DNA from: a virus
Lineage: Duplodnaviria; Caudoviricetes
Reading direction: 5' to 3' (one strand)
DNA: 64,000 nucleotides
IMG/VR virus record: IMGVR_UViG_3300037780_000034
Location: 32,001-96,000 of that record
Position numbers and translations under genes: made by a program
In this document: positions 1 through 64,000 of the stretch, in pieces
How positions within the stretch are numbered: position 1 is the stretch's first letter
Layout: each line of letters starts with the position of its first letter
Notes under the pieces: model-generated
Database searches by the model: none
What the model was told of the DNA's origin: nothing
What the model saw: the letters and a program-made list of their open reading frames with translations, nothing else

Positions 1-257
1 CTTTTTGGTCCATCTGGAAGTTCAACGGCAGGTCCATCAATGCGATGACGTTGGCCATTATGATACCAATGACGGGTTCCGTCTGGATATTCAACAGCAG
101 GGCCATCTGTTCTATGAAGGTTGCCATTTATATACCAACATTTTGTTCCATTTGCATGTTCAACAGCAGGGCCATCTGTTCTATGAAGTTTACCGTTTTG
201 ATACCAATGACGGGTTCCGTCATTATGGACATGAACTACATATTCTTTGTAAGACAT
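1..257 (-). CDS. HRxDGPA-repeat protein, paralog 2 (partial, runs off window edge)
   Basis: Not in ORF track. Hand translation from ATG 257: MSYKEYVVHVHNDGTRHWYQNGKLHRTDGPAVEHANGTKCWYINGNLHRTDGPAVEYPDGTRHWYHNGQRHRIDGPAVELPDGPK..., open to base 1; GGAG RBS at 264-267. Confidence 0.85.
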   Translation of the reverse strand, partial: MSYKEYVVHVHNDGTRHWYQNGKLHRTDGPAVEHANGTKCWYINGNLHRTDGPAVEYPDGTRHWYHNGQRHRIDGPAVELPDGPK

Positions 258-860
258 TTTAATCTCCTTTTTCAAATTTCTTGGAGTCTATATTTGACTC
301 CATCAATCACAACAATTTTTCCAGAACAAGTGAGGTTCTTTTTATTAAATTCAGATTCAGTTAGCTGCTTGCCATTTATATACCACTCATTTGTTCCATT
401 TGCTCGTTCAACAGCAGGGCCATCACTCCGATGAAGTTTGTCATTTATATACCACCATTTTGTTCCACCTGCTTCTTCAATAGCAGGGCCATCAATACGA
501 TGACGTTTGCCATTTATCCACCAACTTTTTGTTCCATCTGCTTCTTCAACGGCAGGACCATCACTCCGATGAAGTTTGCCATTTATCCACCACATTTTTG
601 TTCCATCTGCTTCTTCAATAGCAGGGCCATCACTCCGATGATATTTGCCATTTTGATACCACATTTTTGTTCCATCTGGAAATTCAATGGCAGGGCCATC
701 ACTCCGATGATATTTGCCATTTTGATACCACATTTTTGTTCCATCTGGAAATTCAATGGCAGGACCATCTGTTCTATGAAGTTTACCGTTTTGATACCAA
801 TGACGGGTTCCGTCATTATAGACATGAACTACATATTCTTTGTAAGACATTTTAATCTCC
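172..860. repeat. 96-nt direct repeat (172-267 / 765-860) covering RBS and first ~28 codons of both repeat-protein genes
   Basis: The copies are identical except g227/a820; offset 593 nt. Confidence 0.95.
272..850 (-). CDS. HRxDGPA (MORN-like) repeat protein, six 23-aa repeats plus a partial one
   Basis: Unit WY(Q/I)NGKxHRxDGPA(I/V)ExxDGTKx; 69-nt DNA period; GGAG RBS. Confidence 0.9.
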   Translation of the reverse strand: MSYKEYVVHVYNDGTRHWYQNGKLHRTDGPAIEFPDGTKMWYQNGKYHRSDGPAIEFPDGTKMWYQNGKYHRSDGPAIEEADGTKMWWINGKLHRSDGPAVEEADGTKSWWINGKRHRIDGPAIEEAGGTKWWYINDKLHRSDGPAVERANGTNEWYINGKQLTESEFNKKNLTCSGKIVVIDGVKYRLQEI

Positions 861-875
861 CTTGATCTACTAACT

Positions 876-904
876 AGAGTAGACGATTAGAACAATGGTG
901 TCAA
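876..904 (-). promoter_or_regulatory. sigma70-like early promoter
   Basis: Minus strand TTGACA (904-899), 17 nt, TACTCT (881-876), upstream of the repeat-protein genes. Confidence 0.7.
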
Positions 905-915
905 TAGTAATTATG

Positions 916-1113
916 TTACCCCAACATGTTTTCTTCTATAGTTTTTCTTTTTTTGCAATAAAAATCAGTCCACAATCTAAATAATAATCCAATTGCAAAT
1001 CCTGAAAATATAATTTGCCAAGCAAGTTCGGCTTGAAAAGTTGAATAGAATAACAATGCTGTAATCAAATCTGCAAACAAAAATGCAAAACAATAATCAT
1101 ACCATCTAACCAT
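916..1113 (-). CDS. small membrane protein
   Basis: 65 aa with two hydrophobic segments. Confidence 0.7.
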   Translation of the reverse strand: MVRWYDYCFAFLFADLITALLFYSTFQAELAWQIIFSGFAIGLLFRLWTDFYCKKRKTIEENMLG

Positions 1114-1126
1114 TTCAACAGTTCCT

Positions 1127-2299
1127 TTAATTATGCATAAAATTATTTAATACATCAAATACATCTTCTAATGCAGTTGTTGTATTATCTACTTTTTTTT
1201 CTATATTAATGTTACTATGAACACGAACGAAATCAGACTTACACATAGATATATTATCAACATTATACGACACTAAAAATAAACCTTTATTTTTAATAAA
1301 GTTTTTTTCATAAAATTGTTTATTATTATATACATCAATTGTTTGATATCTACTGAAAGTTTTTTTAAAATCTAAAACTTTGGTTTCATCTAAACTTATA
1401 TAACCAAAGAGTTTGCTGGGATTTCTTTTTTTGAAATTACGAGTTCCCGCAAATTCTATTAAATGCTTACTTACTCTATTTCCCAAGAAAAACTCATTTT
1501 CAATAAAATGGCATAGCTTATTATTGTAAACTTCTGTATACTCTTTTTCTTCGTCGGTGAAATACTGTATTATTTCTTCAATACTAACATCACTATACGA
1601 ATCATTATCTTGTTCATTTTTTAGATAATAATCTGGATCAAACTCAAGTTCGCTTAATACAGAAATAGCATTTTCGTATGAATATTCTAAACGATCTTCA
1701 CCTTGCTGTAGTTTAATTTCTTTTCCATACACCCCACCAATTTCTCTTTCTAATTCTTCCCAAGAATTAGGCAATCCTTTTTTTGCAATTGCAAGAGCAA
1801 TTTTTGTGTATTCAAATTTGCCTATATGGTATCCTTTGTTTTTATATTTTGAAACACGCATCAAACTGTTTAAAGGAAATTTTGTATTATGATTGAACCT
1901 CAGAGTTTTAGATGCTATATCTCCGTAGAAATCTTCGTGGAATACGTATTCTTGTGTGTCGCAATCATATGCACCCATACACACAGTAAAGTCAAAAACA
2001 TCAAAAATACTTTTTGCAGTTTCAAACCACTTAAAAAACATAATTTGAACTATAACTCGGTTTCCTGTTTTTGGGTCTTTTACATCATTAACTTTTAATG
2101 TTATAGCACGATCACTTATATTACAGATAAACGAACTATGATCTTCCATTAACACATATAATGCAGATTCTAAACCATTTTTGTTTTTTGGATACACGTC
2201 ATAATCTGCTACATCTGTTTTGGTAACAGTAGACAATATTGATCCACCTGCAATAAAACAGTTTTCAAATTCAAAAGGCATTTTTGGCAGTCTTTTCAT
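1127..2299 (-). CDS. Pol-beta-superfamily nucleotidyltransferase (polyA-polymerase/CCA head-domain-like)
   Basis: IAGGSI..DYDVY catalytic motif, FDFTVCMGAYD, and LMRVSKYKNKGY helix. Confidence 0.7.
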   Translation of the reverse strand: MKRLPKMPFEFENCFIAGGSILSTVTKTDVADYDVYPKNKNGLESALYVLMEDHSSFICNISDRAITLKVNDVKDPKTGNRVIVQIMFFKWFETAKSIFDVFDFTVCMGAYDCDTQEYVFHEDFYGDIASKTLRFNHNTKFPLNSLMRVSKYKNKGYHIGKFEYTKIALAIAKKGLPNSWEELEREIGGVYGKEIKLQQGEDRLEYSYENAISVLSELEFDPDYYLKNEQDNDSYSDVSIEEIIQYFTDEEKEYTEVYNNKLCHFIENEFFLGNRVSKHLIEFAGTRNFKKRNPSKLFGYISLDETKVLDFKKTFSRYQTIDVYNNKQFYEKNFIKNKGLFLVSYNVDNISMCKSDFVRVHSNINIEKKVDNTTTALEDVFDVLNNFMHN

Positions 2300-2312
2300 A
2301 TTATAAACTCTT

Positions 2313-3155
2313 TCATAAAAATAAGTTATCTATGCTTTCTAAAAGTTTTTTTGTATCTAAATTATTATACCATCCACTAGTAGGGACAGCATTTACTTCT
2401 ATTATTTTATATTCTTCTTTATGTTTTGCAATATCAATTACCCACTCACCACCAATATTTGAAAGATAATCACCTGCCTTTTCTGTTAACTGGACTATTG
2501 GTTTTGTAATGTGAGTAGGTAATTGTATTGTGGTATCCCACGAATATGGAACACCAGTAACAAACTGTTCATCTATATAGTAGCACCGCCATTCTACTTT
2601 GTCAATCTCTTTATAACGTGATACAGCAACTATTTCTGATTTAAATAAATTTTCTAAATTTTTGCGACAATTTATTTCAAATTGTATATCACTTGAAACG
2701 CAGTCAAATCCTGTAAATGATTTCCAAGGACTCAATGGTCTAATAAAAATTCTTTCCCAATCTTTGGGCCATACAATATGATTAGATAATATATCACCTA
2801 TAGTTGTAAAATATACCAAATCATTTAATAATAATTCTTTTGGAATTTGCGAATACCAGTGATTCATATATAGTGGATTACGAACATCATTCATAATAAA
2901 AGTATTTGGAAACAATAAACCATTTCCAATTCTTTCATATTTTTTAACTTTCAAAATTCTTGCAATTTGAATAGAAACAAATGGAATGATAATTTTATTT
3001 TGTTCTGCTGTTTCGCATATATTTGTAAAAATATTATTAATATTATCATTTCCAGAAAAGAAAGTGAAATCCCATTCATCTTTAATATATGGGGTTACTT
3101 CTTTTATTATTTCTTTTTGAAATACGAAATGTCTTTTATTTTGCTTCATAATCAT
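2313..3155 (-). CDS. ATP-grasp enzyme, R2K-clade-like
   Basis: IFIRPLSPWKSFTG, EWRCYYID..FVTG, WVIDIA..IIEVN. Confidence 0.65.
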   Translation of the reverse strand: MIMKQNKRHFVFQKEIIKEVTPYIKDEWDFTFFSGNDNINNIFTNICETAEQNKIIIPFVSIQIARILKVKKYERIGNGLLFPNTFIMNDVRNPLYMNHWYSQIPKELLLNDLVYFTTIGDILSNHIVWPKDWERIFIRPLSPWKSFTGFDCVSSDIQFEINCRKNLENLFKSEIVAVSRYKEIDKVEWRCYYIDEQFVTGVPYSWDTTIQLPTHITKPIVQLTEKAGDYLSNIGGEWVIDIAKHKEEYKIIEVNAVPTSGWYNNLDTKKLLESIDNLFL

Positions 3156-3432
3156 AATTTATGTCGTCATCATAATCGCTGTGTCTGATATCATAAAATT
3201 TAGAATGCAAACTAAATCCAAATAAACCAATATCAAAGCCAACACCCCAATGATCTTGAGATTTGTCACTCCAAGTAAATGTTATATCAAACAATTCTTT
3301 CCAATCAAATGCATCAAGTTGGATACATATAGCTTTATTTTTTGTTATTCTTGGTTCATACCAAAAAATTGTTTTTCCTGAGTTATTTTTTACAAACGGA
3401 TTGCTAATTGTAAATCCAAAATATATACTCAT
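3136..3432 (-). CDS. hypothetical protein
   Basis: 98-aa ORF coupled to its neighbours. Confidence 0.7.
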   Translation of the reverse strand: MSIYFGFTISNPFVKNNSGKTIFWYEPRITKNKAICIQLDAFDWKELFDITFTWSDKSQDHWGVGFDIGLFGFSLHSKFYDIRHSDYDDDINYDYEAK

Positions 3433-3860
3433 TTTATAGTCCTCTTATATTCATATTTGTCACAATCTGTTATGCCCGAAACATATCTATTTTTTATATC
3501 ATCCCAAAACAAATCATTTGGTTGGCTTATTCTATATGCAAATTTACCATCAAAATAAACTAATACTTCCCTAGACCCACTATGTTGTGATTGAATCACG
3601 ATAGTATATGCCGTAGTCATCGCCGCCCCGCCTATACCATCAAACCCTAATGATGTGCTTCCCCACGTTTGAGGAAACATTGCGACGATTGCAAATTCAT
3701 TTTTATAAGGATTTCTGGTCTTTGATTCATATATTTCTCTACCTTCTACTTTACTTTGATGCCATTGTTTTTGTTCGTAATGTATCAAACTTAAACCAAA
3801 ATGTTGAGCATGATATATACATTCACTTACTGTTTCTATAGGATTACTTAAACGATCCAT
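3429..3860 (-). CDS. hypothetical protein
   Basis: 143-aa ORF with AAGGA RBS; contains FPQTWGSTSLGFDGIGG. Confidence 0.75.
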   Translation of the reverse strand: MDRLSNPIETVSECIYHAQHFGLSLIHYEQKQWHQSKVEGREIYESKTRNPYKNEFAIVAMFPQTWGSTSLGFDGIGGAAMTTAYTIVIQSQHSGSREVLVYFDGKFAYRISQPNDLFWDDIKNRYVSGITDCDKYEYKRTIK

Positions 3861-3912
3861 AATCTATTTCCTTTAATATCAAACTAACCCAGATTTTCCA
3901 GACCCACAAAAA

Positions 3913-4641
3913 TTATATTTTACTTTTTCCATATTCAAATTTATATGTATCTGGTATTTCTTTTAAGTCTAACAATATTTTTTCAGTTACATTATCTTTA
4001 TGAATTTTGTATAACTCTGGCCAATCTTCTGCAAACAAAATAACACTATATCTGTAGTGACCATTGCGACTACTACCGCCAGAACCAGTGTTAATTCTTA
4101 ATTCTTTTAATACTCGTGTCTCAAATGACGATGAACACTTCACTTTAAATTCAATACTTCCTGTCCAACCTGGATATCCTCGTGGCGCAGGACTTTTGTC
4201 TTTCAAAACTGTTCTTCCACCCCAATTTGTTACACCATTATGCGGACAAGTGTGAGTGTTACTACAACGTTCATTCCACGTTAATTTTAAGTATGTTATA
4301 TTAATACTAAAAATATCACGGCTTTCTTCTAACTTTTTTCTGTCACTCATAAAAGAATGTTTTAAAAGCCGATTAAATATAAATTCTGGATGCAAAGAAA
4401 TCCAGTTTATAATGTCATTAAATGTAGGTTGATTCCATAAATCTTGTTTAATTTTGTTATCAACTATTTCTCTGGCACGTTTATGCATACGGGTTTCTCT
4501 TAAATTTTTAAGATGACTTACATATGATTTTTTTGTTAAATATACCTGTTTTGTCCAAGGACATTGATATGCCTTTGTTTTTTTAGCTTCACAAATAGGT
4601 ATAACATTGCCAGCGCCTTTGTAAACTTCTATTTTTGGCAT
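3913..4641 (-). CDS. hypothetical phage protein
   Basis: 242-aa ORF; N-terminal CPWT...H motif. Confidence 0.75.
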   Translation of the reverse strand: MPKIEVYKGAGNVIPICEAKKTKAYQCPWTKQVYLTKKSYVSHLKNLRETRMHKRAREIVDNKIKQDLWNQPTFNDIINWISLHPEFIFNRLLKHSFMSDRKKLEESRDIFSINITYLKLTWNERCSNTHTCPHNGVTNWGGRTVLKDKSPAPRGYPGWTGSIEFKVKCSSSFETRVLKELRINTGSGGSSRNGHYRYSVILFAEDWPELYKIHKDNVTEKILLDLKEIPDTYKFEYGKSKI

Positions 4642-4657
4642 ATCACATTTTCCTATA

Positions 4658-5752
4658 TTATTCGTTTTTCAATAACCATTTATTGCTGATAGTTTTAAAC
4701 ATTATAGTATTATCAGTTGTGCATTTCCAAACAAGACCTTCTCGTTCAGTTCCATTGATTATACTCTTTCCTTCTGCGAATGCAAGCATTTCTTGAACAC
4801 CATCAAAATCACGTATAGACAATTCGTCTGCAATACGTGGTGCGTGAAGTAATCCCAATTTTTCGCAAATTTCTATTCGCTTATGCGGCTCCATATATCC
4901 ATGATTATCAATATCGTAAATATTGAATACCCGAAGTTCTGGCGGAATCTTAAATTGGCCACTTTGAACATTTTGGCCAATAATTTCACCTTGAATAGAA
5001 ATATTCAAACCAAGTTCTTCTACTTTATTGATAATATCATATTTCCTTGCAATTTGCCAATATAGATTTTCTTCGGTTTCTTCCAAACTTAGGTTCCGCG
5101 AACATACATGCGATTCGTAATGATCATCCCCATATTTAAACCTAACATATGTAAAACTAGTTCCGTCTAGTTTTTCAGTTACTTCAAATTTAAGATCACG
5201 ATCTTTCCATCCCTGAATACGATTGGTAAGATTTTGAATGCGTTCTGCATCCGTCTTTGGTGAAATATGTGTTGGAAAATTTCCTTTTGCAACACCTTGT
5301 AGTTGTGCAGAAATGGGTTTTTCCCATTTTTGAATTCCAAGAATTTCTGTTAGGTCAGAACCTTCCTCAAACAGGCGAACAGGATCAGCCTCTCCAAATT
5401 TAATATAACCACCATCAAGATATTGAATATCTTCTTTTGGTATTTTGTTTATAACTTCATCAATCGGTAAAAGTAGTCCCTGTGAAACTACGCCCCGCAT
5501 TTTTTTGCTACGAAGACGTTCACCCTTTACACCATTATATTCACGTGGTTCTTTTCCATTAGATAAAAATTCCGCCAGTTCAGTTGGAATCCACGAATCA
5601 ATTTCAAAATATACCGCAAGATCATTTGCCTTATATTCACCTTTTTTAACAATTACGTACCATCCGCCTACAACAGCGATTTCAATCAAGTCAGCACCTT
5701 CGATTGGGCGAATTTCATTTATCTTGCGGATACTTGCTAGTTTACGTTCCAT
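4658..5752 (-). CDS. RNA ligase, DRB0094 family
   Basis: N-terminal RKLASIRKI..I.PIEGAD.IE.A module; motif I EKLDGTS; IQGEIIG, FNIYD, REGLVWK, FKTISN. Confidence 0.9.
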   Translation of the reverse strand: MERKLASIRKINEIRPIEGADLIEIAVVGGWYVIVKKGEYKANDLAVYFEIDSWIPTELAEFLSNGKEPREYNGVKGERLRSKKMRGVVSQGLLLPIDEVINKIPKEDIQYLDGGYIKFGEADPVRLFEEGSDLTEILGIQKWEKPISAQLQGVAKGNFPTHISPKTDAERIQNLTNRIQGWKDRDLKFEVTEKLDGTSFTYVRFKYGDDHYESHVCSRNLSLEETEENLYWQIARKYDIINKVEELGLNISIQGEIIGQNVQSGQFKIPPELRVFNIYDIDNHGYMEPHKRIEICEKLGLLHAPRIADELSIRDFDGVQEMLAFAEGKSIINGTEREGLVWKCTTDNTIMFKTISNKWLLKNE

Positions 5753-5778
5753 ATTATGTCTCTTTCATCTAAAATTAA

Positions 5779-6165
5779 TTATTTTTTGTAAAGAATAGGG
5801 TCGCCAAAAACATCTATTTTTCCTACATAACATAAAGCAGGAACATAAAATTTACGACCACTGGTTTGATTCGTATAGATAGAACTTGGATAGTCACTAT
5901 CTTGGCTCATTTCAACCAAATGTTCTGCCATTTCTTCACTTGTTTTGATTCCTGTGCGATAAAAGTCACTATCTTTATTATAATGAATGATAGTATCAAT
6001 CATCATTTGTTCAAATCCAAATTGAGGATATGAATGTATTGATAGATTTGTGATACAAGGGTTCGGAGCAGTATGCCGTTCATATAGAATTCCACTATAA
6101 ATTGCAAGTGCAACCGTAGCACAAGCAATGGCGGCACCAGTAAAGTATCCATAACGATCAATCAT
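5779..6165 (-). CDS. hypothetical protein with N-terminal TM/signal segment
   Basis: Hydrophobic N-terminus. Confidence 0.7.
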   Translation of the reverse strand: MIDRYGYFTGAAIACATVALAIYSGILYERHTAPNPCITNLSIHSYPQFGFEQMMIDTIIHYNKDSDFYRTGIKTSEEMAEHLVEMSQDSDYPSSIYTNQTSGRKFYVPALCYVGKIDVFGDPILYKK

Positions 6166-6397
6166 TTTTCTCGGTCCATTTCAAACTATTACGCATTGCT
6201 TCATATGCTGCAATTTTTTCATCGTAGAATTTCAACATATGTTCATTGTTGATTTGTTCTCTTTCGGTTGCAGTATCTTTTTCTTTGTGGATTTTTACTA
6301 TGAATTCCATTTTCATAAGAAGACATTGTGATATTGCGTCCTGAAAAAGGGTTCCAAGATAATCACTGTCTTCATATTCCATTATTACTTTTGTCAT
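6158..6397 (-). CDS. hypothetical protein
   Basis: 79 aa; start/stop overlap with neighbours. Confidence 0.7.
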   Translation of the reverse strand: MTKVIMEYEDSDYLGTLFQDAISQCLLMKMEFIVKIHKEKDTATEREQINNEHMLKFYDEKIAAYEAMRNSLKWTEKND

Positions 6398-6810
6398 ACT
6401 GATTCTTTTTCTGGACGAACACGTTCAATATATTCTTCTATAGTATAAATTTGAAATCCCGATCTTTCAAATGCTTCTTGTTTTTCGCAAGTCATTGTTT
6501 CATCAAATAAGGCAATATTATATCCAAATACAATAAAATTGCTTATGTATGGATTATTTTCATAGAATTCATTGAGTTTAATATGATATTCTTTATACTG
6601 TTTTTCGCCAGCATTTGCTGATTTTGGACGAAATTGTTCATCAATTTGTTTCCGATCTTCTCGGTATTTTGTTTCGTATGCAACATATGTATCAAAAGCT
6701 TTGCTGATTTCTTCATACAATGATTTTTTGGATTCTGCATCAATTGCATACACATGCTCGCAATATGAGTCATATTCGCCAGTATTGTAAGTTACAAAAA
6801 ATGTTTCCAT
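6394..6810 (-). CDS. hypothetical protein
   Basis: 138 aa in a leftward operon. Confidence 0.7.
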   Translation of the reverse strand: METFFVTYNTGEYDSYCEHVYAIDAESKKSLYEEISKAFDTYVAYETKYREDRKQIDEQFRPKSANAGEKQYKEYHIKLNEFYENNPYISNFIVFGYNIALFDETMTCEKQEAFERSGFQIYTIEEYIERVRPEKESV

Positions 6811-6815
6811 AATAT

Positions 6816-7079
6816 TTACCCCGGTAATCCTTTAACAAAATGTGCCAACCAAATTCGTTTCGCAAGGTCTTCATCAAACTGTGCAACAACTTCTACCATA
6901 TTTGTTTTCAGTGTGACTGCTTTGTTGCAAGAACAAAGTCGTTCCCCTTTTGCTGGCCCCATGCATCCACACGCACCATAGAAGACTTGATAATTAATCA
7001 ATCCTTCTTCGCCCTTGCGGGCAAGAATCCGTTTTGCAAGATCAACCAATTCAGGAAGTGAAAATTCATCAAACATCAT
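6816..7079 (-). CDS. Cys-rich hypothetical protein
   Basis: GACGCMGP..LCSC motif, possibly metal-binding. Confidence 0.7.
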   Translation of the reverse strand: MMFDEFSLPELVDLAKRILARKGEEGLINYQVFYGACGCMGPAKGERLCSCNKAVTLKTNMVEVVAQFDEDLAKRIWLAHFVKGLPG

Positions 7080-7392
7080 ATACTTCCTTTCCGATTAGTT
7101 CAAGTTCGATTACTGAATTTTTTATAGTTTCATAAGACTTTAACAATTTTTTATTAATTTTTTGTTGTTCTTCTAATTTTTTCAATAAGTTATCTCTTTC
7201 ACTTTTATAAGGATTTATATTATTTTGATACTTATTAAAATAATATGACCTTTCTTTTTTGAGATAATTTATTCGTTCATATGCTTCTTTAAGAAGTTTT
7301 GCTTCTGTCATTTTTCCTTTTTGAACAAGCCATATGCCATTTTCTGCCATATATAATTTTTGAATTTTTTCTTCAACACTTAGGTCTGACAT
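7069..7392 (-). CDS. coiled-coil hypothetical protein
   Basis: 107 aa; AAAGGA RBS. Confidence 0.7.
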   Translation of the reverse strand: MSDLSVEEKIQKLYMAENGIWLVQKGKMTEAKLLKEAYERINYLKKERSYYFNKYQNNINPYKSERDNLLKKLEEQQKINKKLLKSYETIKNSVIELELIGKEVYDV

Positions 7393-7407
7393 TTTATATC
7401 CTTTTGA

Positions 7408-7611
7408 TTATTTGTTTGCAACATACTTATTCCATATATAGGTGATCACATATGGTATTGATAAAAAGATTGCAAGTGACCCAAATACAATTATTAACAA
7501 GATAAAAAGTTCAAATGTATATATTGCAGTAACTATTAATCCTATAGCAAAGAGCATCAAAATCCAAACAATACCTACAGTATTAACGTCAAGCTTTTTC
7601 ATTTCAAACAT
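7408..7611 (-). CDS. small membrane protein (start revised to ATG 7611)
   Basis: Two TM segments; the longer track start lies inside the tandem promoters. Confidence 0.6.
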   Translation of the reverse strand: MFEMKKLDVNTVGIVWILMLFAIGLIVTAIYTFELFILLIIVFGSLAIFLSIPYVITYIWNKYVANK

Positions 7612-7641
7612 ACTTTCTTTTATAGTGCATTTACGAATCAC

Positions 7642-7698
7642 ACTATATATTACGTGTTTATCTGTGTCAAGCATAAAACCACTTTCTAAAAAAGTCAA
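7642..7698 (-). promoter_or_regulatory. two tandem sigma70-like promoters
   Basis: TTGACT (7698-7693)-17-TATGCT (7675-7670) and TTGACA (7670-7665)-17-TATAGT (7647-7642). Confidence 0.75.
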
Positions 7699-7704
7699 TA
7701 AAAT

Positions 7705-7712
7705 AATAAATA
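7705..7712 (+). promoter_or_regulatory. T4-like late promoter variant (AATAAATA)
   Basis: Upstream of the tail tube gene; near-match to TATAAATA. Confidence 0.5.
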
Positions 7713-7743
7713 CCATTAAAGAAATCCAAAGGAGATTAAAAAT

Positions 7744-8349
7744 ATGGCTATTCTAACAAATATGAGTGTTCCTACCACCAGTGGAAATAACTTGCTACTT
7801 ATGCCAAAGTTGCAAAACAGATTTCGTGTTTCGTTCTTATTTGATAATGCGCAAATAATAACTGGAAACGTGGTTAGTGTTACCCGTCCTACTTTAACAT
7901 TTGAAGAAGTTCAATTACACGCATATAATTCAAGGGTTTATGTTGCTGGTAAACACGAATGGAATGCTGTTACTGTTGTCATTCGTGATGATGTAAATAG
8001 TCAAACAATTCGTGAACTTGATCGTCAGTTAAATAGACAAATTGATATGGCAAGCCAAAGCACACCTACTGCGGCTTCTGCTTTTAAATTTGTAACACAA
8101 ATTGAGACATTAGATGGAACAAACGGAACAGACCCCGGTGTATTGGATCAGTGGAGTTTAGTAGGAACATTTATTCAGAATATAGAATACGGAAACAATG
8201 ATTATAGTGATTCTACTCCAATTCAAGTTAGTGTTACCTTAAGATATGATAGTGCCATACATAGCATACCTGGTGATGATGATACACTTAGCGGACAATT
8301 CGTTCAAACAAATGAACAGAACGCAACTGGTGGTGGTGTCGGTCAGTAA
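7744..8349 (+). CDS. tail tube protein (gp19-like)
   Basis: PKLQNRFRVSF, VTRP.L.FEEV.L..YNSRVYVAGKHEW, IRDD, LRYD pattern of myophage tubes. Confidence 0.8.
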   Translation: MAILTNMSVPTTSGNNLLLMPKLQNRFRVSFLFDNAQIITGNVVSVTRPTLTFEEVQLHAYNSRVYVAGKHEWNAVTVVIRDDVNSQTIRELDRQLNRQIDMASQSTPTAASAFKFVTQIETLDGTNGTDPGVLDQWSLVGTFIQNIEYGNNDYSDSTPIQVSVTLRYDSAIHSIPGDDDTLSGQFVQTNEQNATGGGVGQ

Positions 8350-8366
8350 TATTAGTATATAAGTAA

Positions 8367-9173
8367 ATGTCAATAACAGTTGCAAATCAATTTTATGGAA
8401 GTATGGACCACGGAGGGGATTTAGTTAATCCCTCTCCAATGGTTAGTTCACCACGTTTAAAATTTAAATATACTGCTACTTTTGAAGGATTTGAAAGCGT
8501 TAATGTGCCATTTCCATTAAAATCTGTAACTATACCAGATATATCATTTGAAACAAAAGTAGTTCAACAATATAATATAAAAAGAGTAGTTCAACAAAAA
8601 ATAAATTATGGGCAAGCTACTATGACATTAGTAGATACATTTGATAATAGATTTACAGATAATATATATATCCCATATGTATCTAATTACTATAATAATG
8701 GAAAAGGTATAAGTTTACCAAATACATCTATCCAGCCCAGTCAAAAATCTCCCGTAATAGGAGACTTTTCAACAACATTAGGATATACTGCACCATCTAA
8801 TACGAATAGGTTTAATATTCCTTCTATAAAAATAGCATTAGATGGTGGACCTAATCCAAAAGTTTATACATTACATAATTGCTTTTTTGTTACCATTAAT
8901 AATGACACTCTTGATTATGAACAAAGTCAGCCTGTTATGTATACTTTAACTATACAACCAGAATTAATAACTATATCTACCCCATTTTCGGATACGGTAA
9001 GTGATGGAACTCAGGAAGAGCCTCAAGAACCGTTTATATTGATTCCTGCTCCTTTTGTAAATGATGAAAATACATTTTTGGAAAGTTTACAAACTACTAC
9101 AACAACACCAACATTATTAGACGTTGTGGAGTCCCAACTGGATCAGGCAAATATAAATTTTAATATTGCATAA
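8367..9173 (+). CDS. tail-tube-fold paralog (baseplate tube initiator, gp48/54-like)
   Basis: PRLKFKY..F, KSVTIP..SFET..VQQYN..RVVQQKINY shares the tube-fold pattern. Confidence 0.55.
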   Translation: MSITVANQFYGSMDHGGDLVNPSPMVSSPRLKFKYTATFEGFESVNVPFPLKSVTIPDISFETKVVQQYNIKRVVQQKINYGQATMTLVDTFDNRFTDNIYIPYVSNYYNNGKGISLPNTSIQPSQKSPVIGDFSTTLGYTAPSNTNRFNIPSIKIALDGGPNPKVYTLHNCFFVTINNDTLDYEQSQPVMYTLTIQPELITISTPFSDTVSDGTQEEPQEPFILIPAPFVNDENTFLESLQTTTTTPTLLDVVESQLDQANINFNIA

Positions 9174-9201
9174 TTTGTAAATAATACTAAAGGATATAAA
9201 A

Positions 9202-9636
9202 ATGTCTACTAAGTATTATCAAGGATATTATGAATTAAAAAATCCATCAAAATATGTTGGAAAAAATAAACCATATTTTAGATCGTCTTGGGAAAAGCAC
9301 GTTATGAAAATGTTTGATGAACATCCCAGTATAACATTATGGGCGAGTGAATCCATAAGAATTCCATATAGAAATCCTTATACAAACAAAATGACTACAT
9401 ATGTTCCAGATTTTTTAATAATATATGTTGATCAAGATGGAAATAAAAAAGCAGAATTGATTGAAGTTAAACCACATAATCAAATATTAGGAAATTCAAA
9501 AAGAAAACGCGATAAACATTTTGCATTATTGAATGAAGAAAAATGGAAAATGGCAAGATTATGGTGCAAAGAACAAGGTATGGAATTTAGAATAATAACT
9601 GAAAATGAAATTTTTAGATCACCGAAAAAAGGATAA
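9202..9636 (+). CDS. head completion nuclease (T4 gp4-like, TnsA-type)
   Basis: YQG.Y..KNPSKYVG, FRSSWE, WASESIRIPY, YVPDF, LIEVKP. Confidence 0.9.
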   Translation: MSTKYYQGYYELKNPSKYVGKNKPYFRSSWEKHVMKMFDEHPSITLWASESIRIPYRNPYTNKMTTYVPDFLIIYVDQDGNKKAELIEVKPHNQILGNSKRKRDKHFALLNEEKWKMARLWCKEQGMEFRIITENEIFRSPKKG

Positions 9637-9639
9637 TTT

Positions 9640-10203
9640 ATGAAACATAAACTTGAAGAAATATTAAATTTACCAGAATATAATGAAACATCTGATGAAT
9701 TTAAAATTGATATATCAGAAGATGAAGAAGATACCCAAGAGTTAAATACGTATGATATTCAAGATTTGCAAGACATTTATTTGGAAATAGATAAGATAGA
9801 TCAATCTTTAGGAACAGTTCGCGGATTGGATATGCTAGACAGCGAAATGGATGATCTTGCTAACAAATCATTAGATACATTTGATAAACTTATAAAGATG
9901 GGTGATCAATTAGAAGATAGACATATAGCTTCTGTATATGATGCAGCATCTAAACTTATGGGAAATGCTATAAGTGCAAAACAATCAAAGATGGATAGAA
10001 AATTAAAGGCTATACAATTGCAAATACAAAAAGCAAAAGTAGATCACGAAAACAGAAAATTAGATTTCAAAATAAAAGAAAGAAGAGATAGAGGTGATGA
10101 TGCAAGACCATTAGAAGGAAATGCAGAATCTATAGAAATAAGTAGAACTGAATTACTAAGACAAATTCTTTCAAAAAATATAAATAATTCAAAAGAGGGA
10201 TAA
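9640..10203 (+). CDS. probable terminase small subunit (gp16-like)
   Basis: Helical core ..ASVYDAASKLM.. and C-terminal SRTELLRQIL resemble gp16; lies near terL. Confidence 0.5.
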   Translation: MKHKLEEILNLPEYNETSDEFKIDISEDEEDTQELNTYDIQDLQDIYLEIDKIDQSLGTVRGLDMLDSEMDDLANKSLDTFDKLIKMGDQLEDRHIASVYDAASKLMGNAISAKQSKMDRKLKAIQLQIQKAKVDHENRKLDFKIKERRDRGDDARPLEGNAESIEISRTELLRQILSKNINNSKEG

Positions 10204-10206
10204 AAA

Positions 10207-10737
10207 ATGAAAAGATTGCATCATTACTTAATGGAAAGTCAAAAAATAAACGAGTTTCGTCTTAAAACTATTGTAGAACTTTCAGAAGATCAATTAGATA
10301 AACTTGAAAGTCATTTAAGAAAATACGAAGCATTTGATATAGAAACTCCAAAAAGAACTATATTACAATCTGCTCCTTTAGATTTTTATAACAGAGGGTC
10401 AAATGAAGTGTATATAATAGATTTTAAAACTAAACTTCCATTATCCCCAACTGTTTTGGTAAATGAATTAGTTTCAAAATTAGGAATATCAGAAGGTGAT
10501 GTTCGTGTTAGAAATCGTGCAGAACCTGCTGAAGAACTTGATCAAATACACAGAGAAGAAAATGTAGAAGGTTATAAAGAACCAAACTATAAGCCAAGAT
10601 TGCTTGATCCTGATTATAAAGAATATAAAAATCCAAAAGCAGAAGATTATCACGGAGAAAAACATAAAACTAAATTTTTGCGTGATATAGAAAAATCAAG
10701 AAAAGATTTAACAAAAGAATACAAGATAAAAAAATAA
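10207..10737 (+). CDS. hypothetical, probable virion protein
   Basis: 176 aa in a late operon. Confidence 0.75.
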   Translation: MKRLHHYLMESQKINEFRLKTIVELSEDQLDKLESHLRKYEAFDIETPKRTILQSAPLDFYNRGSNEVYIIDFKTKLPLSPTVLVNELVSKLGISEGDVRVRNRAEPAEELDQIHREENVEGYKEPNYKPRLLDPDYKEYKNPKAEDYHGEKHKTKFLRDIEKSRKDLTKEYKIKK

Positions 10738-10749
10738 TAGGAGAAAAAT

Positions 10750-11187
10750 ATGACAATTACGATAAATGCAGATTCTGTTGAAGAATTAAAATATTTAGCA
10801 GGATTGATTAACAAAAGTGATACTATGCAAAATGATCCTGTTATTGATGATCCAAAAGTTAATTCTTACAGTGATAATGATATGATGCCTATGCCTACTA
10901 AAGCTGCTGCTCCTTGTGGAACATCCGATCCTATGAGCGACATATTGTCAAAATTAAAAAATATAGAAGCACGTGATCCAAAATTAGTTGGAGAAGAATG
11001 GGCAAACAGCACAGATTCTTTTGACGGAGAACCAAGAGAATTAGAACAGCCAAAAGGTGAAATAGTTGATACAAGTTTAAGACGCTATCTTAAAGCAAAA
11101 GGCGATCACGTTACGGTTGATGAAGGAACCCACACTATACATTCAATGGTAGAATCATATAATAAATTTAAAAATAACACAAAATAA
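10750..11187 (+). CDS. hypothetical, probable virion protein
   Basis: 145 aa; AGGAG RBS. Confidence 0.75.
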   Translation: MTITINADSVEELKYLAGLINKSDTMQNDPVIDDPKVNSYSDNDMMPMPTKAAAPCGTSDPMSDILSKLKNIEARDPKLVGEEWANSTDSFDGEPRELEQPKGEIVDTSLRRYLKAKGDHVTVDEGTHTIHSMVESYNKFKNNTK

Positions 11188-11217
11188 CACAAAATAACAC
11201 AAAATAACACAAAATAA
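11171..11217 (+). repeat. tandem 10-mer (AAAATAACAC) x4.7
   Basis: Read directly; includes the stop codon of the upstream gene. Confidence 0.95.
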
Positions 11218-11230
11218 TATATAATAAACT

Positions 11231-11257
11231 AAAAAATCTGGCTTGGTCAGATTTTTT
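11231..11257 (+). terminator. intrinsic terminator (bidirectional-type)
   Basis: AAAAAATCTGGC-TTG-GTCAGATTTTTT. Confidence 0.8.
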
Positions 11258-11277
11258 AATGACATAAATTAGTTATC

Positions 11278-11285
11278 TATAAATA
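11278..11285 (+). promoter_or_regulatory. T4-like late promoter TATAAATA
   Basis: Exact match 25 nt upstream of terL. Confidence 0.75.
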
Positions 11286-11309
11286 TAATTAAATATCAAG
11301 GATAATAAA

Positions 11310-12884
11310 ATGTCAACTGTCAATAATTCATTAATAAAAATACCACACAAAGATGATATATTAAATGCTCATCAAATAACGGAATTTGCAAAATGTGTAG
11401 AAGACCCAAAGTATTTTATAAAAAATTATTGTTATCTACAACATCCAACAAAAGGCAAAATGAAGTTTTCATTATATGAATATCAAGAGAGACTCATTGA
11501 TGTATATCACGGATACAGAAATAGTATAAGTATGTTGCCTAGACAAAGTGGCAAATCACAATGTGCTGCTGCATATTTGCTATGGTATGCAATGTTTAAA
11601 CCAGATAGCACTATTCTTATAGCTGCTCACGTCTTCCGTGGTGCACAAGAAATTATGGGAAGAATACGTTTCATTTATGAAAATATTCCAAACCATATTC
11701 GTGCTGGTGTTGTTGCATATAATCGTGGTAGTATAGAATTTGATAATGGTAGTAGAATTGTTGCACAAGCCACAACAGAAAATACAGGTCGTGGTATGGC
11801 ACTTACCCTTGTATATTTGGACGAATTTGCATTCGTTGGACCTAATATTGCAAGCGAATTTTGGACTTCACTTAGTCCTACTTTATCAACAGGTGGGCGT
11901 TGTATAATAACCAGCACACCTAACCAAGACAATGATCAATTTGCACAAATTTGGCATCAAGCTAATAAAAATATTGATGAATTTGGTAACGAGCGTGATG
12001 TAGGCATTAATGGATTCAAACATTTTATTGCACATTGGAATGAACATCCTGATCGTGATGAAAAATGGGCAGAAGAAGAACGTGGAAAGATTGGCGATGA
12101 AAGATTTTTAAGAGAATTTGAATTAAAGTTTATTGCATATGATGAAACACTAATAAACAGTATATTTTTAAGTAATATGTTTGAAGGATTTGAACCAAAT
12201 CATAAAACAGGTCAAGTAAGATGGTATAAACCAATTCAAGATGATAAAACTTATATAGTATCACTTGACCCGAGTCTCGGGACTGGTGGTGATTATTCTG
12301 CGATACAAGTATTAATATTACCAGACCTTGAACAAGTTGCAGAATGGCAAAGTAATATGACTCCTATAAAAGGACAAATAACAGTATTAAAACAAATTTG
12401 TGAATATATTAAATCTGAAACAAAGGCAAGTGAAATATATTGGAGTGTAGAAAACAATAGTATTGGTGAAGCTTGCTTAGTAACTATACAAGAATTAGGT
12501 GAAGAAAATATTCCCGGTTTATTTTTGTCACAACCTAAGAAGATGGACGGTATTAAAAAATCTAAAAAATATAGAAAAGGATTTACTACTACTCATACCA
12601 GCAAACTTGCTGCTTGTGCAAGATTAAAAAATTGGATTGAAAGTGACAAATTAAAAATAAATAGTAAAAATTTAGTTAGAGAATTAAAAACATTTGTTTC
12701 CAGAGGAACAACATATAAAGCAAAAGAAGGCGAAACTGATGATCTAGTTATGGCACTTATATTAAGTGTAAGAATGATAGAAGTTATTGCCAGATATGAC
12801 GAAGATATGTTTGAAGATATAAAAAATACATTTGATGACGACGACGAATATTATAATGAACCAATGCCGGTTGGATTTTTATAA
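11310..12884 (+). CDS. terL: terminase large subunit (gp17-like)
   Basis: YLQHPTKG, Walker A LPRQSGKS, Walker B VYLDEFAF, nuclease SLDPS, DDLVMA. Confidence 0.95.
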   Translation: MSTVNNSLIKIPHKDDILNAHQITEFAKCVEDPKYFIKNYCYLQHPTKGKMKFSLYEYQERLIDVYHGYRNSISMLPRQSGKSQCAAAYLLWYAMFKPDSTILIAAHVFRGAQEIMGRIRFIYENIPNHIRAGVVAYNRGSIEFDNGSRIVAQATTENTGRGMALTLVYLDEFAFVGPNIASEFWTSLSPTLSTGGRCIITSTPNQDNDQFAQIWHQANKNIDEFGNERDVGINGFKHFIAHWNEHPDRDEKWAEEERGKIGDERFLREFELKFIAYDETLINSIFLSNMFEGFEPNHKTGQVRWYKPIQDDKTYIVSLDPSLGTGGDYSAIQVLILPDLEQVAEWQSNMTPIKGQITVLKQICEYIKSETKASEIYWSVENNSIGEACLVTIQELGEENIPGLFLSQPKKMDGIKKSKKYRKGFTTTHTSKLAACARLKNWIESDKLKINSKNLVRELKTFVSRGTTYKAKEGETDDLVMALILSVRMIEVIARYDEDMFEDIKNTFDDDDEYYNEPMPVGFL

Positions 12885-12887
12885 ATA
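12880..12887 (+). promoter_or_regulatory. late promoter TATAAATA
   Basis: Exact match overlapping the terL stop. Confidence 0.65.
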
Positions 12888-12908
12888 ATATAATAAAAAG
12901 GATTCAAA

Positions 12909-14204
12909 ATGGCAATAGACGTAAGTAAACTTTCTGAAAAAGTATTTAAAGCATTAAAATCTTATCAACTTTCTTTAACTTTGTATACTGATACTGGGGA
13001 ATCAACTGTGTCACCAAGCGAAGCAACCAGATTTTATAACGAAGAAAACAACATTATGGTTAATTTAGAGTTATCACAAGATATATATAAATTAAAAGTT
13101 AATATTGGTAACAAAAATGATATAAATGATATACGTCCATTGCTAGATATACTTAAAAACATTGCAAAAACTTATAATATACAATATTTTTTAAGAACTT
13201 ATAACAAAAAAATAACACCAAAAGATTTTTCATATCAATCAATTACTAAACCAGTTACCGAAGGATTTACTAAACCTTGGGGAACGGTAAAGACCAGTCG
13301 TAGAAAATTTGAAAATGCAACTTTGTATATAAAGCACAGCAAAAGAGTAGATGAACAAAAAAGAGGAAGTCGTTCTCGTAATATTAAATCTATGTTCATA
13401 GAAAATTCAGAAGGAGAAAGATTTAAATTTCCTTATAAAAATATATCTGCTGCAAAGTCAATGTGTATTCATATCAATGAAGGCGGAACACCATATGACG
13501 AAGCAGGAAGAGCAATATTAAATATAACAAAAGAACACGAGCAATTAAAAGAATATTATTTTAAAGTAACAAAGCAAGGTTCTTTGAATGAAAATGCTAC
13601 CCTGCTAATAGAAAAAATTAAAGATAGAATTTTTGAGTTAAAAACAAAAATAAAATCTATGAACAGTAAATCAGGATATAAAAACTTTTTTGAAAATTAT
13701 TCAGAAAATGTGTCAGAAAGTGATTTTTCTGTTGACATATTACAAGAGTATGATATAGTATCAGAAGATATAAACGAAGAAGTAATACCATACTTGAAAA
13801 GTATAGCACACAACCTAAAAGAATCTACTGAAAAAGAAAAAAGTTTAGAAGACTTTTTTAAGCAATTTGCAAACGGAAAAGAATTCATAATATCTTCTCC
13901 GATTGTAAACACTGATCCAGATAATCCGGTAAATCTTAAGTTTAATGATATTAAATCAAGATTATCTTCTTTGTCTGGATATCTATCAACTTTGGCATCT
14001 GACCAAGATACATCTAATTATTTAAGACAACTAAGTGATGATGTTTATCGTTTCGGAAAAAAACACATAGATTTTGCAGAAAAACTATTGACATTTCTGA
14101 AAAATTATGCTAAAGTTAATTCAGATTTAGAGATTAAAAAAGAATCAATTTCTGAATCTGCGGTTAACAAAGTTATTAAAGAATTAAATAAATTTGATTT
14201 ATGA
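12909..14204 (+). CDS. hypothetical, probable virion protein
   Basis: 431 aa after a late promoter. Confidence 0.8.
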   Translation: MAIDVSKLSEKVFKALKSYQLSLTLYTDTGESTVSPSEATRFYNEENNIMVNLELSQDIYKLKVNIGNKNDINDIRPLLDILKNIAKTYNIQYFLRTYNKKITPKDFSYQSITKPVTEGFTKPWGTVKTSRRKFENATLYIKHSKRVDEQKRGSRSRNIKSMFIENSEGERFKFPYKNISAAKSMCIHINEGGTPYDEAGRAILNITKEHEQLKEYYFKVTKQGSLNENATLLIEKIKDRIFELKTKIKSMNSKSGYKNFFENYSENVSESDFSVDILQEYDIVSEDINEEVIPYLKSIAHNLKESTEKEKSLEDFFKQFANGKEFIISSPIVNTDPDNPVNLKFNDIKSRLSSLSGYLSTLASDQDTSNYLRQLSDDVYRFGKKHIDFAEKLLTFLKNYAKVNSDLEIKKESISESAVNKVIKELNKFDL

Positions 14205-14290
14205 CTAACATTAACTAATATAGACTAATATAGACTAATATAGACTAACATTAACTAATATAAACTAATATGGCTAACATTAACTAATAT
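14204..14290 (+). repeat. nine ~10-nt tandem repeats (RCTAAYA core) directly upstream of the SSB RBS
   Basis: ACTAACATTA/ACTAATATAG units ending at AGGAG 14291. Confidence 0.95.
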
Positions 14291-14301
14291 AGGAGAAAAT
14301 A

Positions 14302-15285
14302 ATGGCAACACTAGCAGAAATTAGAAAAAACCTTCTTGAACAAGAAAACAAAAATAAGAATAATTCAGGAGGTTATTCCGACAACACAATTTATCCATTC
14401 TGGAACATACCAGAGGGTAGCACTGCAACCCTTCGTTTCCTACCAGATGGCGATGAAGAAAATATATATTTTTGGCGTGAACGTCAAATGATCAAAATAC
14501 CTTTCAGTGGTGTAAAAGGTATGGATGAAACAAAATCAGTAACAGTAACAGTTCCTTGTATGGAAATGTGGAATGAAAAATGTCCAGTTCACGATGAAAT
14601 TCGTCCTTGGTTCAAAGATGCAAGTATGGAAGATATGGCAAGAACTTATTGGAAAAAACGTAGTTATCTTTTCCAAGGATTTGTCGTAGATTCACTATAT
14701 AAAGAAGATACACCACCAGAAAATCCAATTCGCAGATTTATAATTGGTGCAGAAATCTTTAACATAATTAAAGCTGCACTAATGGACCCAGACTTTGATG
14801 AAATTCCTACTGATTTTGAAGGCGGAACTGATTTTCGTGTTACAAAAACACAAAAAGGTCAATATGCAAGTTATTCAACTTCATCTTGGGCACGTAGGTC
14901 TCGCAGTCTATCACAAGAAGAAAGAAATAACATTGATCAATTTGGTTTGTTTAATCTAAACGATTTTCTTCCAAAAAAACCAGGAGAAGAAGAGTTAAAA
15001 GCTATTTTTCAAATGTTTGAAGATAGCGTTGAAGGCCAACTATATGACCCAGAAAAATATTCTAAATTTTATAAACCATCTGGGGTAGAGTTAGATAATA
15101 ATTCATCACCAACAGCAACAGAAGAACAAGAAAGTATTAAACCTTCAACTTCAAAACAAAAAGTCAAAGAAGTTACAGAAGTTACAGAAGTTGCTGATAA
15201 TGACGAAACTGAAAAATCTTCAAAAACAAAGTCTGCACAAGATGTATTGGCAATGATTCGTAACAGAAACACCACTGCACAATAA
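14302..15285 (+). CDS. ssb: single-stranded DNA-binding protein (gp32-like)
   Basis: LRFLPD, CPV, YWKKRSY, RRFIIG, G.DF, YSTSSW; charged low-complexity C-terminal region. Confidence 0.9.
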   Translation: MATLAEIRKNLLEQENKNKNNSGGYSDNTIYPFWNIPEGSTATLRFLPDGDEENIYFWRERQMIKIPFSGVKGMDETKSVTVTVPCMEMWNEKCPVHDEIRPWFKDASMEDMARTYWKKRSYLFQGFVVDSLYKEDTPPENPIRRFIIGAEIFNIIKAALMDPDFDEIPTDFEGGTDFRVTKTQKGQYASYSTSSWARRSRSLSQEERNNIDQFGLFNLNDFLPKKPGEEELKAIFQMFEDSVEGQLYDPEKYSKFYKPSGVELDNNSSPTATEEQESIKPSTSKQKVKEVTEVTEVADNDETEKSSKTKSAQDVLAMIRNRNTTAQ

Positions 15286-15310
15286 AATTATCTTTAAAAC
15301 TATAAACATA

Positions 15311-15340
15311 TTAGGAGCAGTTTATATTGCTCCTAACTTT
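15311..15340 (+). terminator. intrinsic terminator
   Basis: TTAGGAGCA-loop-TGCTCCTAA followed by a T-rich tract. Confidence 0.85.
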
Positions 15341-15359
15341 TAATTATTTGGAGAAAAAT

Positions 15360-16451
15360 ATGGTAAAACCATTTGACGTGTCAAAATTTAGAAAAAATAT
15401 AACAAAAAGTGTTCCGGGTATGAGTGCAGGATTTCGTGATCCAAAAGTGTGGATTTCTACTGGAAATTATGTATTAAACAAATTAATAAGTGGAGACTTT
15501 TATAAAGGTATTCCACTCGGAAAAGTTTCTGTTTTTTCTGGTGAGTCAGGTGCGGGAAAGTCGTATATGGCAAGTGGCAATATTATTAAACACGCACAAG
15601 AACAAGATATATATTGCATTCTCATAGATACAGAAAACGCACTGGATGAATCTTGGCTAAAGGCATTGGGTGTTGACACAAGTGAAGATAAACTATTAAA
15701 ATTAAATATGGCAATGATAGACGATGTTGCTAAAATAATCAGTGACTTTGTAAAAAGCTATAAAGAAGATTATGGCGACAAACCAGAAGATGAAAGACCA
15801 AAAGTATTGTTTGTTATTGATAGTATCGGTATGTTAATGACACCTACAGATGTTGATCAATTTAATAAGGGTGACTTAAAAGGGGATATGGGCCGCCGCC
15901 CTCGTGCATTGAAAGCATTAGTTACTAATTGTGTTAATATGTTTGGAGAATACGATATTGGTATGGTGGCGACTAACCATAGTTATGAAAGTCAAGATAT
16001 GTTTAATCCCGATCCAAAAATGTCTGGCGGAAGTGGATTTCAGTATGCCAGTAGTATACTCATAATGTTAAATAAATTAAAATTAAAAGTAGATGAAAAA
16101 GGAACTAAAACATCTGCCGTTCACGGTATTCGTGCAGTATGCAAAGTAATCAAAACACGTTATGCAAAACCATTTGAAAAAGTTGAATTAGAAATTCCAT
16201 ATTCAACTGGACTTGATCCATATAGCGGAATGTTTTCTTATTCACTTAGTAAAGGTGTTTTATCTAAAACAGGAAATAAGTATGAATATATTGATAAAAA
16301 TGGAGAGGTTCATAAATATTTTCAAAAAGAATATGACAAAAATACTAATGGTATACTTGATTTAATACTTTCTGAATGGGATGAACAATATGACACAAGA
16401 GAACAAGATTTATCAGCAGAACAAGAATACCCTGATACAAATGATAAATGA
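15360..16451 (+). CDS. uvsX: RecA-like recombinase UvsX (start revised to ATG 15360)
   Basis: Walker A GESGAGKS, IDTENA, FVIDSIG, SGG.GFQYASS, KTRYAKPF; GGAG RBS. Confidence 0.95.
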   Translation: MVKPFDVSKFRKNITKSVPGMSAGFRDPKVWISTGNYVLNKLISGDFYKGIPLGKVSVFSGESGAGKSYMASGNIIKHAQEQDIYCILIDTENALDESWLKALGVDTSEDKLLKLNMAMIDDVAKIISDFVKSYKEDYGDKPEDERPKVLFVIDSIGMLMTPTDVDQFNKGDLKGDMGRRPRALKALVTNCVNMFGEYDIGMVATNHSYESQDMFNPDPKMSGGSGFQYASSILIMLNKLKLKVDEKGTKTSAVHGIRAVCKVIKTRYAKPFEKVELEIPYSTGLDPYSGMFSYSLSKGVLSKTGNKYEYIDKNGEVHKYFQKEYDKNTNGILDLILSEWDEQYDTREQDLSAEQEYPDTNDK

Positions 16452-18168
16452 CGCCAATGGCGTCATTCCTAATAGAATAATATTAAACTGTCATCATCCT
16501 GAAATTTTATCAGAAATAGAAAAAAATTGGCCAACAGAGTTGACACCAAAAAGATTTTCAGAAAAGGTGTATCACTATTTGTTTCCAGAAAAAACAATAT
16601 GTGATTACGGAAATCACAAAACTTTTGAAAGTTATAACAAAGGTTATTTTTTTTGCCAAAAGCATTGTAATTGTGCAAAAGAATCCAGAAAGAAAACAAT
16701 GATTGAAAGATATGGAACGGAATATCCGTTACAATCTGAAACATTAAAAGAAAAATTTAAAAATACTCTAGTTGAACGATATGGTGTTGATAATATAAAT
16801 GCAATGACTATAGAAAAACGTGAAACAACAAATTTGAAAAAATATGGTGTCAAATATCCTTTACAATCTAACGAAATTCTTTTAAAAATTGAAAAAACAA
16901 ATGTAGAAAAATATGGTATAAAATATCCATTTCAAGATAAAGAAATTCAAGAAAAGATAAAACAAACTATTTTAGAAAAATATGGTGTATCTACTGTGTT
17001 GGTATTAGAGGAAAATCAAAAAAAATCAAAAAAAGTAATAAACGAAAAATATGGGTCAAATAGTTCATTTTCTTCATTAGAAGTTCAAAACAAAAGAAAA
17101 GAAACTTTGTTAAAAAAATATGGAGTAAGCCATCAATCACAAATACATATTGACCCAATTAAAGTAAATGAACTAAATGATGAAACAAAATTCATAGAAA
17201 TATATAATTCATTTGAACGAGTTAGTGAAATTATGAAATATTTCGGAGTTGGTGAAACCACTATTCATCAACGAGCAAAAAAACTTGGACTTCCTTTAAA
17301 GTATAATACTATTTCTAATGAAGAAGCAGAATTAGTAGATTTTTTATCTAATTATACTATTGTAGAACAGAGTAGGCGTGATATAATTTCTCCTAAAGAA
17401 ATAGATATTTGGCTACCTGAATATAATATTGGAATAGAATATGATGGACTTTATTACCACAGCACAAAAAATGATAGAATTACACCTACATATCATTTAA
17501 AGAAAACAGAAAATGCTAACTGCTTAGGACATAGACTAATACATATTTTTTCAGATGAGTGGATATATAAAAAAGATATTGTTAAAAGTAGATTGTTAAA
17601 TATATTGAACAAAACTGAAAACATTATATATGCAAGAAATACTAAAATAAGAAATTTGAATAATTTACAAAGCAAATCTTTTTTAGAACAAAATCATATA
17701 CAAGGAAATTGCAATTCACATCACAAATATGGATTGTTTTATAATGACGAATTAGTTTCTGTTATGACGTTTGGGGTTCCTCGTTTTAACAAAAACTATG
17801 ATTGGGAATTATTAAGATTCTGTAATAAAACCAATTTTTCTGTCGTTGGCGGTGCCAGTAAACTATTAAATCACTTTATAAAAAATCATAATTCATCAAT
17901 AATATCATATGCAGACCGTAGATGGAGTGATGGAAATTTATATAACCAGCTTGGATTTGTGTTTTTACATAATTCAACTCCAAATTATTATTATATTATC
18001 GGAACAAAAAGAGAAAGTAGAAACAAATATCAAAAACACAAATTAAAAAAACTTTTACCGATATATGATTCATTATTATCGGAAAAGATAAATATGGAAA
18101 ACAATGGTTACTACAGAATTTATGATTGTGGCAATTCTGTATGGGAATATAGAAATAAGGAAAATTAA
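16441..18168 (+). CDS. free-standing Hef-like homing endonuclease (KYG repeats + PD-(D/E)XK + GNAT-like C-terminus); start 16441 or 16381
   Basis: About nine (E/K)(R/K)YG repeats; EIDIWLPEYNIGIEYDGLYYH; FLEQNHIQG, WELLRFC, GGASKL, SYADRRWS, YDCGN. Confidence 0.75.
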   Translation: MINDANGVIPNRIILNCHHPEILSEIEKNWPTELTPKRFSEKVYHYLFPEKTICDYGNHKTFESYNKGYFFCQKHCNCAKESRKKTMIERYGTEYPLQSETLKEKFKNTLVERYGVDNINAMTIEKRETTNLKKYGVKYPLQSNEILLKIEKTNVEKYGIKYPFQDKEIQEKIKQTILEKYGVSTVLVLEENQKKSKKVINEKYGSNSSFSSLEVQNKRKETLLKKYGVSHQSQIHIDPIKVNELNDETKFIEIYNSFERVSEIMKYFGVGETTIHQRAKKLGLPLKYNTISNEEAELVDFLSNYTIVEQSRRDIISPKEIDIWLPEYNIGIEYDGLYYHSTKNDRITPTYHLKKTENANCLGHRLIHIFSDEWIYKKDIVKSRLLNILNKTENIIYARNTKIRNLNNLQSKSFLEQNHIQGNCNSHHKYGLFYNDELVSVMTFGVPRFNKNYDWELLRFCNKTNFSVVGGASKLLNHFIKNHNSSIISYADRRWSDGNLYNQLGFVFLHNSTPNYYYIIGTKRESRNKYQKHKLKKLLPIYDSLLSEKINMENNGYYRIYDCGNSVWEYRNKEN

Positions 18169-18169
18169 A

Positions 18170-18403
18170 ATGGAAAAAATTGAAATGATTTTAGAAATAT
18201 GGGATTTAATGAAATCAAACGTAAGTTCCAAAGATAGAACTATAATTGCAGAAAAATATTTGGAAATTGTTTCCAACTATGATATTGAAATAGAAAAATT
18301 TAAAGATGATTTTTCTGATCATTGCACTATACTTGCATCTGTAATAAGAGAAAATTATGAAGATAGCTATTATGATGAGTATGAAGAAGATTATGAGGAA
18401 TAA
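18170..18403 (+). CDS. small acidic protein (start revised to ATG 18170)
   Basis: AAGGA RBS; acidic C-terminus. Confidence 0.7.
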   Translation: MEKIEMILEIWDLMKSNVSSKDRTIIAEKYLEIVSNYDIEIEKFKDDFSDHCTILASVIRENYEDSYYDEYEEDYEE

Positions 18404-18405
18404 TT

Positions 18406-18864
18406 ATGTCCGGTTGGCTAACCAAAGTAAGAGAAGATACTACTAATATAGTAAACGCTATATCATATTATGAAAAACAAATTCAAGAAGGCAGAAAAGA
18501 ATTATCTTTAAAAGGTGTGTTGGAAAAGCACGCAAGAGATATGCCAGGAATTGTTGAGTATAGATTTTATCAACTTCAAGAGATAGAATCTATACTTGAA
18601 TATCTTAATATAGAGTTAAAAAAATTAAGAAGTAAAGAATTTAAAAAGTTTATAGAAAATTATAATCGTCAACTTTCCAGTCGTGACGCAGAGAGATATG
18701 TTGATGGTGTAGATGAGGTAGTAAATATGCATCATCTTATTAACGAGTTTTCTTTAATAAGAAATCAGATGCAAGGAATTATTAAAGCGTTAGATCAACG
18801 TTCTTTTTCTATCAATAATATAATAAAATTAAGAGTTGCAGGATTAGAAGATATAGAGTTGTAA
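18406..18864 (+). CDS. uvsY: recombination mediator UvsY
   Basis: LQEIESILEYL, F.ENYNRQLSSRDAERYVDG, KALD, KLRVAGLED. Confidence 0.85.
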   Translation: MSGWLTKVREDTTNIVNAISYYEKQIQEGRKELSLKGVLEKHARDMPGIVEYRFYQLQEIESILEYLNIELKKLRSKEFKKFIENYNRQLSSRDAERYVDGVDEVVNMHHLINEFSLIRNQMQGIIKALDQRSFSINNIIKLRVAGLEDIEL

Positions 18865-18870
18865 ATCTGC

Positions 18871-18899
18871 TTGACACCTTATGCGATCTTGTGTAGTGT
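18871..18899 (+). promoter_or_regulatory. sigma70-like promoter
   Basis: TTGACA-17-TAGTGT; a TATAAT also lies at 18899-18904. Confidence 0.6.
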
Positions 18900-18927
18900 A
18901 TAATCCAAAATACAGGATGGCAGTAAG

Positions 18928-19644
18928 ATGAAAGATTTTACATTACCTACAAGCGCAAACACATATTCAATTCAAAATTACAAATATGTTTCTAAGGTTC
19001 ACGCAATAATGTTGGCCTTCAACTTGTATAACATACATGGTGAACAAAATAATTTAATAAAATTTGATATAGTTCATTATTTGTTTGAACCCAAATACAC
19101 AATGGTCAATTCCAGCATACCAATATTATGCAGTAAAAAGATCACAAAAATTCCAGATATTGTAGATTTTATTAAATTTGGTTTACTTGTTAAAGTAATT
19201 GAAGATAGTCTTAGTTCATATGAAAAAGCATTACATAATTTTCTTGAAAAAATGGACGATCACGTAAATCCTCGTGATCTTGGTATTATTTCTTCTATTC
19301 CAAAATATTATTATCAACTTAAAGAACGTGAATACTTTGATGGTATAATTGAAACAGTAAAAAATTCAGGAAATGAATACTATGGTAGAGTAGGAAATCG
19401 TGAAGATTTTGTATTGACTTTAGTTTCAAAAAGACTTGCAAATTCTGCTACATATAATAAATTTTGGGTGATAAATGCGTTAAACAGTGAAAATAAGTTG
19501 TTTACTTATTTTGACTCACGCGATGTTATTAAAAACGTAGAAGTTAAAAATAATTTTAAAATAAGAGCAACAATTAAAAAACATAACTTTTCTACATTTT
19601 TGAAATGTAAAGAAACACAGTTAACAAGAATCTCGTATGTCTGA
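18928..19644 (+). CDS. hypothetical protein (possible C-terminal OB fold)
   Basis: 238 aa; ends ATIKKH..ETQLTRI. Confidence 0.75.
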   Translation: MKDFTLPTSANTYSIQNYKYVSKVHAIMLAFNLYNIHGEQNNLIKFDIVHYLFEPKYTMVNSSIPILCSKKITKIPDIVDFIKFGLLVKVIEDSLSSYEKALHNFLEKMDDHVNPRDLGIISSIPKYYYQLKEREYFDGIIETVKNSGNEYYGRVGNREDFVLTLVSKRLANSATYNKFWVINALNSENKLFTYFDSRDVIKNVEVKNNFKIRATIKKHNFSTFLKCKETQLTRISYV

Positions 19645-19662
19645 CTTTTTTGTAGATTCTTG

Positions 19663-19691
19663 TTGACACGGTGCCTGATTATCCTTATAAA
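19663..19691 (+). promoter_or_regulatory. sigma70-like promoter
   Basis: TTGACA-17-TATAAA. Confidence 0.6.
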
Positions 19692-19735
19692 GGTGTCAGT
19701 AACCAAGACAACACTCCTTAAGGAAGGAATCACAA

Positions 19736-20785
19736 ATGACAAAAGTCCTCGTAAAGTCTGGCTATGTCCGCAAGATTCAGGTTGAAAATATGACTTTCAA
19801 GATGATCAGCGGCATCAAGTCCGGTGCAAGCGGAATGTGGATTACGGTTGATCCCAAATCTGCACAAGGTGAGAATTCGCATCTTATTCACGAACTGAAT
19901 GCCAACGTGATTCGTGTCAAGATCGACTCCAAATCTTCATTTGAATTTATCGGTGATGCTGGCGGGTTTGATGGTTCTGATATGTCAGATGAAACCGATA
20001 TGGAACCCGTCACTCCGGAAACAGATGAAGAAATTATGACCCGTATTCGCACACGGTTCTCTATTCTGGATGATATGACGAATGCAGCCGTTGATGGTCT
20101 TATCAAAGGGCTTGTTGTATCTGGACCTCCAGGCGTTGGCAAGACATACGGCATCGAAAAAATCCTTGAGAAAGCTGAAATGCACGCGGTAATCACAAAT
20201 TCTAAGGCAAAGTATGGGGTAGAACGTGGTTCTGCAACTCCTATCTCGCTCTATAAGTTGCTGTATGAATACAGCGAAGAAAATAGCGTTCTCGTTCTGG
20301 ATGACAGCGATTCTATTTTGTATGATGAAGTCTCGCTGAACCTTTTGAAAGCTGTTCTTGACAGCGGGAAAAAGCGTCGTGTAGCGTGGCGTAGCGAAAC
20401 GCGGGCACTTGAACGTGATGGCGTTCCGGATACGTTTGAATTCAAGGGCAGCGTTGTGTTCATCACTAACCTGAAACTTGAAGACACACGCGGAAAAATT
20501 GGTGATCATATGAAGGCACTTCTGTCACGGTGCCATTACATTGATCTTGAAATCAACAATACCCGTGAAAAGTTTCTTCGCTGTAAGCAAATCATCAAGG
20601 ATGGGATGCTTATCAACAAAGGATTCACATACGAACAACAGAATGAACTCCTTGAATTCATTTATGATAACAAGGACAAATTTCGTGAACTTTCCCTTCG
20701 TATGGTGTCCAAGGTCTCTGACCTTTATAAAATGTCGCCGCAACGCTGGAAAGAATATGCGGAAAATACCTGTATTCGTCGGTAA
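19736..20785 (+). CDS. AAA+ ATPase
   Basis: Walker A GPPGVGKT, Walker B LVLDDSD, FITN, SRC; GC content higher than the flanks. Confidence 0.85.
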   Translation: MTKVLVKSGYVRKIQVENMTFKMISGIKSGASGMWITVDPKSAQGENSHLIHELNANVIRVKIDSKSSFEFIGDAGGFDGSDMSDETDMEPVTPETDEEIMTRIRTRFSILDDMTNAAVDGLIKGLVVSGPPGVGKTYGIEKILEKAEMHAVITNSKAKYGVERGSATPISLYKLLYEYSEENSVLVLDDSDSILYDEVSLNLLKAVLDSGKKRRVAWRSETRALERDGVPDTFEFKGSVVFITNLKLEDTRGKIGDHMKALLSRCHYIDLEINNTREKFLRCKQIIKDGMLINKGFTYEQQNELLEFIYDNKDKFRELSLRMVSKVSDLYKMSPQRWKEYAENTCIRR

Positions 20786-20800
20786 TTTCCAATAAACATA

Positions 20801-20829
20801 TTGACTTTTCCTTGAAACTATAATATACT
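20801..20829 (+). promoter_or_regulatory. sigma70-like promoter
   Basis: TTGACT-17-TATACT. Confidence 0.75.
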
Positions 20830-20869
20830 TGGGGTTTATAATCCCAAGTATATTTTTTTAGGAGAATCA

Positions 20870-22321
20870 ATGAAAATAAAAATAGTATTGAAAGACGAAG
20901 TTAACTGTAGGATAGAAAATTTACCGTTACCAGATAGAAAGTTTCTTTCAAAAAAGTATGCATTAAGGCTTCCATATGCATATCACACCGAAAAATTTAA
21001 GTTGGGTAGGTGGGATGGCAACGTCAACTTTTTTTCGTTAGGTGGCGGAACATATAGCAACATTCTACCAGAAATTTTAAAGTATCTTTCAGAAAAAAAT
21101 TATGAATTTGAACTTGAAGACCATCGTGTTAAACACGATTTCAGTAAAATAGAACCAGTCAACGAAAACAGCTTATCCCATATCAAATGGCCAGTGGGTC
21201 ATCCTCACGAGGGTCAGCCGGTTACTCTGCGTGATTACCAAGTCAATGCAATCAATATGTTTATCAACAACACTCAGGCATTGCAAGAATTATCTACATC
21301 AAGTGGAAAAACTATTATAACTGCAACTCTTTCTAAGCTTGTTGAACCGTATGGGAAAAGTATTGTAATTGTCCCAAATAAAAGTCTGGTAGAACAAACA
21401 CTGGAAGACTATGAAAATATTGGTCTTGATGTTGGTGTATATTATGGTGACAGGAAAGATTTAGACAAAACACATACAATATGCACTTGGCAAAGCTTAG
21501 AGGCTATGGAACGTCAGATGCGTGCAGAGAAACGCAAGGACGGACTAAAAGAGTTTTCCAAGGGTATCATTGCAGTAATTGTAGACGAAGCACACGGTGC
21601 TTCTGCCGACATATTGAAACGTATTCTTACCGGACCATTTGCAAACGTTCCTTTAAGATGGGGATTGACTGGCACAATCCCAAAAGACGATGTTTCCAGA
21701 ATGAGTTTAAAAATAAACCTCGGGGAAGTTGTAAACAAAGTAAAAGCATCTGAGTTACAGGATAAAGGTGTTCTGTCAAGTTGTAATATAAATGTGTTAC
21801 AGACCCAAGACAACATTGTTTATCAAAATTATCAAAGTGAAATATCTTATTTAACAACCAACACTAAACGAATAGAATGGATGGCATCACAGATAATAGA
21901 AATATGTAAGTCTGGAAATACCCTTATATTAGTAGATAAGCTTAAAACAGGGAATGAATTAAAAAAATTAATTCCAGATAGTGTATTCTTAAGTGGAAAA
22001 GATAAACAAAAAGATAGAAAAGCAGAATATAAAAGTATTAATCATAGTGAAAACAAACCATTAATAGCTACATTCGGTATTGCATCAACGGGTATTTCTA
22101 TTACAAAATTACACAATGTAGTATTAATAGAACCAGGAAAAAGTTTTGTTAGAACTATACAAAGCATTGGTAGAGGATTGCGAAAAGGATTCGACAAAGA
22201 TCATGTAGAAATATGGGACATATGTTCAGATTCAAAATACAGTAAAAAACATTTAACAGAAAGAAAAAAATACTATCGTGAAGCTGGATATAGCTTTAAA
22301 GTTAATAAAATTACTTATTAA
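20870..22321 (+). CDS. uvsW: SF2 DNA helicase UvsW
   Basis: LRDYQ, STSSGKT, VDEAH, GLTGT, STGISI, QSIGRGLR. Confidence 0.9.
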   Translation: MKIKIVLKDEVNCRIENLPLPDRKFLSKKYALRLPYAYHTEKFKLGRWDGNVNFFSLGGGTYSNILPEILKYLSEKNYEFELEDHRVKHDFSKIEPVNENSLSHIKWPVGHPHEGQPVTLRDYQVNAINMFINNTQALQELSTSSGKTIITATLSKLVEPYGKSIVIVPNKSLVEQTLEDYENIGLDVGVYYGDRKDLDKTHTICTWQSLEAMERQMRAEKRKDGLKEFSKGIIAVIVDEAHGASADILKRILTGPFANVPLRWGLTGTIPKDDVSRMSLKINLGEVVNKVKASELQDKGVLSSCNINVLQTQDNIVYQNYQSEISYLTTNTKRIEWMASQIIEICKSGNTLILVDKLKTGNELKKLIPDSVFLSGKDKQKDRKAEYKSINHSENKPLIATFGIASTGISITKLHNVVLIEPGKSFVRTIQSIGRGLRKGFDKDHVEIWDICSDSKYSKKHLTERKKYYREAGYSFKVNKITY

Positions 22322-22359
22322 ATAGTAAGTAAAAATATAAAAATTATAAAGGATAATAA

Positions 22360-22860
22360 ATGAATATACTAACGCTAGAAAATGAATTATATGACATAGA
22401 TTTTGTTCCAGAAGAAATTGATGATCTACGATATTCTGTTCTTGACTACAGTAATAAGAATGATGTAGACTATACATTCCAGTCATTGGTTTTTTTAGAA
22501 ATATTTTCTGCACCAGCGGCTGTATTACAAATAGGTAAAAACATAATTAAAGTTCCATTAGATTGGAATATTATTGTAGGAGACGATAACATAGTTGATC
22601 CAGAGATTGTTCCAGTATCATCATTGACAACACGAGGATTTAAGGCATTCTCTTTTAATCCTCTTTCCAGTGTGTTACCATCTTATCCAGAAATAAAATT
22701 AGTGAATATATACAAACAAATGAAATGGTATTCTCCGAAATTAAAGTATGGACACTTTTTGACTACTCCTATACAAAAATCAAAAAATCCGGATTGTGTT
22801 TTCTTTATCAAAGAAATTACAAAAATCCCAGAAATTTTAAATTGCAAAGATTTATGGTAA
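22360..22860 (+). CDS. hypothetical protein
   Basis: 166 aa in the replication operon. Confidence 0.8.
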   Translation: MNILTLENELYDIDFVPEEIDDLRYSVLDYSNKNDVDYTFQSLVFLEIFSAPAAVLQIGKNIIKVPLDWNIIVGDDNIVDPEIVPVSSLTTRGFKAFSFNPLSSVLPSYPEIKLVNIYKQMKWYSPKLKYGHFLTTPIQKSKNPDCVFFIKEITKIPEILNCKDLW

Positions 22861-22864
22861 AAAA

Positions 22865-23332
22865 ATGAAAAAATCTAAATTAGATATTAAACAGGTTATG
22901 AATGCCATTGATAAAAAAGATGTAGAATGGTATAAAAACTTAACGGATGAAGAAAAATCTCAAGTAACACCTTGGCAACTTATGCGTTTTTTAAGTAGTG
23001 CTGACAACAAAAATAAAAAAATTGTAGAATACTATTTGGAATTAACAAACGAGTTAGTTAATTTAGATTTTAATATTTTAAGAAATCATCCTGAATTACA
23101 AATAAGATTAATGCAAGCAATAGGATTAGGAATTAATATGTTTCATCCTTGGATACCTCCTGCAAAAAAAGAAAAAAAAGACAAAATTCACGAATTCTTA
23201 GAGTTGATTTTTCCAGACTGTAATTTTGACGAATTGGAAATAATTAAAACCAAAAACAATAAAGAAGACTTAATAGAACTTGCAAAGCTTTATGGATTAG
23301 ATGATAAACAAATAGCAGAGATTTTTAAATAA
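22865..23332 (+). CDS. clamp loader small subunit (gp62-like)
   Basis: AIDKKD, PWQLMRFLSS, HPELQ, HPWIP pattern. Confidence 0.6.
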   Translation: MKKSKLDIKQVMNAIDKKDVEWYKNLTDEEKSQVTPWQLMRFLSSADNKNKKIVEYYLELTNELVNLDFNILRNHPELQIRLMQAIGLGINMFHPWIPPAKKEKKDKIHEFLELIFPDCNFDELEIIKTKNNKEDLIELAKLYGLDDKQIAEIFK

Positions 23333-23994
23333 TGTTTACTTGTGATTTTTGTAATAAAACGTTTAAACGCGAAACTACAATGTTTAAACATATGTGTAAA
23401 AAGAAGCAAAGATATGTGAATAAAAATTCAAAAGAAAGTCAAGCAGGATATTTAACATACTTATATTGGTATTCAAGATCATATGGAAAGAAAGTTTCAT
23501 CAAAAACGTTTGATAACTTTATTAACAGTTCTATATATAATGATTTCTTTGATTTTGGAAAATATATTGTTGATTCCAAGATTAACAATTGGGAAAAATA
23601 TGTAGATTGGTTAATTAAAAATAAAATTCCTATTAAAAAATGGAATAAAGATTCTACATATTATACCTTTAATGATGAATTATTAAAAACAGAAAGTGTG
23701 TCACGTGCACTTGAACGTTATGTATTATTTTTACAAGAGTGGGAAGAAAAAACAAACACAAGATGGGATATGTTTTGGAAAACAGAAAATGAATTTGCAA
23801 TTATAAATTATATAAAAGAAGGGAAAATAAGTCCTTGGATATTGTTTTCTTCAAGTGATGCTATTGATTTTGTTAATACGATACCAGATGAATTGATTAT
23901 TGAAATACACAAATCTATTGATCTTTCATATTGGAATAATAAAATATCAAAAAGAAAAGAGGATTTAGAATGGGCGAAATCACTGTTAAAATAA
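23332..23994 (+). CDS. zinc-finger protein (C2HC)
   Basis: N-terminal CDFCNKTFKRETTMFKHMC. Confidence 0.7.
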   Translation: MFTCDFCNKTFKRETTMFKHMCKKKQRYVNKNSKESQAGYLTYLYWYSRSYGKKVSSKTFDNFINSSIYNDFFDFGKYIVDSKINNWEKYVDWLIKNKIPIKKWNKDSTYYTFNDELLKTESVSRALERYVLFLQEWEEKTNTRWDMFWKTENEFAIINYIKEGKISPWILFSSSDAIDFVNTIPDELIIEIHKSIDLSYWNNKISKRKEDLEWAKSLLK

Positions 23995-24563
23995 CAACAA
24001 CTGATGTAGACATAGACACTTCTGATAGAAATAAAGTATTAGAATTATTTGAATATACTAATGCATCTATAGTAAAAAACAAAACTTATAAAAAACATAA
24101 CACTGGCGTATATTTCCATCAAGTTCCAATAAATCCATATAACAATTTATGTAGTATAGATTATGAAGAAGCAGAAAAAAATGGCTTTTTTAAAATTGAT
24201 ATTTTGAATGTTAATATATATAAAGATATAAAATCAGAAGAACATTTATTAAAATTAATGAATACTGAACCAATATGGGAATTGTTAGAAGAAGAAGAAT
24301 TTTGTGATATTCTGTTTCACATGAAAGGACACCATTCAGTTTGTAAAAAAATGAAACCTAAATCAGTAACACAATTAGCTGCTGTTTTGGCAATGATAAG
24401 ACCATCTAAAAGGTATTTAATAGGAAAAGATTGGAACACAGTTTTTTCTGAAATTTGGGAAAAACCAAAAGATAATAGCTATTACTTCAAAAAAAGTCAC
24501 GCACATAGTTACAGTATTGCCGTAGTTGTTCATATGAATTTATTGTGTGAACAGCTTATTTAA
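23970..24563 (+). CDS. miniature DNA polymerase III alpha (DnaE)-like protein
   Basis: DVDID, KHNTGVY, FKIDILN, LAAVLAMIRP and YFKKSHA map onto DnaE palm/finger motifs. Confidence 0.75.
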   Translation: MGEITVKITTTDVDIDTSDRNKVLELFEYTNASIVKNKTYKKHNTGVYFHQVPINPYNNLCSIDYEEAEKNGFFKIDILNVNIYKDIKSEEHLLKLMNTEPIWELLEEEEFCDILFHMKGHHSVCKKMKPKSVTQLAAVLAMIRPSKRYLIGKDWNTVFSEIWEKPKDNSYYFKKSHAHSYSIAVVVHMNLLCEQLI

Positions 24564-24948
24564 CTTTTTTAATTAATTGAACATTTTTCTTCTTTGATCT
24601 TGTTTTTAACAAATCACGAATTCTTACGGTTGGACCAGAAACAAATTCAAGATTTTTATTAGAAAATGTAATAAGGCAATATTCAAACATATCAAATCTT
24701 TTTCCAATGACAATATTAATAGGAAGTTGTCTATTTGTTTCCCACCACCATTCAGTTGCTAACTTAATAAAATACTTTTTTTCTTCTTCTGTTTTAATAT
24801 GTTCGATTGAATACAAACTAGTTATATTAATATCTTCATTTTGTATAATCCCTACATATTCTCGTTGACCGCATCTGACGATTGTAAGAAATGGAAAGTT
24901 TTGCAGTAAATCATTATTATCATTCATTATTATATTAATCCTTTTCAT
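24556..24948 (-). CDS. hypothetical protein
   Basis: 130 aa; WWWETNRQLPINI; has its own late promoter. Confidence 0.75.
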   Translation of the reverse strand: MKRINIIMNDNNDLLQNFPFLTIVRCGQREYVGIIQNEDINITSLYSIEHIKTEEEKKYFIKLATEWWWETNRQLPINIVIGKRFDMFEYCLITFSNKNLEFVSGPTVRIRDLLKTRSKKKNVQLIKKVK

Positions 24949-24953
24949 TTCTT

Positions 24954-24965
24954 TATTTATAAATA
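24954..24965. promoter_or_regulatory. overlapping divergent late promoters
   Basis: TATAAATA on minus (24961-24954) and on plus (24958-24965). Confidence 0.65.
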
Positions 24966-24988
24966 TAAGTATTAGGAGTTTATGTTAT

Positions 24989-25762
24989 ATGGCTAAAAGA
25001 GAAAGTGTATCTGGTTTTACTTTTCCTCAAAAGGGTAATGTTATTTATGGAACATCAAGAACAGGAAGAAATGTATCAACTCCTTTTAGAATTTTAAAAG
25101 GTGTAGACACGTATATACAATTTTCTATTCAAGAAGCAGTAGGAAAAGCAAAAAAATTATACAATAAAACATTAAAAGCTACTGTAGTAAAATCAAAATC
25201 AAATGACATAATTCTTACCAGAAATCTAAAAATAGAAAATTATGATCTTGGTATAGCATCATTAACTATACTATCAACCGACACTATTGCAAAAGATGCA
25301 GGCTATTATGATTTAATTTTAACTATAACAGAGGAAAATTCAAATACATATCCTGTTTATGTAGATTCTACCTATAAAACAGATTATTCTTTAGAAATTT
25401 TAGAAAATTATGTAGATACTACTCCTAACTTATTTGAAGTCACAAGTTTTACAACTATAAACGATATTGAATATTCTGACAAATTATTATCAACTTCACA
25501 AGTTGCTAATACATTCGGAAATCTAACTGTTGTATTTTATGCTACGGATTTTACAGGTAGTGTAGGGATTGAAGCTAGTTTGGCAAGTAATCCAAATGAA
25601 AATGATTGGTTTTCAGTTGACTTAACATTGGTAAATCCTAAAAAAACTTATGAAAACTTTACTGGAATTGATGCATATGCATTTGAAGGAAAATTTATGT
25701 GGGTAAGATTTTCTAAGGAAACTGTATCAGGAATCATTGACAAAATTCTTTACATAGTATAA
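24989..25762 (+). CDS. virion structural protein (BppU N-terminal-like)
   Basis: Beta-rich, Thr-rich; late promoter. Confidence 0.55.
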   Translation: MAKRESVSGFTFPQKGNVIYGTSRTGRNVSTPFRILKGVDTYIQFSIQEAVGKAKKLYNKTLKATVVKSKSNDIILTRNLKIENYDLGIASLTILSTDTIAKDAGYYDLILTITEENSNTYPVYVDSTYKTDYSLEILENYVDTTPNLFEVTSFTTINDIEYSDKLLSTSQVANTFGNLTVVFYATDFTGSVGIEASLASNPNENDWFSVDLTLVNPKKTYENFTGIDAYAFEGKFMWVRFSKETVSGIIDKILYIV

Positions 25763-25765
25763 GAT
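25737..25765 (+). promoter_or_regulatory. sigma70-like promoter
   Basis: TTGACA-17-TAAGAT before the primase gene. Confidence 0.55.
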
Positions 25766-25772
25766 ACTATCT

Positions 25773-26780
25773 ATGAATAATTTTGTTGAATATGTAAGAG
25801 AACATGTTCCTTCGCATTGGAAGTATACTTCTGGCGGATGGATACATGGAAATTGCCCGATGTGCATTTATAATGGAGAATCACGCCCTGATACCAAAGG
25901 GCGTGGTGGTTTCAATTTTGACAATAACAGTATTTCTTATAATTGTTTTAATTGTAGATATACTGCAAGATGGGAACAAGGAAATAATATATCAAATAAG
26001 TTAACAAACTTATTAATTCAATTTGGAGCAGAAAAATCTGATATACAAAGATTTAAATTGCATCTGAAAATGCAATCTGAATTAATATATTCTCCAAAAA
26101 CAAAAGAAGAATCAAAATGGAAGTCTACAGTATCAAACTGGAAAGAAATATCATTACCACCAAAAAGTAAAAAACTGTTTGATATTCAAAACATTAAAGA
26201 TGATTCTTTTGAATTTAATGCTATAAATTATATAGCACAACGAAAATTAGAATTAATTGATGATTGGTATATAAGTGACTATTATACTTATAAGAATAGA
26301 ATTATATTACCTTTAAGATATAACAACAAAATAGTAGGGCATACTTCACGACTAATTGTCCCCCATTCAAAATATCCAAAATATTTAAAAAATATACCAA
26401 AAAATTATGTATTTAATTTAGATGCACAAAAATCTTCAAAAAAATATATAATCCTTACAGAAGGATATTTTGATGCCGTATTTACCGATGGGGTTGCAGT
26501 AGGATCAAATTATATAAACGACGAACAGGCAGAAATTATTGAATCTTTAAATAAAGAAATAATAGTATTACCAGATGCAAACCAAGCAGGAAGAAGACTT
26601 GCTATTTCTGGAATAGAAAGAGGATGGTCCATATCATACCCTCCTTGGGAGAAAGGAATAATTGATGTAAATGATGCAGTTAAAAGATATGGAAGATTTT
26701 TTACTATATATTCAATACTAGAAAATAAAATTACTAATACTACTAAAGCCAAAGTGATGGCAAAAACTTGGTGTTCATAA
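25773..26780 (+). CDS. dnaG: DNA primase (gp61-like)
   Basis: Zn ribbon CPMC..CFNC; TOPRIM TEGYFDA, PDANQAG, DVNDA. Confidence 0.9.
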   Translation: MNNFVEYVREHVPSHWKYTSGGWIHGNCPMCIYNGESRPDTKGRGGFNFDNNSISYNCFNCRYTARWEQGNNISNKLTNLLIQFGAEKSDIQRFKLHLKMQSELIYSPKTKEESKWKSTVSNWKEISLPPKSKKLFDIQNIKDDSFEFNAINYIAQRKLELIDDWYISDYYTYKNRIILPLRYNNKIVGHTSRLIVPHSKYPKYLKNIPKNYVFNLDAQKSSKKYIILTEGYFDAVFTDGVAVGSNYINDEQAEIIESLNKEIIVLPDANQAGRRLAISGIERGWSISYPPWEKGIIDVNDAVKRYGRFFTIYSILENKITNTTKAKVMAKTWCS

Positions 26781-26799
26781 AGCGGAGAACAAAATATAA

Positions 26800-28176
26800 A
26801 TGTCAGATGACTTTTCTACAGAAATGCAAAAACTATTTTTAGAATTTTTACAATCAGACCCAGACTTGTTTGTAAAATGCAATACTATAACACAAATTGA
26901 TTTTTTTGAGCATAAATTTCGTCCAGTAATTAAATTTATGAAGGAATATCATGATGAATATTCTGGCATACCTACTATATCACAGATTTCTGCAAAAACA
27001 GGAGTTTCGTTAAGTAATATTACTGACATTCAAGAAAACGAAAGAAATTGGTTTTTAGATGAATATGAAACTTTTTGTAGATACAAAGCATTAGAAAAAG
27101 CTATTTTGGCAAGCACTGATAAACTTGAAAAAAAAGAATACGGTGCAGTGGAACAGCTTATAAAGCAAGCAGTTTCTATTGGATTAACAAAAGATTTAGG
27201 AATGGATTATTGGAACGATCCAAAAAAACGTCTTGAAGATATTAAAGAAACTAAACCTGCAATTTCAACAGGATGGAAAACTATTGACACCGTGTTATAT
27301 GGTGGATTTGAACGTGGAACATTAAATGTTTTTGCTGCTCCTTCTGGTCACGGAAAAAGCTTAATGCTTCAAAATATAGCATTAAATTGGGCGTTAACCG
27401 GATATAATGTAGTATATATAAGTCTGGAACTTAGCACAAAACTTTGTTCAATGCGCTTAGATAGCATGCTTACCGGATACGGAACACGTGATTTGTTTAA
27501 AAATATAGATGATGTAAGTTTAAAATTAAGTATGATTTCTAAAAACGCAGCAAATCTACAAATAGTTCAGTTACCAAACGGAATTAACATAAATGACTTA
27601 AAAGCATATGTTAAAGAATATTCTACAAAAAAAGGAATTATGGTAGACGCAGTGGTAGTAGATTACTTAGACCTTATGACACCTGCACAAAAAAAAGTTC
27701 CACTAAATGATGTATTCACAAAAGATAAATTTGTAAGTGAAGAATTAAGAAATTTTACGATTGAAGGCAATTATCTTTTTGCTACAGCTTCGCAAATAGG
27801 ACGTGGTGGTATAGATGAAGCAGAATTTGGTATGCAAAACATTGCTGGTGGTATATCAAAGATATATACTGCTGATAATGTAATTGGCTTACACGCCAGT
27901 AAAGCTATGAAAGAACGTGGAAAAATTCAAATAGAATTTATGAAAACCAGAAGTAGTGCAGGAGAAGGAAGAAAGTTAGAACTATCATATGACAATACTT
28001 GTATGAGAATAAAAGATATAGACGATGAAGATAACAATAATACTTCTCAATCCACACAACCTTCTATATATGATAAATTAAAAGCAAAATCTTCAAATAA
28101 CGATGCACCCGAACCAAAAAGTGACAGTAATATAGACATAAATAAGCTTAAATCTATATTAAAACGAAGAGATTAA
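26800..28176 (+). CDS. dnaB: replicative helicase (gp41/DnaB-like)
   Basis: APSGHGKS, ISLEL, VVDYLDLM, TASQIGR, MKTR. Confidence 0.95.
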   Translation: MSDDFSTEMQKLFLEFLQSDPDLFVKCNTITQIDFFEHKFRPVIKFMKEYHDEYSGIPTISQISAKTGVSLSNITDIQENERNWFLDEYETFCRYKALEKAILASTDKLEKKEYGAVEQLIKQAVSIGLTKDLGMDYWNDPKKRLEDIKETKPAISTGWKTIDTVLYGGFERGTLNVFAAPSGHGKSLMLQNIALNWALTGYNVVYISLELSTKLCSMRLDSMLTGYGTRDLFKNIDDVSLKLSMISKNAANLQIVQLPNGININDLKAYVKEYSTKKGIMVDAVVVDYLDLMTPAQKKVPLNDVFTKDKFVSEELRNFTIEGNYLFATASQIGRGGIDEAEFGMQNIAGGISKIYTADNVIGLHASKAMKERGKIQIEFMKTRSSAGEGRKLELSYDNTCMRIKDIDDEDNNNTSQSTQPSIYDKLKAKSSNNDAPEPKSDSNIDINKLKSILKRRD

Positions 28177-28177
28177 T

Positions 28178-29905
28178 ATGAATTTACTATATGTAGATAT
28201 AATAAAAGAAAAATGTTTTAACAATGAAAAGTTAAATCCTCATACTAATAAAAAAGAATGGTGGATTAAAAATAACTTAGAACATATATACGATGATATA
28301 TTTGTTAATACAGCATTTTTACCTTTAAGTTCAAAAATAAATCAAAGAATATATACATATGTAAATAATTTAACAGAAACTCCCAAGTGTAAAAAATATG
28401 ATTGTAACAATAATGTTAATTGGCACAACGGCAAATATTTAACATATTGTTCTCCTAAATGCAATTCTTTGTCAACATTAGAAAAAAGAAAAGAAACTAA
28501 TTCAAAAAAATATGGTGTAGACAATCCTTTTAAATCAAAAGAAATTAAAGAAAAAATACGTGAAACTACCATAGAAAAATATGGCGTAGAAAATTTCTCA
28601 AAGACTGACAAATTTAAAAAAGAAATGTCTGAAAAATGGAAAAATAATAAAGAAGAATGGCTAGAAAAAAGAAATGAAAATATACAAAATTACGGATATA
28701 AGTATCCTTTTGAAAACAAAGAAATTTTAAAAAAATCTAAAGATACACTTTTTGAAAAATATGGAAAATATCACCCATTACAGGTAGAAGAAATATTGCA
28801 AAAAGTAAAAAATACAAATATAGAAAAATATGGAGTTTCTAATTTTTTACAAAAAGATATATCAAATGTTTTTTTAGAAAACAGAAATAATAAATTGTTT
28901 TTTGAAAATCTTTTAAAAACACATTCTATAAAACAAATTTCAATTATGTTCAATATATCTTACTCATTATTATGCCAAACATTAGTTAACTTGGATTTTA
29001 ATCTAGGGAATTATTCTGGAAATGAAGTAGAAATATTTGAATTTATATCAAAAGCTGTTAATACTAATATTATAAGAAACGACCGAAAACAATTAAACGG
29101 AAAAGAATTAGACATATATATTCCTGAATATAATTTAGCAATTGAGCATAATGGGATTTATTGGCATAGCGATGAAAAGATAGACAAAAATTATCATTTA
29201 AATAAAACCAAAGCTTGTGAAGAAAAAGGTATAAATTTAATTCATATATTTGAACACGAATGGTTGAATAAAAAAGAAATAGTAAAAAGTATATTAAATT
29301 CAAAGTTTAATAAAACAAGAAAAATATATGCAAGGAATTGTATTGTTAAAAAAGTAGAAAAAAAAGTAGAAAAGAGTTTTTTAGAAAAAAATCATATACA
29401 ATCATACTATCATTCTGCTGTATGTTATGGTTTATATTACGATGAAGAACTTGTTCAATTGATGAGTTTTGGAATTCCAAGATTTGGAAAAAAATATCAA
29501 TGGGAATTGTTAAGGTTATCCACAAAATTAAATATTTCTGTTATTGGCGGTTCTTCAAAGCTTTTTAACAGGTTTATAATTGAATATGATCCAGATAATA
29601 TTGTTTCTTATTGTGACGTAAGATACTTTAGTGGAAATATATATTCAACACTTGGATTTAACTTTTTACATATCAGTAGTCCTAATTATTATTACGTTAA
29701 TAAGAATGGTGAATTTGGAAGTAGATACAAGTTTCAAAAACATAAACTAAAAACAATATTAAAAAATTATGACAATATGTTATCAGAATGGCAAAATATG
29801 AAAAGCAATGGATATAGTAGAATATGGGATTGTGGAAATAAAGTATATATTTACCAAAAGAAAATAAATAATGGTATAGCAATGGAGACCTGCAATGAAG
29901 CGTAA
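28178..29905 (+). CDS. second free-standing Hef-like homing endonuclease
   Basis: CKKYDC..YCSPKC Zn motif, KYG repeats, ELDIYIPEYNLAIEHNGIYWH, WELLRL, GGSSKL, WDCGN. Confidence 0.75.
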   Translation: MNLLYVDIIKEKCFNNEKLNPHTNKKEWWIKNNLEHIYDDIFVNTAFLPLSSKINQRIYTYVNNLTETPKCKKYDCNNNVNWHNGKYLTYCSPKCNSLSTLEKRKETNSKKYGVDNPFKSKEIKEKIRETTIEKYGVENFSKTDKFKKEMSEKWKNNKEEWLEKRNENIQNYGYKYPFENKEILKKSKDTLFEKYGKYHPLQVEEILQKVKNTNIEKYGVSNFLQKDISNVFLENRNNKLFFENLLKTHSIKQISIMFNISYSLLCQTLVNLDFNLGNYSGNEVEIFEFISKAVNTNIIRNDRKQLNGKELDIYIPEYNLAIEHNGIYWHSDEKIDKNYHLNKTKACEEKGINLIHIFEHEWLNKKEIVKSILNSKFNKTRKIYARNCIVKKVEKKVEKSFLEKNHIQSYYHSAVCYGLYYDEELVQLMSFGIPRFGKKYQWELLRLSTKLNISVIGGSSKLFNRFIIEYDPDNIVSYCDVRYFSGNIYSTLGFNFLHISSPNYYYVNKNGEFGSRYKFQKHKLKTILKNYDNMLSEWQNMKSNGYSRIWDCGNKVYIYQKKINNGIAMETCNEA

Positions 29906-30155
29906 AACAAAATCTATTTTAGAAGAACTCAATTCAATAAGTGACTCGTATGAATCTTCTTATTTAATTGAAAATACTGGAACAAATCTTATTGCAGGAA
30001 TTTCTAATCTTATAAATTTAATTAAAGAAAATTATGATGAAGAAATATCAAATGATTTAGAAAAAAGACTAATCAATAGTATAAAATCAGGTGATGAAAC
30101 AAAATTTATAAGAGGCGTTTACGCTGCAAGAAATAAAATAAATTCTAAAAAATAA
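29895..30155 (+). CDS. hypothetical protein
   Basis: 86 aa; GGAG RBS inside the upstream ORF. Confidence 0.75.
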   Translation: MKRKTKSILEELNSISDSYESSYLIENTGTNLIAGISNLINLIKENYDEEISNDLEKRLINSIKSGDETKFIRGVYAARNKINSKK

Positions 30156-30158
30156 AAC

Positions 30159-30166
30159 TATAAATA
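30159..30166 (+). promoter_or_regulatory. late promoter TATAAATA
   Basis: Exact match. Confidence 0.7.
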
Positions 30167-30216
30167 ATATTATAGGTTAAAGTTATAGAATAATTTTACA
30201 AATAAGGACAAAATTT

Positions 30217-30942
30217 ATGAATTTAGAATTTATAAAAGATTTAAATGAAAGCAGTCAATATAGAACTAGCTATTCATTAAGAAACACTAATGCAAGAAAC
30301 ATAGCAGATCACGCATTTATGGATTTAATTTCATTATGGATATTATATAATGAATATGAATATGCTCCAATGGCATTAGAATATGCCAGAAAAACAGTTT
30401 CTTTTGGAAATTTTAATTCATATAGACAAAGCGGAACTGACTTGTATATAACGTTAAATGTATTATCTACAAAAAATTATACAGTATTGGGTGGAAGTGA
30501 AGCAGATAAATTATTTTTAGAAAATATGTTTATACCTACACAGAAAATAATTCAATATTTAAGAAAAATTTCATCAAATAGCTTGAATGCAATGTTTGCA
30601 AGGCAGTTATTACAAGAAGCAGAAAGAAGTTTAAAAATTTCAAATAGTAATTATAGAAGTATACGAAGAATGGCGCAAAATTGGGGTATACTAACTGAAA
30701 CACAAAAATCACTGGTTATAACACGATTAGTTCAATATTATCGTGCAAATGCAAGAAAGAGTGAATTATTTTATCTTATATCAAAGTTGTCAACCGAAAA
30801 AGGATATAAAATAGATGATGCTGTTGATGCAGAAAATAAAGATAGCAGAAGTATGAGTTCTGCTGCAAAGCTTGCTCTTTTAGGAGCAACTACTGTTGCA
30901 TCATATCACATAGGTAAAAATATAGCAAAAAGCTTACTATAA
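30217..30942 (+). CDS. hypothetical, probable virion protein
   Basis: 241 aa, late; hydrophobic C-terminal helix. Confidence 0.8.
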   Translation: MNLEFIKDLNESSQYRTSYSLRNTNARNIADHAFMDLISLWILYNEYEYAPMALEYARKTVSFGNFNSYRQSGTDLYITLNVLSTKNYTVLGGSEADKLFLENMFIPTQKIIQYLRKISSNSLNAMFARQLLQEAERSLKISNSNYRSIRRMAQNWGILTETQKSLVITRLVQYYRANARKSELFYLISKLSTEKGYKIDDAVDAENKDSRSMSSAAKLALLGATTVASYHIGKNIAKSLL

Positions 30943-30956
30943 CAAAAGGCTTAAAA

Positions 30957-31400
30957 ATGAATTCAGATAATATAATATCTGATAGTCGTGGGTTGTATGT
31001 TTTATATACGCTCATAGATATAACAGATACGCAAATAACAGACACACGAATTTCACAATCAAAAGAATACAATCAATCTCAAAATTTAAATGTTTTACTT
31101 CAAGTAATAGGATTAAGGTGCCAACCAATAAATTATAAGGTTACAGAATTAAAAAAAGAAAATATGACATCTTATACTTTTGGATCAAAATATAAATCTT
31201 TACAAACTGTTTGGAAACTAGAATTTGAAGTTGACAGAGAAGATGTATGGAAAAAAGATGATGATGACGTTTTCTACTTAAAAGAAGATATTAATGAAAT
31301 TGTCATAACAACTGATCTAAATGAAACGTGTAAAATAAAAACTGCGTGTTTTGACTCTTTTTCTTTTGAATTCAAAAACATAACATTTAATAAAATGTGA
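30957..31400 (+). CDS. hypothetical protein
   Basis: 147 aa. Confidence 0.75.
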   Translation: MNSDNIISDSRGLYVLYTLIDITDTQITDTRISQSKEYNQSQNLNVLLQVIGLRCQPINYKVTELKKENMTSYTFGSKYKSLQTVWKLEFEVDREDVWKKDDDDVFYLKEDINEIVITTDLNETCKIKTACFDSFSFEFKNITFNKM

Positions 31401-31454
31401 TTTTGTTCTAAATAAATAAAGAACAAACAAAGTTCTTTATTTAGGAGAAGTCAT

Positions 31455-31712
31455 ATGCAACAAGACTATAAAGATATATCAGAATTAAAAACTGAAGTAG
31501 CAGTTGTAAAAGAAAGACAGCGCATAATTGACGAAAGATTGAGTGAGATAGTAGAATCAAATAAATCTATTTCTGCTGAATTAAAAAAGATGCACGAAGA
31601 AAATTCCAATCCTAAAAAAGAATTTGTTACAATAGTAGTTCGTTCTTCTGCTATGGTTATTGCTTCACTTATGGCAACTATAATAACTATGCTGATAATG
31701 TTTAAAAAATAA
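31455..31712 (+). CDS. coiled-coil protein with C-terminal TM (XhlA/holin-like)
   Basis: LKTEVAVVKER coil then a TM helix; AGGAG RBS. Confidence 0.65.
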   Translation: MQQDYKDISELKTEVAVVKERQRIIDERLSEIVESNKSISAELKKMHEENSNPKKEFVTIVVRSSAMVIASLMATIITMLIMFKK

Positions 31713-31727
31713 GGTGAGGATATTAAA

Positions 31728-32027
31728 ATGCCAATGTCAATTGATAAAAAAATAGAAAAACTTGAAGAAGAAAATGAAGAATTTCGTGATGCAATTGGAT
31801 GTATCAAAACCGATTTAGCAGTTATTAAAGAAAAATATCAATCAATGAATGATAAAATTTCTATTATAGATGATAACTTTAACCGAGTTATTCAGTCAAT
31901 GGAAACCCTTAGAGTAGAAAATAACAACCAGCACAAGGCAATGATTAAAACTTTAATAGCAGGAACAGTAACACTAGCTACAAGTATAATAGGGGCAATA
32001 TCTGTAATAATAGCTGCTATATTATAA
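31728..32027 (+). CDS. coiled-coil protein with C-terminal TM (paralog of the previous gene)
   Basis: IKTDLAVIKEK coil then a TM helix. Confidence 0.65.
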   Translation: MPMSIDKKIEKLEEENEEFRDAIGCIKTDLAVIKEKYQSMNDKISIIDDNFNRVIQSMETLRVENNNQHKAMIKTLIAGTVTLATSIIGAISVIIAAIL

Positions 32028-32050
32028 ATACTTTATTATAGGAACAAAAT

Positions 32051-32149
32051 ATGAAACCAGCTATATATAAAAAAATTGTATGGACTAAAAAAGATGGGAA
32101 ACTGTCTAAAAAATTTATATGTCATTGTTCCAGTAAAAATAAAGGATAA
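32051..32149 (+). CDS. 32-aa basic mini-ORF
   Basis: MKPAIYKKIVWTKKDGKLSKKFICHCSSKNKG; AGGA RBS; fills the intergenic gap; not in track. Confidence 0.4.
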   Translation: MKPAIYKKIVWTKKDGKLSKKFICHCSSKNKG

Positions 32150-32155
32150 TTTATT

Positions 32156-32620
32156 ATGAATTTGTTTGAAGCTGCTAAAAAAAACAAAACAGACATTCCA
32201 ACTGCTATATCAAAATTATTGAAAAGATATTTTTCAATAGAACTGGAACCGGATGATGTTCGTAGCTCAATTAAAAATATGTCTCTTGTTGATATCATTG
32301 AATTAGATAATGCCATATCGTCAAAAGATATAGATAGAATTGAAGATATTTTAAAATCTGACATAAAGTTAGAGTATACTATGCCAAATAGAGGACAACT
32401 TATTTCAAAGGCAAGTGAAACTCCAAAACCAAATAAAGTATCATCTGAAATCAAAACTACAGACACAACTGATTCAAATAACAAGGATACGAATAACAAA
32501 GATACAGACAGTTCAACTTCCATAAGTTCTATGGGACCAAGTGAATTAAAAAATCAAAAAGAAATAGATGATGCAACCGCAGAAATCGAAAAATTAAAAA
32601 AAATTGCTGGTGTAAAATGA
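32156..32620 (+). CDS. hypothetical protein
   Basis: 154 aa. Confidence 0.75.
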   Translation: MNLFEAAKKNKTDIPTAISKLLKRYFSIELEPDDVRSSIKNMSLVDIIELDNAISSKDIDRIEDILKSDIKLEYTMPNRGQLISKASETPKPNKVSSEIKTTDTTDSNNKDTNNKDTDSSTSISSMGPSELKNQKEIDDATAEIEKLKKIAGVK

Positions 32621-32832
32621 AATCTATACTTTTAAGCGGCGGGATAAATGTTTTTTTGAATAACGAAGAATGGGATTTGTTAGAAGCAAACAAAGATAAA
32701 CCAATATATAGAAAAAAATTAAAAGAACGAGAAGCATTGATAGCAGAAAGATTACATAAACGTGGTATTTTGAAAATAAAAAGAGAAAATAACGAGATAT
32801 ATTATAAAATAAACAAAAATGGATTTATATAA
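32617..32832 (+). CDS. hypothetical protein (winged-helix-like)
   Basis: 71 aa; AERLHKRGILK. Confidence 0.7.
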   Translation: MKSILLSGGINVFLNNEEWDLLEANKDKPIYRKKLKEREALIAERLHKRGILKIKRENNEIYYKINKNGFI

Positions 32833-33328
32833 TATGAAATTAAGTATGTCTGAACTTAGCAAGAATTTTGAAAAAGTAGTAAATGATACTATTAATGATT
32901 TAGTGTCAGAAAGTTTTTACAATTATGATGCAAAGCTTGCGTTGTCATCAGGCAAAATATCAGATAATGTTATAAAGGTAGAAAATTTTATTATAAGATT
33001 AAAAAAAGAAGACATACATGGAACTGATAAAATATTTTACGATATATATGACGAAAAACATAATAAGCTAATTGCCAAAAATATATCTCTTTTTATAACT
33101 GTTTTATATATTATAAAAAACTATAAAAATAACACATTTTGCACTGAATTACAAAATATTATTAATTTAGATAAATCTTACAAAATAAAATTTTGTGATG
33201 TTGCATTTCAAAAAAGAATGATTAAAGAAACGTTAAACAAAGAAAAACGTGAAATATATAACGCAAAGTATAATGGCAACATAGATGCACTTGGTCGTAT
33301 AAAATCACAAATAATAAAAATAACATAA
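32819..33328 (+). CDS. hypothetical protein
   Basis: 169 aa. Confidence 0.7.
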   Translation: MDLYNMKLSMSELSKNFEKVVNDTINDLVSESFYNYDAKLALSSGKISDNVIKVENFIIRLKKEDIHGTDKIFYDIYDEKHNKLIAKNISLFITVLYIIKNYKNNTFCTELQNIINLDKSYKIKFCDVAFQKRMIKETLNKEKREIYNAKYNGNIDALGRIKSQIIKIT

Positions 33329-33348
33329 ATAAAAGTATAAAACTTATT

Positions 33349-34107
33349 ATGGAGATAAAATCAATGTTTTTAAAAGAATTTGATACAAACAAAGAAAAAT
33401 TTAACAAAATACAAACATACCTAAAAGAAAATTTTAAGTTTGAAATTGCAACTGAAAAGCTTAATGAAATTAAAGCTGACAGACTAATAGAACGTTCAGA
33501 GAATAGATTAAAAACAGTTAATCAAAAAACAAATCCAAAAGAATACACCAAACTAAAGTTGGTTTCAGAAGGATTAAAATTATGGAAACTAACTGAACAA
33601 GAAGAAGATTCTGGGGATATGGATGAAGCAAGAATAATTTTATCTGCCGAAGAAATAACTACAAAATTACAAGATATGGTTGAAAAAATTGCAGAACTTC
33701 AAGTTCAAAAACTAATTCCAATTGTTGATAAGATGAAAGAAGAATTAGGACCAAATGAAGCCGCACGTTTTAATCAAATAGCAGATTCTTCATTAGCAGA
33801 ATTATTAAACATAGCTAAGTCAACAAAAGATAAAATTTCTACTGCAATAGTTCAAGTTTCAAGTGGAACTACTTCAATGGATCAAGATATGGGAATGCAA
33901 CAGTCACAAGGATTAGATTCTCTTGATGATATGGGCGATGATGGATTTGATGGTGATGATGCAGTTTCTGGTGATATAGGTCCAGAAGGTAGAAAAATGA
34001 AAGGTGAAAGCATAGATTTTGAAGATGCACTTTTATTACTAAAAGAAGCAACAAAAGATGGCAAAATTTCAAGAAAAGATTTTAATAAAATAATTGGCAA
34101 GAAATAA
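33349..34107 (+). CDS. acidic helical protein, possible prohead core/scaffold
   Basis: D/E-rich stretches, LxE motifs, upstream CATAAATA. Confidence 0.55.
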   Translation: MEIKSMFLKEFDTNKEKFNKIQTYLKENFKFEIATEKLNEIKADRLIERSENRLKTVNQKTNPKEYTKLKLVSEGLKLWKLTEQEEDSGDMDEARIILSAEEITTKLQDMVEKIAELQVQKLIPIVDKMKEELGPNEAARFNQIADSSLAELLNIAKSTKDKISTAIVQVSSGTTSMDQDMGMQQSQGLDSLDDMGDDGFDGDDAVSGDIGPEGRKMKGESIDFEDALLLLKEATKDGKISRKDFNKIIGKK

Positions 34108-34490
34108 TGAGACTATATCAACTACTTGAAAAAGATATATATACTACTGATTTAGAAGATGATATAGTAAACTTACTAACTATATCATCTTCTAAAGGAT
34201 ATAACAAAGTAAAAACATCAAAACTAGTAAAAGATTTAAGAAATCTAGGATATGATGTAACCCCAAAAACTATTCAATCTTTATTAAATGATTTAGACAT
34301 AATCACAAGTGCAGATGATAATTTTATAGAAATATCTACTGACATTCCAGATGAGGGAGACTCTGATTTTTCTGGAATTGATGATTTAGATATAGAAACA
34401 AATACATCGTTTGACATACAAGACACAGATGAACCAGACGAAATTGATCGCGCTGCACAACGTCAGGCTGCAAAGGACATTGCAAAATGA
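34107..34490 (+). CDS. acidic hypothetical protein
   Basis: 127 aa. Confidence 0.75.
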   Translation: MRLYQLLEKDIYTTDLEDDIVNLLTISSSKGYNKVKTSKLVKDLRNLGYDVTPKTIQSLLNDLDIITSADDNFIEISTDIPDEGDSDFSGIDDLDIETNTSFDIQDTDEPDEIDRAAQRQAAKDIAK

Positions 34491-34804
34491 TTCCAACATT
34501 AAATTCCGAAACTGCAAATATAATATCAAAATATGACTTGACTGTATTTGATGAAATAACAGCTATTTCAAGAACTATATTAACTCAAAGCTTAGGTGGA
34601 AATGTTAGTGCTGTAATAAGCACAGGAACAACTATGACAACTACTACTTTATACTATGAAGTATGGAATAATATAACAGAAAATAGAAAAGTGTCAGAAC
34701 AACTAGACTCAATAATAAAATATTTTGAAAAAATAGGATATCATATTATTATAAGATTAAATACTTCAACATCAAACACTATAATTTGGGAAGTTAATTG
34801 GTAA
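34487..34804 (+). CDS. hypothetical protein
   Basis: 105 aa. Confidence 0.75.
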   Translation: MIPTLNSETANIISKYDLTVFDEITAISRTILTQSLGGNVSAVISTGTTMTTTTLYYEVWNNITENRKVSEQLDSIIKYFEKIGYHIIIRLNTSTSNTIIWEVNW

Positions 34805-34811
34805 AAACTTC

Positions 34812-34840
34812 TTGACAAACTAACAATGTTATGATACTAT
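34812..34840 (+). promoter_or_regulatory. sigma70-like promoter
   Basis: TTGACA-17-TACTAT. Confidence 0.75.
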
Positions 34841-34846
34841 TGTAAA

Positions 34847-35533
34847 ATGATAAAAATTAACAACAAATACAATTATACTCAATTTTCAAGAGAAGATTCG
34901 GACAATGGTAGATTATACCTTGTTAACGAAACAAAGTTGCCAAGTGTAACGACTATACTAAGTAAGACAAAACCTGCTGAATCTGTTAAAAAGTTAAATG
35001 AATGGAAACAAAGAGTTGGAATACAAGAAGCAAAAAAGATTACAAAAGAAGCATCTGACGTAGGAACTCTGGTTCATAATATTTTAGAAGCTTGGATATT
35101 AAACAAAGAATTTCCTATAGGAAATAATTTAATACATAAACAAGCAAAAAATATGGCAGACATTATAAAAAAAAATATTGAAAACGATATTACTGAAGTA
35201 TGGGGAAGTGAAGTTAGCCTATATTATCCAGATTTATATGCAGGAACTTCAGATTTAATAGGATTATGGAAAAATGTTCCTACGATAATGGACTTCAAAC
35301 AAACAAATAAACCCAAACAACGTGAATGGATTGGAGATTATTTTTTGCAACTTGCTGCATACGCAGAAGCACATAATGTATTATATGATACTGACATAAA
35401 TCAAGGAGTGGTATTTATGTGTTCCAGAGAAGGAGAATTTCAAAAATTTGAAGTATCTGGTGCTGAATTTGAATATTGGAAAAATGAGTGGGCAAATAGA
35501 ATTAATAAATATTACAATATAAGTGAGATATAA
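34847..35533 (+). CDS. PD-(D/E)XK exonuclease (Cas4/AddB-like)
   Basis: LPSVTTIL, GTLVH, SEV, YAGTSDL, IMDFKQ, QLAAYA. Confidence 0.85.
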   Translation: MIKINNKYNYTQFSREDSDNGRLYLVNETKLPSVTTILSKTKPAESVKKLNEWKQRVGIQEAKKITKEASDVGTLVHNILEAWILNKEFPIGNNLIHKQAKNMADIIKKNIENDITEVWGSEVSLYYPDLYAGTSDLIGLWKNVPTIMDFKQTNKPKQREWIGDYFLQLAAYAEAHNVLYDTDINQGVVFMCSREGEFQKFEVSGAEFEYWKNEWANRINKYYNISEI

Positions 35534-36233
35534 TATGACTGATACTTTAATAGCAAAAGTTCAATTAAGAAATGGAAACATTGCAGACTTACCGATTTTA
35601 TCAGAAGCTGAACTTGCATATGCAACTGACCAAACCCGACTATTTGTAGGAAATTTAGAATATACAATCGGAACAGGTAATGGTGTATTAACTACATTTA
35701 ATATACCATCTACAAGCAATGTTCCTATTCCAGCTACAAATACTGAATTTATTAAGTTTTATGTTAATGGTGTAGAAAGAAGTGACGTTGTAGTAGGTGG
35801 AACAACTGTGACATTTTCAGTTGCACCAGCAGATACTACCACTATAACTATGAAATATAATTCAGAAATAAAATTATTAAATTCTTCAATAAATCCAAAT
35901 TCATTGCTTTTAAGTGCTTCTGTTACTGTAGACTTTCAAGATACTGGATTTGCGATAGATGCAAATATATATGACACGGTTTTTATAAATTATAGTATAA
36001 AAATGCTTGATGGGTCTGATAACATAACTGGATATAGAATAGGAACTATTAAAGCAATAGTTGATCTAGAAGGGGATGACTATATTCTTGATGACTCCTA
36101 CACATCTTTTAACAATGATAACTCTGTTTTATTTGACGGTAGAATACAAGATGGAATATTTTACTTAACATATAAAAATAGTTCTTCATCATCTGCAACA
36201 CTTAAATATAAATTTGAAACATGGAAGATGTAA
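35523..36233 (+). CDS. virion structural protein (tail fibre/baseplate-type N-terminus)
   Basis: KVQLRNG..LP.L..AELAYATDQTRLFVGN. Confidence 0.6.
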   Translation: MRYNMTDTLIAKVQLRNGNIADLPILSEAELAYATDQTRLFVGNLEYTIGTGNGVLTTFNIPSTSNVPIPATNTEFIKFYVNGVERSDVVVGGTTVTFSVAPADTTTITMKYNSEIKLLNSSINPNSLLLSASVTVDFQDTGFAIDANIYDTVFINYSIKMLDGSDNITGYRIGTIKAIVDLEGDDYILDDSYTSFNNDNSVLFDGRIQDGIFYLTYKNSSSSSATLKYKFETWKM

Positions 36234-36703
36234 CATTCTATAAAGAAATCTGGTTAAAGCCTCCACACGAACGTCTCAAAATAATAAGAAAAATTAGAAA
36301 ACAATATAATTTTGTCAATGAACAAAAACTTGTTTCTGATGTTTGGGATTTATGGAAAACTTGTCCAGAAAAAAGTAAAATAGTTGATCCATATGACGTA
36401 AAGTCTTGGTTAACATTGTGGGAAATAATTTCTATAGGAGAAATATGTAAATATTCCAGTGCGTTAGCAGCTTCATATATGATCCATTATATGAATCCTT
36501 CTATAAAAATTGTTATATGTAGAGTTTATGATAAAATACAAAATGATATATACATTACATCATTAATTAATGATACTTATATTATACTACCACATAATCA
36601 AGAGGTTCAGCTATGGGATTCTATAAAAGAAAATATAAAAATACAAGAAGTATGGAATATTTCAGAAGTAATAGACATAGTTAACCATCAAATAACAACA
36701 TAA
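36221..36703 (+). CDS. hypothetical protein
   Basis: 160 aa. Confidence 0.7.
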   Translation: MEDVTFYKEIWLKPPHERLKIIRKIRKQYNFVNEQKLVSDVWDLWKTCPEKSKIVDPYDVKSWLTLWEIISIGEICKYSSALAASYMIHYMNPSIKIVICRVYDKIQNDIYITSLINDTYIILPHNQEVQLWDSIKENIKIQEVWNISEVIDIVNHQITT

Positions 36704-36770
36704 TTAAATAATGCAGCTTATATATTAAGTTGCATATATATTTTTATTTTTTAAATAGAAAGTGAAAAAG

Positions 36771-38009
36771 ATGATAAAATATGTAATTAAAAGAAATGGA
36801 TCAACTGAACCATTTAATCGTGAAAAGATTACTGCTGCTGTTCAAAAAGCTATGAAATCAATAAACATAAAAAGTAAAACATTAGGCATAGAAATAACTG
36901 ATGAAGTATTAGAAAGATTTAAAGAAACTGACGAAACTGTTGTGGTTGATACTATACATAAAACTGTAGAAAATGTTATTATGGATATGGGACTACATAA
37001 TTTGGCAAGAGAATACATTGTTTATCGTGTTTCTAATATGCCAGACATATTTAGAAAAAGAACAAATTTAAAACCATATGAGTATCCACAATTAATAGAA
37101 TATTTAGATGCAATTCGCCATTCATATTGGGTACACAGTGAGTTTAATTATTCTTCTGATGTTCAAGATATGAAAGTAAGAATGAAACCAGAAGAAGCAG
37201 AAATAGTTAAAAAAGCTATGTTGGCTATTGCTCAAATAGAAGTTCAAGTAAAAACATTTTGGGCAAAAATAGGCGATAAGATGCCAAAACCAGAAGTTCA
37301 AGCAGTAGGTATTACTTTTGGAGAAAGCGAAGTAAGACATGCAGATGCATATTCAAATCTTTTAGAAATTATGGGATTGAATGAAGAATTTAAAACATTA
37401 GTAGATGTGCCTGCTATCAAAAAAAGAATAGAATATCTTGAACAATCTATTCAAACCCCAGTAGATAATAAAGATTATTTTTATAAAGTAATTTTATTCT
37501 CAATGTTTGTAGAAAACGTATCACTTTTTTCTCAGTTTTTGATAATGATGGCATTTAACAAACATAAAAATCTTCTTAAAGGTATATCAAATGCAGTAGA
37601 AGCAACCTCAAAAGAAGAAGATGTTCACGCAAGATTTGGATTTGAACTGGTTAATATAATAAAACAAGAAAATCCAAGCTGGTGGGATAAAGAAACTATA
37701 GCGAATGTGAACCGTCTATGTAAAGATGCATATAAGGCAGAATCTGCTATAGTTGATTGGATTTATGGCGAATATGATTTAGACTTTTTGCCAAAAGAAA
37801 CTGTGAAAGAATTTTTAAAACACAGATTTAATCAATCATTAAAATCAATAGGATTAAAGTCCTTATATGAAGTTGATGAAAAAGCCATTAAAGATACTGA
37901 ATGGTTTGTTGAAGAAATATTAAGCACAAAAAATATAGACTTCTTTGTAAAAAGAAGCACCGCATATAGTAAAAAAACAAAATCATTTTCAGAAGATGAT
38001 TTATTTTAA
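36771..38009 (+). CDS. nrdB: ribonucleotide reductase beta subunit, class Id-type, with N-terminal ATP-cone
   Basis: VIKRNG..EPFN.EKI cone; metal-site motifs IEVQVK, ESEVRHADAY, ENVSLFSQF, KEEDVH. Confidence 0.9.
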   Translation: MIKYVIKRNGSTEPFNREKITAAVQKAMKSINIKSKTLGIEITDEVLERFKETDETVVVDTIHKTVENVIMDMGLHNLAREYIVYRVSNMPDIFRKRTNLKPYEYPQLIEYLDAIRHSYWVHSEFNYSSDVQDMKVRMKPEEAEIVKKAMLAIAQIEVQVKTFWAKIGDKMPKPEVQAVGITFGESEVRHADAYSNLLEIMGLNEEFKTLVDVPAIKKRIEYLEQSIQTPVDNKDYFYKVILFSMFVENVSLFSQFLIMMAFNKHKNLLKGISNAVEATSKEEDVHARFGFELVNIIKQENPSWWDKETIANVNRLCKDAYKAESAIVDWIYGEYDLDFLPKETVKEFLKHRFNQSLKSIGLKSLYEVDEKAIKDTEWFVEEILSTKNIDFFVKRSTAYSKKTKSFSEDDLF

Positions 38010-38026
38010 TAAAGGAGAACACACTA

Positions 38027-39679
38027 ATGTCATTTGAATGGCTAAACGAAGAGTCACGAAAATTCCTTTCACGAGGATATTTAAAACAAGGACAAACCCC
38101 AGAAGAAAGAGTTAGAGAGATTGCAGATACCGCAGAAGCACATCTTAATATTCCGGGGTTTTCTGATAAATTTTATGAATATATGAGCAGAGGTTATTAT
38201 TCTCTTGCCTCGCCTGTATGGTCAAATTATGGAAATAAAAGAGGTCTTCCAGTTTCATGTTTCGGATCATTTATCTCTGACAGTATGGAAGAAATAATGT
38301 ATAGTCACGGCGAAAACGGTATGCTTATGAAAAATGGCGGCGGCACATCTGGCTATTTTGGTGATTTAAGAGAACGTGGCGCACCCATTAAAGATAACGG
38401 AGAGTCTTCAGGTGCTGTTCACTTTATGGAACTATTTGATACTCTTGCTTCTATAGTATCACAAGGTTCTGTAAGACGTGGATTCTTTTCTGCATATTTG
38501 CCTATAGATCATCCAGATGCAGAAGAATTTCTTGATATTGCAACCGAGGGTCATCCTATTCAAGGCTTGACAACTGGTATCACAGTTAGTGATGCATTTT
38601 TAGAAAAAATGATTTCAGGTGATGCTAAGTCAAGAAAGATATGGGCAAAAGTTCTACAAAGACGTTCTGAAATTGGATTTCCTTACATTTTGTTTAGTGA
38701 CAACGTAAACAATCAAAAACCAGACGTTTATAAAGATTTAAAGATGGAGATATATGCTTCAAACATGTGCAGTGAAATAGCATTGCCTTCTTCACAAGAA
38801 GAAACATTTACTTGTGTATTATCTTCTATAAATCTTCTTCATTGGGATGAAATTGTAAAAACAGATGCAATTGAGACTATGGTTTACTTTTTAGACACTG
38901 TTGTTACTGAATTTATAAACAAAACAGAAGGAAAAAAGTATTTTGAAAGAGCAAACCAATTTGCTAAAAGACATAGAGCATTGGGTATGGGTGTGCTAGG
39001 ATGGCATTCATATCTTCAATCAAATATGATTTCATTTGAAAGCAAAGATGCATCAAAAAGAAATTTGGAAATATCAAAAACTTTAAACAAAAGAGCATAT
39101 GAAGCTTCTAAAAAATTAGCTGATATGTTTGGAGAACCAGAGTTACTAAAAGGGTATGGTCGTCGTAATACAACTTTATTAGCTATTGCTCCTACAAAAT
39201 CAAGTAGCTTTATATTGGGTCAAGTTTCTCAATCTATTGAGCCAGAATTTTCAAATTGCTATGTAAAAGATTTAGCAAAAACTAAAGTTACAATAAAAAA
39301 TCCATATTTAGATAAACTACTAACCGAAAAAGGATATAATACTCCAGACACTTGGGATAGTATTAAAAATATGGATGGTTCTGTTCAACATCTTTCTTTC
39401 TTGACAGATGAAGAAAAAGCTGTATTTAAAACTTTTGCAGAAATAAATCCATATACTATAGTTGATCAGGCTGGAATAAGACAGCAATATATTGATCAGG
39501 CTCAAAGTTTAAATCTTATGTTAGACCCAGATACTACAGTAAAAGAAATTAATGCATTGTATATTCACGCTTGGGAAATGGGCGTAAAAAGTTTGTATTA
39601 TAGTTTTTCTATGTCAAAGGCACAAGCACTTACTAGAAAAAAAGTAAATAGTTCAGATTGTGCAGCGTGTGAGGCATAA
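38027..39679 (+). CDS. nrdA: ribonucleotide reductase alpha subunit (short, no ATP-cone)
   Basis: LPVSCF, SNMCSEI, TCVLSS, IAPT, KSLYY, C-terminal CAACEA. Confidence 0.95.
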   Translation: MSFEWLNEESRKFLSRGYLKQGQTPEERVREIADTAEAHLNIPGFSDKFYEYMSRGYYSLASPVWSNYGNKRGLPVSCFGSFISDSMEEIMYSHGENGMLMKNGGGTSGYFGDLRERGAPIKDNGESSGAVHFMELFDTLASIVSQGSVRRGFFSAYLPIDHPDAEEFLDIATEGHPIQGLTTGITVSDAFLEKMISGDAKSRKIWAKVLQRRSEIGFPYILFSDNVNNQKPDVYKDLKMEIYASNMCSEIALPSSQEETFTCVLSSINLLHWDEIVKTDAIETMVYFLDTVVTEFINKTEGKKYFERANQFAKRHRALGMGVLGWHSYLQSNMISFESKDASKRNLEISKTLNKRAYEASKKLADMFGEPELLKGYGRRNTTLLAIAPTKSSSFILGQVSQSIEPEFSNCYVKDLAKTKVTIKNPYLDKLLTEKGYNTPDTWDSIKNMDGSVQHLSFLTDEEKAVFKTFAEINPYTIVDQAGIRQQYIDQAQSLNLMLDPDTTVKEINALYIHAWEMGVKSLYYSFSMSKAQALTRKKVNSSDCAACEA

Positions 39680-39937
39680 ATGAACAATACTAAAACAATA
39701 GTTTGGTCAAAAGATGATTGTATTTTTTGTGTAAAAGCAAAAAGGTTTTTAACAAGTAAAAACATACATTTTGAAGAAAGAAATGTTTCATCTGATGAAT
39801 GGACAAAGGAACAGCTTCTAAAAGCTGTTCCTAATGCAAAAACTTTACCACAAATATTTTTATATGGAGAATATATTGGTGGTTATGACGACTTATTAAA
39901 ATATGCCGAAGATCACGGTATGTATTCAAATTTTTAG
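39680..39937 (+). CDS. grx: glutaredoxin
   Basis: CIFC, TLPQIF, IGGYDDL. Confidence 0.9.
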   Translation: MNNTKTIVWSKDDCIFCVKAKRFLTSKNIHFEERNVSSDEWTKEQLLKAVPNAKTLPQIFLYGEYIGGYDDLLKYAEDHGMYSNF

Positions 39938-39945
39938 AGGGAAAT

Positions 39946-40266
39946 ATGATTGTAAATAAAACAAATGTTATGGAAGTAGTTGCCATTAAGCTAACAAGTG
40001 GCGAAGAAATTGTTGGTTCTTTTTTAGAAGAAAATAGCAACACCATAAAATTAAGAAAACCATTAGCACTTGCAATGACACAGCAAGGACCAGCACTTGC
40101 GCCATTTTTTATGACAGGTGATATCAATAAAGATAGTATGGAAATAGAATTTAATAAAAATACAGTTATCGCTATGACAAAACCACATAAACAATTTAAA
40201 GATGTTTATACACAGTCAACCAGTGGAATAACAATAGCTGAGAATTCAAGTAATTTTAAAATGTAA
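39946..40266 (+). CDS. Sm-like-fold hypothetical protein
   Basis: IKLTSGEEIVG..KPLAL pattern. Confidence 0.65.
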   Translation: MIVNKTNVMEVVAIKLTSGEEIVGSFLEENSNTIKLRKPLALAMTQQGPALAPFFMTGDINKDSMEIEFNKNTVIAMTKPHKQFKDVYTQSTSGITIAENSSNFKM

Positions 40267-40272
40267 TAAAAA

Positions 40273-40280
40273 TATAAATA
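40273..40280 (+). promoter_or_regulatory. late promoter TATAAATA
   Basis: Exact match before the PAAR gene. Confidence 0.6.
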
Positions 40281-40285
40281 CACAT

Positions 40286-40582
40286 ATGCCACAAGTTCAT
40301 AGAGATACAGATTCAAGAGCGTGCGGAGCCTCTACAAGTGTAACAGGACAAAGTTCTGTTTATGTTAATAATTTACGTGTAAGTGTGCAAGGCGACCCAA
40401 ACACACACGGGGGCGGAAGTTTAGATGCAAGTGTCAATGATGGAACTGTTTTTGTTGAAAATAAATTAATGGTTTTGTTAGGAAGTTCTGCATCGCCTGA
40501 TTTATTGTGTCCGCCACTTGGAGGCGCACATTGCGCCCCTAGTGCAACAGGCGGAAGCCCAAATGTTTTTGCGTGTGATTAA
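40286..40582 (+). CDS. PAAR-type tail spike tip protein (gp5.4-like)
   Basis: HRDTD..CG, G.SSVYVNN, GD..HGG, G.PNVF. Confidence 0.85.
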   Translation: MPQVHRDTDSRACGASTSVTGQSSVYVNNLRVSVQGDPNTHGGGSLDASVNDGTVFVENKLMVLLGSSASPDLLCPPLGGAHCAPSATGGSPNVFACD

Positions 40583-40591
40583 GGATTTTAA

Positions 40592-42109
40592 ATGTCAAAA
40601 ATTATACCATTAGAAGGACTACAGCGTGTTAACGATTATTTGGATACACGACATTATTCTAATATAGAAATAGATAAAAATTTGGATTCTGTAGGAAACA
40701 TCGTTATTTCAGCGGGATTTGATTTCTCTTTCAGAGAAGTATTATGTTCATTGTTAGCTGGTCAAGGATTAAAGTTACCAAATATACAAATATGTTTAAG
40801 TTTAAATTTAAAAGCATTACTAAGTCCGGTTTTTGGTGCACTTGGAAAAATACAAGCTGCATTAACTACTGCATTGACTCAACTAAATGATGCTTTTAAT
40901 TCTTTTCTTGAACATACTGGAATACAAAATGTTTTAAATCGTGTAAACAATGTTATATCAGAAATTGCAGGAATAGCAAATATGATTAATTTTTGTGGTA
41001 AGCCAATTGTTCCAATTCCAATTCCACTTTCACTAGAAAATAGCTTACAATCGTTCTTGGGAAAAGGAATGGATATTGCTAATAAGATAGGTTCTATAAT
41101 ACCTTCTGAAATAGGAGGTTGTTTAGATGGTGGAGGGTTTAACGGATCAATATTTAATGGTGGATTACTTTATGATATCTGGCAAGATTATGATAGAGTG
41201 ATTGCAGGAACATTAACCGAATTAGAATTAGATAATTATGTTACCAGAATAAATCAAATATCACGAGAAATTCAAGAATTAATAGATGACGAAAATAATA
41301 CATCAAGTATAGTAGATATCGGTGGAAGTCAGTTTGAAGGTTCAACTGGTGAGTTAAATACTAAAATAGGTGTTTTACATAATCCAAATGAATTAGGAAT
41401 GAGTGGAAACATATCAATAGCAGCAGGTTTAAGAAATGCATATAATCAACTAGCAGGTTATCCTGTAGTAGACAGTGATGGAAATGTATACGAAAATATT
41501 TTTAAACTGTTTCTTGAAGATGATATGATTGATTTACTTAAAAGAAGAGCAGTTCCAAATAAACGAATAACAAGACAAGAGCCAATATATAACTATTGTG
41601 GACAAATAGTTGGATATAATACTATAGAGGTAAGAGAAGGTGATGAAGAAAGAAGCAGAGGCGATGTTCCAGTAGCATCAACTGCACCAGGATCACTAAA
41701 AGATAATAATTTAACAATAGAATCTCTTACCACGCCATTAGATACTACAAGAACACTTTTTGATGATTTTGTTACAACTAAAGATTCTTCTACTATAGAA
41801 ATATTTAAAGGTATTAATATAAACGTCCCAACTAACAAAACTTGGTTCTTTACATTAAATGTATTAGGTAGAAGAACAGATTCAGATATAGTAGAAAATA
41901 TTGCTAAAAAATTAGAAGGAGTTGCGTTCAATACGAATGGAACAACAACGGTATCACCAAACCAAATATCAGAAACTATATTTGTGAATGATTCTACTAA
42001 TTATAACATAACTATCACTGGTGAAGGGTCTAATATAAAATTTTTCATATCCGGAATTCCAGACAAACAATATAACTGGACTTTCAAGTTTTCATATATA
42101 GAATCTTGA
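40592..42109 (+). CDS. virion/baseplate-associated protein
   Basis: 505 aa following PAAR; beta-rich C-terminal domain. Confidence 0.65.
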   Translation: MSKIIPLEGLQRVNDYLDTRHYSNIEIDKNLDSVGNIVISAGFDFSFREVLCSLLAGQGLKLPNIQICLSLNLKALLSPVFGALGKIQAALTTALTQLNDAFNSFLEHTGIQNVLNRVNNVISEIAGIANMINFCGKPIVPIPIPLSLENSLQSFLGKGMDIANKIGSIIPSEIGGCLDGGGFNGSIFNGGLLYDIWQDYDRVIAGTLTELELDNYVTRINQISREIQELIDDENNTSSIVDIGGSQFEGSTGELNTKIGVLHNPNELGMSGNISIAAGLRNAYNQLAGYPVVDSDGNVYENIFKLFLEDDMIDLLKRRAVPNKRITRQEPIYNYCGQIVGYNTIEVREGDEERSRGDVPVASTAPGSLKDNNLTIESLTTPLDTTRTLFDDFVTTKDSSTIEIFKGININVPTNKTWFFTLNVLGRRTDSDIVENIAKKLEGVAFNTNGTTTVSPNQISETIFVNDSTNYNITITGEGSNIKFFISGIPDKQYNWTFKFSYIES

Positions 42110-42134
42110 CATTAGCTATCACATATGTTATTAT
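42106..42134 (+). promoter_or_regulatory. sigma70-like promoter
   Basis: TTGACA-17-TATTAT; the track's TTG start is this -35 box. Confidence 0.75.
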
Positions 42135-42165
42135 ACATAACAATATAGTGATAAATGGTAGAAAA

Positions 42166-42933
42166 ATGGAAGAAAGAAAACTTACATACAAAGAATATTT
42201 AATAGAAAAGAAAAAGTTAGAACCAACTTATGCAGAAAAAATCGTTTCTTATTATAAAGATTCATTTACTCATTGTATTTTGACAACAGACATTTTGACA
42301 AAATATAGAAAACAACTATTAGATTTAATAACTGAAAAAGCTTTTTTATCAGAAGACGGTGTTTTAATAAAAACGCCAGACCAAATCGCCAAAGAAAAAG
42401 AAGAAGAAAAAAATGTATTTGGATTTACTTTGGTAAAGTCTCCAACTGATTCAATTGGTTTTATTAATTTTTCTATTGTTCAATATGAACACGATACATT
42501 AGTAGACAGTTATTGTGAAAAATATAGAACTAATTTGTTTGATTTTTACAATTTTATGAATGGTGAGTTTTCAACAAGACCAGATAATTATAAAAAACAT
42601 AAATTATTTTTGTCTGATAATACTACAAAGCAAAATGATAGAACTAATTTAATTTTAAAAGAAATTATATATTCATATGCATATAAATCAAATAAAATTT
42701 ATACAGGACTTTTTAGTTGGAATGACAATCTTGTTATTTGTTCATTAAAATCTTCGTTGGAAACCAATCCCGTTATTCCTTTGATTGACAGTTTAATTGA
42801 TAAAAATAAATTAACCGCCAGAGTTATTAAAAAATCAGAAACAAAAGTATTAACAACCCTATCTGGTTCTAATATTTTGTGTATTTCTCCAAGTGGATGG
42901 GTAATTGAAGCTAAGGATATAGTAATATGTTAA
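42166..42933 (+). CDS. hypothetical protein (start revised to ATG 42166)
   Basis: Downstream of the promoter. Confidence 0.7.
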   Translation: MEERKLTYKEYLIEKKKLEPTYAEKIVSYYKDSFTHCILTTDILTKYRKQLLDLITEKAFLSEDGVLIKTPDQIAKEKEEEKNVFGFTLVKSPTDSIGFINFSIVQYEHDTLVDSYCEKYRTNLFDFYNFMNGEFSTRPDNYKKHKLFLSDNTTKQNDRTNLILKEIIYSYAYKSNKIYTGLFSWNDNLVICSLKSSLETNPVIPLIDSLIDKNKLTARVIKKSETKVLTTLSGSNILCISPSGWVIEAKDIVIC

Positions 42934-44552
42934 TTTTTGCTTTTTGGACATTATTTGTTGCACTTGGAATAAGCGTTGTTGCAGCATATTATAGTATTGT
43001 TGGCCTCACTGCAATATTTGCAACCTCAGTTATTCCTATTATAATTATGGGAACAGTTCTTGAAGTTGCAAAAATAACAACTGCGGTATGGCTTCATATG
43101 AATTGGAAAACAGCAAACAACTTAATTAAAACATATCTAACAACTGCAACTGTAGTTCTTATGTTAATCACGAGTATGGGAATTTTTGGATTTTTAAGTA
43201 AAGCACATATTGAGCAAACTTCTGTAGGTGGAGAATATCAAGCAGTTATTTCTCAGTTAGAAAATAATATTCTTATAGAAGAAGAAAAAATAAAAAGAAA
43301 TTCAGAACAAATAGATTTTTTATTAAGCAATTCGTTAAATCGTGAAACTCAGTTACAACAACAAATAGATAATGAACAGGAAAGAATTGAAAGAATACTC
43401 ACAAGAATTCAACCTCTTATTGAAGAACAAGAAAGAATAATTACTAATTCTGATAATGTAAAACAACAACGAATAGCACCAATTCAACAACTAATTACAG
43501 AAAATAGAGAAGAAATTAAAAATTTATCAGAAGAATTATTACAAATTAATAATAGTGATAAATCACAATTATTGTTGACATTATCACAACAGCTAAACAA
43601 TAACACTGACGCATTAGAAAGTATCAATGATAAATTATTGAGCCTTGAACAATTAGTAGATCAAAGAGATAGACAAAGTATTACAGAATTACAATCTATC
43701 ATAGGAATAAACGAAACAAATATAGATGGAATCTATGGACCAAATACTGAAAGAATTTATAATCTATATGTTTCTGAATTAAACAATGAAATAGAAAAAA
43801 TAAAAGAAAACATTGAAAGTATACAACTACAAATTACTAATACACAAGCAGATTTAACACAAGAAAATAACAGAAAGACTTTTATAAATAATCGTATAGA
43901 CCAATTGAATGTTAATATACTTGAAAATACTAATCAAATTGATGAGTTATTATCACAACCAACTGCTCAATCAGCAAATGCAATATCACAAATAGCCGAA
44001 ATTAGACAGACTGCACAATCAGAAATTGACGTTATAAATTCTACTATTGTAGAACTAAGGCAACAAATTTCTAATATATCCGGTGTAGTAGATAATGAAA
44101 GAATATCCGAGTTAGAAACACAAATAGAAAAGTCAAGAGAACAAATTTTGTTGTTGACTTCTGAAATTTTTAGTGTAGAATCACAGATAAGATTGTTAGA
44201 ATCAGAAGTAGGACCAATAAAATATATTGCAGAAATAATTTATCAAAATAGTAATGATAGTGAAATACTAGAAAAATCAGTTAGATTTGTAATTTTACTA
44301 CTTGTATTTGTATTTGACCCTCTTGCAATAATATTAGTGATTGCAGCTATTTCAACAATAGAAAAGAATAGAGTAATACCAAAAAAACCAATTATTAGAA
44401 GAAAAAGAAAAAAGAAAGAAATGCCAATATTACCCGAAAAATCAATATCTGAACCTGATAATGCTGAAACAAAACCTTCTAAGAATGAAAAAAATAACTC
44501 AGACATAAACATGGTTATAAAAACAAAAAGGAACCCACCAAATGTCCAATAA
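42927..44552 (+). CDS. inner-membrane protein with long coiled coil and a peptidoglycan-binding-like motif
   Basis: Three N-terminal TMs, Q/E-rich coil, DGIYGPNT, C-terminal TM VFDPLAI. Confidence 0.75.
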   Translation: MLIFAFWTLFVALGISVVAAYYSIVGLTAIFATSVIPIIIMGTVLEVAKITTAVWLHMNWKTANNLIKTYLTTATVVLMLITSMGIFGFLSKAHIEQTSVGGEYQAVISQLENNILIEEEKIKRNSEQIDFLLSNSLNRETQLQQQIDNEQERIERILTRIQPLIEEQERIITNSDNVKQQRIAPIQQLITENREEIKNLSEELLQINNSDKSQLLLTLSQQLNNNTDALESINDKLLSLEQLVDQRDRQSITELQSIIGINETNIDGIYGPNTERIYNLYVSELNNEIEKIKENIESIQLQITNTQADLTQENNRKTFINNRIDQLNVNILENTNQIDELLSQPTAQSANAISQIAEIRQTAQSEIDVINSTIVELRQQISNISGVVDNERISELETQIEKSREQILLLTSEIFSVESQIRLLESEVGPIKYIAEIIYQNSNDSEILEKSVRFVILLLVFVFDPLAIILVIAAISTIEKNRVIPKKPIIRRKRKKKEMPILPEKSISEPDNAETKPSKNEKNNSDINMVIKTKRNPPNVQ

Positions 44553-44985
44553 TACGTATCACATAACGCCACCAAATTTGATTATGGTAGAAGAAGGAAT
44601 AACTGTATTATTATTGGGTTTTGAACATTCTTCTATATTAAAAATAGAAGAAATATTTGAAAAACAAGTATATGAAGCAGACTTGTTATTTTATTATTCG
44701 GAAAGCAAAATTGATACCGAAACACTTGGATGGGCCAATGCTGTTGCACAAAACTCAGATTTTATTATAATAAATTTAGATAATATAACTCCGTTAGAGT
44801 TAGCAATAGCAGAAGAAAATTTGTTTGACGAAGACGAAGATAGTAAAAAAGTAATAGAATACACAGATATAGGATCAACTAATCCTTTGGTTCTCTATAA
44901 ATTAAATATGGGTGACGTAGTAGTTAAGTCAATGGATGGACTTAACGATTTTATAGAATATGCTTTACAAGATGGAGAAGAATGA
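44542..44985 (+). CDS. hypothetical protein
   Basis: 147 aa, acidic. Confidence 0.7.
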   Translation: MSNNTYHITPPNLIMVEEGITVLLLGFEHSSILKIEEIFEKQVYEADLLFYYSESKIDTETLGWANAVAQNSDFIIINLDNITPLELAIAEENLFDEDEDSKKVIEYTDIGSTNPLVLYKLNMGDVVVKSMDGLNDFIEYALQDGEE

Positions 44986-45213
44986 ATGAAGCAAAATAAT
45001 GAATTTTCCTTAAAGGGAACAAAAATAGAAGTAAGAAATAATGATGTCAGTGGCGCTATGCGAAAACTAAAAAAGATAGTAACCACTGAGGGAATATTAA
45101 AAGAGTATCGTGATCGTCAATTTTATACTCCACCAAGTGAAAAACGTAGACTCAAAAAAGCTGCTGCAATTCGTAGATATAAAAAAGAAAAATCAAAACT
45201 AAATGATCTTTAA
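44986..45213 (+). CDS. rpsU: 30S ribosomal protein bS21
   Basis: IEVRNNDVSGAMRKLKK..EGILKEYRDRQFYTPPSEKRRLKKAAAIRR. Confidence 0.9.
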   Translation: MKQNNEFSLKGTKIEVRNNDVSGAMRKLKKIVTTEGILKEYRDRQFYTPPSEKRRLKKAAAIRRYKKEKSKLNDL

Positions 45214-45227
45214 TATAGAGATAAAAT

Positions 45228-46325
45228 ATGCTTACAACAAATAATCCTAAGTTAGATTTTAATTCTGTTCTAATTGAACCTATTCCTAGTAATATTTCAA
45301 GTAGAAAAGATGTAAGTTTAAAAAAATATTTGCAATTTAGAAATGGTCAAACTTATGAAGGCATTCCGATAATGGCTGCTAACATGGACGGAGTTGGAAC
45401 GTTTGATATGGCAAAAACACTCTCTGTTATGGGAATGTTTACTTGTTTATCAAAAACATACGACGAAGCCGATCTTGTATCATTTTTTAAAGATGCAGAA
45501 ACCCATATAACTGAAAATGTTGCATATTCTACTGGTATTTCTAATTCAGATTTTAACAAGTTTGAATCAGTATATAGTGAAGTTGGAACAAAAATAAAAT
45601 ACTTATGCATTGATGTTGCAAATGGATATCTTTCTGTTTTTGTAGATTTTATAAAGAAAATACGAACACTTTATCCACAATTAGTTATCATTGCAGGTAA
45701 TGTTGTAACTCCTGAAATGACTGAAATTCTTGCAAAAGCAGGAGCAGATTTTATAAAAATTGGAATCGGCAGTGGTTCTGCATGCACGACTAGAATAAAA
45801 ACAGGTATAGGGTTTCCTCAACTATCTGCTATACTTGAATGTGCAGATATTGCTGATAGTATGGGATCATTTATTATTTCAGATGGTGGATGCACTTGTC
45901 CTGGTGATATTTCTAAGGCATTTGTCGCTGGTGCGGATTTTGTAATGTTAGGTGGAATGTTAGCTGGTCATGATGAAGGCGGTGGCAAAGTTATTACGAA
46001 ATTTTATGAAAGTGATGAATATGACAGTGAATATGTTCATGAACGTATCAAAAAAACTGAAGTGAAAAAATTTGTTCAATTCTACGGAATGAGTTCAAAA
46101 TCTGCCAATGATAAACACTTTGGTGGTTTAAAAGAATACCGAACGTCAGAAGGGCGTGAGGTTCTTGTTCCTTATCGTGGTAAGGTTCAAGATACTGTGC
46201 AAGATATTCTTGGCGGTATAAGAAGCACTTGCACATATTGCAATTCTGCAAATTTGCAAGAATTGTATGAAAATGCTAGATTTATACGAGTAACACAACA
46301 GTATAATAATGTGTTTTCAAATTAA
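45228..46325 (+). CDS. guaC: GMP reductase
   Basis: PIMAANMDGVG, CIDVANGY, IGIGSGSACTTRIKTGIGFPQLSA, FYGMSS, SEG. Confidence 0.9.
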   Translation: MLTTNNPKLDFNSVLIEPIPSNISSRKDVSLKKYLQFRNGQTYEGIPIMAANMDGVGTFDMAKTLSVMGMFTCLSKTYDEADLVSFFKDAETHITENVAYSTGISNSDFNKFESVYSEVGTKIKYLCIDVANGYLSVFVDFIKKIRTLYPQLVIIAGNVVTPEMTEILAKAGADFIKIGIGSGSACTTRIKTGIGFPQLSAILECADIADSMGSFIISDGGCTCPGDISKAFVAGADFVMLGGMLAGHDEGGGKVITKFYESDEYDSEYVHERIKKTEVKKFVQFYGMSSKSANDKHFGGLKEYRTSEGREVLVPYRGKVQDTVQDILGGIRSTCTYCNSANLQELYENARFIRVTQQYNNVFSN

Positions 46326-46392
46326 TAAATACAGATGAGTGCCATAATGGACTCAATAATTAATCTTGCTTTAATAAAGGAGAAAATAAATG
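46324..46392 (+). promoter_or_regulatory. late promoter variant plus ROSE-like RNA thermometer 5'UTR
   Basis: AATAAATA 46324-46331; hairpin 46336-46355; SD-sequestering hairpin 46364-46383 with a UUGCU motif and bulged G. Confidence 0.7.
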
Positions 46393-46845
46393 ACAAGAAT
46401 AACTACTTTTGATTTACCACAACTTGCTAGGTCTTCTGTTGGATTTGAGAGAATGTTTGATGAAATAAATCGTCAATTTGAAAATTCAAAATCTAATGGA
46501 TATCCTCCATATAACGTGGTTGAACTTGAAGAAGATCAGTGGATTATCAGTCTTGCAGTTGCCGGATTTGGAATTGATGACTTTGATATAACACTTGACA
46601 GAAATGTGTTAACGGTAGAAGGAACTTCCAAAAAGAACGACGAAGATGTTAAATATCTTCATAAAGGAATTGGAAGTCGTAATTTCCGCAGACAGTTTAC
46701 CTTAGCAGAACACATTGAAGTAGAAAATGCAAATCTTGATTTGGGAATTTTAAATATTCATCTGAAACGTAATGTTCCAGAAGAAATGCAACCTAAAAAG
46801 ATTTCCATAATAGCTCCTGTTAGTTTAGAAAATAATAGAGACTAA
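46390..46845 (+). CDS. ibpA: small heat-shock protein Hsp20/IbpA
   Basis: SSVGFERMF, YPPYNVV, LAVAGF, YLHKGIG.RNF.RQF.LA, GILNI.L.R.VPEE..PKKI. Confidence 0.95.
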   Translation: MTRITTFDLPQLARSSVGFERMFDEINRQFENSKSNGYPPYNVVELEEDQWIISLAVAGFGIDDFDITLDRNVLTVEGTSKKNDEDVKYLHKGIGSRNFRRQFTLAEHIEVENANLDLGILNIHLKRNVPEEMQPKKISIIAPVSLENNRD

Positions 46846-46860
46846 ACTATTATTATCCGT

Positions 46861-46896
46861 ATCATAGGGAGATTATAATCTCCCTATGATTTTATT
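46861..46896 (+). terminator. intrinsic terminator (30-nt perfect palindrome)
   Basis: ATCATAGGGAGATTA|TAATCTCCCTATGAT followed by TTTT. Confidence 0.9.
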
Positions 46897-46925
46897 ATAT
46901 CAAACAATTTATTATAGGTTTAAAA

Positions 46926-47252
46926 ATGCCAGAAATGCAAGAAATACTAGAACATATACGAGAAGGAAAAAAACAATCAAAAAAAGTAAATTTTTCTGAT
47001 ATCAAAAAATGGAATGTTATATTTTATAATGATAACAAAACAACAATGGAATTTGTCATTTCTGTATTAGTTGAAATATTTAATCATACAGAAACTAAAG
47101 CAAAAGAATTAACTTTTAAAATTCACGAAGATGGTAGTGCTATAGTAGGTCAATACATATATGAAATTGCAGAACAAAAAGCATCTGAAACACTAACATT
47201 TGCATCTATGAATTCGTATCCATTAAAAGTAAATATCGAAAAAGATGAGTAA
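46926..47252 (+). CDS. clpS: Clp protease adaptor ClpS
   Basis: VIFYNDNKTTMEFVISVL..IF, IH..G.AIVG.Y.YEIAE.K, YPL.V.IE. Confidence 0.9.
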   Translation: MPEMQEILEHIREGKKQSKKVNFSDIKKWNVIFYNDNKTTMEFVISVLVEIFNHTETKAKELTFKIHEDGSAIVGQYIYEIAEQKASETLTFASMNSYPLKVNIEKDE

Positions 47253-47303
47253 CACAAGCTATTCGTTTTATGCATACCGACTCTTCCTAAAACACATTTG
47301 TTT

Positions 47304-47332
47304 TTGATGAAAATCTATGATAAGTATATGAT
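47304..47332 (+). promoter_or_regulatory. sigma70-like promoter
   Basis: TTGATG-17-TATGAT. Confidence 0.55.
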
Positions 47333-47362
47333 GTGAACAAAGAAAACAATAGGAGATTCTTT

Positions 47363-47530
47363 ATGTTTGGTTATATACTAAGATTTTTTCGTAACAGTAA
47401 GTCATTAAAAGATGCAGACTTGCAAAGATTTGCTAGAAATGAATTTAAAAAAGATGCAGAATATGCATATTACTGGATGAAAAAAAATAAAACAATATTT
47501 ATGTCATATGGAGATATTAGAAATGTATAA
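47363..47530 (+). CDS. small hypothetical protein (start revised to ATG 47363)
   Basis: AGGAG RBS. Confidence 0.65.
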   Translation: MFGYILRFFRNSKSLKDADLQRFARNEFKKDAEYAYYWMKKNKTIFMSYGDIRNV

Positions 47531-47699
47531 TGCGATGAAAACAAAAATTTCAAATATAATAGAGATAATATACTATCATCTAGAAATAATGAGTTATGCA
47601 CGATCCATTTCTATGTTATATGATATGGGATATCCAGACCTTGCAAAGAAAGCTTTTGAAAATTTAAAAGAGTTCCAAAAGCAATACAACAAAGGTTGA
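47508..47699 (+). CDS. small hypothetical protein
   Basis: 63 aa; overlaps the previous ORF. Confidence 0.6.
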   Translation: MEILEMYNAMKTKISNIIEIIYYHLEIMSYARSISMLYDMGYPDLAKKAFENLKEFQKQYNKG

Positions 47700-47724
47700 C
47701 ACTAACGCATCGTTCTGCTATATC
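47696..47724 (+). promoter_or_regulatory. sigma70-like promoter (TTGAC-N17-CTATAT)
   Basis: Exact spacing read from sequence. Confidence 0.7.
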
Positions 47725-47755
47725 CACAGATGTAAGTCTAATAGGATATAGCAGA

Positions 47756-48358
47756 ATGATCAATGTCCAAGGAAAACTGCCGAAAGAATTGGTAATCGCT
47801 TGTAGCGGCGGCCCTGACAGTATGGCAATCGTTGATTTCCTAAAACGTAAGCACAAAGTTATGCTACAATTTGTTCATCATATGACAGATACAAGTGATG
47901 AAGCATTTGACTTGCTTAAAAAATATGGAAAAGACCATAATATTGATGTTTTCGTAGACTATATTGATCCCGATGTTCCAAAAGGTGTTAGCCAAGAAGA
48001 ACATTGGCGTAATCAACGATATGATGTATTCTTTAAATATAAAAGTCATCCCGTAATTACTGGTCATCATCTTGATGATTGTGTGGAAACTTGGATTTGG
48101 AGTTCTATGCACGGTATGGGAAAAATTATTCCATATCGTAACAACAATGTTATTCGTCCGTTTCGCACAACTCGTAAAACTGATTTTGTAAACTGGTGTG
48201 ATCGTAACAATGTGCCTTATATGATTGATAAATCAAACAATGATCAAAAGTATATGAGGAATTATATTCGCCATACAGTTCTTCCTAACGTATTGCATAT
48301 TAATCCAGGAATTCATAAGACTATCAAAAAGAAAATTATCAATGAAGATATTTGTTAA
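47756..48358 (+). CDS. tilS: tRNA(Ile)-lysidine synthetase, catalytic domain only (start revised to ATG 47756)
   Basis: PP-loop ACSGGPDSM, R..RY, TGHHLDD..ET, IRP, D.SN....Y.RN.IRH. Confidence 0.85.
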   Translation: MINVQGKLPKELVIACSGGPDSMAIVDFLKRKHKVMLQFVHHMTDTSDEAFDLLKKYGKDHNIDVFVDYIDPDVPKGVSQEEHWRNQRYDVFFKYKSHPVITGHHLDDCVETWIWSSMHGMGKIIPYRNNNVIRPFRTTRKTDFVNWCDRNNVPYMIDKSNNDQKYMRNYIRHTVLPNVLHINPGIHKTIKKKIINEDIC

Positions 48359-48376
48359 ATACTCCTAAACAGGAGA

Positions 48377-48964
48377 TTGACAATGACACATTATGTTTTT
48401 ATTCACGGAGCAAATTCCAGTGGAAATAGTTTTAATTATACATTATCACAATTAGAATTAAACAAAAAAGATTATACCCTTGTAAAATATAAAAGTTCTG
48501 ATGGATTTTATTTTAATTTAGAGCAAATGGCTGATAAAATAAAAGATAAAAAGAATATACTTGTAGTAGGGCATAGCTTGGGCGGATTATATGCATTGCA
48601 TTTGACAAAATTAGTAAATGTAGTATCCGGAATAAGTATATCAACCCCGTTCAATGGAAGTTCACTTGCAGATTGGGCAAAGTTTATGATGCCAAATTAT
48701 CAATTATGGCACGATATTGGCACAAACAGTCATCCAGTTGTTATGGGAAAAGAAATAAATCTTGAAATTCCGTGGACACAAATAGTTTCTACAAAAGGAA
48801 GGGTTCCTTGGATTGTTCCAGACAACGATGGTGTAGTCACTATTAGAAGTCAAAAATCAAGAAAAGATATGAATTTTTTAGAATTGCCTTATAACCATTA
48901 TGAAATTATGTGTGTTCCACAAACAGTAGAAGTTATAAAAAGTCATAAAAATATGATGGATTGA
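48377..48964 (+). CDS. alpha/beta hydrolase
   Basis: FIHG, GHSLGG nucleophile elbow, NDGVV, NH. Confidence 0.85.
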   Translation: MTMTHYVFIHGANSSGNSFNYTLSQLELNKKDYTLVKYKSSDGFYFNLEQMADKIKDKKNILVVGHSLGGLYALHLTKLVNVVSGISISTPFNGSSLADWAKFMMPNYQLWHDIGTNSHPVVMGKEINLEIPWTQIVSTKGRVPWIVPDNDGVVTIRSQKSRKDMNFLELPYNHYEIMCVPQTVEVIKSHKNMMD

Positions 48965-48989
48965 CAAGATATAGTCAATGTGATATACC
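48961..48989 (+). promoter_or_regulatory. sigma70-like promoter with TTGAC-N8-GTCAA inverted repeat
   Basis: TTGACA-17-TATACC. Confidence 0.6.
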
Positions 48990-49012
48990 TTGATAAAACA
49001 AGGAGTATCACA

Positions 49013-49468
49013 ATGAAAAAGGGCGAATCACTTTCAACTGCAATTCATATTGCAACTAATGCACATCACGGGCAGTTTGATAAAGGCGGAAAGCCTTATA
49101 TTCTTCATTGTTTCCGTGTAATGAACTATCTTGACACCGATGATGAAGAATTGCAATGTATTGCACTTTTGCACGATGTTGCAGAAGATACAAAAACAAC
49201 TTTTCAAGATATGCTTGATAGTGGTATGTCTAAACGTATTGTTGATGCAGTAAAATTGTTAACAAAGATGCCCGGTCAAACATACGAAGAATATAAAACC
49301 GGAGTTCTTTCAAATATTGATGCTATGCTTGTAAAAAAAGCAGATTTGACTGATAATTCCGATATACGGCGACTAAAAGGAATTACAGAGCGTGATATTG
49401 AAAGAACTGCAAAATATCATCGGTTCTATCTTGAGATTGAATCCAAAATGAGAGAGAAAAATGTATAA
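49013..49468 (+). CDS. HD-domain (p)ppGpp-hydrolase-like protein (Mesh1/SAH) (start revised to ATG 49013)
   Basis: AH.GQ.DKGG.PYI.H, ALLHDVAED, VK.AD..DN; AGGAG RBS. Confidence 0.8.
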   Translation: MKKGESLSTAIHIATNAHHGQFDKGGKPYILHCFRVMNYLDTDDEELQCIALLHDVAEDTKTTFQDMLDSGMSKRIVDAVKLLTKMPGQTYEEYKTGVLSNIDAMLVKKADLTDNSDIRRLKGITERDIERTAKYHRFYLEIESKMREKNV

Positions 49469-50633
49469 AAATATTAAAAAGTTTGATCCCATTTATAAAC
49501 GTGATTCCAGTGGGTCAACACGAATGTGGTCTATGCAAATCGGTTATACCGATACATCTGCATCACATCGTGTTGTATCCGGTGTATTAAATGGTAAGAT
49601 GGTAACAAGTGAATGGAAAGCGTGTAATCCAAAAAATATCGGAAAATCAAACGAGACAACTGCTTTGCAACAAGCAGAATCAGAAGTATCTTCATTGTAT
49701 ACAAAAAAGTTAGAGACCGGATATTTCAAAAATGTCAAAGAAATAGATGAGTTTGCAAAAACAAAACCTATGCTGGCATCACAACACGAAAATCATACTT
49801 ATGATTTTAAAAATAATATGTATTATTCTCAGCCAAAGATTGATGGTATCAGGTGCATTGCACGAAAAGATGGTCTATGGACAAGAACAGGTAAAGAAAT
49901 TGTTTCTATCCCTCACATTGGTAAAGAACTTAAAAATTTCTTTGAAAAATATCCGGATGCAATAATTGACGGAGAATTATACAACCACGATCTTAAAGAC
50001 GATTTTAATAAAATCACTTCTCTTGTTCGTAAAACAAAACCAAAACAATATGATTATGTAGAAACACAAAAACTTGTTCAATATCATATTTATGATATGG
50101 TCAATATGCCAGAAAAAGAAAAAACATTTTATGGAAAAAATCCATTTTTTAGTGATAGAATTTCGTGGCTAAAAGATGAATTGCTAAATTCATTTTCTGT
50201 AAACGATACCTTTATTAAATTTGTTCCTACACTTGCAGTGTATGATATGGAACAACTTGATAAATTATATGGTGAATATCTTGAATATGGATACGAAGGC
50301 CAAATGATACGCATAAACGCAGTTTATCAAGAAGATAAACGTTCTAAATATCTTATAAAACGAAAAGAGTTTTTAAGTGAAGAATTTCCAGTTTTAGAAA
50401 TGACAGAAGGACAAGGAAATTGGGCTGGACATATAAAGCAGCTTGTTCTACAATTGCCAGATGAAAGGAAGTTTGGAGCAGGAATTCGCGGGACACAAGA
50501 AGTTCTTAGCAATTTATACAAAAATGGAAAAAAACCGGATTGGGCAACAGTAAGATACTTTACGCCTACACCAGATGGTATACCTCGTTTCCCAGTAGTG
50601 GTTGATTGGGGATATGGAACTCGTAACGATTGA
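49461..50633 (+). CDS. lig: ATP-dependent DNA ligase
   Basis: QPKIDG, DGELY, YHIYD, EGQMIR, LIKRK, PRFP. Confidence 0.9.
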   Translation: MYKNIKKFDPIYKRDSSGSTRMWSMQIGYTDTSASHRVVSGVLNGKMVTSEWKACNPKNIGKSNETTALQQAESEVSSLYTKKLETGYFKNVKEIDEFAKTKPMLASQHENHTYDFKNNMYYSQPKIDGIRCIARKDGLWTRTGKEIVSIPHIGKELKNFFEKYPDAIIDGELYNHDLKDDFNKITSLVRKTKPKQYDYVETQKLVQYHIYDMVNMPEKEKTFYGKNPFFSDRISWLKDELLNSFSVNDTFIKFVPTLAVYDMEQLDKLYGEYLEYGYEGQMIRINAVYQEDKRSKYLIKRKEFLSEEFPVLEMTEGQGNWAGHIKQLVLQLPDERKFGAGIRGTQEVLSNLYKNGKKPDWATVRYFTPTPDGIPRFPVVVDWGYGTRND

Positions 50634-50656
50634 TAACATAATATAGGAATATAGTT

Positions 50657-51040
50657 ATGAAATTATTAAACTTTTTTAAAAATATTACTAAATCTCTTTT
50701 TTCAAAATATGCAGTTTACACATATAATACAAGAGGAACAACATTTTATGTTGGTTGTTATAAATATAGAGGAAAATGGTATGGAATTGACAGAAAAATT
50801 CCCGATATTGAAGAAGAACTATTAACAAATAACAATATAAATTCTGTTACGAATAAAGTATATTCAGATAATTTTTTATGGAGAATTGACTTTAATATTA
50901 CTCCAGCCACCGGAGATAGAATACATGAATATTGCACAGTTAACAACAAAGAAGATGCCAAGTTTGCTATAAAAAAGCATAAAGATATACAAAACTTTTT
51001 AAAGAGTAAAAATGTTAAGCCAACAGTAGAATACTGTTGA
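50657..51040 (+). CDS. hypothetical protein
   Basis: 127 aa. Confidence 0.7.
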   Translation: MKLLNFFKNITKSLFSKYAVYTYNTRGTTFYVGCYKYRGKWYGIDRKIPDIEEELLTNNNINSVTNKVYSDNFLWRIDFNITPATGDRIHEYCTVNNKEDAKFAIKKHKDIQNFLKSKNVKPTVEYC

Positions 51041-51065
51041 CACTGTATACTGATTATGTCATAGT
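51037..51065 (+). promoter_or_regulatory. sigma70-like promoter
   Basis: TTGACA-17-CATAGT. Confidence 0.6.
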
Positions 51066-51091
51066 GGATTCACCACAGTAAGGAACATTCT

Positions 51092-51682
51092 ATGAACTAT
51101 TGTTTTCCACAAATTCGCACAATTGATGATGTCCTTCCTTATATAAAAGGACGTGAAGAATTTGTTGTTGCTGAACGTGAGTTTGGCACAGTGATAAACT
51201 ATATGGTATCAATGCCAGACACGTTTGATATGAAGGGACCAGATGATTTAGGCGGGGCTATTCGTCGTGAATGTCGTGGAATTAAGTTCTATCCTGACGG
51301 AACTATTGCTTCTCGTGTTTTTCATAAATTTTTCAATATTGGAGAACGTGAAGAAACACAAATTCATAAAATTGATTTAACGTTACAACACACACTTATG
51401 GACAAACGTGATGGAAGTATGATACACCCGATGATGGTAAATGGGTATATTCGCTGGATGACAAAAATGGGTTTATCAGATGTAGCATTGCAAGCAGAAA
51501 AATATATCAATACCACAAACAACTATAATCCTTTTGCTGCTTGGTGTATTGAAAGCGGATTAACTCCAATTTTTGAATATACTGGTCCAAATAACCGAAT
51601 TGTTGTTTCTTATGAAAAAGAAGAATTAGTTCTACTTGCAGTTCGTGACAACATTACTGGAGAATATCTTGATGTTACTTGA
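51092..51682 (+). CDS. rnlA: RNA ligase 1 (T4 Rnl1-like), N-terminal part
   Basis: RECRGI, HKFFN, motif I KRDGS, IFEY, NRIV, LLAVRD. Confidence 0.85.
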   Translation: MNYCFPQIRTIDDVLPYIKGREEFVVAEREFGTVINYMVSMPDTFDMKGPDDLGGAIRRECRGIKFYPDGTIASRVFHKFFNIGEREETQIHKIDLTLQHTLMDKRDGSMIHPMMVNGYIRWMTKMGLSDVALQAEKYINTTNNYNPFAAWCIESGLTPIFEYTGPNNRIVVSYEKEELVLLAVRDNITGEYLDVT

Positions 51683-52232
51683 TAAAATAAAAGAATATAA
51701 TATTCCTGTAGTAGAAACTCATCAAGCGTTTGATGACATTCATTCTCTTATAGAACATACAAAACATCTTAAAAATGCAGAAGGATTTATCATTTCGTTT
51801 CCTAATGGTCATAAACTTAAGATCAAAGCTGACGAATATGTAAGAATTCATAAAACAAAAGATATGATCCAGTTTGATCGTAACATAGTTGACTTGATCA
51901 TCAATGAAAATATTGATGATGTTATTCCTATGTTGCCAGAAACTGATGTAAATCGTATTCGTGATTTTGAAAAACGATTCTGGAAAGCATTTCTTGATAC
52001 TGAGAAAAAGTTGTATGGATTATATCGTGAAGCCGGAACATCGTATGATTATGATAAAAAACGTATTGCGACTGAATACATTCCGAAATATATAAAAGAC
52101 AAAACATATAGTTCATTTATATTCAGTCAAATAGATGGAAAAGATTTGCGCAATATGTTGCTAAAACATATTGAAAAAAACATAACAACTAACGTTAAAT
52201 GGGACCAATGCGCAAAATGGTTAGGAATGTAA
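51672..52232 (+). CDS. rnlA: RNA ligase 1, C-terminal part (different frame)
   Basis: Motif IV EGFII and motif V KLKIKADEY, then a helical C-domain; ATG 51672 overlaps the upstream stop. Confidence 0.8.
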   Translation: MLLDKIKEYNIPVVETHQAFDDIHSLIEHTKHLKNAEGFIISFPNGHKLKIKADEYVRIHKTKDMIQFDRNIVDLIINENIDDVIPMLPETDVNRIRDFEKRFWKAFLDTEKKLYGLYREAGTSYDYDKKRIATEYIPKYIKDKTYSSFIFSQIDGKDLRNMLLKHIEKNITTNVKWDQCAKWLGM

Positions 52233-52514
52233 ATGTTTAAATATATTAAGTCTTTATTTGTTAAACAACCAAAAAAAGAAAAAAAATTTATTGTTACCTT
52301 TAAAGGACAAATTTTTTTTACAGGTAATTCTAAAGAAAAATTGGAAAAACAAATATATAATGCATTCTTAATTCATACCAATTCACATACCATACCTGTA
52401 TTGAATAATAGCTATAAATTATCAGAAAGATACAAATTATTTAGAAGTTACTTCAAAATAACAGAAGTATGCACAACTTGTGGACATAAATCAGGATATT
52501 GTGGACAATGCTAA
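52233..52514 (+). CDS. hypothetical protein with C-terminal Cys motif
   Basis: CTTCG..GYCGQC. Confidence 0.65.
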   Translation: MFKYIKSLFVKQPKKEKKFIVTFKGQIFFTGNSKEKLEKQIYNAFLIHTNSHTIPVLNNSYKLSERYKLFRSYFKITEVCTTCGHKSGYCGQC

Positions 52515-52876
52515 GAACTGTAAAATATGAAGATAAATTTGTTCAAGGAAAACTTGTTCAAAATGAGAATGTGTTTTGCTCTTGTTCCGATGGATACATC
52601 AGTATAGATAGGTGTGACTGCGAATCTGGTTGGGCAAAACGTGCAACAGTTGACCACAAGGGAACATTGTATACTGGCGAATTGGTTCCAATTGTTGTCA
52701 AAAACCCAAGTTTCACTGTTTCCGTAGTAAAAGAAAATGAGGATGGATCATGTGAAATAGAAATAGAAATGGATGACTTTTCCAGCAACTTTTTCCACAA
52801 AGAGTCAACTCGTTTTAATATGAGTCTAGAAGATTATATTGTTTCACTGCTTGCGAAACAATCTAAATTTATATAA
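52499..52876 (+). CDS. hypothetical protein
   Basis: Cys cluster; C-terminal ribbon-helix-helix-like segment. Confidence 0.65.
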   Translation: MWTMLRTVKYEDKFVQGKLVQNENVFCSCSDGYISIDRCDCESGWAKRATVDHKGTLYTGELVPIVVKNPSFTVSVVKENEDGSCEIEIEMDDFSSNFFHKESTRFNMSLEDYIVSLLAKQSKFI

Positions 52877-52910
52877 TAACAAAATATGTCGCTATAAAAA
52901 GGAGAATAAT

Positions 52911-53108
52911 GTGACACATCTGCAATATAAAATTACAATTAATTCTGGGTTAGATCATAACGAAGAACCACAAATCTCGTTTAGTATGGACGAAGATACT
53001 CATACTTTTTTAGAAACAATGTCAACTGACAATAATATTACTGTAGGAGAGCTTGTAGCTAGTTTTCTTATGGGTGCAAAATTTACTACGGCTTCTTATG
53101 TAAACTAA
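52911..53108 (+). CDS. small hypothetical protein (GTG 52911)
   Basis: AGGAG RBS; RHH-like pattern. Confidence 0.6.
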   Translation: MTHLQYKITINSGLDHNEEPQISFSMDEDTHTFLETMSTDNNITVGELVASFLMGAKFTTASYVN

Positions 53109-53117
53109 AAATTGTTC

Positions 53118-53146
53118 TTGACAAACGAATCAATATGATCTAATAT
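53118..53146 (+). promoter_or_regulatory. sigma70-like promoter
   Basis: TTGACA-17-TAATAT. Confidence 0.75.
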
Positions 53147-53208
53147 AACAACTTGAATGATAACAGCAAACCAAACAAAACATCATTCTGACAAATAGGA
53201 GAAATAAT

Positions 53209-54636
53209 ATGTCAGCACTATTCAAAGCAGTAAACCGTGAAACTACAGTAACCGAAAATGGTATGGCAACACTTGAATCAAGTCTGGATTCAGTTGTTGA
53301 CCTTTTCTTTAAAATCGGTGCAAGCCGTGGAAAATTTGATGCACTAAAAAATACATTAAGTGCTGCATTTGCAACAGACCCTGAAATGACTGTTCGCGTT
53401 CTTCTTTGGTCTCGTGATGTTCGCGGCGGTGCCGGTGAACGAAAGCTATTCCGTGATGCTATACTATTTGGTTTCCAAATTGGTGCACTCACGAAAGAAC
53501 AAGGTGATCGCATTGTATCAAAAGTCCCAGAACTTGGGCGTTTTGATGATCTTTATGCATTCATCGGAACACCAAGTGAAAATGCAGCAATTGAACTTTT
53601 TGCTGGTGCACTTCGTTCTGGAAACGGTCTAGCTGCTAAGTGGAGTGATCGTAAAGGTATGAATGCAGTAAAAATGCGCAAAGCAATGGGTCTAACTCCA
53701 AAACAATATCGTAAGCTTGTTGTAAACAACACAAACGTTGTGGAACAACTTATGTGTGCAAAAAGCTGGAATTCTATTGAATTTGACAAGCTACCTAGTG
53801 TTGCTGCATCACGGTATCAAAAAGCTTTTTGGAAAAATGCAAACGAATCATATTCCAAATATGTAGAAAGCCTTAAAAAAGGTGAAGCAAAAATCAATGC
53901 TGGTGCGGTGTATCCATATGATATTGTCAAAAGCCTAAATTATGGCGATAAAGATGTTGCAAACCAACAGTGGAATTCACTTCCTGACTATATGGAAGGA
54001 ACAGAAAATCGCGGTATTCTACCTGTAGTTGATGTAAGTGCAAGTATGACTGTTCCAGCAGGAGGATATGGTTCAGGATCAAGTGTAACTTGTCTTGATG
54101 TTGCTGTGTCACTTGGACTTTACCTAAGTGAACGCAATCGTGGTATATTCAAAGATCAGTTTATTACTTTTAGTAATAATCCACAAATGCATAAACTTTC
54201 CGGAAATCTTTATCAACGGTATACACAACTTCGTCGTGCAGATTGGCAAATGTCAACTGACCTTGAAAAAGTATTCAAAGTTGTTCTTGATGCTGCAATC
54301 AATGGAAAGGTTGCTGAAAGTGATATGCCTGAAACAATTCTTATTCTTTCTGATATGCAATTTAATAGTGCAGTATCATCGCGTTATGGACGTAGCAACC
54401 CAACATCTTTTGAAATGATCAGTGATATATACAAAAATGCTGGTTATAAAATGCCAAACGTAGTTTACTGGAACATTAATTCAAAAAGTGGTGTTCCTGT
54501 TGAATTTGACCAAAGTGGAACGGCTCTTGTAAGCGGATTCTCGCCTTCAATTATGAAGTCTATAATTCGTGCAGAAAATGTCACTCCTGTTGATGTTATG
54601 AAGCAAACAATTATGGACAGTCGCTACGATTGGTAA
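53209..54636 (+). CDS. TROVE/Ro-like protein with vWA domain (DUF2828-type)
   Basis: TENG, RDVRGGAGER..F, GRFDDL, LAAKW, MIDAS VDVSASM, ILSDMQF, WNI. Confidence 0.85.
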   Translation: MSALFKAVNRETTVTENGMATLESSLDSVVDLFFKIGASRGKFDALKNTLSAAFATDPEMTVRVLLWSRDVRGGAGERKLFRDAILFGFQIGALTKEQGDRIVSKVPELGRFDDLYAFIGTPSENAAIELFAGALRSGNGLAAKWSDRKGMNAVKMRKAMGLTPKQYRKLVVNNTNVVEQLMCAKSWNSIEFDKLPSVAASRYQKAFWKNANESYSKYVESLKKGEAKINAGAVYPYDIVKSLNYGDKDVANQQWNSLPDYMEGTENRGILPVVDVSASMTVPAGGYGSGSSVTCLDVAVSLGLYLSERNRGIFKDQFITFSNNPQMHKLSGNLYQRYTQLRRADWQMSTDLEKVFKVVLDAAINGKVAESDMPETILILSDMQFNSAVSSRYGRSNPTSFEMISDIYKNAGYKMPNVVYWNINSKSGVPVEFDQSGTALVSGFSPSIMKSIIRAENVTPVDVMKQTIMDSRYDW

Positions 54637-54654
54637 CATAATCTCTTTAAACTT

Positions 54655-54680
54655 AAAAAGAGCAGAAATGCTCTTTTTTT
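54655..54680 (+). terminator. intrinsic terminator
   Basis: AAAAAGAGCA-GAAA-TGCTCTTTTTTT. Confidence 0.9.
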
Positions 54681-54703
54681 ATTTCTCAAAAAATGAAAGT
54701 TAA

Positions 54704-55276
54704 ATGATAATAATGAGTGAAACACCTAAAATAAATACAGAATATAACTCAGAAAATTTAGAATCTTTTTTAAATAATTTTTATAAAGACCCAAGTGAAA
54801 AATATGTAGCATTATTTGAAAGTATGCATAACCTATGCAAGGAAAATGGATGGGGAGAACCCTTCTCTTATGCCAGAAGTAGAGAAATCCATATGGCTTG
54901 TATCCTTGGAAACACTCTTGCTGACACCTATAGCGGTGCAGATGCCTATGATGAAGATGGTCCTTGTGAATACAAATCTACCATTTCAAACAAGATAAAT
55001 GCAACATATAACGGAATATCAGTTCAACCTTCTTGGGATGAACAAATAAAATATTTAAAAGAAGAAAAAATAGGAAAATATAAAAATCACTACTATGCCA
55101 GATATAATGGCAGTTCTATAGAAGAAATATGGAAATTAACTGCTGATGACGTAATTAGTATTGTAGAAGAACCATTGAAAAAACAATATCATAATAAAAG
55201 TAATAAAAAAGACCCAAGATTGGGCATAAATATTAGTGAAGGAAAAATAAAACAATATGGCAAAAGAATCTTATGA
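54704..55276 (+). CDS. PvuII-family type II restriction endonuclease-like protein
   Basis: GADAYDEDGPCEYKS matches PvuII GNDAVDNAGQEYELKS; KIGKY..YYARYNGSSIEEIWKL matches IIAKY..FAIYRGIAIEAIYRL (compared from memory). Confidence 0.65.
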   Translation: MIIMSETPKINTEYNSENLESFLNNFYKDPSEKYVALFESMHNLCKENGWGEPFSYARSREIHMACILGNTLADTYSGADAYDEDGPCEYKSTISNKINATYNGISVQPSWDEQIKYLKEEKIGKYKNHYYARYNGSSIEEIWKLTADDVISIVEEPLKKQYHNKSNKKDPRLGINISEGKIKQYGKRIL

Positions 55277-56216
55277 AAGTAAACTTATAAACGGAGATTT
55301 TTTAAAAGAAATATATCAAGTAGAAGATAATATAGTAGACCTATTACTTACAGATTTGCCATATAACATAAGTGAAAAAGGAGCAAACCCAGAATGGTTT
55401 GTAACTGATGAAAAAACTGGCGAAAAAATAAACAAAAACGGAATTCATAATCAACAGTTTGATGATAAATTTGAAGAAAAATGGGATTCTTTGTCCGAAG
55501 ACGATTTCATAAAAAATCTACAAATATGGGCAAATACGTGGTATCCAAAACTAAGAAATGGTGGTTCTTTTGCTATATTCATTAGTGATCGTTATATTTC
55601 GCATTTATGGTCAGCTATGGAAAAGGCTGGATTTGAACCAAAACGAATATGGACTTGGAAAAAGCCAGCAGCAGTTCCTTTTAATAGAAAAGTGAATCCA
55701 GTAAGCGGTTGTGAATATATTTTGTGGGGAATAAAACCAAACGGTAAAAGAACATTTAATTCAGATTGTCCACAAGAAAATATAGTAGCAAGATATAGTA
55801 TGGCTGATAAATTAAGTTCTATACTATATAAAAAATTAAAAGATGATACAGAAATGAATTTAGATAAATGTTTCTTAGAAGCATTAGTTGATGCCAAAAA
55901 AGTTTATGAAAATTTAAAAAGAACAAACGATATAGAACATTGTGTAATTCCAAACACAATAACATATAGTGGCGGTCTAGGAAAAGATAAAATCCATCCT
56001 ACTCAAAAGCCAGAAGAAGTATTAGAATATTTTATAGAATTATTGACCAACAAAAACGATATAGTATTAGATACTTTTGCTGGAAGCGGAAGCACAGGTA
56101 TGGCGTGTAAAAAATTAGATAGAAAATATATTTTAATAGAAAAAGACAATAATATGTTTAAAAAAATGAGCGCCAGATTTGAAGAAAATCCACTATTAAA
56201 GAATTTATTTGAATAA
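55257..56216 (+). CDS. beta-class amino (N4C/N6A) DNA methyltransferase
   Basis: Motif IV TDLPY, HPTQKP, motif I LDTFAGSGSTG at the C-terminus. Confidence 0.9.
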   Translation: MAKESYESKLINGDFLKEIYQVEDNIVDLLLTDLPYNISEKGANPEWFVTDEKTGEKINKNGIHNQQFDDKFEEKWDSLSEDDFIKNLQIWANTWYPKLRNGGSFAIFISDRYISHLWSAMEKAGFEPKRIWTWKKPAAVPFNRKVNPVSGCEYILWGIKPNGKRTFNSDCPQENIVARYSMADKLSSILYKKLKDDTEMNLDKCFLEALVDAKKVYENLKRTNDIEHCVIPNTITYSGGLGKDKIHPTQKPEEVLEYFIELLTNKNDIVLDTFAGSGSTGMACKKLDRKYILIEKDNNMFKKMSARFEENPLLKNLFE

Positions 56217-56231
56217 ACTATACACTTAAAT

Positions 56232-56239
56232 AATAAATA
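56232..56239 (+). promoter_or_regulatory. late promoter variant AATAAATA
   Basis: Directly upstream of the 2H phosphoesterase gene. Confidence 0.5.
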
Positions 56240-56266
56240 TCTTTATAGTAAAATATGGAGATATTT

Positions 56267-56767
56267 ATGAAAACATTTAAAGAATATTTAAAAGAACAAG
56301 AATTACCAGAAGAAATAAAATATGTTGCAATAATTTGCGATCAATCTACCCAAACAAAACTCATAAATTATTGTATTAAAAATAACTTTAATTTAGAAAA
56401 ATCATATGATGACGAACAGCAATCACCAGAAGATTTTGAATTTCACGTTACTATATTTTTTACAAATTCTCTGCATAAGATTGAAAATAAAGAAGAACAG
56501 TTAAATGATGTAATTTCAGCTAATCCAATTAAATTAGAAGTATTTGGTCAAAATAAAGATGTTCCTGTATTAAAAGTTGAAGGCGATGGAATATCAAAGT
56601 TGAGAAAATACTTTGAAAAAACATATAATATGACTGATGAGTGGCCAGACTTTAAACCACATATATCATTGAGTTATGATAGAAAACCATATAACGTTGA
56701 CGAAATAGAACTACCAGATTTCCCCATATACTTTGATAAGTTAGTAATAAGAAGCGGGGAAGAATAA
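56267..56767 (+). CDS. 2H phosphoesterase, T4 57B/Acb1-like (start revised to ATG 56267)
   Basis: Two HxT/S motifs (FHVTI, PHISLSY), N-terminal YVA; GGAG RBS. Confidence 0.8.
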   Translation: MKTFKEYLKEQELPEEIKYVAIICDQSTQTKLINYCIKNNFNLEKSYDDEQQSPEDFEFHVTIFFTNSLHKIENKEEQLNDVISANPIKLEVFGQNKDVPVLKVEGDGISKLRKYFEKTYNMTDEWPDFKPHISLSYDRKPYNVDEIELPDFPIYFDKLVIRSGEE

Positions 56768-57301
56768 ATGTCAAAATTAGGAAAAACAGAATATCCAAGA
56801 AGTAAAAATGAATTTTATCCAACACCAATTTCTGCATTAGAACCATTAGTTTTACATTTAGAACAGAATATTACATATTGTGAACCTTGTGCAGGAGCAA
56901 ACGATTTAGTAAAAAATCTTGCAATTTTAAGACCTGATATTAAATGTAGTATATCATTTGACATTGATCCAAGGGATAATAATATTATAAAAAAATCTGC
57001 AACAGACATAGAAAAAAGTGAAATAGATAATATAGATTATTTTATAACAAATCCTCCATTTAAGTGGGAAATGTTTGATCCAATAACAACTCATTTAATT
57101 TCATTAAAACCTACTTGGTTATTAATTCCTTCAGATTTTATGCATAATAAAAGAATGGGACCATATATGAAAAAATGCTCCAAGGTGGTGTCTGTTGGAA
57201 GAGTAAAATGGTTTTCTGATAGTAAAGCCACAAGCACTGATAATTTTTGTTGGTATCTTTTTCAAAATGAATTGACAGAAACACGTTTCTACGGAAGATA
57301 A
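56768..57301 (+). CDS. small gamma-class N6-adenine DNA methyltransferase
   Basis: EFYPTP, EPCAG, ITNPPF, W.LIP, GRVKW. Confidence 0.85.
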   Translation: MSKLGKTEYPRSKNEFYPTPISALEPLVLHLEQNITYCEPCAGANDLVKNLAILRPDIKCSISFDIDPRDNNIIKKSATDIEKSEIDNIDYFITNPPFKWEMFDPITTHLISLKPTWLLIPSDFMHNKRMGPYMKKCSKVVSVGRVKWFSDSKATSTDNFCWYLFQNELTETRFYGR

Positions 57302-57304
57302 CAG

Positions 57305-57333
57305 TTGATACGAATCGTTTGATATGCTATGGT
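57305..57333 (+). promoter_or_regulatory. sigma70-like promoter
   Basis: TTGATA-17-TATGGT. Confidence 0.55.
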
Positions 57334-57370
57334 ATTGAAAAGTATACTTTCAACTACCAAGGAATTCATA

Positions 57371-57810
57371 TGATGAGTCTGAAAAATAAAATATTATGCA
57401 ATATTGGACAACACAGATATGTATCTGTGTTAAGAACATATGATATATTCACAACACGATGGAAAGATACTGGTGAAACTACATATTGGCATGTTCATTT
57501 TTTAAAATGTAAACATTGTGGAACACGAAAGTTTGTCACTAATTATGATAGTCTAATCATACACCCTGGGATTGATTATGTAAAACACAAATGGATTGAA
57601 AACAATATTATTCCAGATTATGTTAAAAATCCAGAAAAATATTCTAAATCAAATAAACAATCTCCATCATCAAAGGAACCAGAAAATTCATTTACAAAAG
57701 ATAACAAAATAAACAAATTATTGATTAAAGCACTTGATACAAGTAGTGAGAACGAAGCAGAAAACTGTTTTAAAATGGCAAGAAAGGCATACCAAAATGC
57801 TAAAGGTTAA
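57371..57810 (+). CDS. Zn-ribbon protein with C-terminal DUF2786-like helix (start revised)
   Basis: CKHCG; KINKLLIKALDTSSENEAENCFKMARK. Confidence 0.6.
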
Positions 57811-58294
57811 GTTGCATAAATCTTGGAAAACCTATTTCAATGACAGTGATATGGATAAGATACGCGATGCTATTAAATATTCTATAAAATATCACAAAAT
57901 TGGCGAAATAAATCATACTGTTGAATTTTATTTTGTAGATGAAATTACTTCTTCAAGAAGTCTAGGTATGAATGAATTTACGGCTGGACAATTTCATTTT
58001 GGATCAGATACCAAAAGTCATATTAAAATAAAAAGTAATCGTAATATAGTAGGAATAATTATTACTATTTTTCACGAAATTACACATTTAAAACAATACT
58101 TGAAAAAAGAATTGATCAATACAGAATTTGGAATAGTTTGGAAAGGCAATACTGTTCCAAATACTGTTGATTACTATGACAAACCATACGAAGTAGATGC
58201 ACGTTCTCACGAAATAAAAATATATATAAAATGGATGCTGACAAGAGATTTCAATTTTGTTAGAAATCTGTTTAATAAAATATGGTTTAAATAA
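57797..58294 (+). CDS. zinc metallopeptidase (HExxH) (start revised)
   Basis: IFHEITHLKQY and Y..KPYEVDA. Confidence 0.75.
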   Translation: MLKVKLHKSWKTYFNDSDMDKIRDAIKYSIKYHKIGEINHTVEFYFVDEITSSRSLGMNEFTAGQFHFGSDTKSHIKIKSNRNIVGIIITIFHEITHLKQYLKKELINTEFGIVWKGNTVPNTVDYYDKPYEVDARSHEIKIYIKWMLTRDFNFVRNLFNKIWFK

Positions 58295-58442
58295 TATGCT
58301 TGAAAGAATTTTTTTAGCACTACTAATAGGTTTTTTATTAGGAATTTACTTAACTCCTAAATCTTCTTACGCTATTTGTGAAAACAATTACAAATCAAAA
58401 TCACAAATACTTGAGTGTGTATGGAACTTGGAAAATGAATAG
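58257..58442 (+). CDS. small membrane/secreted protein
   Basis: Hydrophobic N-terminus, two Cys. Confidence 0.55.
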   Translation: MLEICLIKYGLNNMLERIFLALLIGFLLGIYLTPKSSYAICENNYKSKSQILECVWNLENE

Positions 58443-58650
58443 CACAATATCAAAGCTTATAACTTTGTCTATAAGTAGCTGCACGTGCTTAACCAAAAGC
58501 CCGTTACCATCATACCACAGCATAGATTGTAAATATCGGATAACATTAGAAGTAATATCAGAAGTTGAAAACTTAATTGCAGTGAACGAAACACTAACAA
58601 AACAACTGTTGTTGGTAACAAATGAGAATAAACAAAATGTGCAACCATAA
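58435..58650 (+). CDS. small hypothetical protein
   Basis: Signal-like N-terminus with Cys; start uncertain. Confidence 0.45.
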   Translation: MNSTISKLITLSISSCTCLTKSPLPSYHSIDCKYRITLEVISEVENLIAVNETLTKQLLLVTNENKQNVQP

Positions 58651-58852
58651 TTTATACTGGGAATATAGCGATAATAGTCATATATCGGTCATATACAATA
58701 ATAAAAATTTTGCAAATTTTGAAATTTTAAATGATCAAGATTTAACTTATTTTAAAAAATGGTTTAATAACTTTTCTTCCGATATAAAAGAAAATCGAAT
58801 TAATTCTATAGATATATTTAAAAATTTACCAGATGGCAAGGTTATTCCTTAA
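58622..58852 (+). CDS. hypothetical protein
   Basis: 76 aa. Confidence 0.55.
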   Translation: MRINKMCNHNLYWEYSDNSHISVIYNNKNFANFEILNDQDLTYFKKWFNNFSSDIKENRINSIDIFKNLPDGKVIP

Positions 58853-59289
58853 TGATCAAACGAATTAAAAAATATATAGAACAAGTCAAAGAAAAAAGAT
58901 TTCTAAAAAAACACAATGTAAAAAGTTGGGAGCAATATCATAGGGTATATGATCCTGATATTAATAAAAATGAAATGATAGTTGAAAACTATTATCACGG
59001 ATATGACACTGTGATTATAATGTCAAAATATGAAAATGTAGGAGACATATTTGGAATATATCCTAAAGTTGCCAATATAGAAAAATGGTGCAAAGAAAAT
59101 GCTAATTACAAATATAGAATTGATCTTAGTCCAATATTTTATGCAAATGGAAAGCTTTCTTTCATTGACAATTGGGGAGTTGAAGAAATAATATTGGCAT
59201 TTAAAAATAACGAAGATTTTTTATTATTCATGTTAACATATGACGGAATTGAACTAAAAGGAAGAACCGATGTGGTCAAAATTAATTGA
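58852..59289 (+). CDS. hypothetical protein
   Basis: 145 aa. Confidence 0.7.
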   Translation: MIKRIKKYIEQVKEKRFLKKHNVKSWEQYHRVYDPDINKNEMIVENYYHGYDTVIIMSKYENVGDIFGIYPKVANIEKWCKENANYKYRIDLSPIFYANGKLSFIDNWGVEEIILAFKNNEDFLLFMLTYDGIELKGRTDVVKIN

Positions 59290-59878
59290 AACTCCAATTG
59301 GCTATTATGCTGAAAACATTATGCGCAGGAACAATTGTGGATACCATAACTGGGATCATATCATAGCAATGTTCAATTATCTTGAAGAAAACAATTATCC
59401 ATACGATATAGATTTGGATGCTGCAATTCTTTATCACGATAGTGTATATGATAATCAACCAGATAAAGAAATTCGTTCTAGCGAATTGTTTTATGATTAC
59501 TGCAAAATGTATCCAGATAGATTTGCCATAACTCATCAAAACACGGTTCATCTACTTATTATGGAAACCATTGACCACAGTATCAAAAAAGGTTCTGATG
59601 AAGTTAGTCGCGCAATTATACGAGCAGATTTGCACGGATTGGCAGATGGTGAAACTACTTTTATGAATTATCATAAAATTATGAATGAAAGTATACAATT
59701 ATACAATATTGATAGAAAAACTTTTGCAACCAATAATATAGAATTTATGATAAGTTTACAAGGGCGTATATCTTATAATATTATTAATGATCATAAAAAC
59801 TACGAACATTTTTGGCAAAATGTATTAAAAGGTATTGATGATACCATTACTATGTCACAAATAATATTAAGAGAATAA
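59270..59878 (+). CDS. HD-superfamily phosphohydrolase
   Basis: YHNWDHI, LYHDSVYD, E..S.ELF, ADL..L. Confidence 0.8.
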   Translation: MWSKLIETPIGYYAENIMRRNNCGYHNWDHIIAMFNYLEENNYPYDIDLDAAILYHDSVYDNQPDKEIRSSELFYDYCKMYPDRFAITHQNTVHLLIMETIDHSIKKGSDEVSRAIIRADLHGLADGETTFMNYHKIMNESIQLYNIDRKTFATNNIEFMISLQGRISYNIINDHKNYEHFWQNVLKGIDDTITMSQIILRE

Positions 59879-59893
59879 TAGAAAGGAAACATT

Positions 59894-60058
59894 ATGAAAA
59901 CACTCATTGAACTCGGACGTGAAGTAGGCTATACCCCAGCACAAGTAAGAAACATCGTAAGAAAAGAAAAATTGTTTTTGGAAATATTAGAATGCGAAAC
60001 CGTAGAAGATGTAAAAATTCTACTTATGCATTGGGTTGATCAAGGAAAAATAAAATGA
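59894..60058 (+). CDS. 54-aa hypothetical protein
   Basis: Hand-translated MKTLIELGREVGYTPAQVR...; AAGGA RBS; not in track. Confidence 0.6.
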   Translation: MKTLIELGREVGYTPAQVRNIVRKEKLFLEILECETVEDVKILLMHWVDQGKIK

Positions 60059-60225
60059 AATTAAGTGAACTTATACAGAATCTGCAAAAATTGCAAGAAC
60101 GCGATGGTGATGTAGAATTTGAGTTTGATTGGGATATAGGGACTGCTCCCATAGATCAAAAAGATATTCGTTTGACATTTGATTCATATTCAGAATCATA
60201 CTTTTTGTCTTTTCATCCAATTTGA
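60055..60225 (+). CDS. 56-aa hypothetical protein
   Basis: Hand-translated MKLSELIQNLQKLQERDGDVEF...; ATGA overlap. Confidence 0.6.
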   Translation: MKLSELIQNLQKLQERDGDVEFEFDWDIGTAPIDQKDIRLTFDSYSESYFLSFHPI

Positions 60226-60237
60226 TAGGATATCAAT

Positions 60238-61038
60238 ATGAATAAAAATTCTGATGAATTCGGTAATCGTATGAAGTTTTTTGAACGAGCATACACCGAT
60301 GTTCGTATCCCTATTAATGTGCCTCTTTGTGTTCGTATTGATGGAAAAGGTTTTAGTAAATTTACCAAAGGATTTACAAAACCTTTTGACAGCCATTTAA
60401 CACAGGCAATGATTGATACAACTAAGCATTTGGTAAAAGAAACAAATGCAAATATTGGGTATACACAATCAGATGAAATTACTCTAATATGGTTTCAACG
60501 AAGTGAAAAGCAAAATGAACATATTTTTGGAGGAAAAGTATCAAAGATAAATTCTATACTTGCAAGTATGGCATCAGCAGCTTTTAACCATTATATTGAA
60601 AAATATTCTCCAATTTTGTATGCGGGAAAAGGGTTGGCTTACTTTGATTGTCGTGCTTGGAGTGTTCCAAATGATGTTGAAGCAAGTAACGTTTTACTAT
60701 GGCGTATTCAAGATGCAAAGAAAAATAGCATATCAAGCTTATATCGTTGGACTCTTGGATATAGCACTATGCACGGGTTAAGTGGAACCCAAATGATTGA
60801 AAAATTAAAATCAAGTGGAACAGATTGGGAAAAACTATCTGCAACATATCGTTATGGTGTTTGTGTTCGTCGTAAACCTCGTATGGTTGAACTGGATAGT
60901 GAAACATTGGCAAAGATTCCAGTTGACAAACAACCTGAAAATGCTATGGTAATGAGAAATGAATACGTAGAAGAACGTGCAGATAAATTTGCTGAACGTA
61001 GTTTGAAATCTCGTGTAACCTATATAAAAGGATACTAA
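60238..61038 (+). CDS. thg1: tRNA-His guanylyltransferase / Thg1-like 3'-5' polymerase
   Basis: VRIDGKGFSKFT, KPFD, YTQSDEIT, FGGKVSK, FDCR, WRIQDA.KNSI. Confidence 0.9.
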   Translation: MNKNSDEFGNRMKFFERAYTDVRIPINVPLCVRIDGKGFSKFTKGFTKPFDSHLTQAMIDTTKHLVKETNANIGYTQSDEITLIWFQRSEKQNEHIFGGKVSKINSILASMASAAFNHYIEKYSPILYAGKGLAYFDCRAWSVPNDVEASNVLLWRIQDAKKNSISSLYRWTLGYSTMHGLSGTQMIEKLKSSGTDWEKLSATYRYGVCVRRKPRMVELDSETLAKIPVDKQPENAMVMRNEYVEERADKFAERSLKSRVTYIKGY

Positions 61039-61040
61039 CA

Positions 61041-61433
61041 ATGACTATTACTGAAAAACTAGATAGAATTCGCCGCCGTGTTCTTAACGGTTCTGCAATG
61101 GTAAACCAATATCGCTCCAGTTGGGGTGATAAATATTCTTTCAAAGAACTTGATATGGCTCTATCAAATAAAAAAGGATTTGGTTGGGAAGAAATTGAAT
61201 TGATTACCCAAAATGATTTGAAAACTGTTGATCGTCAAACTCTTTATAATTATGGGTTTGGAAATTGGGATGATAAACTAATTCTTATTCCTCTTTGGTT
61301 GGTAAATTTTATGGATCAAACAGAAGAAGTAGTTTCTATTATGGACAAAAAATCCACACTTGCCGATTGCGATAAAGACGTTCGTGGTGGATGTCTTGCA
61401 TATGGATTTTATTTGGAGAATGAAAATGGTTGA
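61041..61433 (+). CDS. hypothetical protein
   Basis: 130 aa ending RGGCLAYGFYLENENG. Confidence 0.75.
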   Translation: MTITEKLDRIRRRVLNGSAMVNQYRSSWGDKYSFKELDMALSNKKGFGWEEIELITQNDLKTVDRQTLYNYGFGNWDDKLILIPLWLVNFMDQTEEVVSIMDKKSTLADCDKDVRGGCLAYGFYLENENG

Positions 61434-61545
61434 ACCTGTAGAAATATTAAACACAACATATTGAGCGAATGATTAACCTTGGACAAGAAGTTTACGAACA
61501 CGTAAGCAATATGTACGGAGCACCATTGGGAGGACATTTAGCAGA

Positions 61546-61746
61546 ATGACCGAGCCTTTAGAAGTACACAAAGACTTTAACGAAGCTGTTGTTGAGTTTT
61601 GGCATAGCGACGAAAACCGTCCTTTTGCTAAAATACACGCAGACGAATTAAGAGTCTATGAAGATAGAATAGAAGTTTATAGCAGGGACTATTCTTATCC
61701 TATTCTCGTAGTCCGAGAGTATGGCTGGTGGAGAGAAGCAGAATGA
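61546..61746 (+). CDS. hypothetical protein inside the duplicated segment
   Basis: 66 aa; GGAGG RBS. Confidence 0.7.
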   Translation: MTEPLEVHKDFNEAVVEFWHSDENRPFAKIHADELRVYEDRIEVYSRDYSYPILVVREYGWWREAE

Positions 61747-61970
61747 AAGTTAATATTAAACCACAACAAATTATTCCTGCTAGTTACAGTATTCGTTTCG
61801 ATGAAGACCGTGATTATGCTGGATACATTGTTCAAACACAACCGTATGAAGATCGGTTGAGACCCGACATTGAATCTTGGTTAAACACAAACGCTATAGG
61901 TTAGAGTGTAAATTTTGATCGTGGTGGATGTCTTGCATATGGATTTTATTTGGAGAATGAAAATGGTTGA
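61743..61970 (+). pseudogene. chimeric ORF interrupted by an in-frame TAG
   Basis: MKVNIKPQ...NAIG, TAG at 61902-61904, then SVNFDRGGCLAYGFYLENENG and stop. Confidence 0.5.
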
Positions 61971-62448
61971 ACCTGTAGAAATAGTAAACACAAAGTATCT
62001 TTCCAAAGACGGTAAGATGTATGACACCTATGAAAAAGCAGAAACTGCCGACAAAGAATTTGAGCAAAAAAACAGCTTTGATCCTGCAAAGGAAGTTGCC
62101 AGATTGGAAAAAATGACCGAAATTAATTTTTCACGAATTCAGAAACAAATTGACAATGGAAAAGATGCGTTTCCTTCATTCTGGATGACTGAACAAAAGT
62201 ATGGGCAAGACTATTACATGTGTAGCAATTTTTCAGATATGGAAGAAATGGGATGGTCTGCATTTCTTATGTGGTATGACTATTATATTTGTCACGACGA
62301 TGAAACCGTTTCTGTTGTAGAAGCAATTAAATTAACAGAAAACAAAAAAGCAGCACTTGCATTTGTTCTAGATCGTGTTTCACAGGGTTACGAGTATGAA
62401 AGACTGGAAAAAATCGCAATGATAAGATTTGGTGATAAAAATGGATAA
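61963..62448 (+). CDS. hypothetical protein (start revised to ATG 61963)
   Basis: GGAG RBS; a truncated copy of its start sits at 61426. Confidence 0.75.
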   Translation: MVEPVEIVNTKYLSKDGKMYDTYEKAETADKEFEQKNSFDPAKEVARLEKMTEINFSRIQKQIDNGKDAFPSFWMTEQKYGQDYYMCSNFSDMEEMGWSAFLMWYDYYICHDDETVSVVEAIKLTENKKAALAFVLDRVSQGYEYERLEKIAMIRFGDKNG

Positions 62449-62605
62449 AGATCAAATTATTGAATGGCTTTATGATAATCTTACATTAGAATCTAAAACA
62501 ATATATGATTCTTATGGTAATACAACGGGCTGTGAAATTAAGATTGAGATTTACCATAACAAAGAAAACCTAACATTAACACAAACTGAAATATATTTTA
62601 ATTAA
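62441..62605 (+). CDS. 54-aa hypothetical protein
   Basis: Hand-translated MDKDQIIEWLYDNL...; not in track. Confidence 0.55.
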   Translation: MDKDQIIEWLYDNLTLESKTIYDSYGNTTGCEIKIEIYHNKENLTLTQTEIYFN

Positions 62606-62636
62606 AGAATAATACATCAACTAAAGGAGCTTTAGT

Positions 62637-63557
62637 ATGAAAAAAATTTATCTTTGCGGACCAACCCTATACTCTGATATTCATATCGGGAACGCTAGAA
62701 GTATGGTTCTGTTTGATGTAATTTCAGAATATTATCGTAGAACAGAAGGCGTCATTTATATTAGAAATATTACTGATGTAGATGATAAAATCATATCTTT
62801 AGCAGGAGAACAACACCCCGCAGAATGGGTTAATGAAAATACATTAAAATCATTCGTTGATGCAAAAAAATTTCTTAGTCTAAAAGACCCAGATTACGAA
62901 CCTCGTGCATCAAACTTTATTGATGATATGATTTTGTATATACAAAATTTAGAAAAAAAGGGTTATACGTTTTCTCTTGAAGACGGTATATATCTTGATA
63001 TTACTAAAGTAGATTATCCTACAAAAATTTCAAATCGTCCTGTTGGATCAAAACAAGATTCATTTGCTATTTGGAAATTTACAGATGTTGGATATACTTG
63101 GGATAGTCCGTGGGGCAAAGGTCGCCCTGGCTGGCATACCGAATGTGCAGTAATGATTGATAAATTATTAGGAAAAGTAGATTTACATGGTGGAGGAAAT
63201 GATTTACTATTCCCACATCACGAAAATGAAAATATTCAATGCCGGTGCACTAATGGTCACGATATTTCTGTTAATTGGCTACACGTAGGATTTGTAAAAG
63301 TCAATAATGAAAAAATGTCTAAAAGTGCAGGAAATGTTATAACAGTAAAACAATTGGAAAAAGATTGGAGTAGTGAAGCAATTCGTGTATTTTTGTTGAT
63401 GGCTTCTTATTCTAAGCCTATTGATTTTACTATGGCAAGAATGAAGGAAGCCGAAACTATATCAATTAGAAGACCAGAAGCTGCTTGGTTGACAACAGAA
63501 GAATGGTCTGATAAAATGCTAAAAAAGTTAGAAAACAACTTCGATACCAGACTGTAG
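62637..63557 (+). CDS. cysS: cysteinyl-tRNA synthetase-like protein, catalytic domain only
   Basis: CGPT, HIGN, NITDVDDKII, SPWGKGRPGWHTEC, HGGG.DL.FPHHENE, KMSKS; ends at ...NNFDTRL. Confidence 0.85.
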   Translation: MKKIYLCGPTLYSDIHIGNARSMVLFDVISEYYRRTEGVIYIRNITDVDDKIISLAGEQHPAEWVNENTLKSFVDAKKFLSLKDPDYEPRASNFIDDMILYIQNLEKKGYTFSLEDGIYLDITKVDYPTKISNRPVGSKQDSFAIWKFTDVGYTWDSPWGKGRPGWHTECAVMIDKLLGKVDLHGGGNDLLFPHHENENIQCRCTNGHDISVNWLHVGFVKVNNEKMSKSAGNVITVKQLEKDWSSEAIRVFLLMASYSKPIDFTMARMKEAETISIRRPEAAWLTTEEWSDKMLKKLENNFDTRL

Positions 63558-63606
63558 AAAAGTGACAGAACAAAATAAACACAAAATCAACTAAAGGAGT
63601 TTTAGG

Positions 63607-64000
63607 ATGGAAATTATTAACGAAGTAATTACATATTTCTCAGGAACTTGGGGAATGGTAGAATTAGCAGGAACTATTTTTAGTTTAATCTGCGTATATC
63701 TTGCAACAAAACATAATCAATGGACTTGGTTCTTTGGTGCATTGGGAGTCATTCTATTTGGTGCACTGTTTTATGAGTATAAACTGTATAGTGATGCAGT
63801 ATTGCAAATTTTATTCTTTTTACCCTTACAGGTTTGGGGATTTATGAAATGGCGCGATCTTGCAAATGAATCTGCAAATGATACCGTAACATTGTCACTA
63901 CAACCAAAAACAATAGCCATTATTATAGGATCAATACTTACATTAACTTTGATTAATGGATATGGTATGGCTACATACACAGATGCAAGTTTTCCATATG
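63607..64000 (+). CDS. pnuC: nicotinamide riboside transporter PnuC (partial, runs off window edge)
   Basis: Hand-translated VELAGTIFSLICVYLATKHNQWTWFFG..LYSDAVLQ....VWGF.KW...TDASFPY. Confidence 0.85.
   Translation, partial: MEIINEVITYFSGTWGMVELAGTIFSLICVYLATKHNQWTWFFGALGVILFGALFYEYKLYSDAVLQILFFLPLQVWGFMKWRDLANESANDTVTLSLQPKTIAIIIGSILTLTLINGYGMATYTDASFPY

Follow-up and report, generated by a model that had tools for sequence, protein, structure and literature searches.

The window, that is, the whole 64,000-nt stretch of DNA that was analysed, is part of a phage genome record of 317,722 bp with 31% G+C (IMG/VR), and DNA of this phage was found in three metagenome DNA runs (pond or other). 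It encodes a small heat-shock protein (sHSP) of 151 amino acids that belongs to the IbpA family. The first-pass annotation had called this a phage small heat-shock gene, an assignment borne out by Pfam (HSP20, 1.8e-16) and by 43% identity to E. coli IbpA over the whole length (E 3e-39). The neighbourhood of the gene contains ribosomal protein S21, GMP reductase, ClpS and a PP-loop enzyme, and linkage of phage hsp20 to S21 and Clp genes is already known (PMC9723584; PMC12619734). The start codon is at 46390, and the leader element before it ends 6 nt 5' of the start. The features of the locus are as follows:

46324-46331, plus strand: AATAAATA, a T4-type late-promoter-like box with 7 of 8 matches to TATAAATA
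46336-46355, plus strand: hairpin 1 (HP1), UGAGU-G-CC / AUAAU / GG-ACUCA, which folds at 5-42 °C and covaries
46364-46372, plus strand: anti-SD strand UCUUGCUUU (in DNA letters TCTTGCTTT), with the ROSE motif UUGCU at 46366-46370 and the bulged G46368
46373-46375, plus strand: loop AAU of hairpin 2 (HP2) in the local minimum free energy (MFE) structure
46376-46383, plus strand: SD strand AAAGGAGA, with the SD core GGAG at 46379-46382, predicted to be paired to the anti-SD strand
46390-46845, plus strand: sHSP gene of the IbpA family, 151 aa, by Pfam HSP20, PHROG 432 Hsp20 and identity to IbpA
46861-46896, plus strand: intrinsic terminator from a terminator scan, with a 13-bp stem, the loop UAUA and a U tail

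The terminator scan found one 13-bp terminator, at 46861-46890, where 0.1 was expected, and its position 3' of the sHSP gene makes the transcription unit monocistronic. A weak look-alike match to ctRNA_pND324 covers the same stretch; this and a miRNA look-alike were all that an Rfam scan of the whole window returned.

Predicted fold and transcript start of the leader

HP1 is made up of five outer pairs, the bulged G46341, two C-G pairs and the loop AUAAU, and it is formed at all temperatures computed, from 5 to 42 °C. HP2 pairs U46364-A46383, C46365-G46382, U46366-A46381, U46367.G46380, C46369-G46379, U46370-A46378, U46371-A46377 and U46372-A46376, so that in the local MFE structure UUGCU (46366-46370) faces GGAG (46379-46382), with G46368 unpaired and the U.G pair adjoining it. 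Both hairpins had been drawn in the first-pass annotation: its pairing of UCUUGCUUU with AAAGGAGA, including the bulge at G46368 and the U-G pair, is exact in its coordinates and identical to the ViennaRNA local MFE structure, and the further hairpin it placed at 46336-46355 lies exactly where HP1 folds at 5-42 °C. Taken alone, HP2 is by its computed energies a weak hairpin (local MFE in ViennaRNA of -7.0, -5.4, -3.7 and -1.8 kcal/mol at 5, 15, 25 and 37 °C, respectively), and the predicted accessibility of the SD, 0.02 at 5 °C, reaches 0.25-0.46 at 45 °C. The AUG is predicted to be unpaired in the fold of the leader by itself, and extending the sequence by 30 nt into the coding region gives an MFE structure of HP1, HP2 and a downstream hairpin. 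When the context 46330-46400 is folded, a rival pairing of UCUUG with CAAGA, the latter located in codons 2-3 across the start codon, beats HP2. We rejected this pairing as a conserved feature, given that several relatives with UCUUG have ACAAAA or ACACAA codons instead. The fold is also not that of a fourU thermometer: the SD core faces C-U-U..C around the bulged G, and the U run at 46370-46372 pairs with AAA 5' of the SD, not with the AGGA of the SD.

The box AATAAATA and the stop codon of the GMP-reductase gene upstream overlap. In T4 late promoters, transcription starts about 6 nt after the box, and by this rule the leader transcript would start near 46337, at the foot of HP1. Across the phage genome TATAAATA is under-represented (70 observed versus 127 expected), and its intergenic copies are four-fold enriched (46% of copies in 11% of the DNA), typically lying about 26 nt before a start codon. 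A homologue of gp55, the late sigma factor of T4, is also encoded in the genome (E 2.7e-8). In the phage leaders described below, (T)ATAAATA stands just 5' of HP1 in 64 of 81, at a median of 64 nt from the ATG, and TTGAC(A/T) is found upstream of the box in twelve. No promoter of the sigma-32 type (CTTGAA/CCCCAT type) was seen by eye upstream of the leader, and a scan for sigma-70-type promoters before it gave weak matches only. The occurrence of the box in these leaders, the intergenic enrichment and the gp55 homologue together make plausible the late-type promoter that had been proposed from the single sequence. Seven leaders without a box directly follow a gene ending in a DnaK-like C-terminus, and other leaders sit within ROSE-dnaK-ROSE-hsp20 arrangements. 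That leaders are kept inside dnaK-hsp20 operons without a promoter box argues for a translational role.

Judged from the window only, the leader is unremarkable. The SD occlusion computed at 15 °C is matched or exceeded by 126 of 1000 dinucleotide shuffles of 46337-46375 (12.6%) and the z-score of the whole leader is -1.5, indicating that the single sequence is not beyond chance. Among 270 SD-bearing genes of the phage, the hsp SD belongs to the most occluded 4% (local context) to 9% (wider context). Several other genes of the same phage have SDs that are more occluded. The Rfam models ROSE, ROSE_2 and ROSE_3 gave no match on the window at E up to 10; the covariance search with these families, which had been suggested as a check, was thus negative on the window, and in relatives it returned sub-threshold scores only (15.6-38.2 bits, the gathering thresholds being 43 bits for ROSE_3, RF02523, and 45 bits for ROSE, RF00435). 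A weak 21-bit match of freshwater-2 (RF02980) on the leader was set aside as owing to HP1 and to the AAAGGAGAAAA..AUG context, the rest being noise, and the phage-derived model R1 described below did not confirm a weak ROSE_3 match that lies just beyond the window. A search of cultured-phage DNA with the locus found only a 62-nt match in GMP reductase. As far as sequence comparison can tell, it is conservation in relatives, and not the single sequence, that lifts the leader above chance.

Conservation of the leader among phage relatives

Relatives were collected as 13 and then 80 more viral contigs encoding sHSP homologues at 40-75% protein identity, and at least 593 IMG/VR stretches carry such sHSP relatives. 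A common leader design is present in 82 of 84 non-redundant phage homologues of the sHSP gene, with the shared order of a (T)ATAAATA box, an HP1 with a bulged G and the core xUGCC...GGGx, a variable spacer, (A/U/C)CU(U/C)GCU(U) and the SD. HP2 in these relatives has a lower stem of 3-6 bp on GAG(A/G), then a bulged purine, then CUU/AAG. The bulged residue is G in 77 of the 82 leaders and A in 4-5, and it is a purine in all 82 that bear the motif. In a MAFFT alignment of the 82 leaders the CUUGCU columns show 90% invariance or more, and the spacer and loops vary. We consider this comparative evidence decisive for a ROSE-like leader as defined by its sequence.

R1, a covariance model derived from the phage leaders, matches 85 of 87 sources. 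On the window it scores 55.5 bits (E 5e-10) at the leader site only, the window sequence being part of the model seed, and when the 318-kb genome was searched with a looser motif, no second copy turned up. In the R1 alignment of 85 leaders, 99.8% of the cells of HP1 are paired, with compensatory changes at five of six pairs; for HP2 the paired fraction is 91.4%, mainly through conservation of both strands. All five pairing measures exceed those of 500 of 500 shuffles and of every slid register, with the proviso that the R1-derived alignment (A3) was fitted to the structure. RNAalifold on the MAFFT alignment recovers HP1 only and does not predict HP2. Compensation from U-A to C-G in HP2 occurs in leaders of the type CCU(U/C)GCU...GGAGG (L009, L010, L083, L085, L087 and L096), and in cyanophage S-TIM5 CCACGCUU goes with AAGGUGG, as judged by eye. 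It counts against HP2 that its support is mostly conservation of two strands, of which the SD strand is constrained anyway, and that compensatory cells are few.

In several relatives ROSE_3 matches exactly on the hsp leader, at 38.2 (L039), 35.3 (L028), 31.8 (L050), 31.3 (L040), 29.4 (L082), 28.1 (L034), 27.9 (L003), 23.5 (L043), 21.7 (L047), 19.1 (L022) and 15.6 bits (L009), and none of the relatives attains the gathering score of 43 bits. Away from hsp, ROSE_3 matches in relatives lie at dnaK and at small ORFs without known function. Those in L183 and L184 were judged spurious.

The same leader extends beyond the metagenomic relatives and, to a small extent, beyond sHSP genes. When IMG/VR was scanned for CTTGCTT followed after 2-8 nt by AAGGAGA and after a further 4-9 nt by ATG, at least 121 distinct downstream ORFs were found, which among the matches listed were distributed as follows:

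sHSP: about 104 of 121 (86 by the strict motif and 18 by visual inspection)
DnaK: 6 (HSP70 at 853 bits in the one compared with Pfam)
GroES: 1 (Cpn10, 89 bits)
Small proteins: 2 (no Pfam family)
Unrelated ORFs: about 6 (four of six without HP1)
Truncated or very short ORFs: 2 (left unclassified)

Among the matches listed, the motif in viral contigs thus stands almost only before chaperone genes. The share of sHSP genes is to be expected, because the search pattern came from sHSP leaders, and DnaK and GroES are independent genes. Cultured phages account for at least 497 records with sHSP homologues, at up to 47% identity and mostly from cyanomyoviruses, in which hsp20 is a core gene (PMC3037559). 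R1 matches the hsp20 leader in cultured phages of several kinds:

Methylophilales phage Melnitz: 47.1 bits
Cyanophage S-RIM12: 39.6 bits
Pelagibacter phage HTVC103P: 39.6 bits
Prochlorococcus phage P-SSM4: 38.4 bits
Sinorhizobium phage Phosso: 34.5 bits
Pelagibacter phage HTVC115P: 29.3 bits

In a protein tree, the 85 phage sHSPs and five phage-type MAG contigs form one clade (support 0.947) whose sister is an alphaproteobacterial clade, in a sampling that is biased in that phage and bacterial sets were both picked as best matches to the phage protein.

Relation to ROSE elements and other thermometers

A bulged G opposite the SD is also found in ROSE1. ROSE-like elements are defined by U(U/C)GCU imperfectly masking the SD in the 3' hairpin, an unpaired AUG and stable 5' hairpins, and two-hairpin versions of 61-62 nt precede Pseudomonas ibpA (Krajewski et al. 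2013, PMC3669281). Each of these features can be read in the window, where the 5' UTR of an sHSP gene carries the anti-SD motif, the bulged G, a 5' hairpin and a free AUG. Of the two features on which the original ROSE reading had been built, the U(U/C)GCU motif matches the definition in PMC3669281 and the bulged G the ROSE_3 consensus, and they are kept in 82 of 84 relatives. The resemblance to the Pseudomonas element is close: both leaders stand before an IbpA-type sHSP gene, have two hairpins and a length of about 55-62 nt, and leave the AUG free, and in both Pseudomonas/ROSE_3 and the phage hairpin I has an xAUGCC...GGGUx core with a bulged G while hairpin II places U(U/C)GCU imperfectly on the SD. 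Indeed, hairpin I of the ROSE_3 consensus (GGGAU-G-CCG...CGG-GUCCC) is the phage HP1 motif. Unlike the Pseudomonas leader, that of the phage is AU-rich and devoid of the G-C clamps that flank the SD/anti-SD core in Pseudomonas; it is phage-borne, its predicted stability is shifted about 15 °C toward the cold, and a T4-type late box takes the place of the Pseudomonas sigma-32 promoter.

The validated E. coli ibpA element ends in a hairpin, CUC[G]CUGA/UCAGGAG, of the same design and with the same bulged G as the phage HP2, but its leader is longer (about 100 nt), has more hairpins, is more stable and is transcribed in a sigma-32-dependent manner. The predicted free energy of the E. coli hairpin changes from -6.3 kcal/mol at 25 °C to -3.8 kcal/mol at 42 °C, and that of the phage HP2 from -6.2 kcal/mol at 10 °C to -3.7 kcal/mol at 25 °C. 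On these estimates, HP2 would cross the stability range of E. coli ibpA at about 10-25 °C instead of 25-42 °C, i.e. about 15 °C colder, with nearest-neighbour parameters that are crude, ignore non-canonical pairs and predict E. coli ibpA to be closed even at 45 °C. Such a colder range would be sensible for a pond host.

Alphaproteobacterial ROSE (RF00435) has the HP1 core and the UUGCU/UCGCU anti-SD in common with the phage leaders, and differs in its three to four hairpins, its GC-rich composition and its sigma-32 (RpoH) promoter. In a bacterial set of 80 loci encoding the nearest cellular homologues, mostly from Alphaproteobacteria, the sHSP leaders carry ROSE-type features on view, namely HP1 (GGAUGCC..GGGUCC) and UUGCU/UCGCU, and R1 finds 15 of 75 alphaproteobacterial sHSP leaders at the correct place, including those of Pelagibacterales, Hyphomonadaceae and Hellea. 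The Rfam ROSE models score these bacterial ROSE-like leaders at 33-36 bits, likewise below threshold, suggesting that the models are narrow and that failing the threshold says little about class membership.

Thermometers in phages have precedents. Lambda cIII is an RNA thermometer in a phage. A phage-borne fourU thermometer has been described for blyA of prophage SPbeta (PMC10586365). Like the phage leader studied here, both are cis-acting, temperature-responsive controls of translation initiation; unlike it, they have other folds, motifs and targets (cIII being a lysis-lysogeny regulator and blyA an autolysin), and neither is of the ROSE type or linked to chaperones. In the literature searched, from which most subscription journals were absent, we found no paper that links a thermometer or ROSE element to hsp20 of phages or cyanophages and no description of the regulation of phage hsp20. 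As to the earlier remark of not being aware of such an element characterised in a phage, a ROSE type before a phage chaperone gene appears to be unreported, but phage RNA thermometers as such are known.

Weighing the readings and their meaning for phage biology

We consider it probable that the 53-58 nt sHSP leader is a short two-hairpin ROSE-like RNA thermometer, and infer its temperature response from sequence and modelled folds. Transcription would most likely begin about 6 nt past the AATAAATA box, at the foot of HP1, which presumably serves as a stable, temperature-insensitive scaffold and 5' cap. In the cold, the imperfect UCUUGCUUU/AAAGGAGA helix, with the bulge at G46368 and the U.G pair, is predicted to hide the SD from the 30S subunit, and on warming the AU-rich HP2 helix would melt and the sHSP would be translated. 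If the host belonged to the Bacteroidota, with their weak use of the SD, this mechanism would depend on the phage S21 or on some other factor. The same RNA may in addition report free sHSP, i.e. the aggregation load, as suggested by the retention in the phage sHSP of the residues for IbpA self-repression.

This last function could also be the main one. IbpA of E. coli, Cedecea and Vibrio is established to repress its own translation via the ROSE-like ibpA leader, for which it needs Y34, R93 and R97/K98 (PMC10474464). By analogy, free phage sHSP would block its own 5' UTR, and repression would be lifted late in infection, once misfolded capsid or host proteins draw off the sHSP, so that the leader would mainly be an sHSP-binding autoregulatory site or aggregation sensor in which temperature plays little part. 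Y38, R97 and R101 of the phage sHSP correspond to Y34, R93 and R97 of E. coli IbpA and are invariant in 8 phage homologues; RNA binding by the phage protein, in likeness to E. coli self-repression (PMC10474464; PMC10410725), is putative, and the equivalent of K98 is Q102, with R100 adjacent. For a late-promoter gene serving virion assembly, a load sensor would be of more obvious use than a heat sensor. However, dnaK and groES carry the same leader, and DnaK and GroES are not known to bind it, even if the sHSP could act on it in trans. Moreover, autoregulation is compatible with thermosensing, since both operate on a single RNA in E. coli. We regard a mainly autoregulatory leader as rather unlikely; computation does not separate it from thermosensing, and the leader may do both.

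The ROSE-like thermometer must further be weighed against a leader that senses nothing. The weakness of HP2, the equal SD occlusion in 12.6% of shuffles and the more occluded SDs of several other phage genes would fit a constitutive element that came along when the gene was captured, in which HP1 stabilises the 5' end of the mRNA and the weak anti-SD does no more than damp translation. Yet a passive remnant would not be expected to keep its anti-SD at least 90% invariant across the phage clade (support 0.947) while the flanking UTR drifts, to recur before dnaK and groES, or to retain in 82 of 82 motif-bearing leaders a bulged purine whose effect is purely to weaken the helix, and we consider this explanation improbable. 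A hairpin formed by chance in an AT-rich genome, between a stretch rich in U and an SD rich in purines, would agree with the unremarkable single-sequence statistics, but more than 80 independent leaders, as well as cultured phages, have the same motifs at the same spacing, and R1, whose seed includes the window sequence, reaches its 55.5 bits (E 5e-10) at the leader site only. The comparative sequence data have in our assessment already refuted chance, to which we give next to no weight.

What we regard as notable in the proposed ROSE-like thermometer is how widely it occurs among phages, that it stands in a late-promoter context and that it extends to dnaK and groES. That the leader is kept across hundreds of phages, cultured cyanophages included, suggests that phages gauge heat or protein damage in the infected cell. 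More tentatively, and as a possibility that we would not yet favour, a chaperone regulon of their own, gated by thermometers, may operate in many aquatic phage lineages, with sHSP, DnaK and GroES behind a ROSE-like leader and usually a late promoter, a reading that covers T4-like cyanophages, pelagiphages, methylophages and jumbo phages. If this is true, the proteostasis of virion assembly would be tuned to water temperature, aggregation load or both, independently of the heat-shock response of the host, with a phage late promoter replacing host sigma-32 and with the melting point of the leader adapted to each habitat. A conserved ROSE-like leader would by itself give phages a cis-acting sensor through which their chaperones respond to temperature, and possibly to protein aggregation, and it would widen the range of ROSE past Alpha- and Gammaproteobacteria and past sHSP genes to dnaK and groES. 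The phage leaders would also form a natural collection of thermometers that are very short, AU-rich and tuned to the cold, and they would provide a molecular handle on the dependence of infection outcome on water temperature.

The leader before dnaK, groES and small open reading frames

Phage dnaK lies behind a ROSE-like leader built as at hsp20, with late box, hairpin 1 (HP1), CUUGCU and SD, at three of the compared loci (L180, L208 and L259), and the one dnaK product checked against Pfam matches HSP70 at 853 bits. The order ROSE-dnaK-ROSE-hsp20 recurs in several contigs, each cistron having its own leader copy. A phage GroES gene is also preceded by such a leader, which carries a ATAATAAATA box, and a copy of hsp20 follows 2 kb downstream in the same contig. 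Small proteins of 60-100 aa are likewise encoded behind the leader; none of them has a Pfam family, some share the N-terminal pattern ..Q.GKK.F(V/I).., and in L041 the small ORF intervenes between leader and hsp20.

L180:98-164 (G012), ROSE-like leader with phage dnaK
L208:750-2748, ROSE-like leader with phage dnaK
L259:5628-7635, ROSE-like leader with phage dnaK
L266:10730-11061, phage GroES gene with leader (Cpn10, 89 bits)
L041:1235-1479, small ORF behind leader
L181:70-397, small ORF behind leader
L182, small ORF behind leader
L199:2534-2803, small ORF behind leader
L246:4207-4401, small ORF behind leader

Putative late transcription, SD use and gene neighbourhood

Elsewhere in its 318-kb genome the phage encodes a homologue of gp55, the late sigma factor of T4, as a segment of a 303-aa open frame. 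An SD of GGAG/GAGG/AGGA type precedes 59% of the genes called in the genome; ribosomes of the host must therefore pair with the SD, either natively or after modification. Within the window, the sHSP gene belongs to a co-oriented translation and proteostasis cluster; two large paralogous HNH/homing-endonuclease genes sit in the replication-gene region.

G000:C1:246099-246326 (L187), outside the window, gp55 homologue (37% identical across residues 38-115, E 2.7e-8)
Window 44986-48358, ribosomal protein S21, GMP reductase, sHSP, ClpS and PP-loop (TilS-like) enzyme
Window 16381-18168 and 28178-29905, HNH/homing endonucleases (PHROG 3339, E about 1e-130)

Distribution in cultured phages, bacterial bins and Rfam

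Cultured phages also have the ROSE-like element upstream of hsp20, and in the pelagiphages HTVC103P and HTVC115P a TTGACA/TATAAT sigma-70-type promoter takes the place of the late box.

L188:186-247, element in P-SSM4
L189:183-250, element in S-RIM12
L190:137-208, element in Melnitz
L194:187-256, element in HTVC103P
L192:176-238, element in Phosso

The phage-type hsp locus was also found on contigs assigned to MAGs of Polynucleobacter, Pirellulales, Haliscomenobacter and Sphingobacteriales (L100, L101, L103, L174 and L178); several of these contigs carry the late box. Because their sHSPs are placed within the phage sHSP clade, these contigs are probably viral and mis-binned.

The Rfam motif freshwater-2 (RF02980) matches the leader weakly, at 21-26 bits against a cut-off of 49.9 (window 46337-46392; L004:1423-1503), and its consensus ends in the AAAGGAGAAAAcAAAUG context, which the phage leader shares. 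This orphan motif may have originated in the leaders of related freshwater phages.

Follow-up and report, generated by a model that had tools for sequence, protein, structure and literature searches.

Positions 47,756 to 64,000 of the 64,000-nt stretch of phage DNA analysed here (the window) carry a dense run of accessory genes, and the question raised by this block is whether it forms a translation-rescue and counter-defence island, as a preliminary description had proposed, or belongs to a toolkit that extends over the genome. The source is a T4-like group 2.2 jumbo phage of the PA5oct/Atu_ph07 kind with a 318-kb genome (~85% complete) from a pond sample; its host is probably alphaproteobacterial. 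No close relatives emerged when viral and metagenome contigs were scanned with single proteins. The explanation that we consider likely is that the block is a toolkit part of a variable arm, in which a split Rnl1-type RNA ligase works as a two-chain enzyme.

Gene content and setting of the block

The gene families listed earlier were confirmed by profiles and, for the Ro60 fold, by structure (Table 1). The hydrolase call for the HD protein at 59270 holds by its motifs but without any profile match, and the "left-arm NTase" (1127-2299) matched no named family; a CCA enzyme lies at genome 121103-122542.

Table 1. Features of the block, in window coordinates
Feature	Position	Strand	Basis
Minimal TilS, lysidine synthetase N-domain only	47756..48358	+	TIGR02432 114.5 bits (cut-off 93.6), PF01171
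Alpha/beta hydrolase (missed in the preliminary description)	48377..48964	+	PF12697
Small alarmone-hydrolase-like HD protein (Mesh1/SpoT-N type)	49013..49468	+	PF13328 (HD_4), RelA/SpoT N-terminal match
ATP-dependent DNA ligase (missed in the preliminary description)	49461..50633	+	PF01068, PF14743
Sigma70-like promoter before Rnl1-N	51037..51065	+	TTGACA-17-CATAGT with TG; consensus match only
Rnl1 N-half, 196 aa	51092..51682	+	PF09511; motifs I, Ia, III, IIIa
Rnl1 junction scar	51660..51682	+	GGAG within N-half codons, ATG 51672, stop 51680-51682
Rnl1 C-half, 186 aa	51672..52232	+	motifs IV, V, helical C-domain
Ro60/TROVE-fold protein (DUF2828 + DUF7788 vWA)	53209..54636	+	AF2 pLDDT 80 (with alignment), phrog_850
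PvuII-fold endonuclease-like protein, viral family	54704..55276	+	phrog_35715
N4/N6 (beta-class) DNA methyltransferase	55257..56216	+	PF01555, PADLOC MTase_II; overlaps nuclease gene
Acb1-family 2H phosphoesterase	56255..56767	+	PF23474 45 bits (cut-off 27)
Small orphan amino-methyltransferase (NPPF)	56768..57301	+	phrog_799
HD-motif hydrolase	59270..59878	+	H..HD..D motifs in sequence
Thg1-like 3'-5' polymerase	60238..61038	+	PF04446, phrog_4717
80-nt direct repeat (96%) around 537-nt insert	61382..61998	+	sequence
CysRS, 306 aa, without helical and anticodon-binding domains	62637..63557	+	PF01406
PnuC transporter, 205 aa in genome	63607..64000 (window end)	+	PF04973

Several of these genes could be characterized further by comparison with L096, the one relative in which the block is fully syntenic (39-96% identity). 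TilS (dN/dS 0.10) is better explained by codon supply, because ATA accounts for 3615 of the 7264 Ile codons. A phage tRNA-CAT at genome 139709 carries C4-G69/C5-G68, which we take to be the determinants of tRNA-Ile2(CAU), the TilS substrate, so that the genome holds both the N-domain and its substrate. The alarmone-hydrolase-like protein is 96% identical in L096 (dN/dS 0.03). For the Ro-like protein, all 12 Foldseek matches at E<=0.001 were Ro60/TROVE proteins, the best being 9kop/9l5y (phage phiLo Ro60) and Rsr/Ro60 (E 9e-9 to 3e-5), and its predicted structure has the HEAT ring and vWA fold of that family. No Y-like RNA was matched by Rfam, which divergent Y-like RNAs escape, in the window and the next 60 kb (124 kb).

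The restriction-modification pair was upheld as a putative PvuII-fold PD-(D/E)xK nuclease beside a beta-class methyltransferase. The nuclease (dN/dS 0.08) had an Atlas feature score of 0.94 and a TM of 0.65-0.68 to PvuII clusters, while a PDB sequence search returned chance matches only; it also lies beside methyltransferases in P-TIM68 and alone in P-SSM2. CAGCTG does not occur (0 vs 19 expected), with similar depletion in 11 of 45 six-base palindromes, and the recognition site of the pair is not readable from palindrome avoidance. The Acb1-family protein matched Acb1 7t26 weakly (E 0.004) and starts with MKTFKEYL, which resembles a T4 capsid-targeting sequence. PnuC opens an NAD-salvage set that continues beyond the window with NadR, NadM-Nudix and Nampt.

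We then asked whether these genes constitute a unit. As claimed, all lie on the + strand; this orientation, however, runs from near window position 7744 to about genome 197 kb, a co-oriented arm of ~150 kb that extends far past the block on both sides. The bounded island was thus not borne out, and neither strand, composition nor promoters set the block apart from its flanks. Consensus sigma70 sites numbered 126, against 106.8±11.4 in shuffles, and a strict scan gave 9 on the + strand against 4.0±1.8, with only three TTGACA sites near gene starts (51037, 53118 and 63489), the first in an intergenic position 27 nt ahead of the Rnl1-N start. The repeated promoters are no special feature, since their density (12 per 16 kb) falls within the genome range of 4-18. 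Furthermore, the block is divided into several units by a terminator (54655) and by a late-type AATAAATA site that precedes Acb1 at 56232.

Every step of the proposed tRNA-repair line is present in the genome, but the line is spread over ~150 kb. The block contains 5 of its 11 genes (p=0.15 vs random placement), and the other 6 (CCA enzyme, RlaP, kinase, HAD, Pth2 and Rnl2) lie elsewhere. A T4-type PNKP HAD domain was not found in the ~85% complete genome, which does encode a HAD_SAK_2 protein and a stand-alone kinase. Also outside the block are NadR, NadM, Nampt, Macro, YAcAr, IF-1, a third methyltransferase and all tRNAs (genome 137-150 kb). The proposed link between the families and defence pressures stands as far as RNA repair, translation support and counter-nucleotide roles are concerned, but only Acb1 matches a tested anti-defence family, and each anti-defence role in the block is putative.

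Conceivably, the block could still be a selected, co-regulated island with an excess of new anti-defence proteins among its small ORFs. Its tagged genes are dense (12 of 25, p=0.0004; p 0.025-0.07 with fuller tagging), and because the remainder of the arm is less rich in them, a degree of functional clustering may exist; this enrichment is modest and depends on the tagging. Synteny with L096 and the pairing of the HD protein (59270) with Thg1 in 5 of 39 other loci point the same way, as does the co-localization of anti-defence genes reported for roughly one third of phage genomes (PMC11724313). We nevertheless regard such an island as unlikely. It would have neither boundaries nor a promoter excess, its repair steps are unclustered, genes for a DNA ligase and a hydrolase occupy its middle, and the small ORFs tested matched no named family. 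Moreover, these genes mostly stand separately in distant phages. Beyond L096 the block is only partly syntenic in L099 and L281; no second block gene was present within 10 kb in 14 of the 16 Ro-anchored loci or in 27 of the 39 Thg1-anchored ones, and Rnl1-anchored loci mostly shared only the DNA ligase (14/53) or the alarmone hydrolase (8/53), in a comparison that covers homologues of this phage's own proteins and to which other families with the same job are invisible. Co-occurrence in relatives, which the preliminary description had itself put forward as a test, fails beyond one close relative.

Together these findings identify the block as a gene-dense part of an ordinary jumbo-phage RNA-repair and anti-defence toolkit and not as a self-contained island. 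What is unusual about it is the split Rnl1 and the short CysRS. It would belong to the variable early/middle arm, where accessory genes may be gained and lost singly via short repeats located in leaders and at the ends of genes; the 537-nt insert and the CysRS gene, for example, are both bracketed by repeats and missing from L096. Several block genes would then be members of the known RNA-repair, translation-supply and counter-nucleotide toolkit, the rest of which lies elsewhere in the genome.

An Rnl1-type RNA ligase split over two genes

The claim of a split Rnl1 proved correct. The full T4 Rnl1-type set (motif I Lys, Ia, III Glu, IV Glu-Gly, V Lys-x-Lys and the helical C-domain) is divided over two ORFs that overlap by 11 nt, each with its own start signals. 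The N-half aligns with residues 53-192 of T4 Rnl1 (2c5u), and the C-half matches residues 213-367 (E 9e-7) and is 50% identical to the C-part of the full-length protein P0123. The break falls before motifs IV-V and leaves catalytic residues in both halves. Neither an endonuclease gene (by sequence) nor an internal promoter (by promoter scan) is present at the junction in this phage. A contig from a second sample, X2, spans the junction with 0 differences, which excludes an assembly error. Between this phage and L096, both endonuclease-free, dN/dS was 0.16 for the N-half and 0.11 for the C-half, similar to the neighbouring intact genes (0.03-0.25); both halves are under purifying selection.

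The split is widespread. Among the best 120 near-length Rnl1 homologues, 116 were N-halves of 190-210 aa with a common end point; motif I was kept in 119 of the 120 and motif IV in none of the short ones. Most of the more distant relatives are whole, the same genome encodes an Rnl2-type ligase that could substitute for Rnl1, and the short CysRS discussed below lacks a normally needed domain, all of which would fit decaying pseudogenes or assembly errors. This explanation is largely refuted and highly improbable: the CysRS gene, like the Rnl1 junction, is identical in the second sample, more than 100 Rnl1 relatives share the position of the split, both Rnl1 halves show the low dN/dS and the catalytic residues described above, and the short CysRS retains 50-78% identity and the same end over eight clusters.

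The origin of the break was suggested by 22 split loci. In nine distinct loci among them, the break is occupied by an antisense ORF with HNH, GIY-YIG or NUMOD3 traits, in gaps of 635-1145 nt that occur in all three frames; other gaps measured 293-380 nt in 2 loci and -14 to +34 nt in 4 loci. The endonuclease gene is free-standing, without intron or intein, and is found in relatives only, having presumably been lost here. A group I/II intron was rejected, as Rfam gave no match in nine gap-bearing loci and the short-gap loci have no room for one. Most gap-bearing loci have a sigma70 site just ahead of the C-half, and the L090 gap contains a promoter and SD; the window and L096, which share one junction layout, have no such site. 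In a quick tree of the joined halves, which may differ in history, the sister of the window and L096 was the endonuclease-bearing L099 (SH-aLRT 99).

These observations are consistent with a scenario in which an antisense gene for a free-standing homing endonuclease was inserted in an ancestor between motifs IIIa and IV, providing the C-half with a promoter and RBS. Later, in this lineage, a deletion would have removed both the endonuclease gene and the C-half promoter and, in the same event, set the C-half ATG just behind the GGAG within the N-half codons, so that both halves may now be translated from one mRNA by translational coupling. Alternatively, in the endonuclease-free state a programmed +1 frameshift or hop might yield one full-length ligase, the split being hidden in the protein. 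The C-half is in the +1 frame at all four short-gap junctions, the micro-repeat CTTGAT lies where the halves of this phage meet, the linker that a shift would create is plausible in length, and T4 gene 60 illustrates that such scars can recode. We give this alternative little credence, however, as the L096 junction lacks the micro-repeat while keeping the GGAG-9 nt-ATG spacing, and a prfB-like shift site was likewise unconserved there. In addition, the C-half start MLL(D/E/Q/K)KI is identical in endonuclease-bearing loci, where gaps of 800-1100 nt in all frames exclude a shift, and the L090 gap supplies its own signals.

The two-chain enzyme that we favour would build one active site from the motif I Lys of the N-half and the motif IV Glu-Gly and two motif V Lys residues of the C-half. 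A complex model of the halves scored 0.84, against 0.00 for the best control, on a scale whose mark was reached by 51 of 78 solved pairs and 2 of 108 mismatched pairs; this score may stem from likeness to the solved T4 Rnl1 and so indicates compatibility only. At least 82% of contacts agreed between runs, with a partner pLDDT of at least 81. The tails added at the break comprise only about 3 and 10 residues, which speaks against this reading; the short, conserved C-half start lies in the modelled interface.

The short cysteinyl-tRNA synthetase

The short CysRS keeps the Zn-site residues (CGPT, HTEC, HHENE), HIGN and KMSKS, and belongs to a monophyletic eight-member clade (SH-aLRT 100). It is absent from the corresponding place in syntenic L096 and is flanked by near-identical 33-nt RBS leaders (62616 and 63586). 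Its score of 284 bits against the canonical cysS equivalog is under the cut-off of 340; an identity as MshC was rejected (154 bits vs 284; PDB E 8e-33 vs 4e-69). Amber recoding was rejected too: TAG-ended ORFs gave no meaningful read-through, which would add only 6 aa to CysRS.

It is a doubtful proposal that this enzyme is anticodon-blind and charges tRNAs which the host enzyme refuses, acting with the two-chain Rnl1 and CCA enzymes as the recharging step. Its substrates may then be tRNA-Cys whose anticodon loop has been cut or has just been repaired, the phage tRNA-Cys (a 7/5 tRNA with G1-C72, GCA, U73 and a C2.A71 mismatch), or the phage CUA tRNA, which has A73. If true, this would be a previously undescribed recharging step in jumbo-phage tRNA repair. 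The clade offers a compact test of class I synthetase shrinkage and of the charging of damaged or odd tRNAs.

Comparison with known systems

Group 2.2 jumbo phages have been described with Rnl1, Rnl2, RlaP, CCA enzyme, Thg1, ROT/TROVE, 2H/HAD phosphoesterases, a kinase, PTH2, an HD-alarmone hydrolase and about 20 tRNAs (Iyer et al. 2021, PMC7824862). All these components were found in the present genome, and the island claim adds little to known jumbo-phage biology; term searches of that study returned no mention of TilS, PnuC, a short CysRS or a split Rnl1. In the literature searched, the coverage of which was incomplete, neither a split Rnl1 nor a short CysRS was seen to be reported from a phage. 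Like the anti-defence islands of T4 and Lambda (PMC11724313), the block has several conflict genes within 10 kb, including the Acb1-family gene; unlike them, it matches a validated anti-defence family only in Acb1 and is not conserved across distant phages, and the Nampt/NadM pair lies outside it, 11-15 kb from Acb1. The Ro-like protein shares the HEAT ring and vWA fold with its best structural match, Thermus phage phiLo Ro60 (PMC12135203), but at 14-17% identity and as a DUF2828 family member. CysRS* of Desulfobacterales, part of a selC* system (Mukai et al., PMC5389517), resembles the phage enzyme in lacking the anticodon-binding domain while keeping the catalytic motifs. In contrast, no selC*/selB* partner was seen here, with no 8/4 tRNA-Cys(UCA) with A1:U72 detected by ARAGORN or Rfam in the ~85% complete genome, and the viral clade occurs in varied gene contexts.

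The split Rnl1 would represent an end state of endonuclease invasion, in which the parasite and its promoter are gone and two chains are kept under selection. With a family of more than 100 sequence clusters, it would explain many short phage "RNA ligases" in annotation, and it could provide a ready split-enzyme reagent. Its closest parallels are the genes-in-pieces reductase nrdA-a/mobE/nrdA-b of Aeromonas phage Aeh1 (PMC3045599) and the MobA-split topoisomerase, for which three fates are known (bioRxiv 2022.08.31.505936): the endonuclease is lost while the split stays, other nuclease families take its place, or the halves undergo refusion. As in both, the active site is distributed over two ORFs, with a free-standing endonuclease and no intron or intein, and all three fates are also seen among the Rnl1 loci. 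Unlike in these cases, the enzyme is Rnl1, new for such splitting, so that a T4-type RNA ligase with a natural split would bring RNA repair within the range of genes-in-pieces; the nuclease gene and internal promoter are gone in this phage, where the halves overlap, and the Rnl1 tails are very short compared with the long, essential tails of Aeh1 NrdA.

Gene content and boundaries of the block

In the preliminary description, the genes from TilS to PnuC (window 47756-64000) had been proposed to form a translation-rescue and counter-defence island. Nearly all of the genes named for this block were borne out by profile searches. As identification of the Ro-like protein needed fold comparison, it was confirmed by predicted structure: its model (pLDDT 80 with a 22-row alignment) gave 12 significant matches in the PDB, all of them Ro60/TROVE proteins, with the phage protein phiLo Ro60 (PMC12135203) at the top. 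The block nuclease resembled PvuII in both features and predicted structure, while the protein encoded at 59270 is, judged by motifs alone, a putative HD hydrolase. The block further encodes a DNA ligase as well as an alpha/beta hydrolase, neither of which was on the original gene list. Just ahead of the block lie Hsp20 and ClpS genes, which are syntenic in a close relative (L096). The Acb1-family protein, alone in the genome, carries an MKTFKEYL-type N-terminus resembling T4 capsid-targeting sequences, and it may be packaged and injected.

No edges of a bounded island were found. The run of plus-strand genes extends from near window position 7744 to about 197 kb of the genome, GC is flat, and PnuC continues directly into NadR, NadM-Nudix and Nampt. 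The repeated sigma70 promoters also proved to be no special feature, with 126 consensus sites against 106.8±11.4 by chance. A strict scan gave a mild excess on the plus strand (9 versus 4.0±1.8), and only three TTGACA sites lie near gene starts in the block, a density similar to the rest of the genome. The Ro gene is followed by a terminator, and the Acb1-family gene is preceded by a late-type motif. Pth2, Rnl2, a stand-alone kinase, RlaP and the CCA enzyme are 12-90 kb from the block, as are a HAD_SAK_2 phosphatase, Macro, YAcAr and IF-1.

The proposed tRNA repair line is indeed known toolkit, but of 11 repair-line genes in the genome only 5 are inside the block (p=0.15). When conflict-type genes were pooled, 12 of 25 fell inside (local enrichment p=0.0004), under a tagging that favoured the block; adding twelve outside genes picked by eye gave p=0.025, and counting the R-M pair once gave 0.07. 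Since the enrichment weakens to this range with fuller tagging, the block is fairly described as a known toolkit within a mild hotspot, and not as a module.

Co-occurrence in relatives was likewise partial. The whole block order is kept in L096 (Rnl1-N 77%), minus CysRS and a 537-nt insert; beyond L096 and two further loci, L099 (TilS, hydrolase and DNA ligase retained) and L281 (HD, Thg1 and PnuC retained), the genes are mostly apart. In a test that detects only homologues of this phage's own proteins, 53 Rnl1 loci of at least 15 kb, L096 among them, contained the DNA ligase in 14 cases, the alarmone hydrolase in 8, HD in 5, Acb1 in 4 and others in at most 3. No other block gene was present at 14 of 16 Ro loci and 27 of 39 Thg1 loci. 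Thg1 and the 59270-family HD protein occur together in 5 of these 39 loci (L222-L227, L281), the sole recurring pair of block genes in that set. In the window, near-identical 33-nt RBS leaders stand on either side of CysRS, and an 80-nt repeat flanks the 537-nt insert; these are marks of single-gene capture.

The phage, its host and its tRNA enzymes

The virus record, from pond metagenomes, is 317,722 nt long (GC 31%, completeness ~85%) and holds 24 tRNAs, 22 of these within 137-150 kb; the window spans C1:32001-96000 of it. Several palindromes are strongly avoided genome-wide (observed/expected: GTAC 0.03, CATG 0.12, TCGA 0.22, CCWGG 0.33), and CAGCTG, GGATCC, AGATCT and ACCGGT do not occur at all. 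Short repeat-rich paralogues form tandem arrays; in the relative L090, a split Rnl1 is flanked by runs of short ORFs of similar sizes. A PLP aminotransferase of HemA-like appearance hints at a host among the Alphaproteobacteria. Such a host is likely, because the best Rnl1 matches are from Caulobacter and roseobacter phages and the phage tRNA-His carries A73 and no G-1, as in some alphaproteobacteria (PMC5389517). The nearest SSB relatives are PA5oct, Phosso, Atu_ph07 and PBECO4-type jumbo phages, which belong to group 2.2 of Iyer et al. and whose RNA-repair toolkit has already been published (PMC7824862).

ATA accounts for half of all Ile codons in the genome. One phage CAU tRNA carries the C4-G69/C5-G68 pairs that are TilS determinants, and TilS would have a plainer job tied to this codon use and tRNA. 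Given a phage tRNA-His that lacks G-1, Thg1 may act in 5′-end repair, as bacterial Thg1-like proteins are reported to do (PMC3061083).

Positions of features in the window and the genome (C1)
Feature	Position	Remarks
Hsp20 and ClpS genes	window 46390-47252	
Late-type AATAAATA site and MKTFKEYL-type N-terminus	window 56232-56290	site upstream of Acb1-family gene, N-terminus of its product
HRxDGPA-repeat paralogues	C1:1964-5646, 31748-32850, 126924-128222	tandem arrays
PLP aminotransferase	C1:110803-112020	resembles 5-aminolevulinate synthase
CCA-adding enzyme in two genes	C1:121103-122542 (L180:5103-6542)	TTGACA-17-TATAGT and GGAG in gap
CUA-anticodon tRNA	C1:138544-138617	G1-C72, A73
tRNA-Cys	C1:142276-142350	U73; C2.A71 mismatch in acceptor stem

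A short cysteinyl-tRNA synthetase

The short CysRS has the HIGN, KMSKS and Zn-site residues and ends where the helical domain begins. Seven further clusters (304-321 aa) stop at this point too and group with it as a single clade (SH-aLRT 100); these relatives lie on phage-like contigs with varied neighbours. The protein is a real variant of CysRS that lacks the anticodon domain, and it is closer to CysRS than to MshC. We give about an even chance to our best guess, charging of the phage tRNA-Cys via acceptor-end recognition alone. Use of a non-tRNA acceptor instead is less likely. The CysRS* of Desulfobacterales, for which charging of an opal suppressor tRNA has been proposed (PMC5389517), is a precedent for the short form. 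No such tRNA was seen in this genome at its ~85% completeness, and a suppressor role is highly improbable given that the genome has no amber read-through targets. CUA tRNAs are also found in Phosso (L004:13944) and at L021:12441, both near full-length CysRS and Rnl1. These two genes, the latter whole, are at most 10 kb apart in four large phages (L004, L021, L071, L079); in Phosso, a SerRS-annotated gene and Pth are also nearby.

The split RNA ligase

Rnl1-N (196 aa; window 51092-51682) aligns with T4 Rnl1 up to residue 192. Rnl1-C (51672-52232) starts at an ATG that has GGAG upstream and gives an 11-nt overlap with the N-half; it aligns with residues 213-367, including motifs IV and V. The junction was spanned with 0 differences by a second-sample contig of the same year and habitat, perhaps from one campaign. 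Between the window and L096, both endonuclease-free, dN/dS was 0.16 for the N-half and 0.11 for the C-half; therefore, both halves are still selected after endonuclease loss. A model of their complex scored 0.84 versus 0.00 for the best control (contact agreement at least 82%, pLDDT at least 81), in a calibration where the mark was reached by 51 of 78 solved pairs and 2 of 108 mismatched pairs. Since a solved one-chain homologue exists, this model shows fit and not binding, and the halves are predicted to be compatible as a complex.

Among the best 120 similar-length homologues, from a search that could not return full-length forms, 116 are 190-210 aa with the same end point and without motif IV; full-length Rnl1 predominates among more distant clusters. 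Across 95 loci, Rnl1 was whole in 73 and split in 22. Nine distinct split loci carry an antisense ORF in a gap of 635-1145 nt, with weak but consistent profile support for HNH, GIY-YIG and NUMOD3 endonucleases from at least two families; the gap ORF of L103 had no endonuclease profile match. Two other split loci have gaps of 293-380 nt and four have almost none. An Rfam search at the break in gap-bearing loci revealed no intron. At most of these loci the C-half has its own sigma70 site, which the promoter scan did not find in the window or L096. A quick tree pairs the window with L096 as sisters, adjoining the endonuclease-bearing L099 (SH-aLRT 99). Nested among the split forms is a whole Rnl1 (L115, at 10001) whose longer linker resembles the two tails joined; it is probably a refusion.

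The CCA enzyme shows the same kind of split: C-halves of 327-347 aa make up 20 of 120 homologues, and the break holds an antisense ORF of 331-333 aa in two relatives (L188, L189) and none in two others (L185, L190). The split, endonuclease-free state of Rnl1 is real and a putative two-chain, coupled end state. The nearest known parallels to Rnl1 are Aeh1 NrdA and the MobA-split topoisomerase; for the latter, endonuclease loss, replacement and refusion have been described.

Follow-up and report, generated by a model that had tools for sequence, protein, structure and literature searches.

When a phage carries the catalytic core of a cysteinyl-tRNA synthetase (CysRS) and nothing of the domain that reads the anticodon, does the protein still charge tRNA-Cys, or does it hand activated cysteine to some other acceptor? 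We examined this question for one gene, here called mini-CysRS, in a 64,000-nucleotide stretch of viral DNA (the window). A sequence-only reading of the gene had proposed a cysteine-adenylating enzyme with a non-canonical acceptor or, as a second possibility, a relaxed synthetase that charges damaged tRNAs, and had named simple truncation during cassette capture as the alternative. The window belongs to an IMG/VR virus record of 317,722 bp with 31% GC, ~85% completeness, a T4 Gp23 major capsid gene and 24 tRNA genes. The virus record and its capsid gene confirm the phage origin of the DNA, and the carrier of mini-CysRS is a giant T4-like pond phage.

Domain content and family assignment of mini-CysRS

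The mini-CysRS ORF (62637..63557, + strand) runs from an ATG start to a TAG stop and encodes 306 aa. A ribosome-binding site, AAAGGAG, is located at 62623-62629, 7 nt before the ATG, and read-through of the TAG would add just 6 more codons before a TAA. The features of the gene and its immediate flanks, with the basis of each in brackets, are the following:

62616..62629, + strand: 14-nt leader ATCAACTAAAGGAG, including the AAAGGAG ribosome-binding site (sequence read)
62637..63557, + strand: mini-CysRS gene, 306 codons plus TAG (ORF, Pfam/NCBIfam, alignment, structure model)
62655..62693, + strand: CGPT, with zinc ligand C7 (E. coli C28), to HIGN, the ATP-binding HIGH motif (invariant in 13/13 family members)
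62934..63122, + strand: reduced connective polypeptide (CP) insertion, residues 100-162 (without the canonical AGARxxxxxKKxP segment)
63132..63146, + strand: WHTEC, with cysteine-pocket Trp W166 (E. coli W205) and zinc ligand C170 (C209) (alignment)
63216..63230, + strand: HHENE, with zinc ligands H194 (E. coli H234) and E198 (E238) (alignment)
63312..63326, + strand: KMSKS loop, residues 226-230 (E. coli 266-270) (sequence, alignment)
63327..63485, + strand: stem-contact (SC) fold, residues 231-283, with a family-specific KDWS motif (model, conservation)
63486..63554, + strand: family-specific C-terminal tail RPEAAWL..EWSD..NFDTRL (in 12/13 members; tail dN/dS 0.13-0.17)
63586..63599, + strand: second copy of ATCAACTAAAGGAG, before pnuC, whose ATG is at 63607 (sequence read)

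All motifs quoted in the earlier reading were recovered in the 306-aa ORF: CGPT at residues 7-10, HIGN at 16-19, HTEC within WHTEC at 166-170, HHENE at 194-198 and KMSKS at 226-230. In an alignment with E. coli CysRS (1li5), the zinc ligands C28, C209, H234 and E238 correspond to C7, C170, H194 and E198, W205 to W166, HIGH (37-40) to HIGN and residues 266-270 to KMSKS, and the zinc site, the W205 position, HIGH and KMSKS of canonical CysRS are accordingly all represented in mini-CysRS. The final Asn of HIGN is not a defect, as the nearest full-length CysRSs have HIGN too.

By profile comparison, the protein matches Pfam PF01406 (tRNA-synt_1e, the CysRS/MshC catalytic domain) over residues 3-273 (profile positions 11-300 of 301, E 7e-82), with 275.6 bits against a gathering cut-off of 27. 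It scores below the cut-off of the NCBIfam cysS equivalog TIGR00435 (283.9 bits against 340), covering only positions 23-316 of that 466-position profile, and below that of the MshC equivalog TIGR03447 (154.3 bits against 485.1). Mini-CysRS is therefore a member of PF01406 that stands outside both the CysRS and the MshC equivalogs.

An AlphaFold2 model of the protein (mean pLDDT 94.8) superposes on residues 22-356 of E. coli CysRS with a Z score of 34.8 and an rmsd of 2.0 Å over 293 aligned residues, so that mini-CysRS ends at the equivalent of E. coli residue ~356 and also lacks the first 21 canonical residues. The NFDT near its C-terminus aligns with canonical DDFNT, with which the helical bundle of full-length CysRS begins, and the endpoint of the model and alignment thus places the stop just past NFDT, within helix 1 of the helical-bundle/DALR region. 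Both DALR_2 (PF09190) and the CysS_C anticodon-binding domain (PF23493) are absent from the protein. These results bear out the earlier claim that it stops at the start of the helical DALR region without an anticodon-binding domain.

Relative to bacterial CysS (E. coli, PDB 1LI5/1U0B; also 8QHP and 3TQO), mini-CysRS has in common the Rossmann-fold catalytic domain, the zinc-thiolate pocket, HIGH, KMSKS and the SC fold, at 35-42% identity, Z ~35 and rmsd ~2 Å over 293-297 residues. Unlike those enzymes, it has no N-terminal hairpin, lacks one conserved segment of the CP, and has no helical bundle past the first helix and no alpha/beta anticodon-binding domain, and its family, besides falling below the TIGR00435 cut-off, has lost about half of the near-invariant CP residues.

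We also searched the rest of the genome for the missing half. In the 318-kb sequence (~85% complete), neither DALR_2 nor CysS_C gave a match at E <= 1 and tblastn gave none better than E 0.05; we rejected the idea of a split gene, as these searches found no remnant of an anticodon domain. Profiles of five major synthetase families likewise gave no other match in the genome, with PF00133 hitting only the KMSKS region of mini-CysRS itself; this phage thus has a single synthetase core, specific for cysteine.

Conservation, selection and phage context of the short family

In a comparison with 5.8 billion proteins, the nearest relatives of mini-CysRS are 306, 306, 304, 304, 314, 321, 319 and 323 aa long (78-45% identity), and full-length CysRSs rank only beneath these short relatives. 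A profile search recovered 12 clusters of 283-323 aa, the window protein included, at 375 bits or more, and full-length CysRSs scored at most 329 bits; one further sequence from a 50%-identity library (P0122) brings the short family to 13 clusters. Eleven short members group together on one side of a branch in the maximum-likelihood tree (SH-aLRT 100; stem length 1.02 changes per site), a topology that fits one origin followed by a long diversification of the short family. We delimit this phage mini-CysRS clade by a length of 283-323 aa, CGPTL[YH]S, no N-terminal hairpin, a shortened CP, an end after the SC fold or an NFNT tail, and a phage context, all of which the window protein shows.

The catalytic motifs are identical in all 13 family members, and the tail (..RPxxAW..EWSD..NFNTRL) is kept in 12 of them, the remaining member ending right behind the SC fold. 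Members differ in the stop codon (TAG, TAA or TGA) that they use at the homologous endpoint. Over the whole gene, pairwise dN/dS values are 0.06-0.09, and over the family-specific tail 0.13-0.17, with synonymous sites near saturation, and the Rossmann fold, the zinc/cysteine pocket, HIGH, KMSKS and the SC fold have been kept under strong purifying selection. A protein search with the tail alone (residues 262-306) returned the query as its sole match.

These data answer the check that the earlier reading had proposed, namely whether close homologs have the same endpoint under purifying selection; since they do, and since that selection is strong, accidental truncation during cassette capture is rejected and a functional enzyme that activates cysteine is supported. 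A related view, in which the gene is a functionless, decaying remnant of a captured host cysS, could draw on the score below the cysS family cut-off and on the duplicated 14-nt leader that brackets the gene, which suggests modular gene shuffling; the 14-mer ATCAACTAAAGGAG occurs twice in the whole 318-kb genome, before mini-CysRS and before pnuC. An endpoint common to 13 diverged clusters with three different stop codons, a dN/dS of 0.06-0.09 and invariant catalytic residues contradict decay, which we consider very improbable.

Several unusual CysRS forms were also seen in the profile search (P0123, P0137, P0152 and P0210), all of which the tree places outside the phage clade. One of them, 858 aa long, has two CysRS-like halves, and the others are 339-420 aa long and lack the N-terminal hairpin and/or part of the CP. 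The ESM Atlas additionally holds bacterial clusters of short CysRS-like proteins of 317-385 aa.

Every context seen for the family is a phage, comprising T4-like jumbo phages and one HK97-type phage, with GC contents of 31-55%. A 210-kb contig carries one member close to genes for PolB, a RecA/UvsX-like protein, DnaB and UvrD; others lie on phage-like contigs of 20-29 kb with HNH, PNKP, RlaP and NAD-salvage genes; one adjoins ribonucleotide reductase; and on a siphovirus-like contig of 55% GC one immediately precedes the genes for terminase, portal and HK97 capsid. Searches of other collections recovered full-length enzymes. A DNA-level search of a phage collection gave no match to the window region, and tblastn against the same collection gave 18 records, all at 41% identity or less and none in the short clade. 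A scan of IMG/VR with the family profile returned only distant full-length CysRSs of 452-591 aa and one partial frame at a contig end, and a scan of metagenome contigs with the family N-terminus gave at least 80 matches, of which all 12 inspected were canonical CysRS. The sequencing runs listed as containing the sequence are pond and other metagenome DNA only, with no RNA run among them.

Two records assigned to Acinetobacter phage MD-2021a were dismissed as phage carriers of cysS. They look bacterial, with LPS genes around cysS; in one of them (L102) lptA/lptB, kdsC and kdsD surround the gene, as expected of a bacterial chromosome.

In the window, a run of RNA-repair and counter-defence genes upstream of mini-CysRS (47696-57301) encodes a PP-loop (TilS-like) protein, an alpha/beta hydrolase, an ATP-dependent DNA ligase, an Rnl1-type RNA ligase, a DUF2828/DUF7788 protein, an N6/N4 DNA methylase and an Acb1-like phosphodiesterase. 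The Pfam match of the Rnl1-type ligase stops at 51682. Also upstream, by 1.6 kb, is a gene for a Thg1-like protein (60238-61038, 266 aa, tRNA-His guanylyltransferase family PF04446, E 1.5e-31). Directly downstream is an NAD+ salvage block (63607-64000 and L006:1607-11349) encoding PnuC, AAA_28 (a NadR-type kinase), NMNAT-Nudix and NAMPT. In the 78%-identical relative (L015), the ORF that follows mini-CysRS matches a window ORF 5.4 kb downstream, and for this reason the block from PnuC to NMNAT is probably an insertion in the window phage. L003, a 51%-identical relative, likewise has an NMNAT-Nudix and NAMPT pair 3-5 kb from its mini-CysRS gene.

A near-consensus sigma-70-type promoter (TTGACA, 17-nt spacing, TAAAAT, with TG) is present at 63489-63517, inside the 3' end of mini-CysRS and ~90 nt before pnuC. 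The promoter and terminator scan as a whole was not above chance, and no T4-type late promoter (TATAAATA) was found near mini-CysRS.

Across the seven family loci compared, no gene is consistently adjacent to mini-CysRS, and the pairs that loci have in common besides mini-CysRS itself are the NMNAT-Nudix gene (window and L003) and a small ORF (window and L015). This weighs against the view that mini-CysRS is one half of a two-piece synthetase whose anticodon-binding part is supplied in trans by a phage or host protein. Naturally split synthetases exist and provide a precedent, and the conserved tail could be a docking peptide, but with no neighbour conserved in the seven loci and no DALR_2, CysS_C or tblastn remnant in the ~85%-complete genome we regard such an arrangement as improbable.

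Probable tRNA-side losses and the candidate acceptors

The adenylation half-reaction is very likely kept, judging from the conserved catalytic site, and the question becomes what receives the cysteine. We compared the family with 226-299 full-length CysRSs, in which the residues discussed here as replaced are 90-100% conserved. The family lacks the canonical N-terminal hairpin (21 residues), and the conserved basic CP segment AGARxxxxxKKxP of 14-17 aa (about E. coli Q158-N177) is deleted. The Tyr of GxAY (E. coli Y135) and the Asp of DFxLWK (D180), both 100% conserved in canonical enzymes, are replaced; the equivalents of R168 and K175 are lost; the canonical Arg at query position 31 has become Glu, a charge reversal; the Arg of HYR is lost, and its Tyr partly so; partial replacement also affects His in WxHxG and Gln in EIAQ; and two members have lost the SPWG loop. 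Of the canonical columns that are at least 90% conserved, the family keeps 10 of 21 in the CP compared with 49 of 60 elsewhere (Fisher p 0.004). The CP is also where family members resemble one another least, at a mean identity of 0.32 compared with 0.49-0.58 in the other domains, a dip that canonical CysRS does not have. The CP insertion of mini-CysRS is thus incomplete by the standard of a cysteine--tRNA ligase.

Since the parts by which a canonical CysRS probably holds its tRNA are deleted or relaxed and the adenylation site is invariant, we prefer a non-canonical acceptor. The loss of the anticodon-binding domain and of conserved basic residues, together with a shortened and relaxed CP, makes us lean in this direction. 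Those catalytic-core-only paralogs of synthetases that have been studied, such as MshC, GluQRS, EpmA, AsnA and amino acid:carrier-protein ligases, use non-canonical acceptors, and this precedent lends the preferred reading further support. On this model the enzyme would bind cysteine on its zinc, form Cys-AMP from ATP and hand the cysteinyl group over to a nucleophile whose selection does not depend on the GCA anticodon; by analogy with MshC, GluQRS and EpmA, candidate acceptors are macromolecules of the host or the phage, modified bases and metabolites. The acceptor is probably one common to many hosts, given that the family occurs in unrelated phages without a conserved partner gene. Several observations run against the model. 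No partner or substrate gene is conserved beside mini-CysRS in the seven loci, and a family carried by such dissimilar phages would require a widespread acceptor, the obvious candidate being tRNA-Cys. A shortened CP also occurs in some CysRSs that are apparently full-length, such as P0210, and the sequence of mini-CysRS is much closer to CysRS than to MshC (284 compared with 154 bits).

In the main competing model, the core is an anticodon-independent CysRS that docks the acceptor end of tRNA-Cys, reads U73 and charges host and/or phage tRNA-Cys. Such an enzyme would aid translation of the phage whenever that of the host is limiting or inhibited, or faces repaired or unmodified tRNA. U73 alone gives minihelices cysteine identity and lets CysRS charge them (PMC9976931). 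Among the 24 tRNA genes of the phage is a tRNA-Cys(GCA) with U73 and an encoded CCA (G000:C1:142276-142350), and U73 is restricted in this phage to tRNA-Cys and tRNA-Gly(UCC). The SC fold, R250, K238 and R279 are conserved in the family, and tRNA-maintenance genes (Thg1-like, Rnl1 and the TilS-like PP-loop) lie close by. The presence of tRNA-Cys in every host fits the absence of a conserved partner gene, and true CysRS is the closest match to mini-CysRS by sequence.

Other observations argue against charging. The anticodon is a major identity element, and changing G34 lowers the efficiency of aminoacylation more than 1000-fold (PMC13449415). An enzyme with the acceptor end as its sole handle on the tRNA should have a better conserved CP, but the CP is instead shortened and relaxed, and conserved basic residues have been lost, one of them by charge reversal. 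The tRNA-Cys gene is 48 kb downstream of mini-CysRS, the genome has no other synthetase, and one family member resides in a small HK97-type phage stretch without a tRNA gene. In addition, U73 on tRNA-Gly would carry a risk of mischarging. On balance we treat anticodon-independent charging as a serious possibility, clearly under an even chance and a little behind the non-canonical acceptor. As for a relaxed synthetase acting on damaged tRNAs, the second suggestion of the sequence-only reading, it found no specific support, with only the nearby RNA-repair genes pointing towards it.

The acceptor stem of the phage tRNA-Cys(GCA) is unusual in having a C2-A71 mismatch and a U4-G69 pair. The tRNA cluster also contains an amber-reading tRNA(CUA) at G000:C1:138544-138617, which has A73. 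We set aside a connection between mini-CysRS and amber suppression, as the A73 of this tRNA, in place of U73, gives no evident link to cysteine identity. TAG closes 17 of 230 long ORFs, and the stop-codon counts give no clear sign of TAG recoding.

A further explanation dispenses with both tRNA and ATP, such that mini-CysRS would act solely as a cysteine persulfide synthase (CPERS) or in another adenylate-only or regulatory role. In E. coli, CysRS produces CysSSH independently of ATP and tRNA through the lysines of its KIIK and KMSK motifs (K73, K76, K266 and K269), K76A markedly lowers this activity, and the zinc cysteines are dispensable for it and required for aminoacylation (PMC5660078). 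The family retains the equivalents of K73, K266 and K269 (K51, K226 and K229), but the K76 equivalent (position 54) varies among S, N, A, Q, D and K. The zinc cysteines and HIGH are invariant in the family, even though CPERS can do without the zinc cysteines. Because these are invariant and the K76 equivalent is not kept, selection acts on the adenylation chemistry, and we judge a moonlighting role of this kind unlikely.

The non-canonical acceptor is our leading explanation. The part of the original proposal that has stood is a probable cysteine-adenylating enzyme with a conserved and selected catalytic core; the nature of its acceptor leans non-canonical on the sequence evidence, with tRNA-Cys charging through U73 as the remaining competitor. 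Overall, mini-CysRS may best be viewed as a cysteine-activating enzyme of a phage-only family descended from bacterial CysRS whose acceptor is, by a tentative judgement close to an even chance, non-canonical.

Related enzymes and implications

Among known enzymes, MshC (Cys:GlcN-Ins ligase of mycothiol synthesis; PDB 3C8Z, 8HFM) resembles the proposed enzyme in being CysRS-derived and free of an anticodon-binding domain and in making Cys-AMP for a non-tRNA acceptor. The mini-CysRS model matches it structurally at Z ~32, although identity is only 26-27%. MshC also differs in length (~410 aa compared with 306 aa), and the phage family branches from ordinary CysRS sequences. Mycothiol is known only from high-GC Actinobacteria, and with family carriers at 31-55% GC a role in mycothiol synthesis is unlikely.

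GluQRS (YadB) is a GluRS catalytic core of ~300 aa, a class I core without an anticodon domain, that glutamylates queuosine in tRNA-Asp. Like mini-CysRS, it is a separate gene for an anticodon-domain-free class I core, and its acceptor is non-canonical. It differs in being GluRS-derived and bacterial rather than phage-borne, and the likeness is one of class I fold.

Full-length CysRS genes of jumbo phages and IMG/VR records are phage-borne and of cysS type, as mini-CysRS is, but they encode 452-591 aa with C-terminal domains, are only 31-41% identical to the window protein, and include no member of the short clade. One example is Sinorhizobium phage Phosso, in which a 456-aa full-length CysRS adjoins an RNA ligase and a tRNA. 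In this 469-kb jumbo phage (L103, 167040-173903) an ATP-grasp protein is also encoded beside the CysRS, and the phage also has a 'serine-tRNA synthetase' of only 250 aa that may be a further stripped-down core.

The literature searched contained no paper on a truncated CysRS from phages, and the mini-CysRS family is a small, unstudied, phage-only CysRS-derived catalytic core. Stripped-down synthetase paralogs have repeatedly proved to be new enzymes, with roles in mycothiol synthesis, queuosine glutamylation and EF-P lysylation. A phage-only cysteine-activating core that is strongly selected across unrelated phage types points to an undescribed cysteine transfer that matters in infection. The protein is small, modelled at high confidence and directly assayable. 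Should it charge tRNA while ignoring the anticodon, it would represent a minimal CysRS of natural origin, useful for work on the evolution of the genetic code and for engineering orthogonal or anticodon-blind incorporation of cysteine or selenocysteine. If instead its acceptor is non-canonical, it would be the CysRS-derived counterpart of GluQRS, EpmA and MshC. It may also be, and this broader proposal we advance with some reserve, the founding example of phage-only CysRS-derived ligases that would employ the old adenylation site to attach cysteine, not to the 3' end of tRNA-Cys, but to a protein of host or phage, a nucleic-acid base or a metabolite in host takeover or counter-defence.
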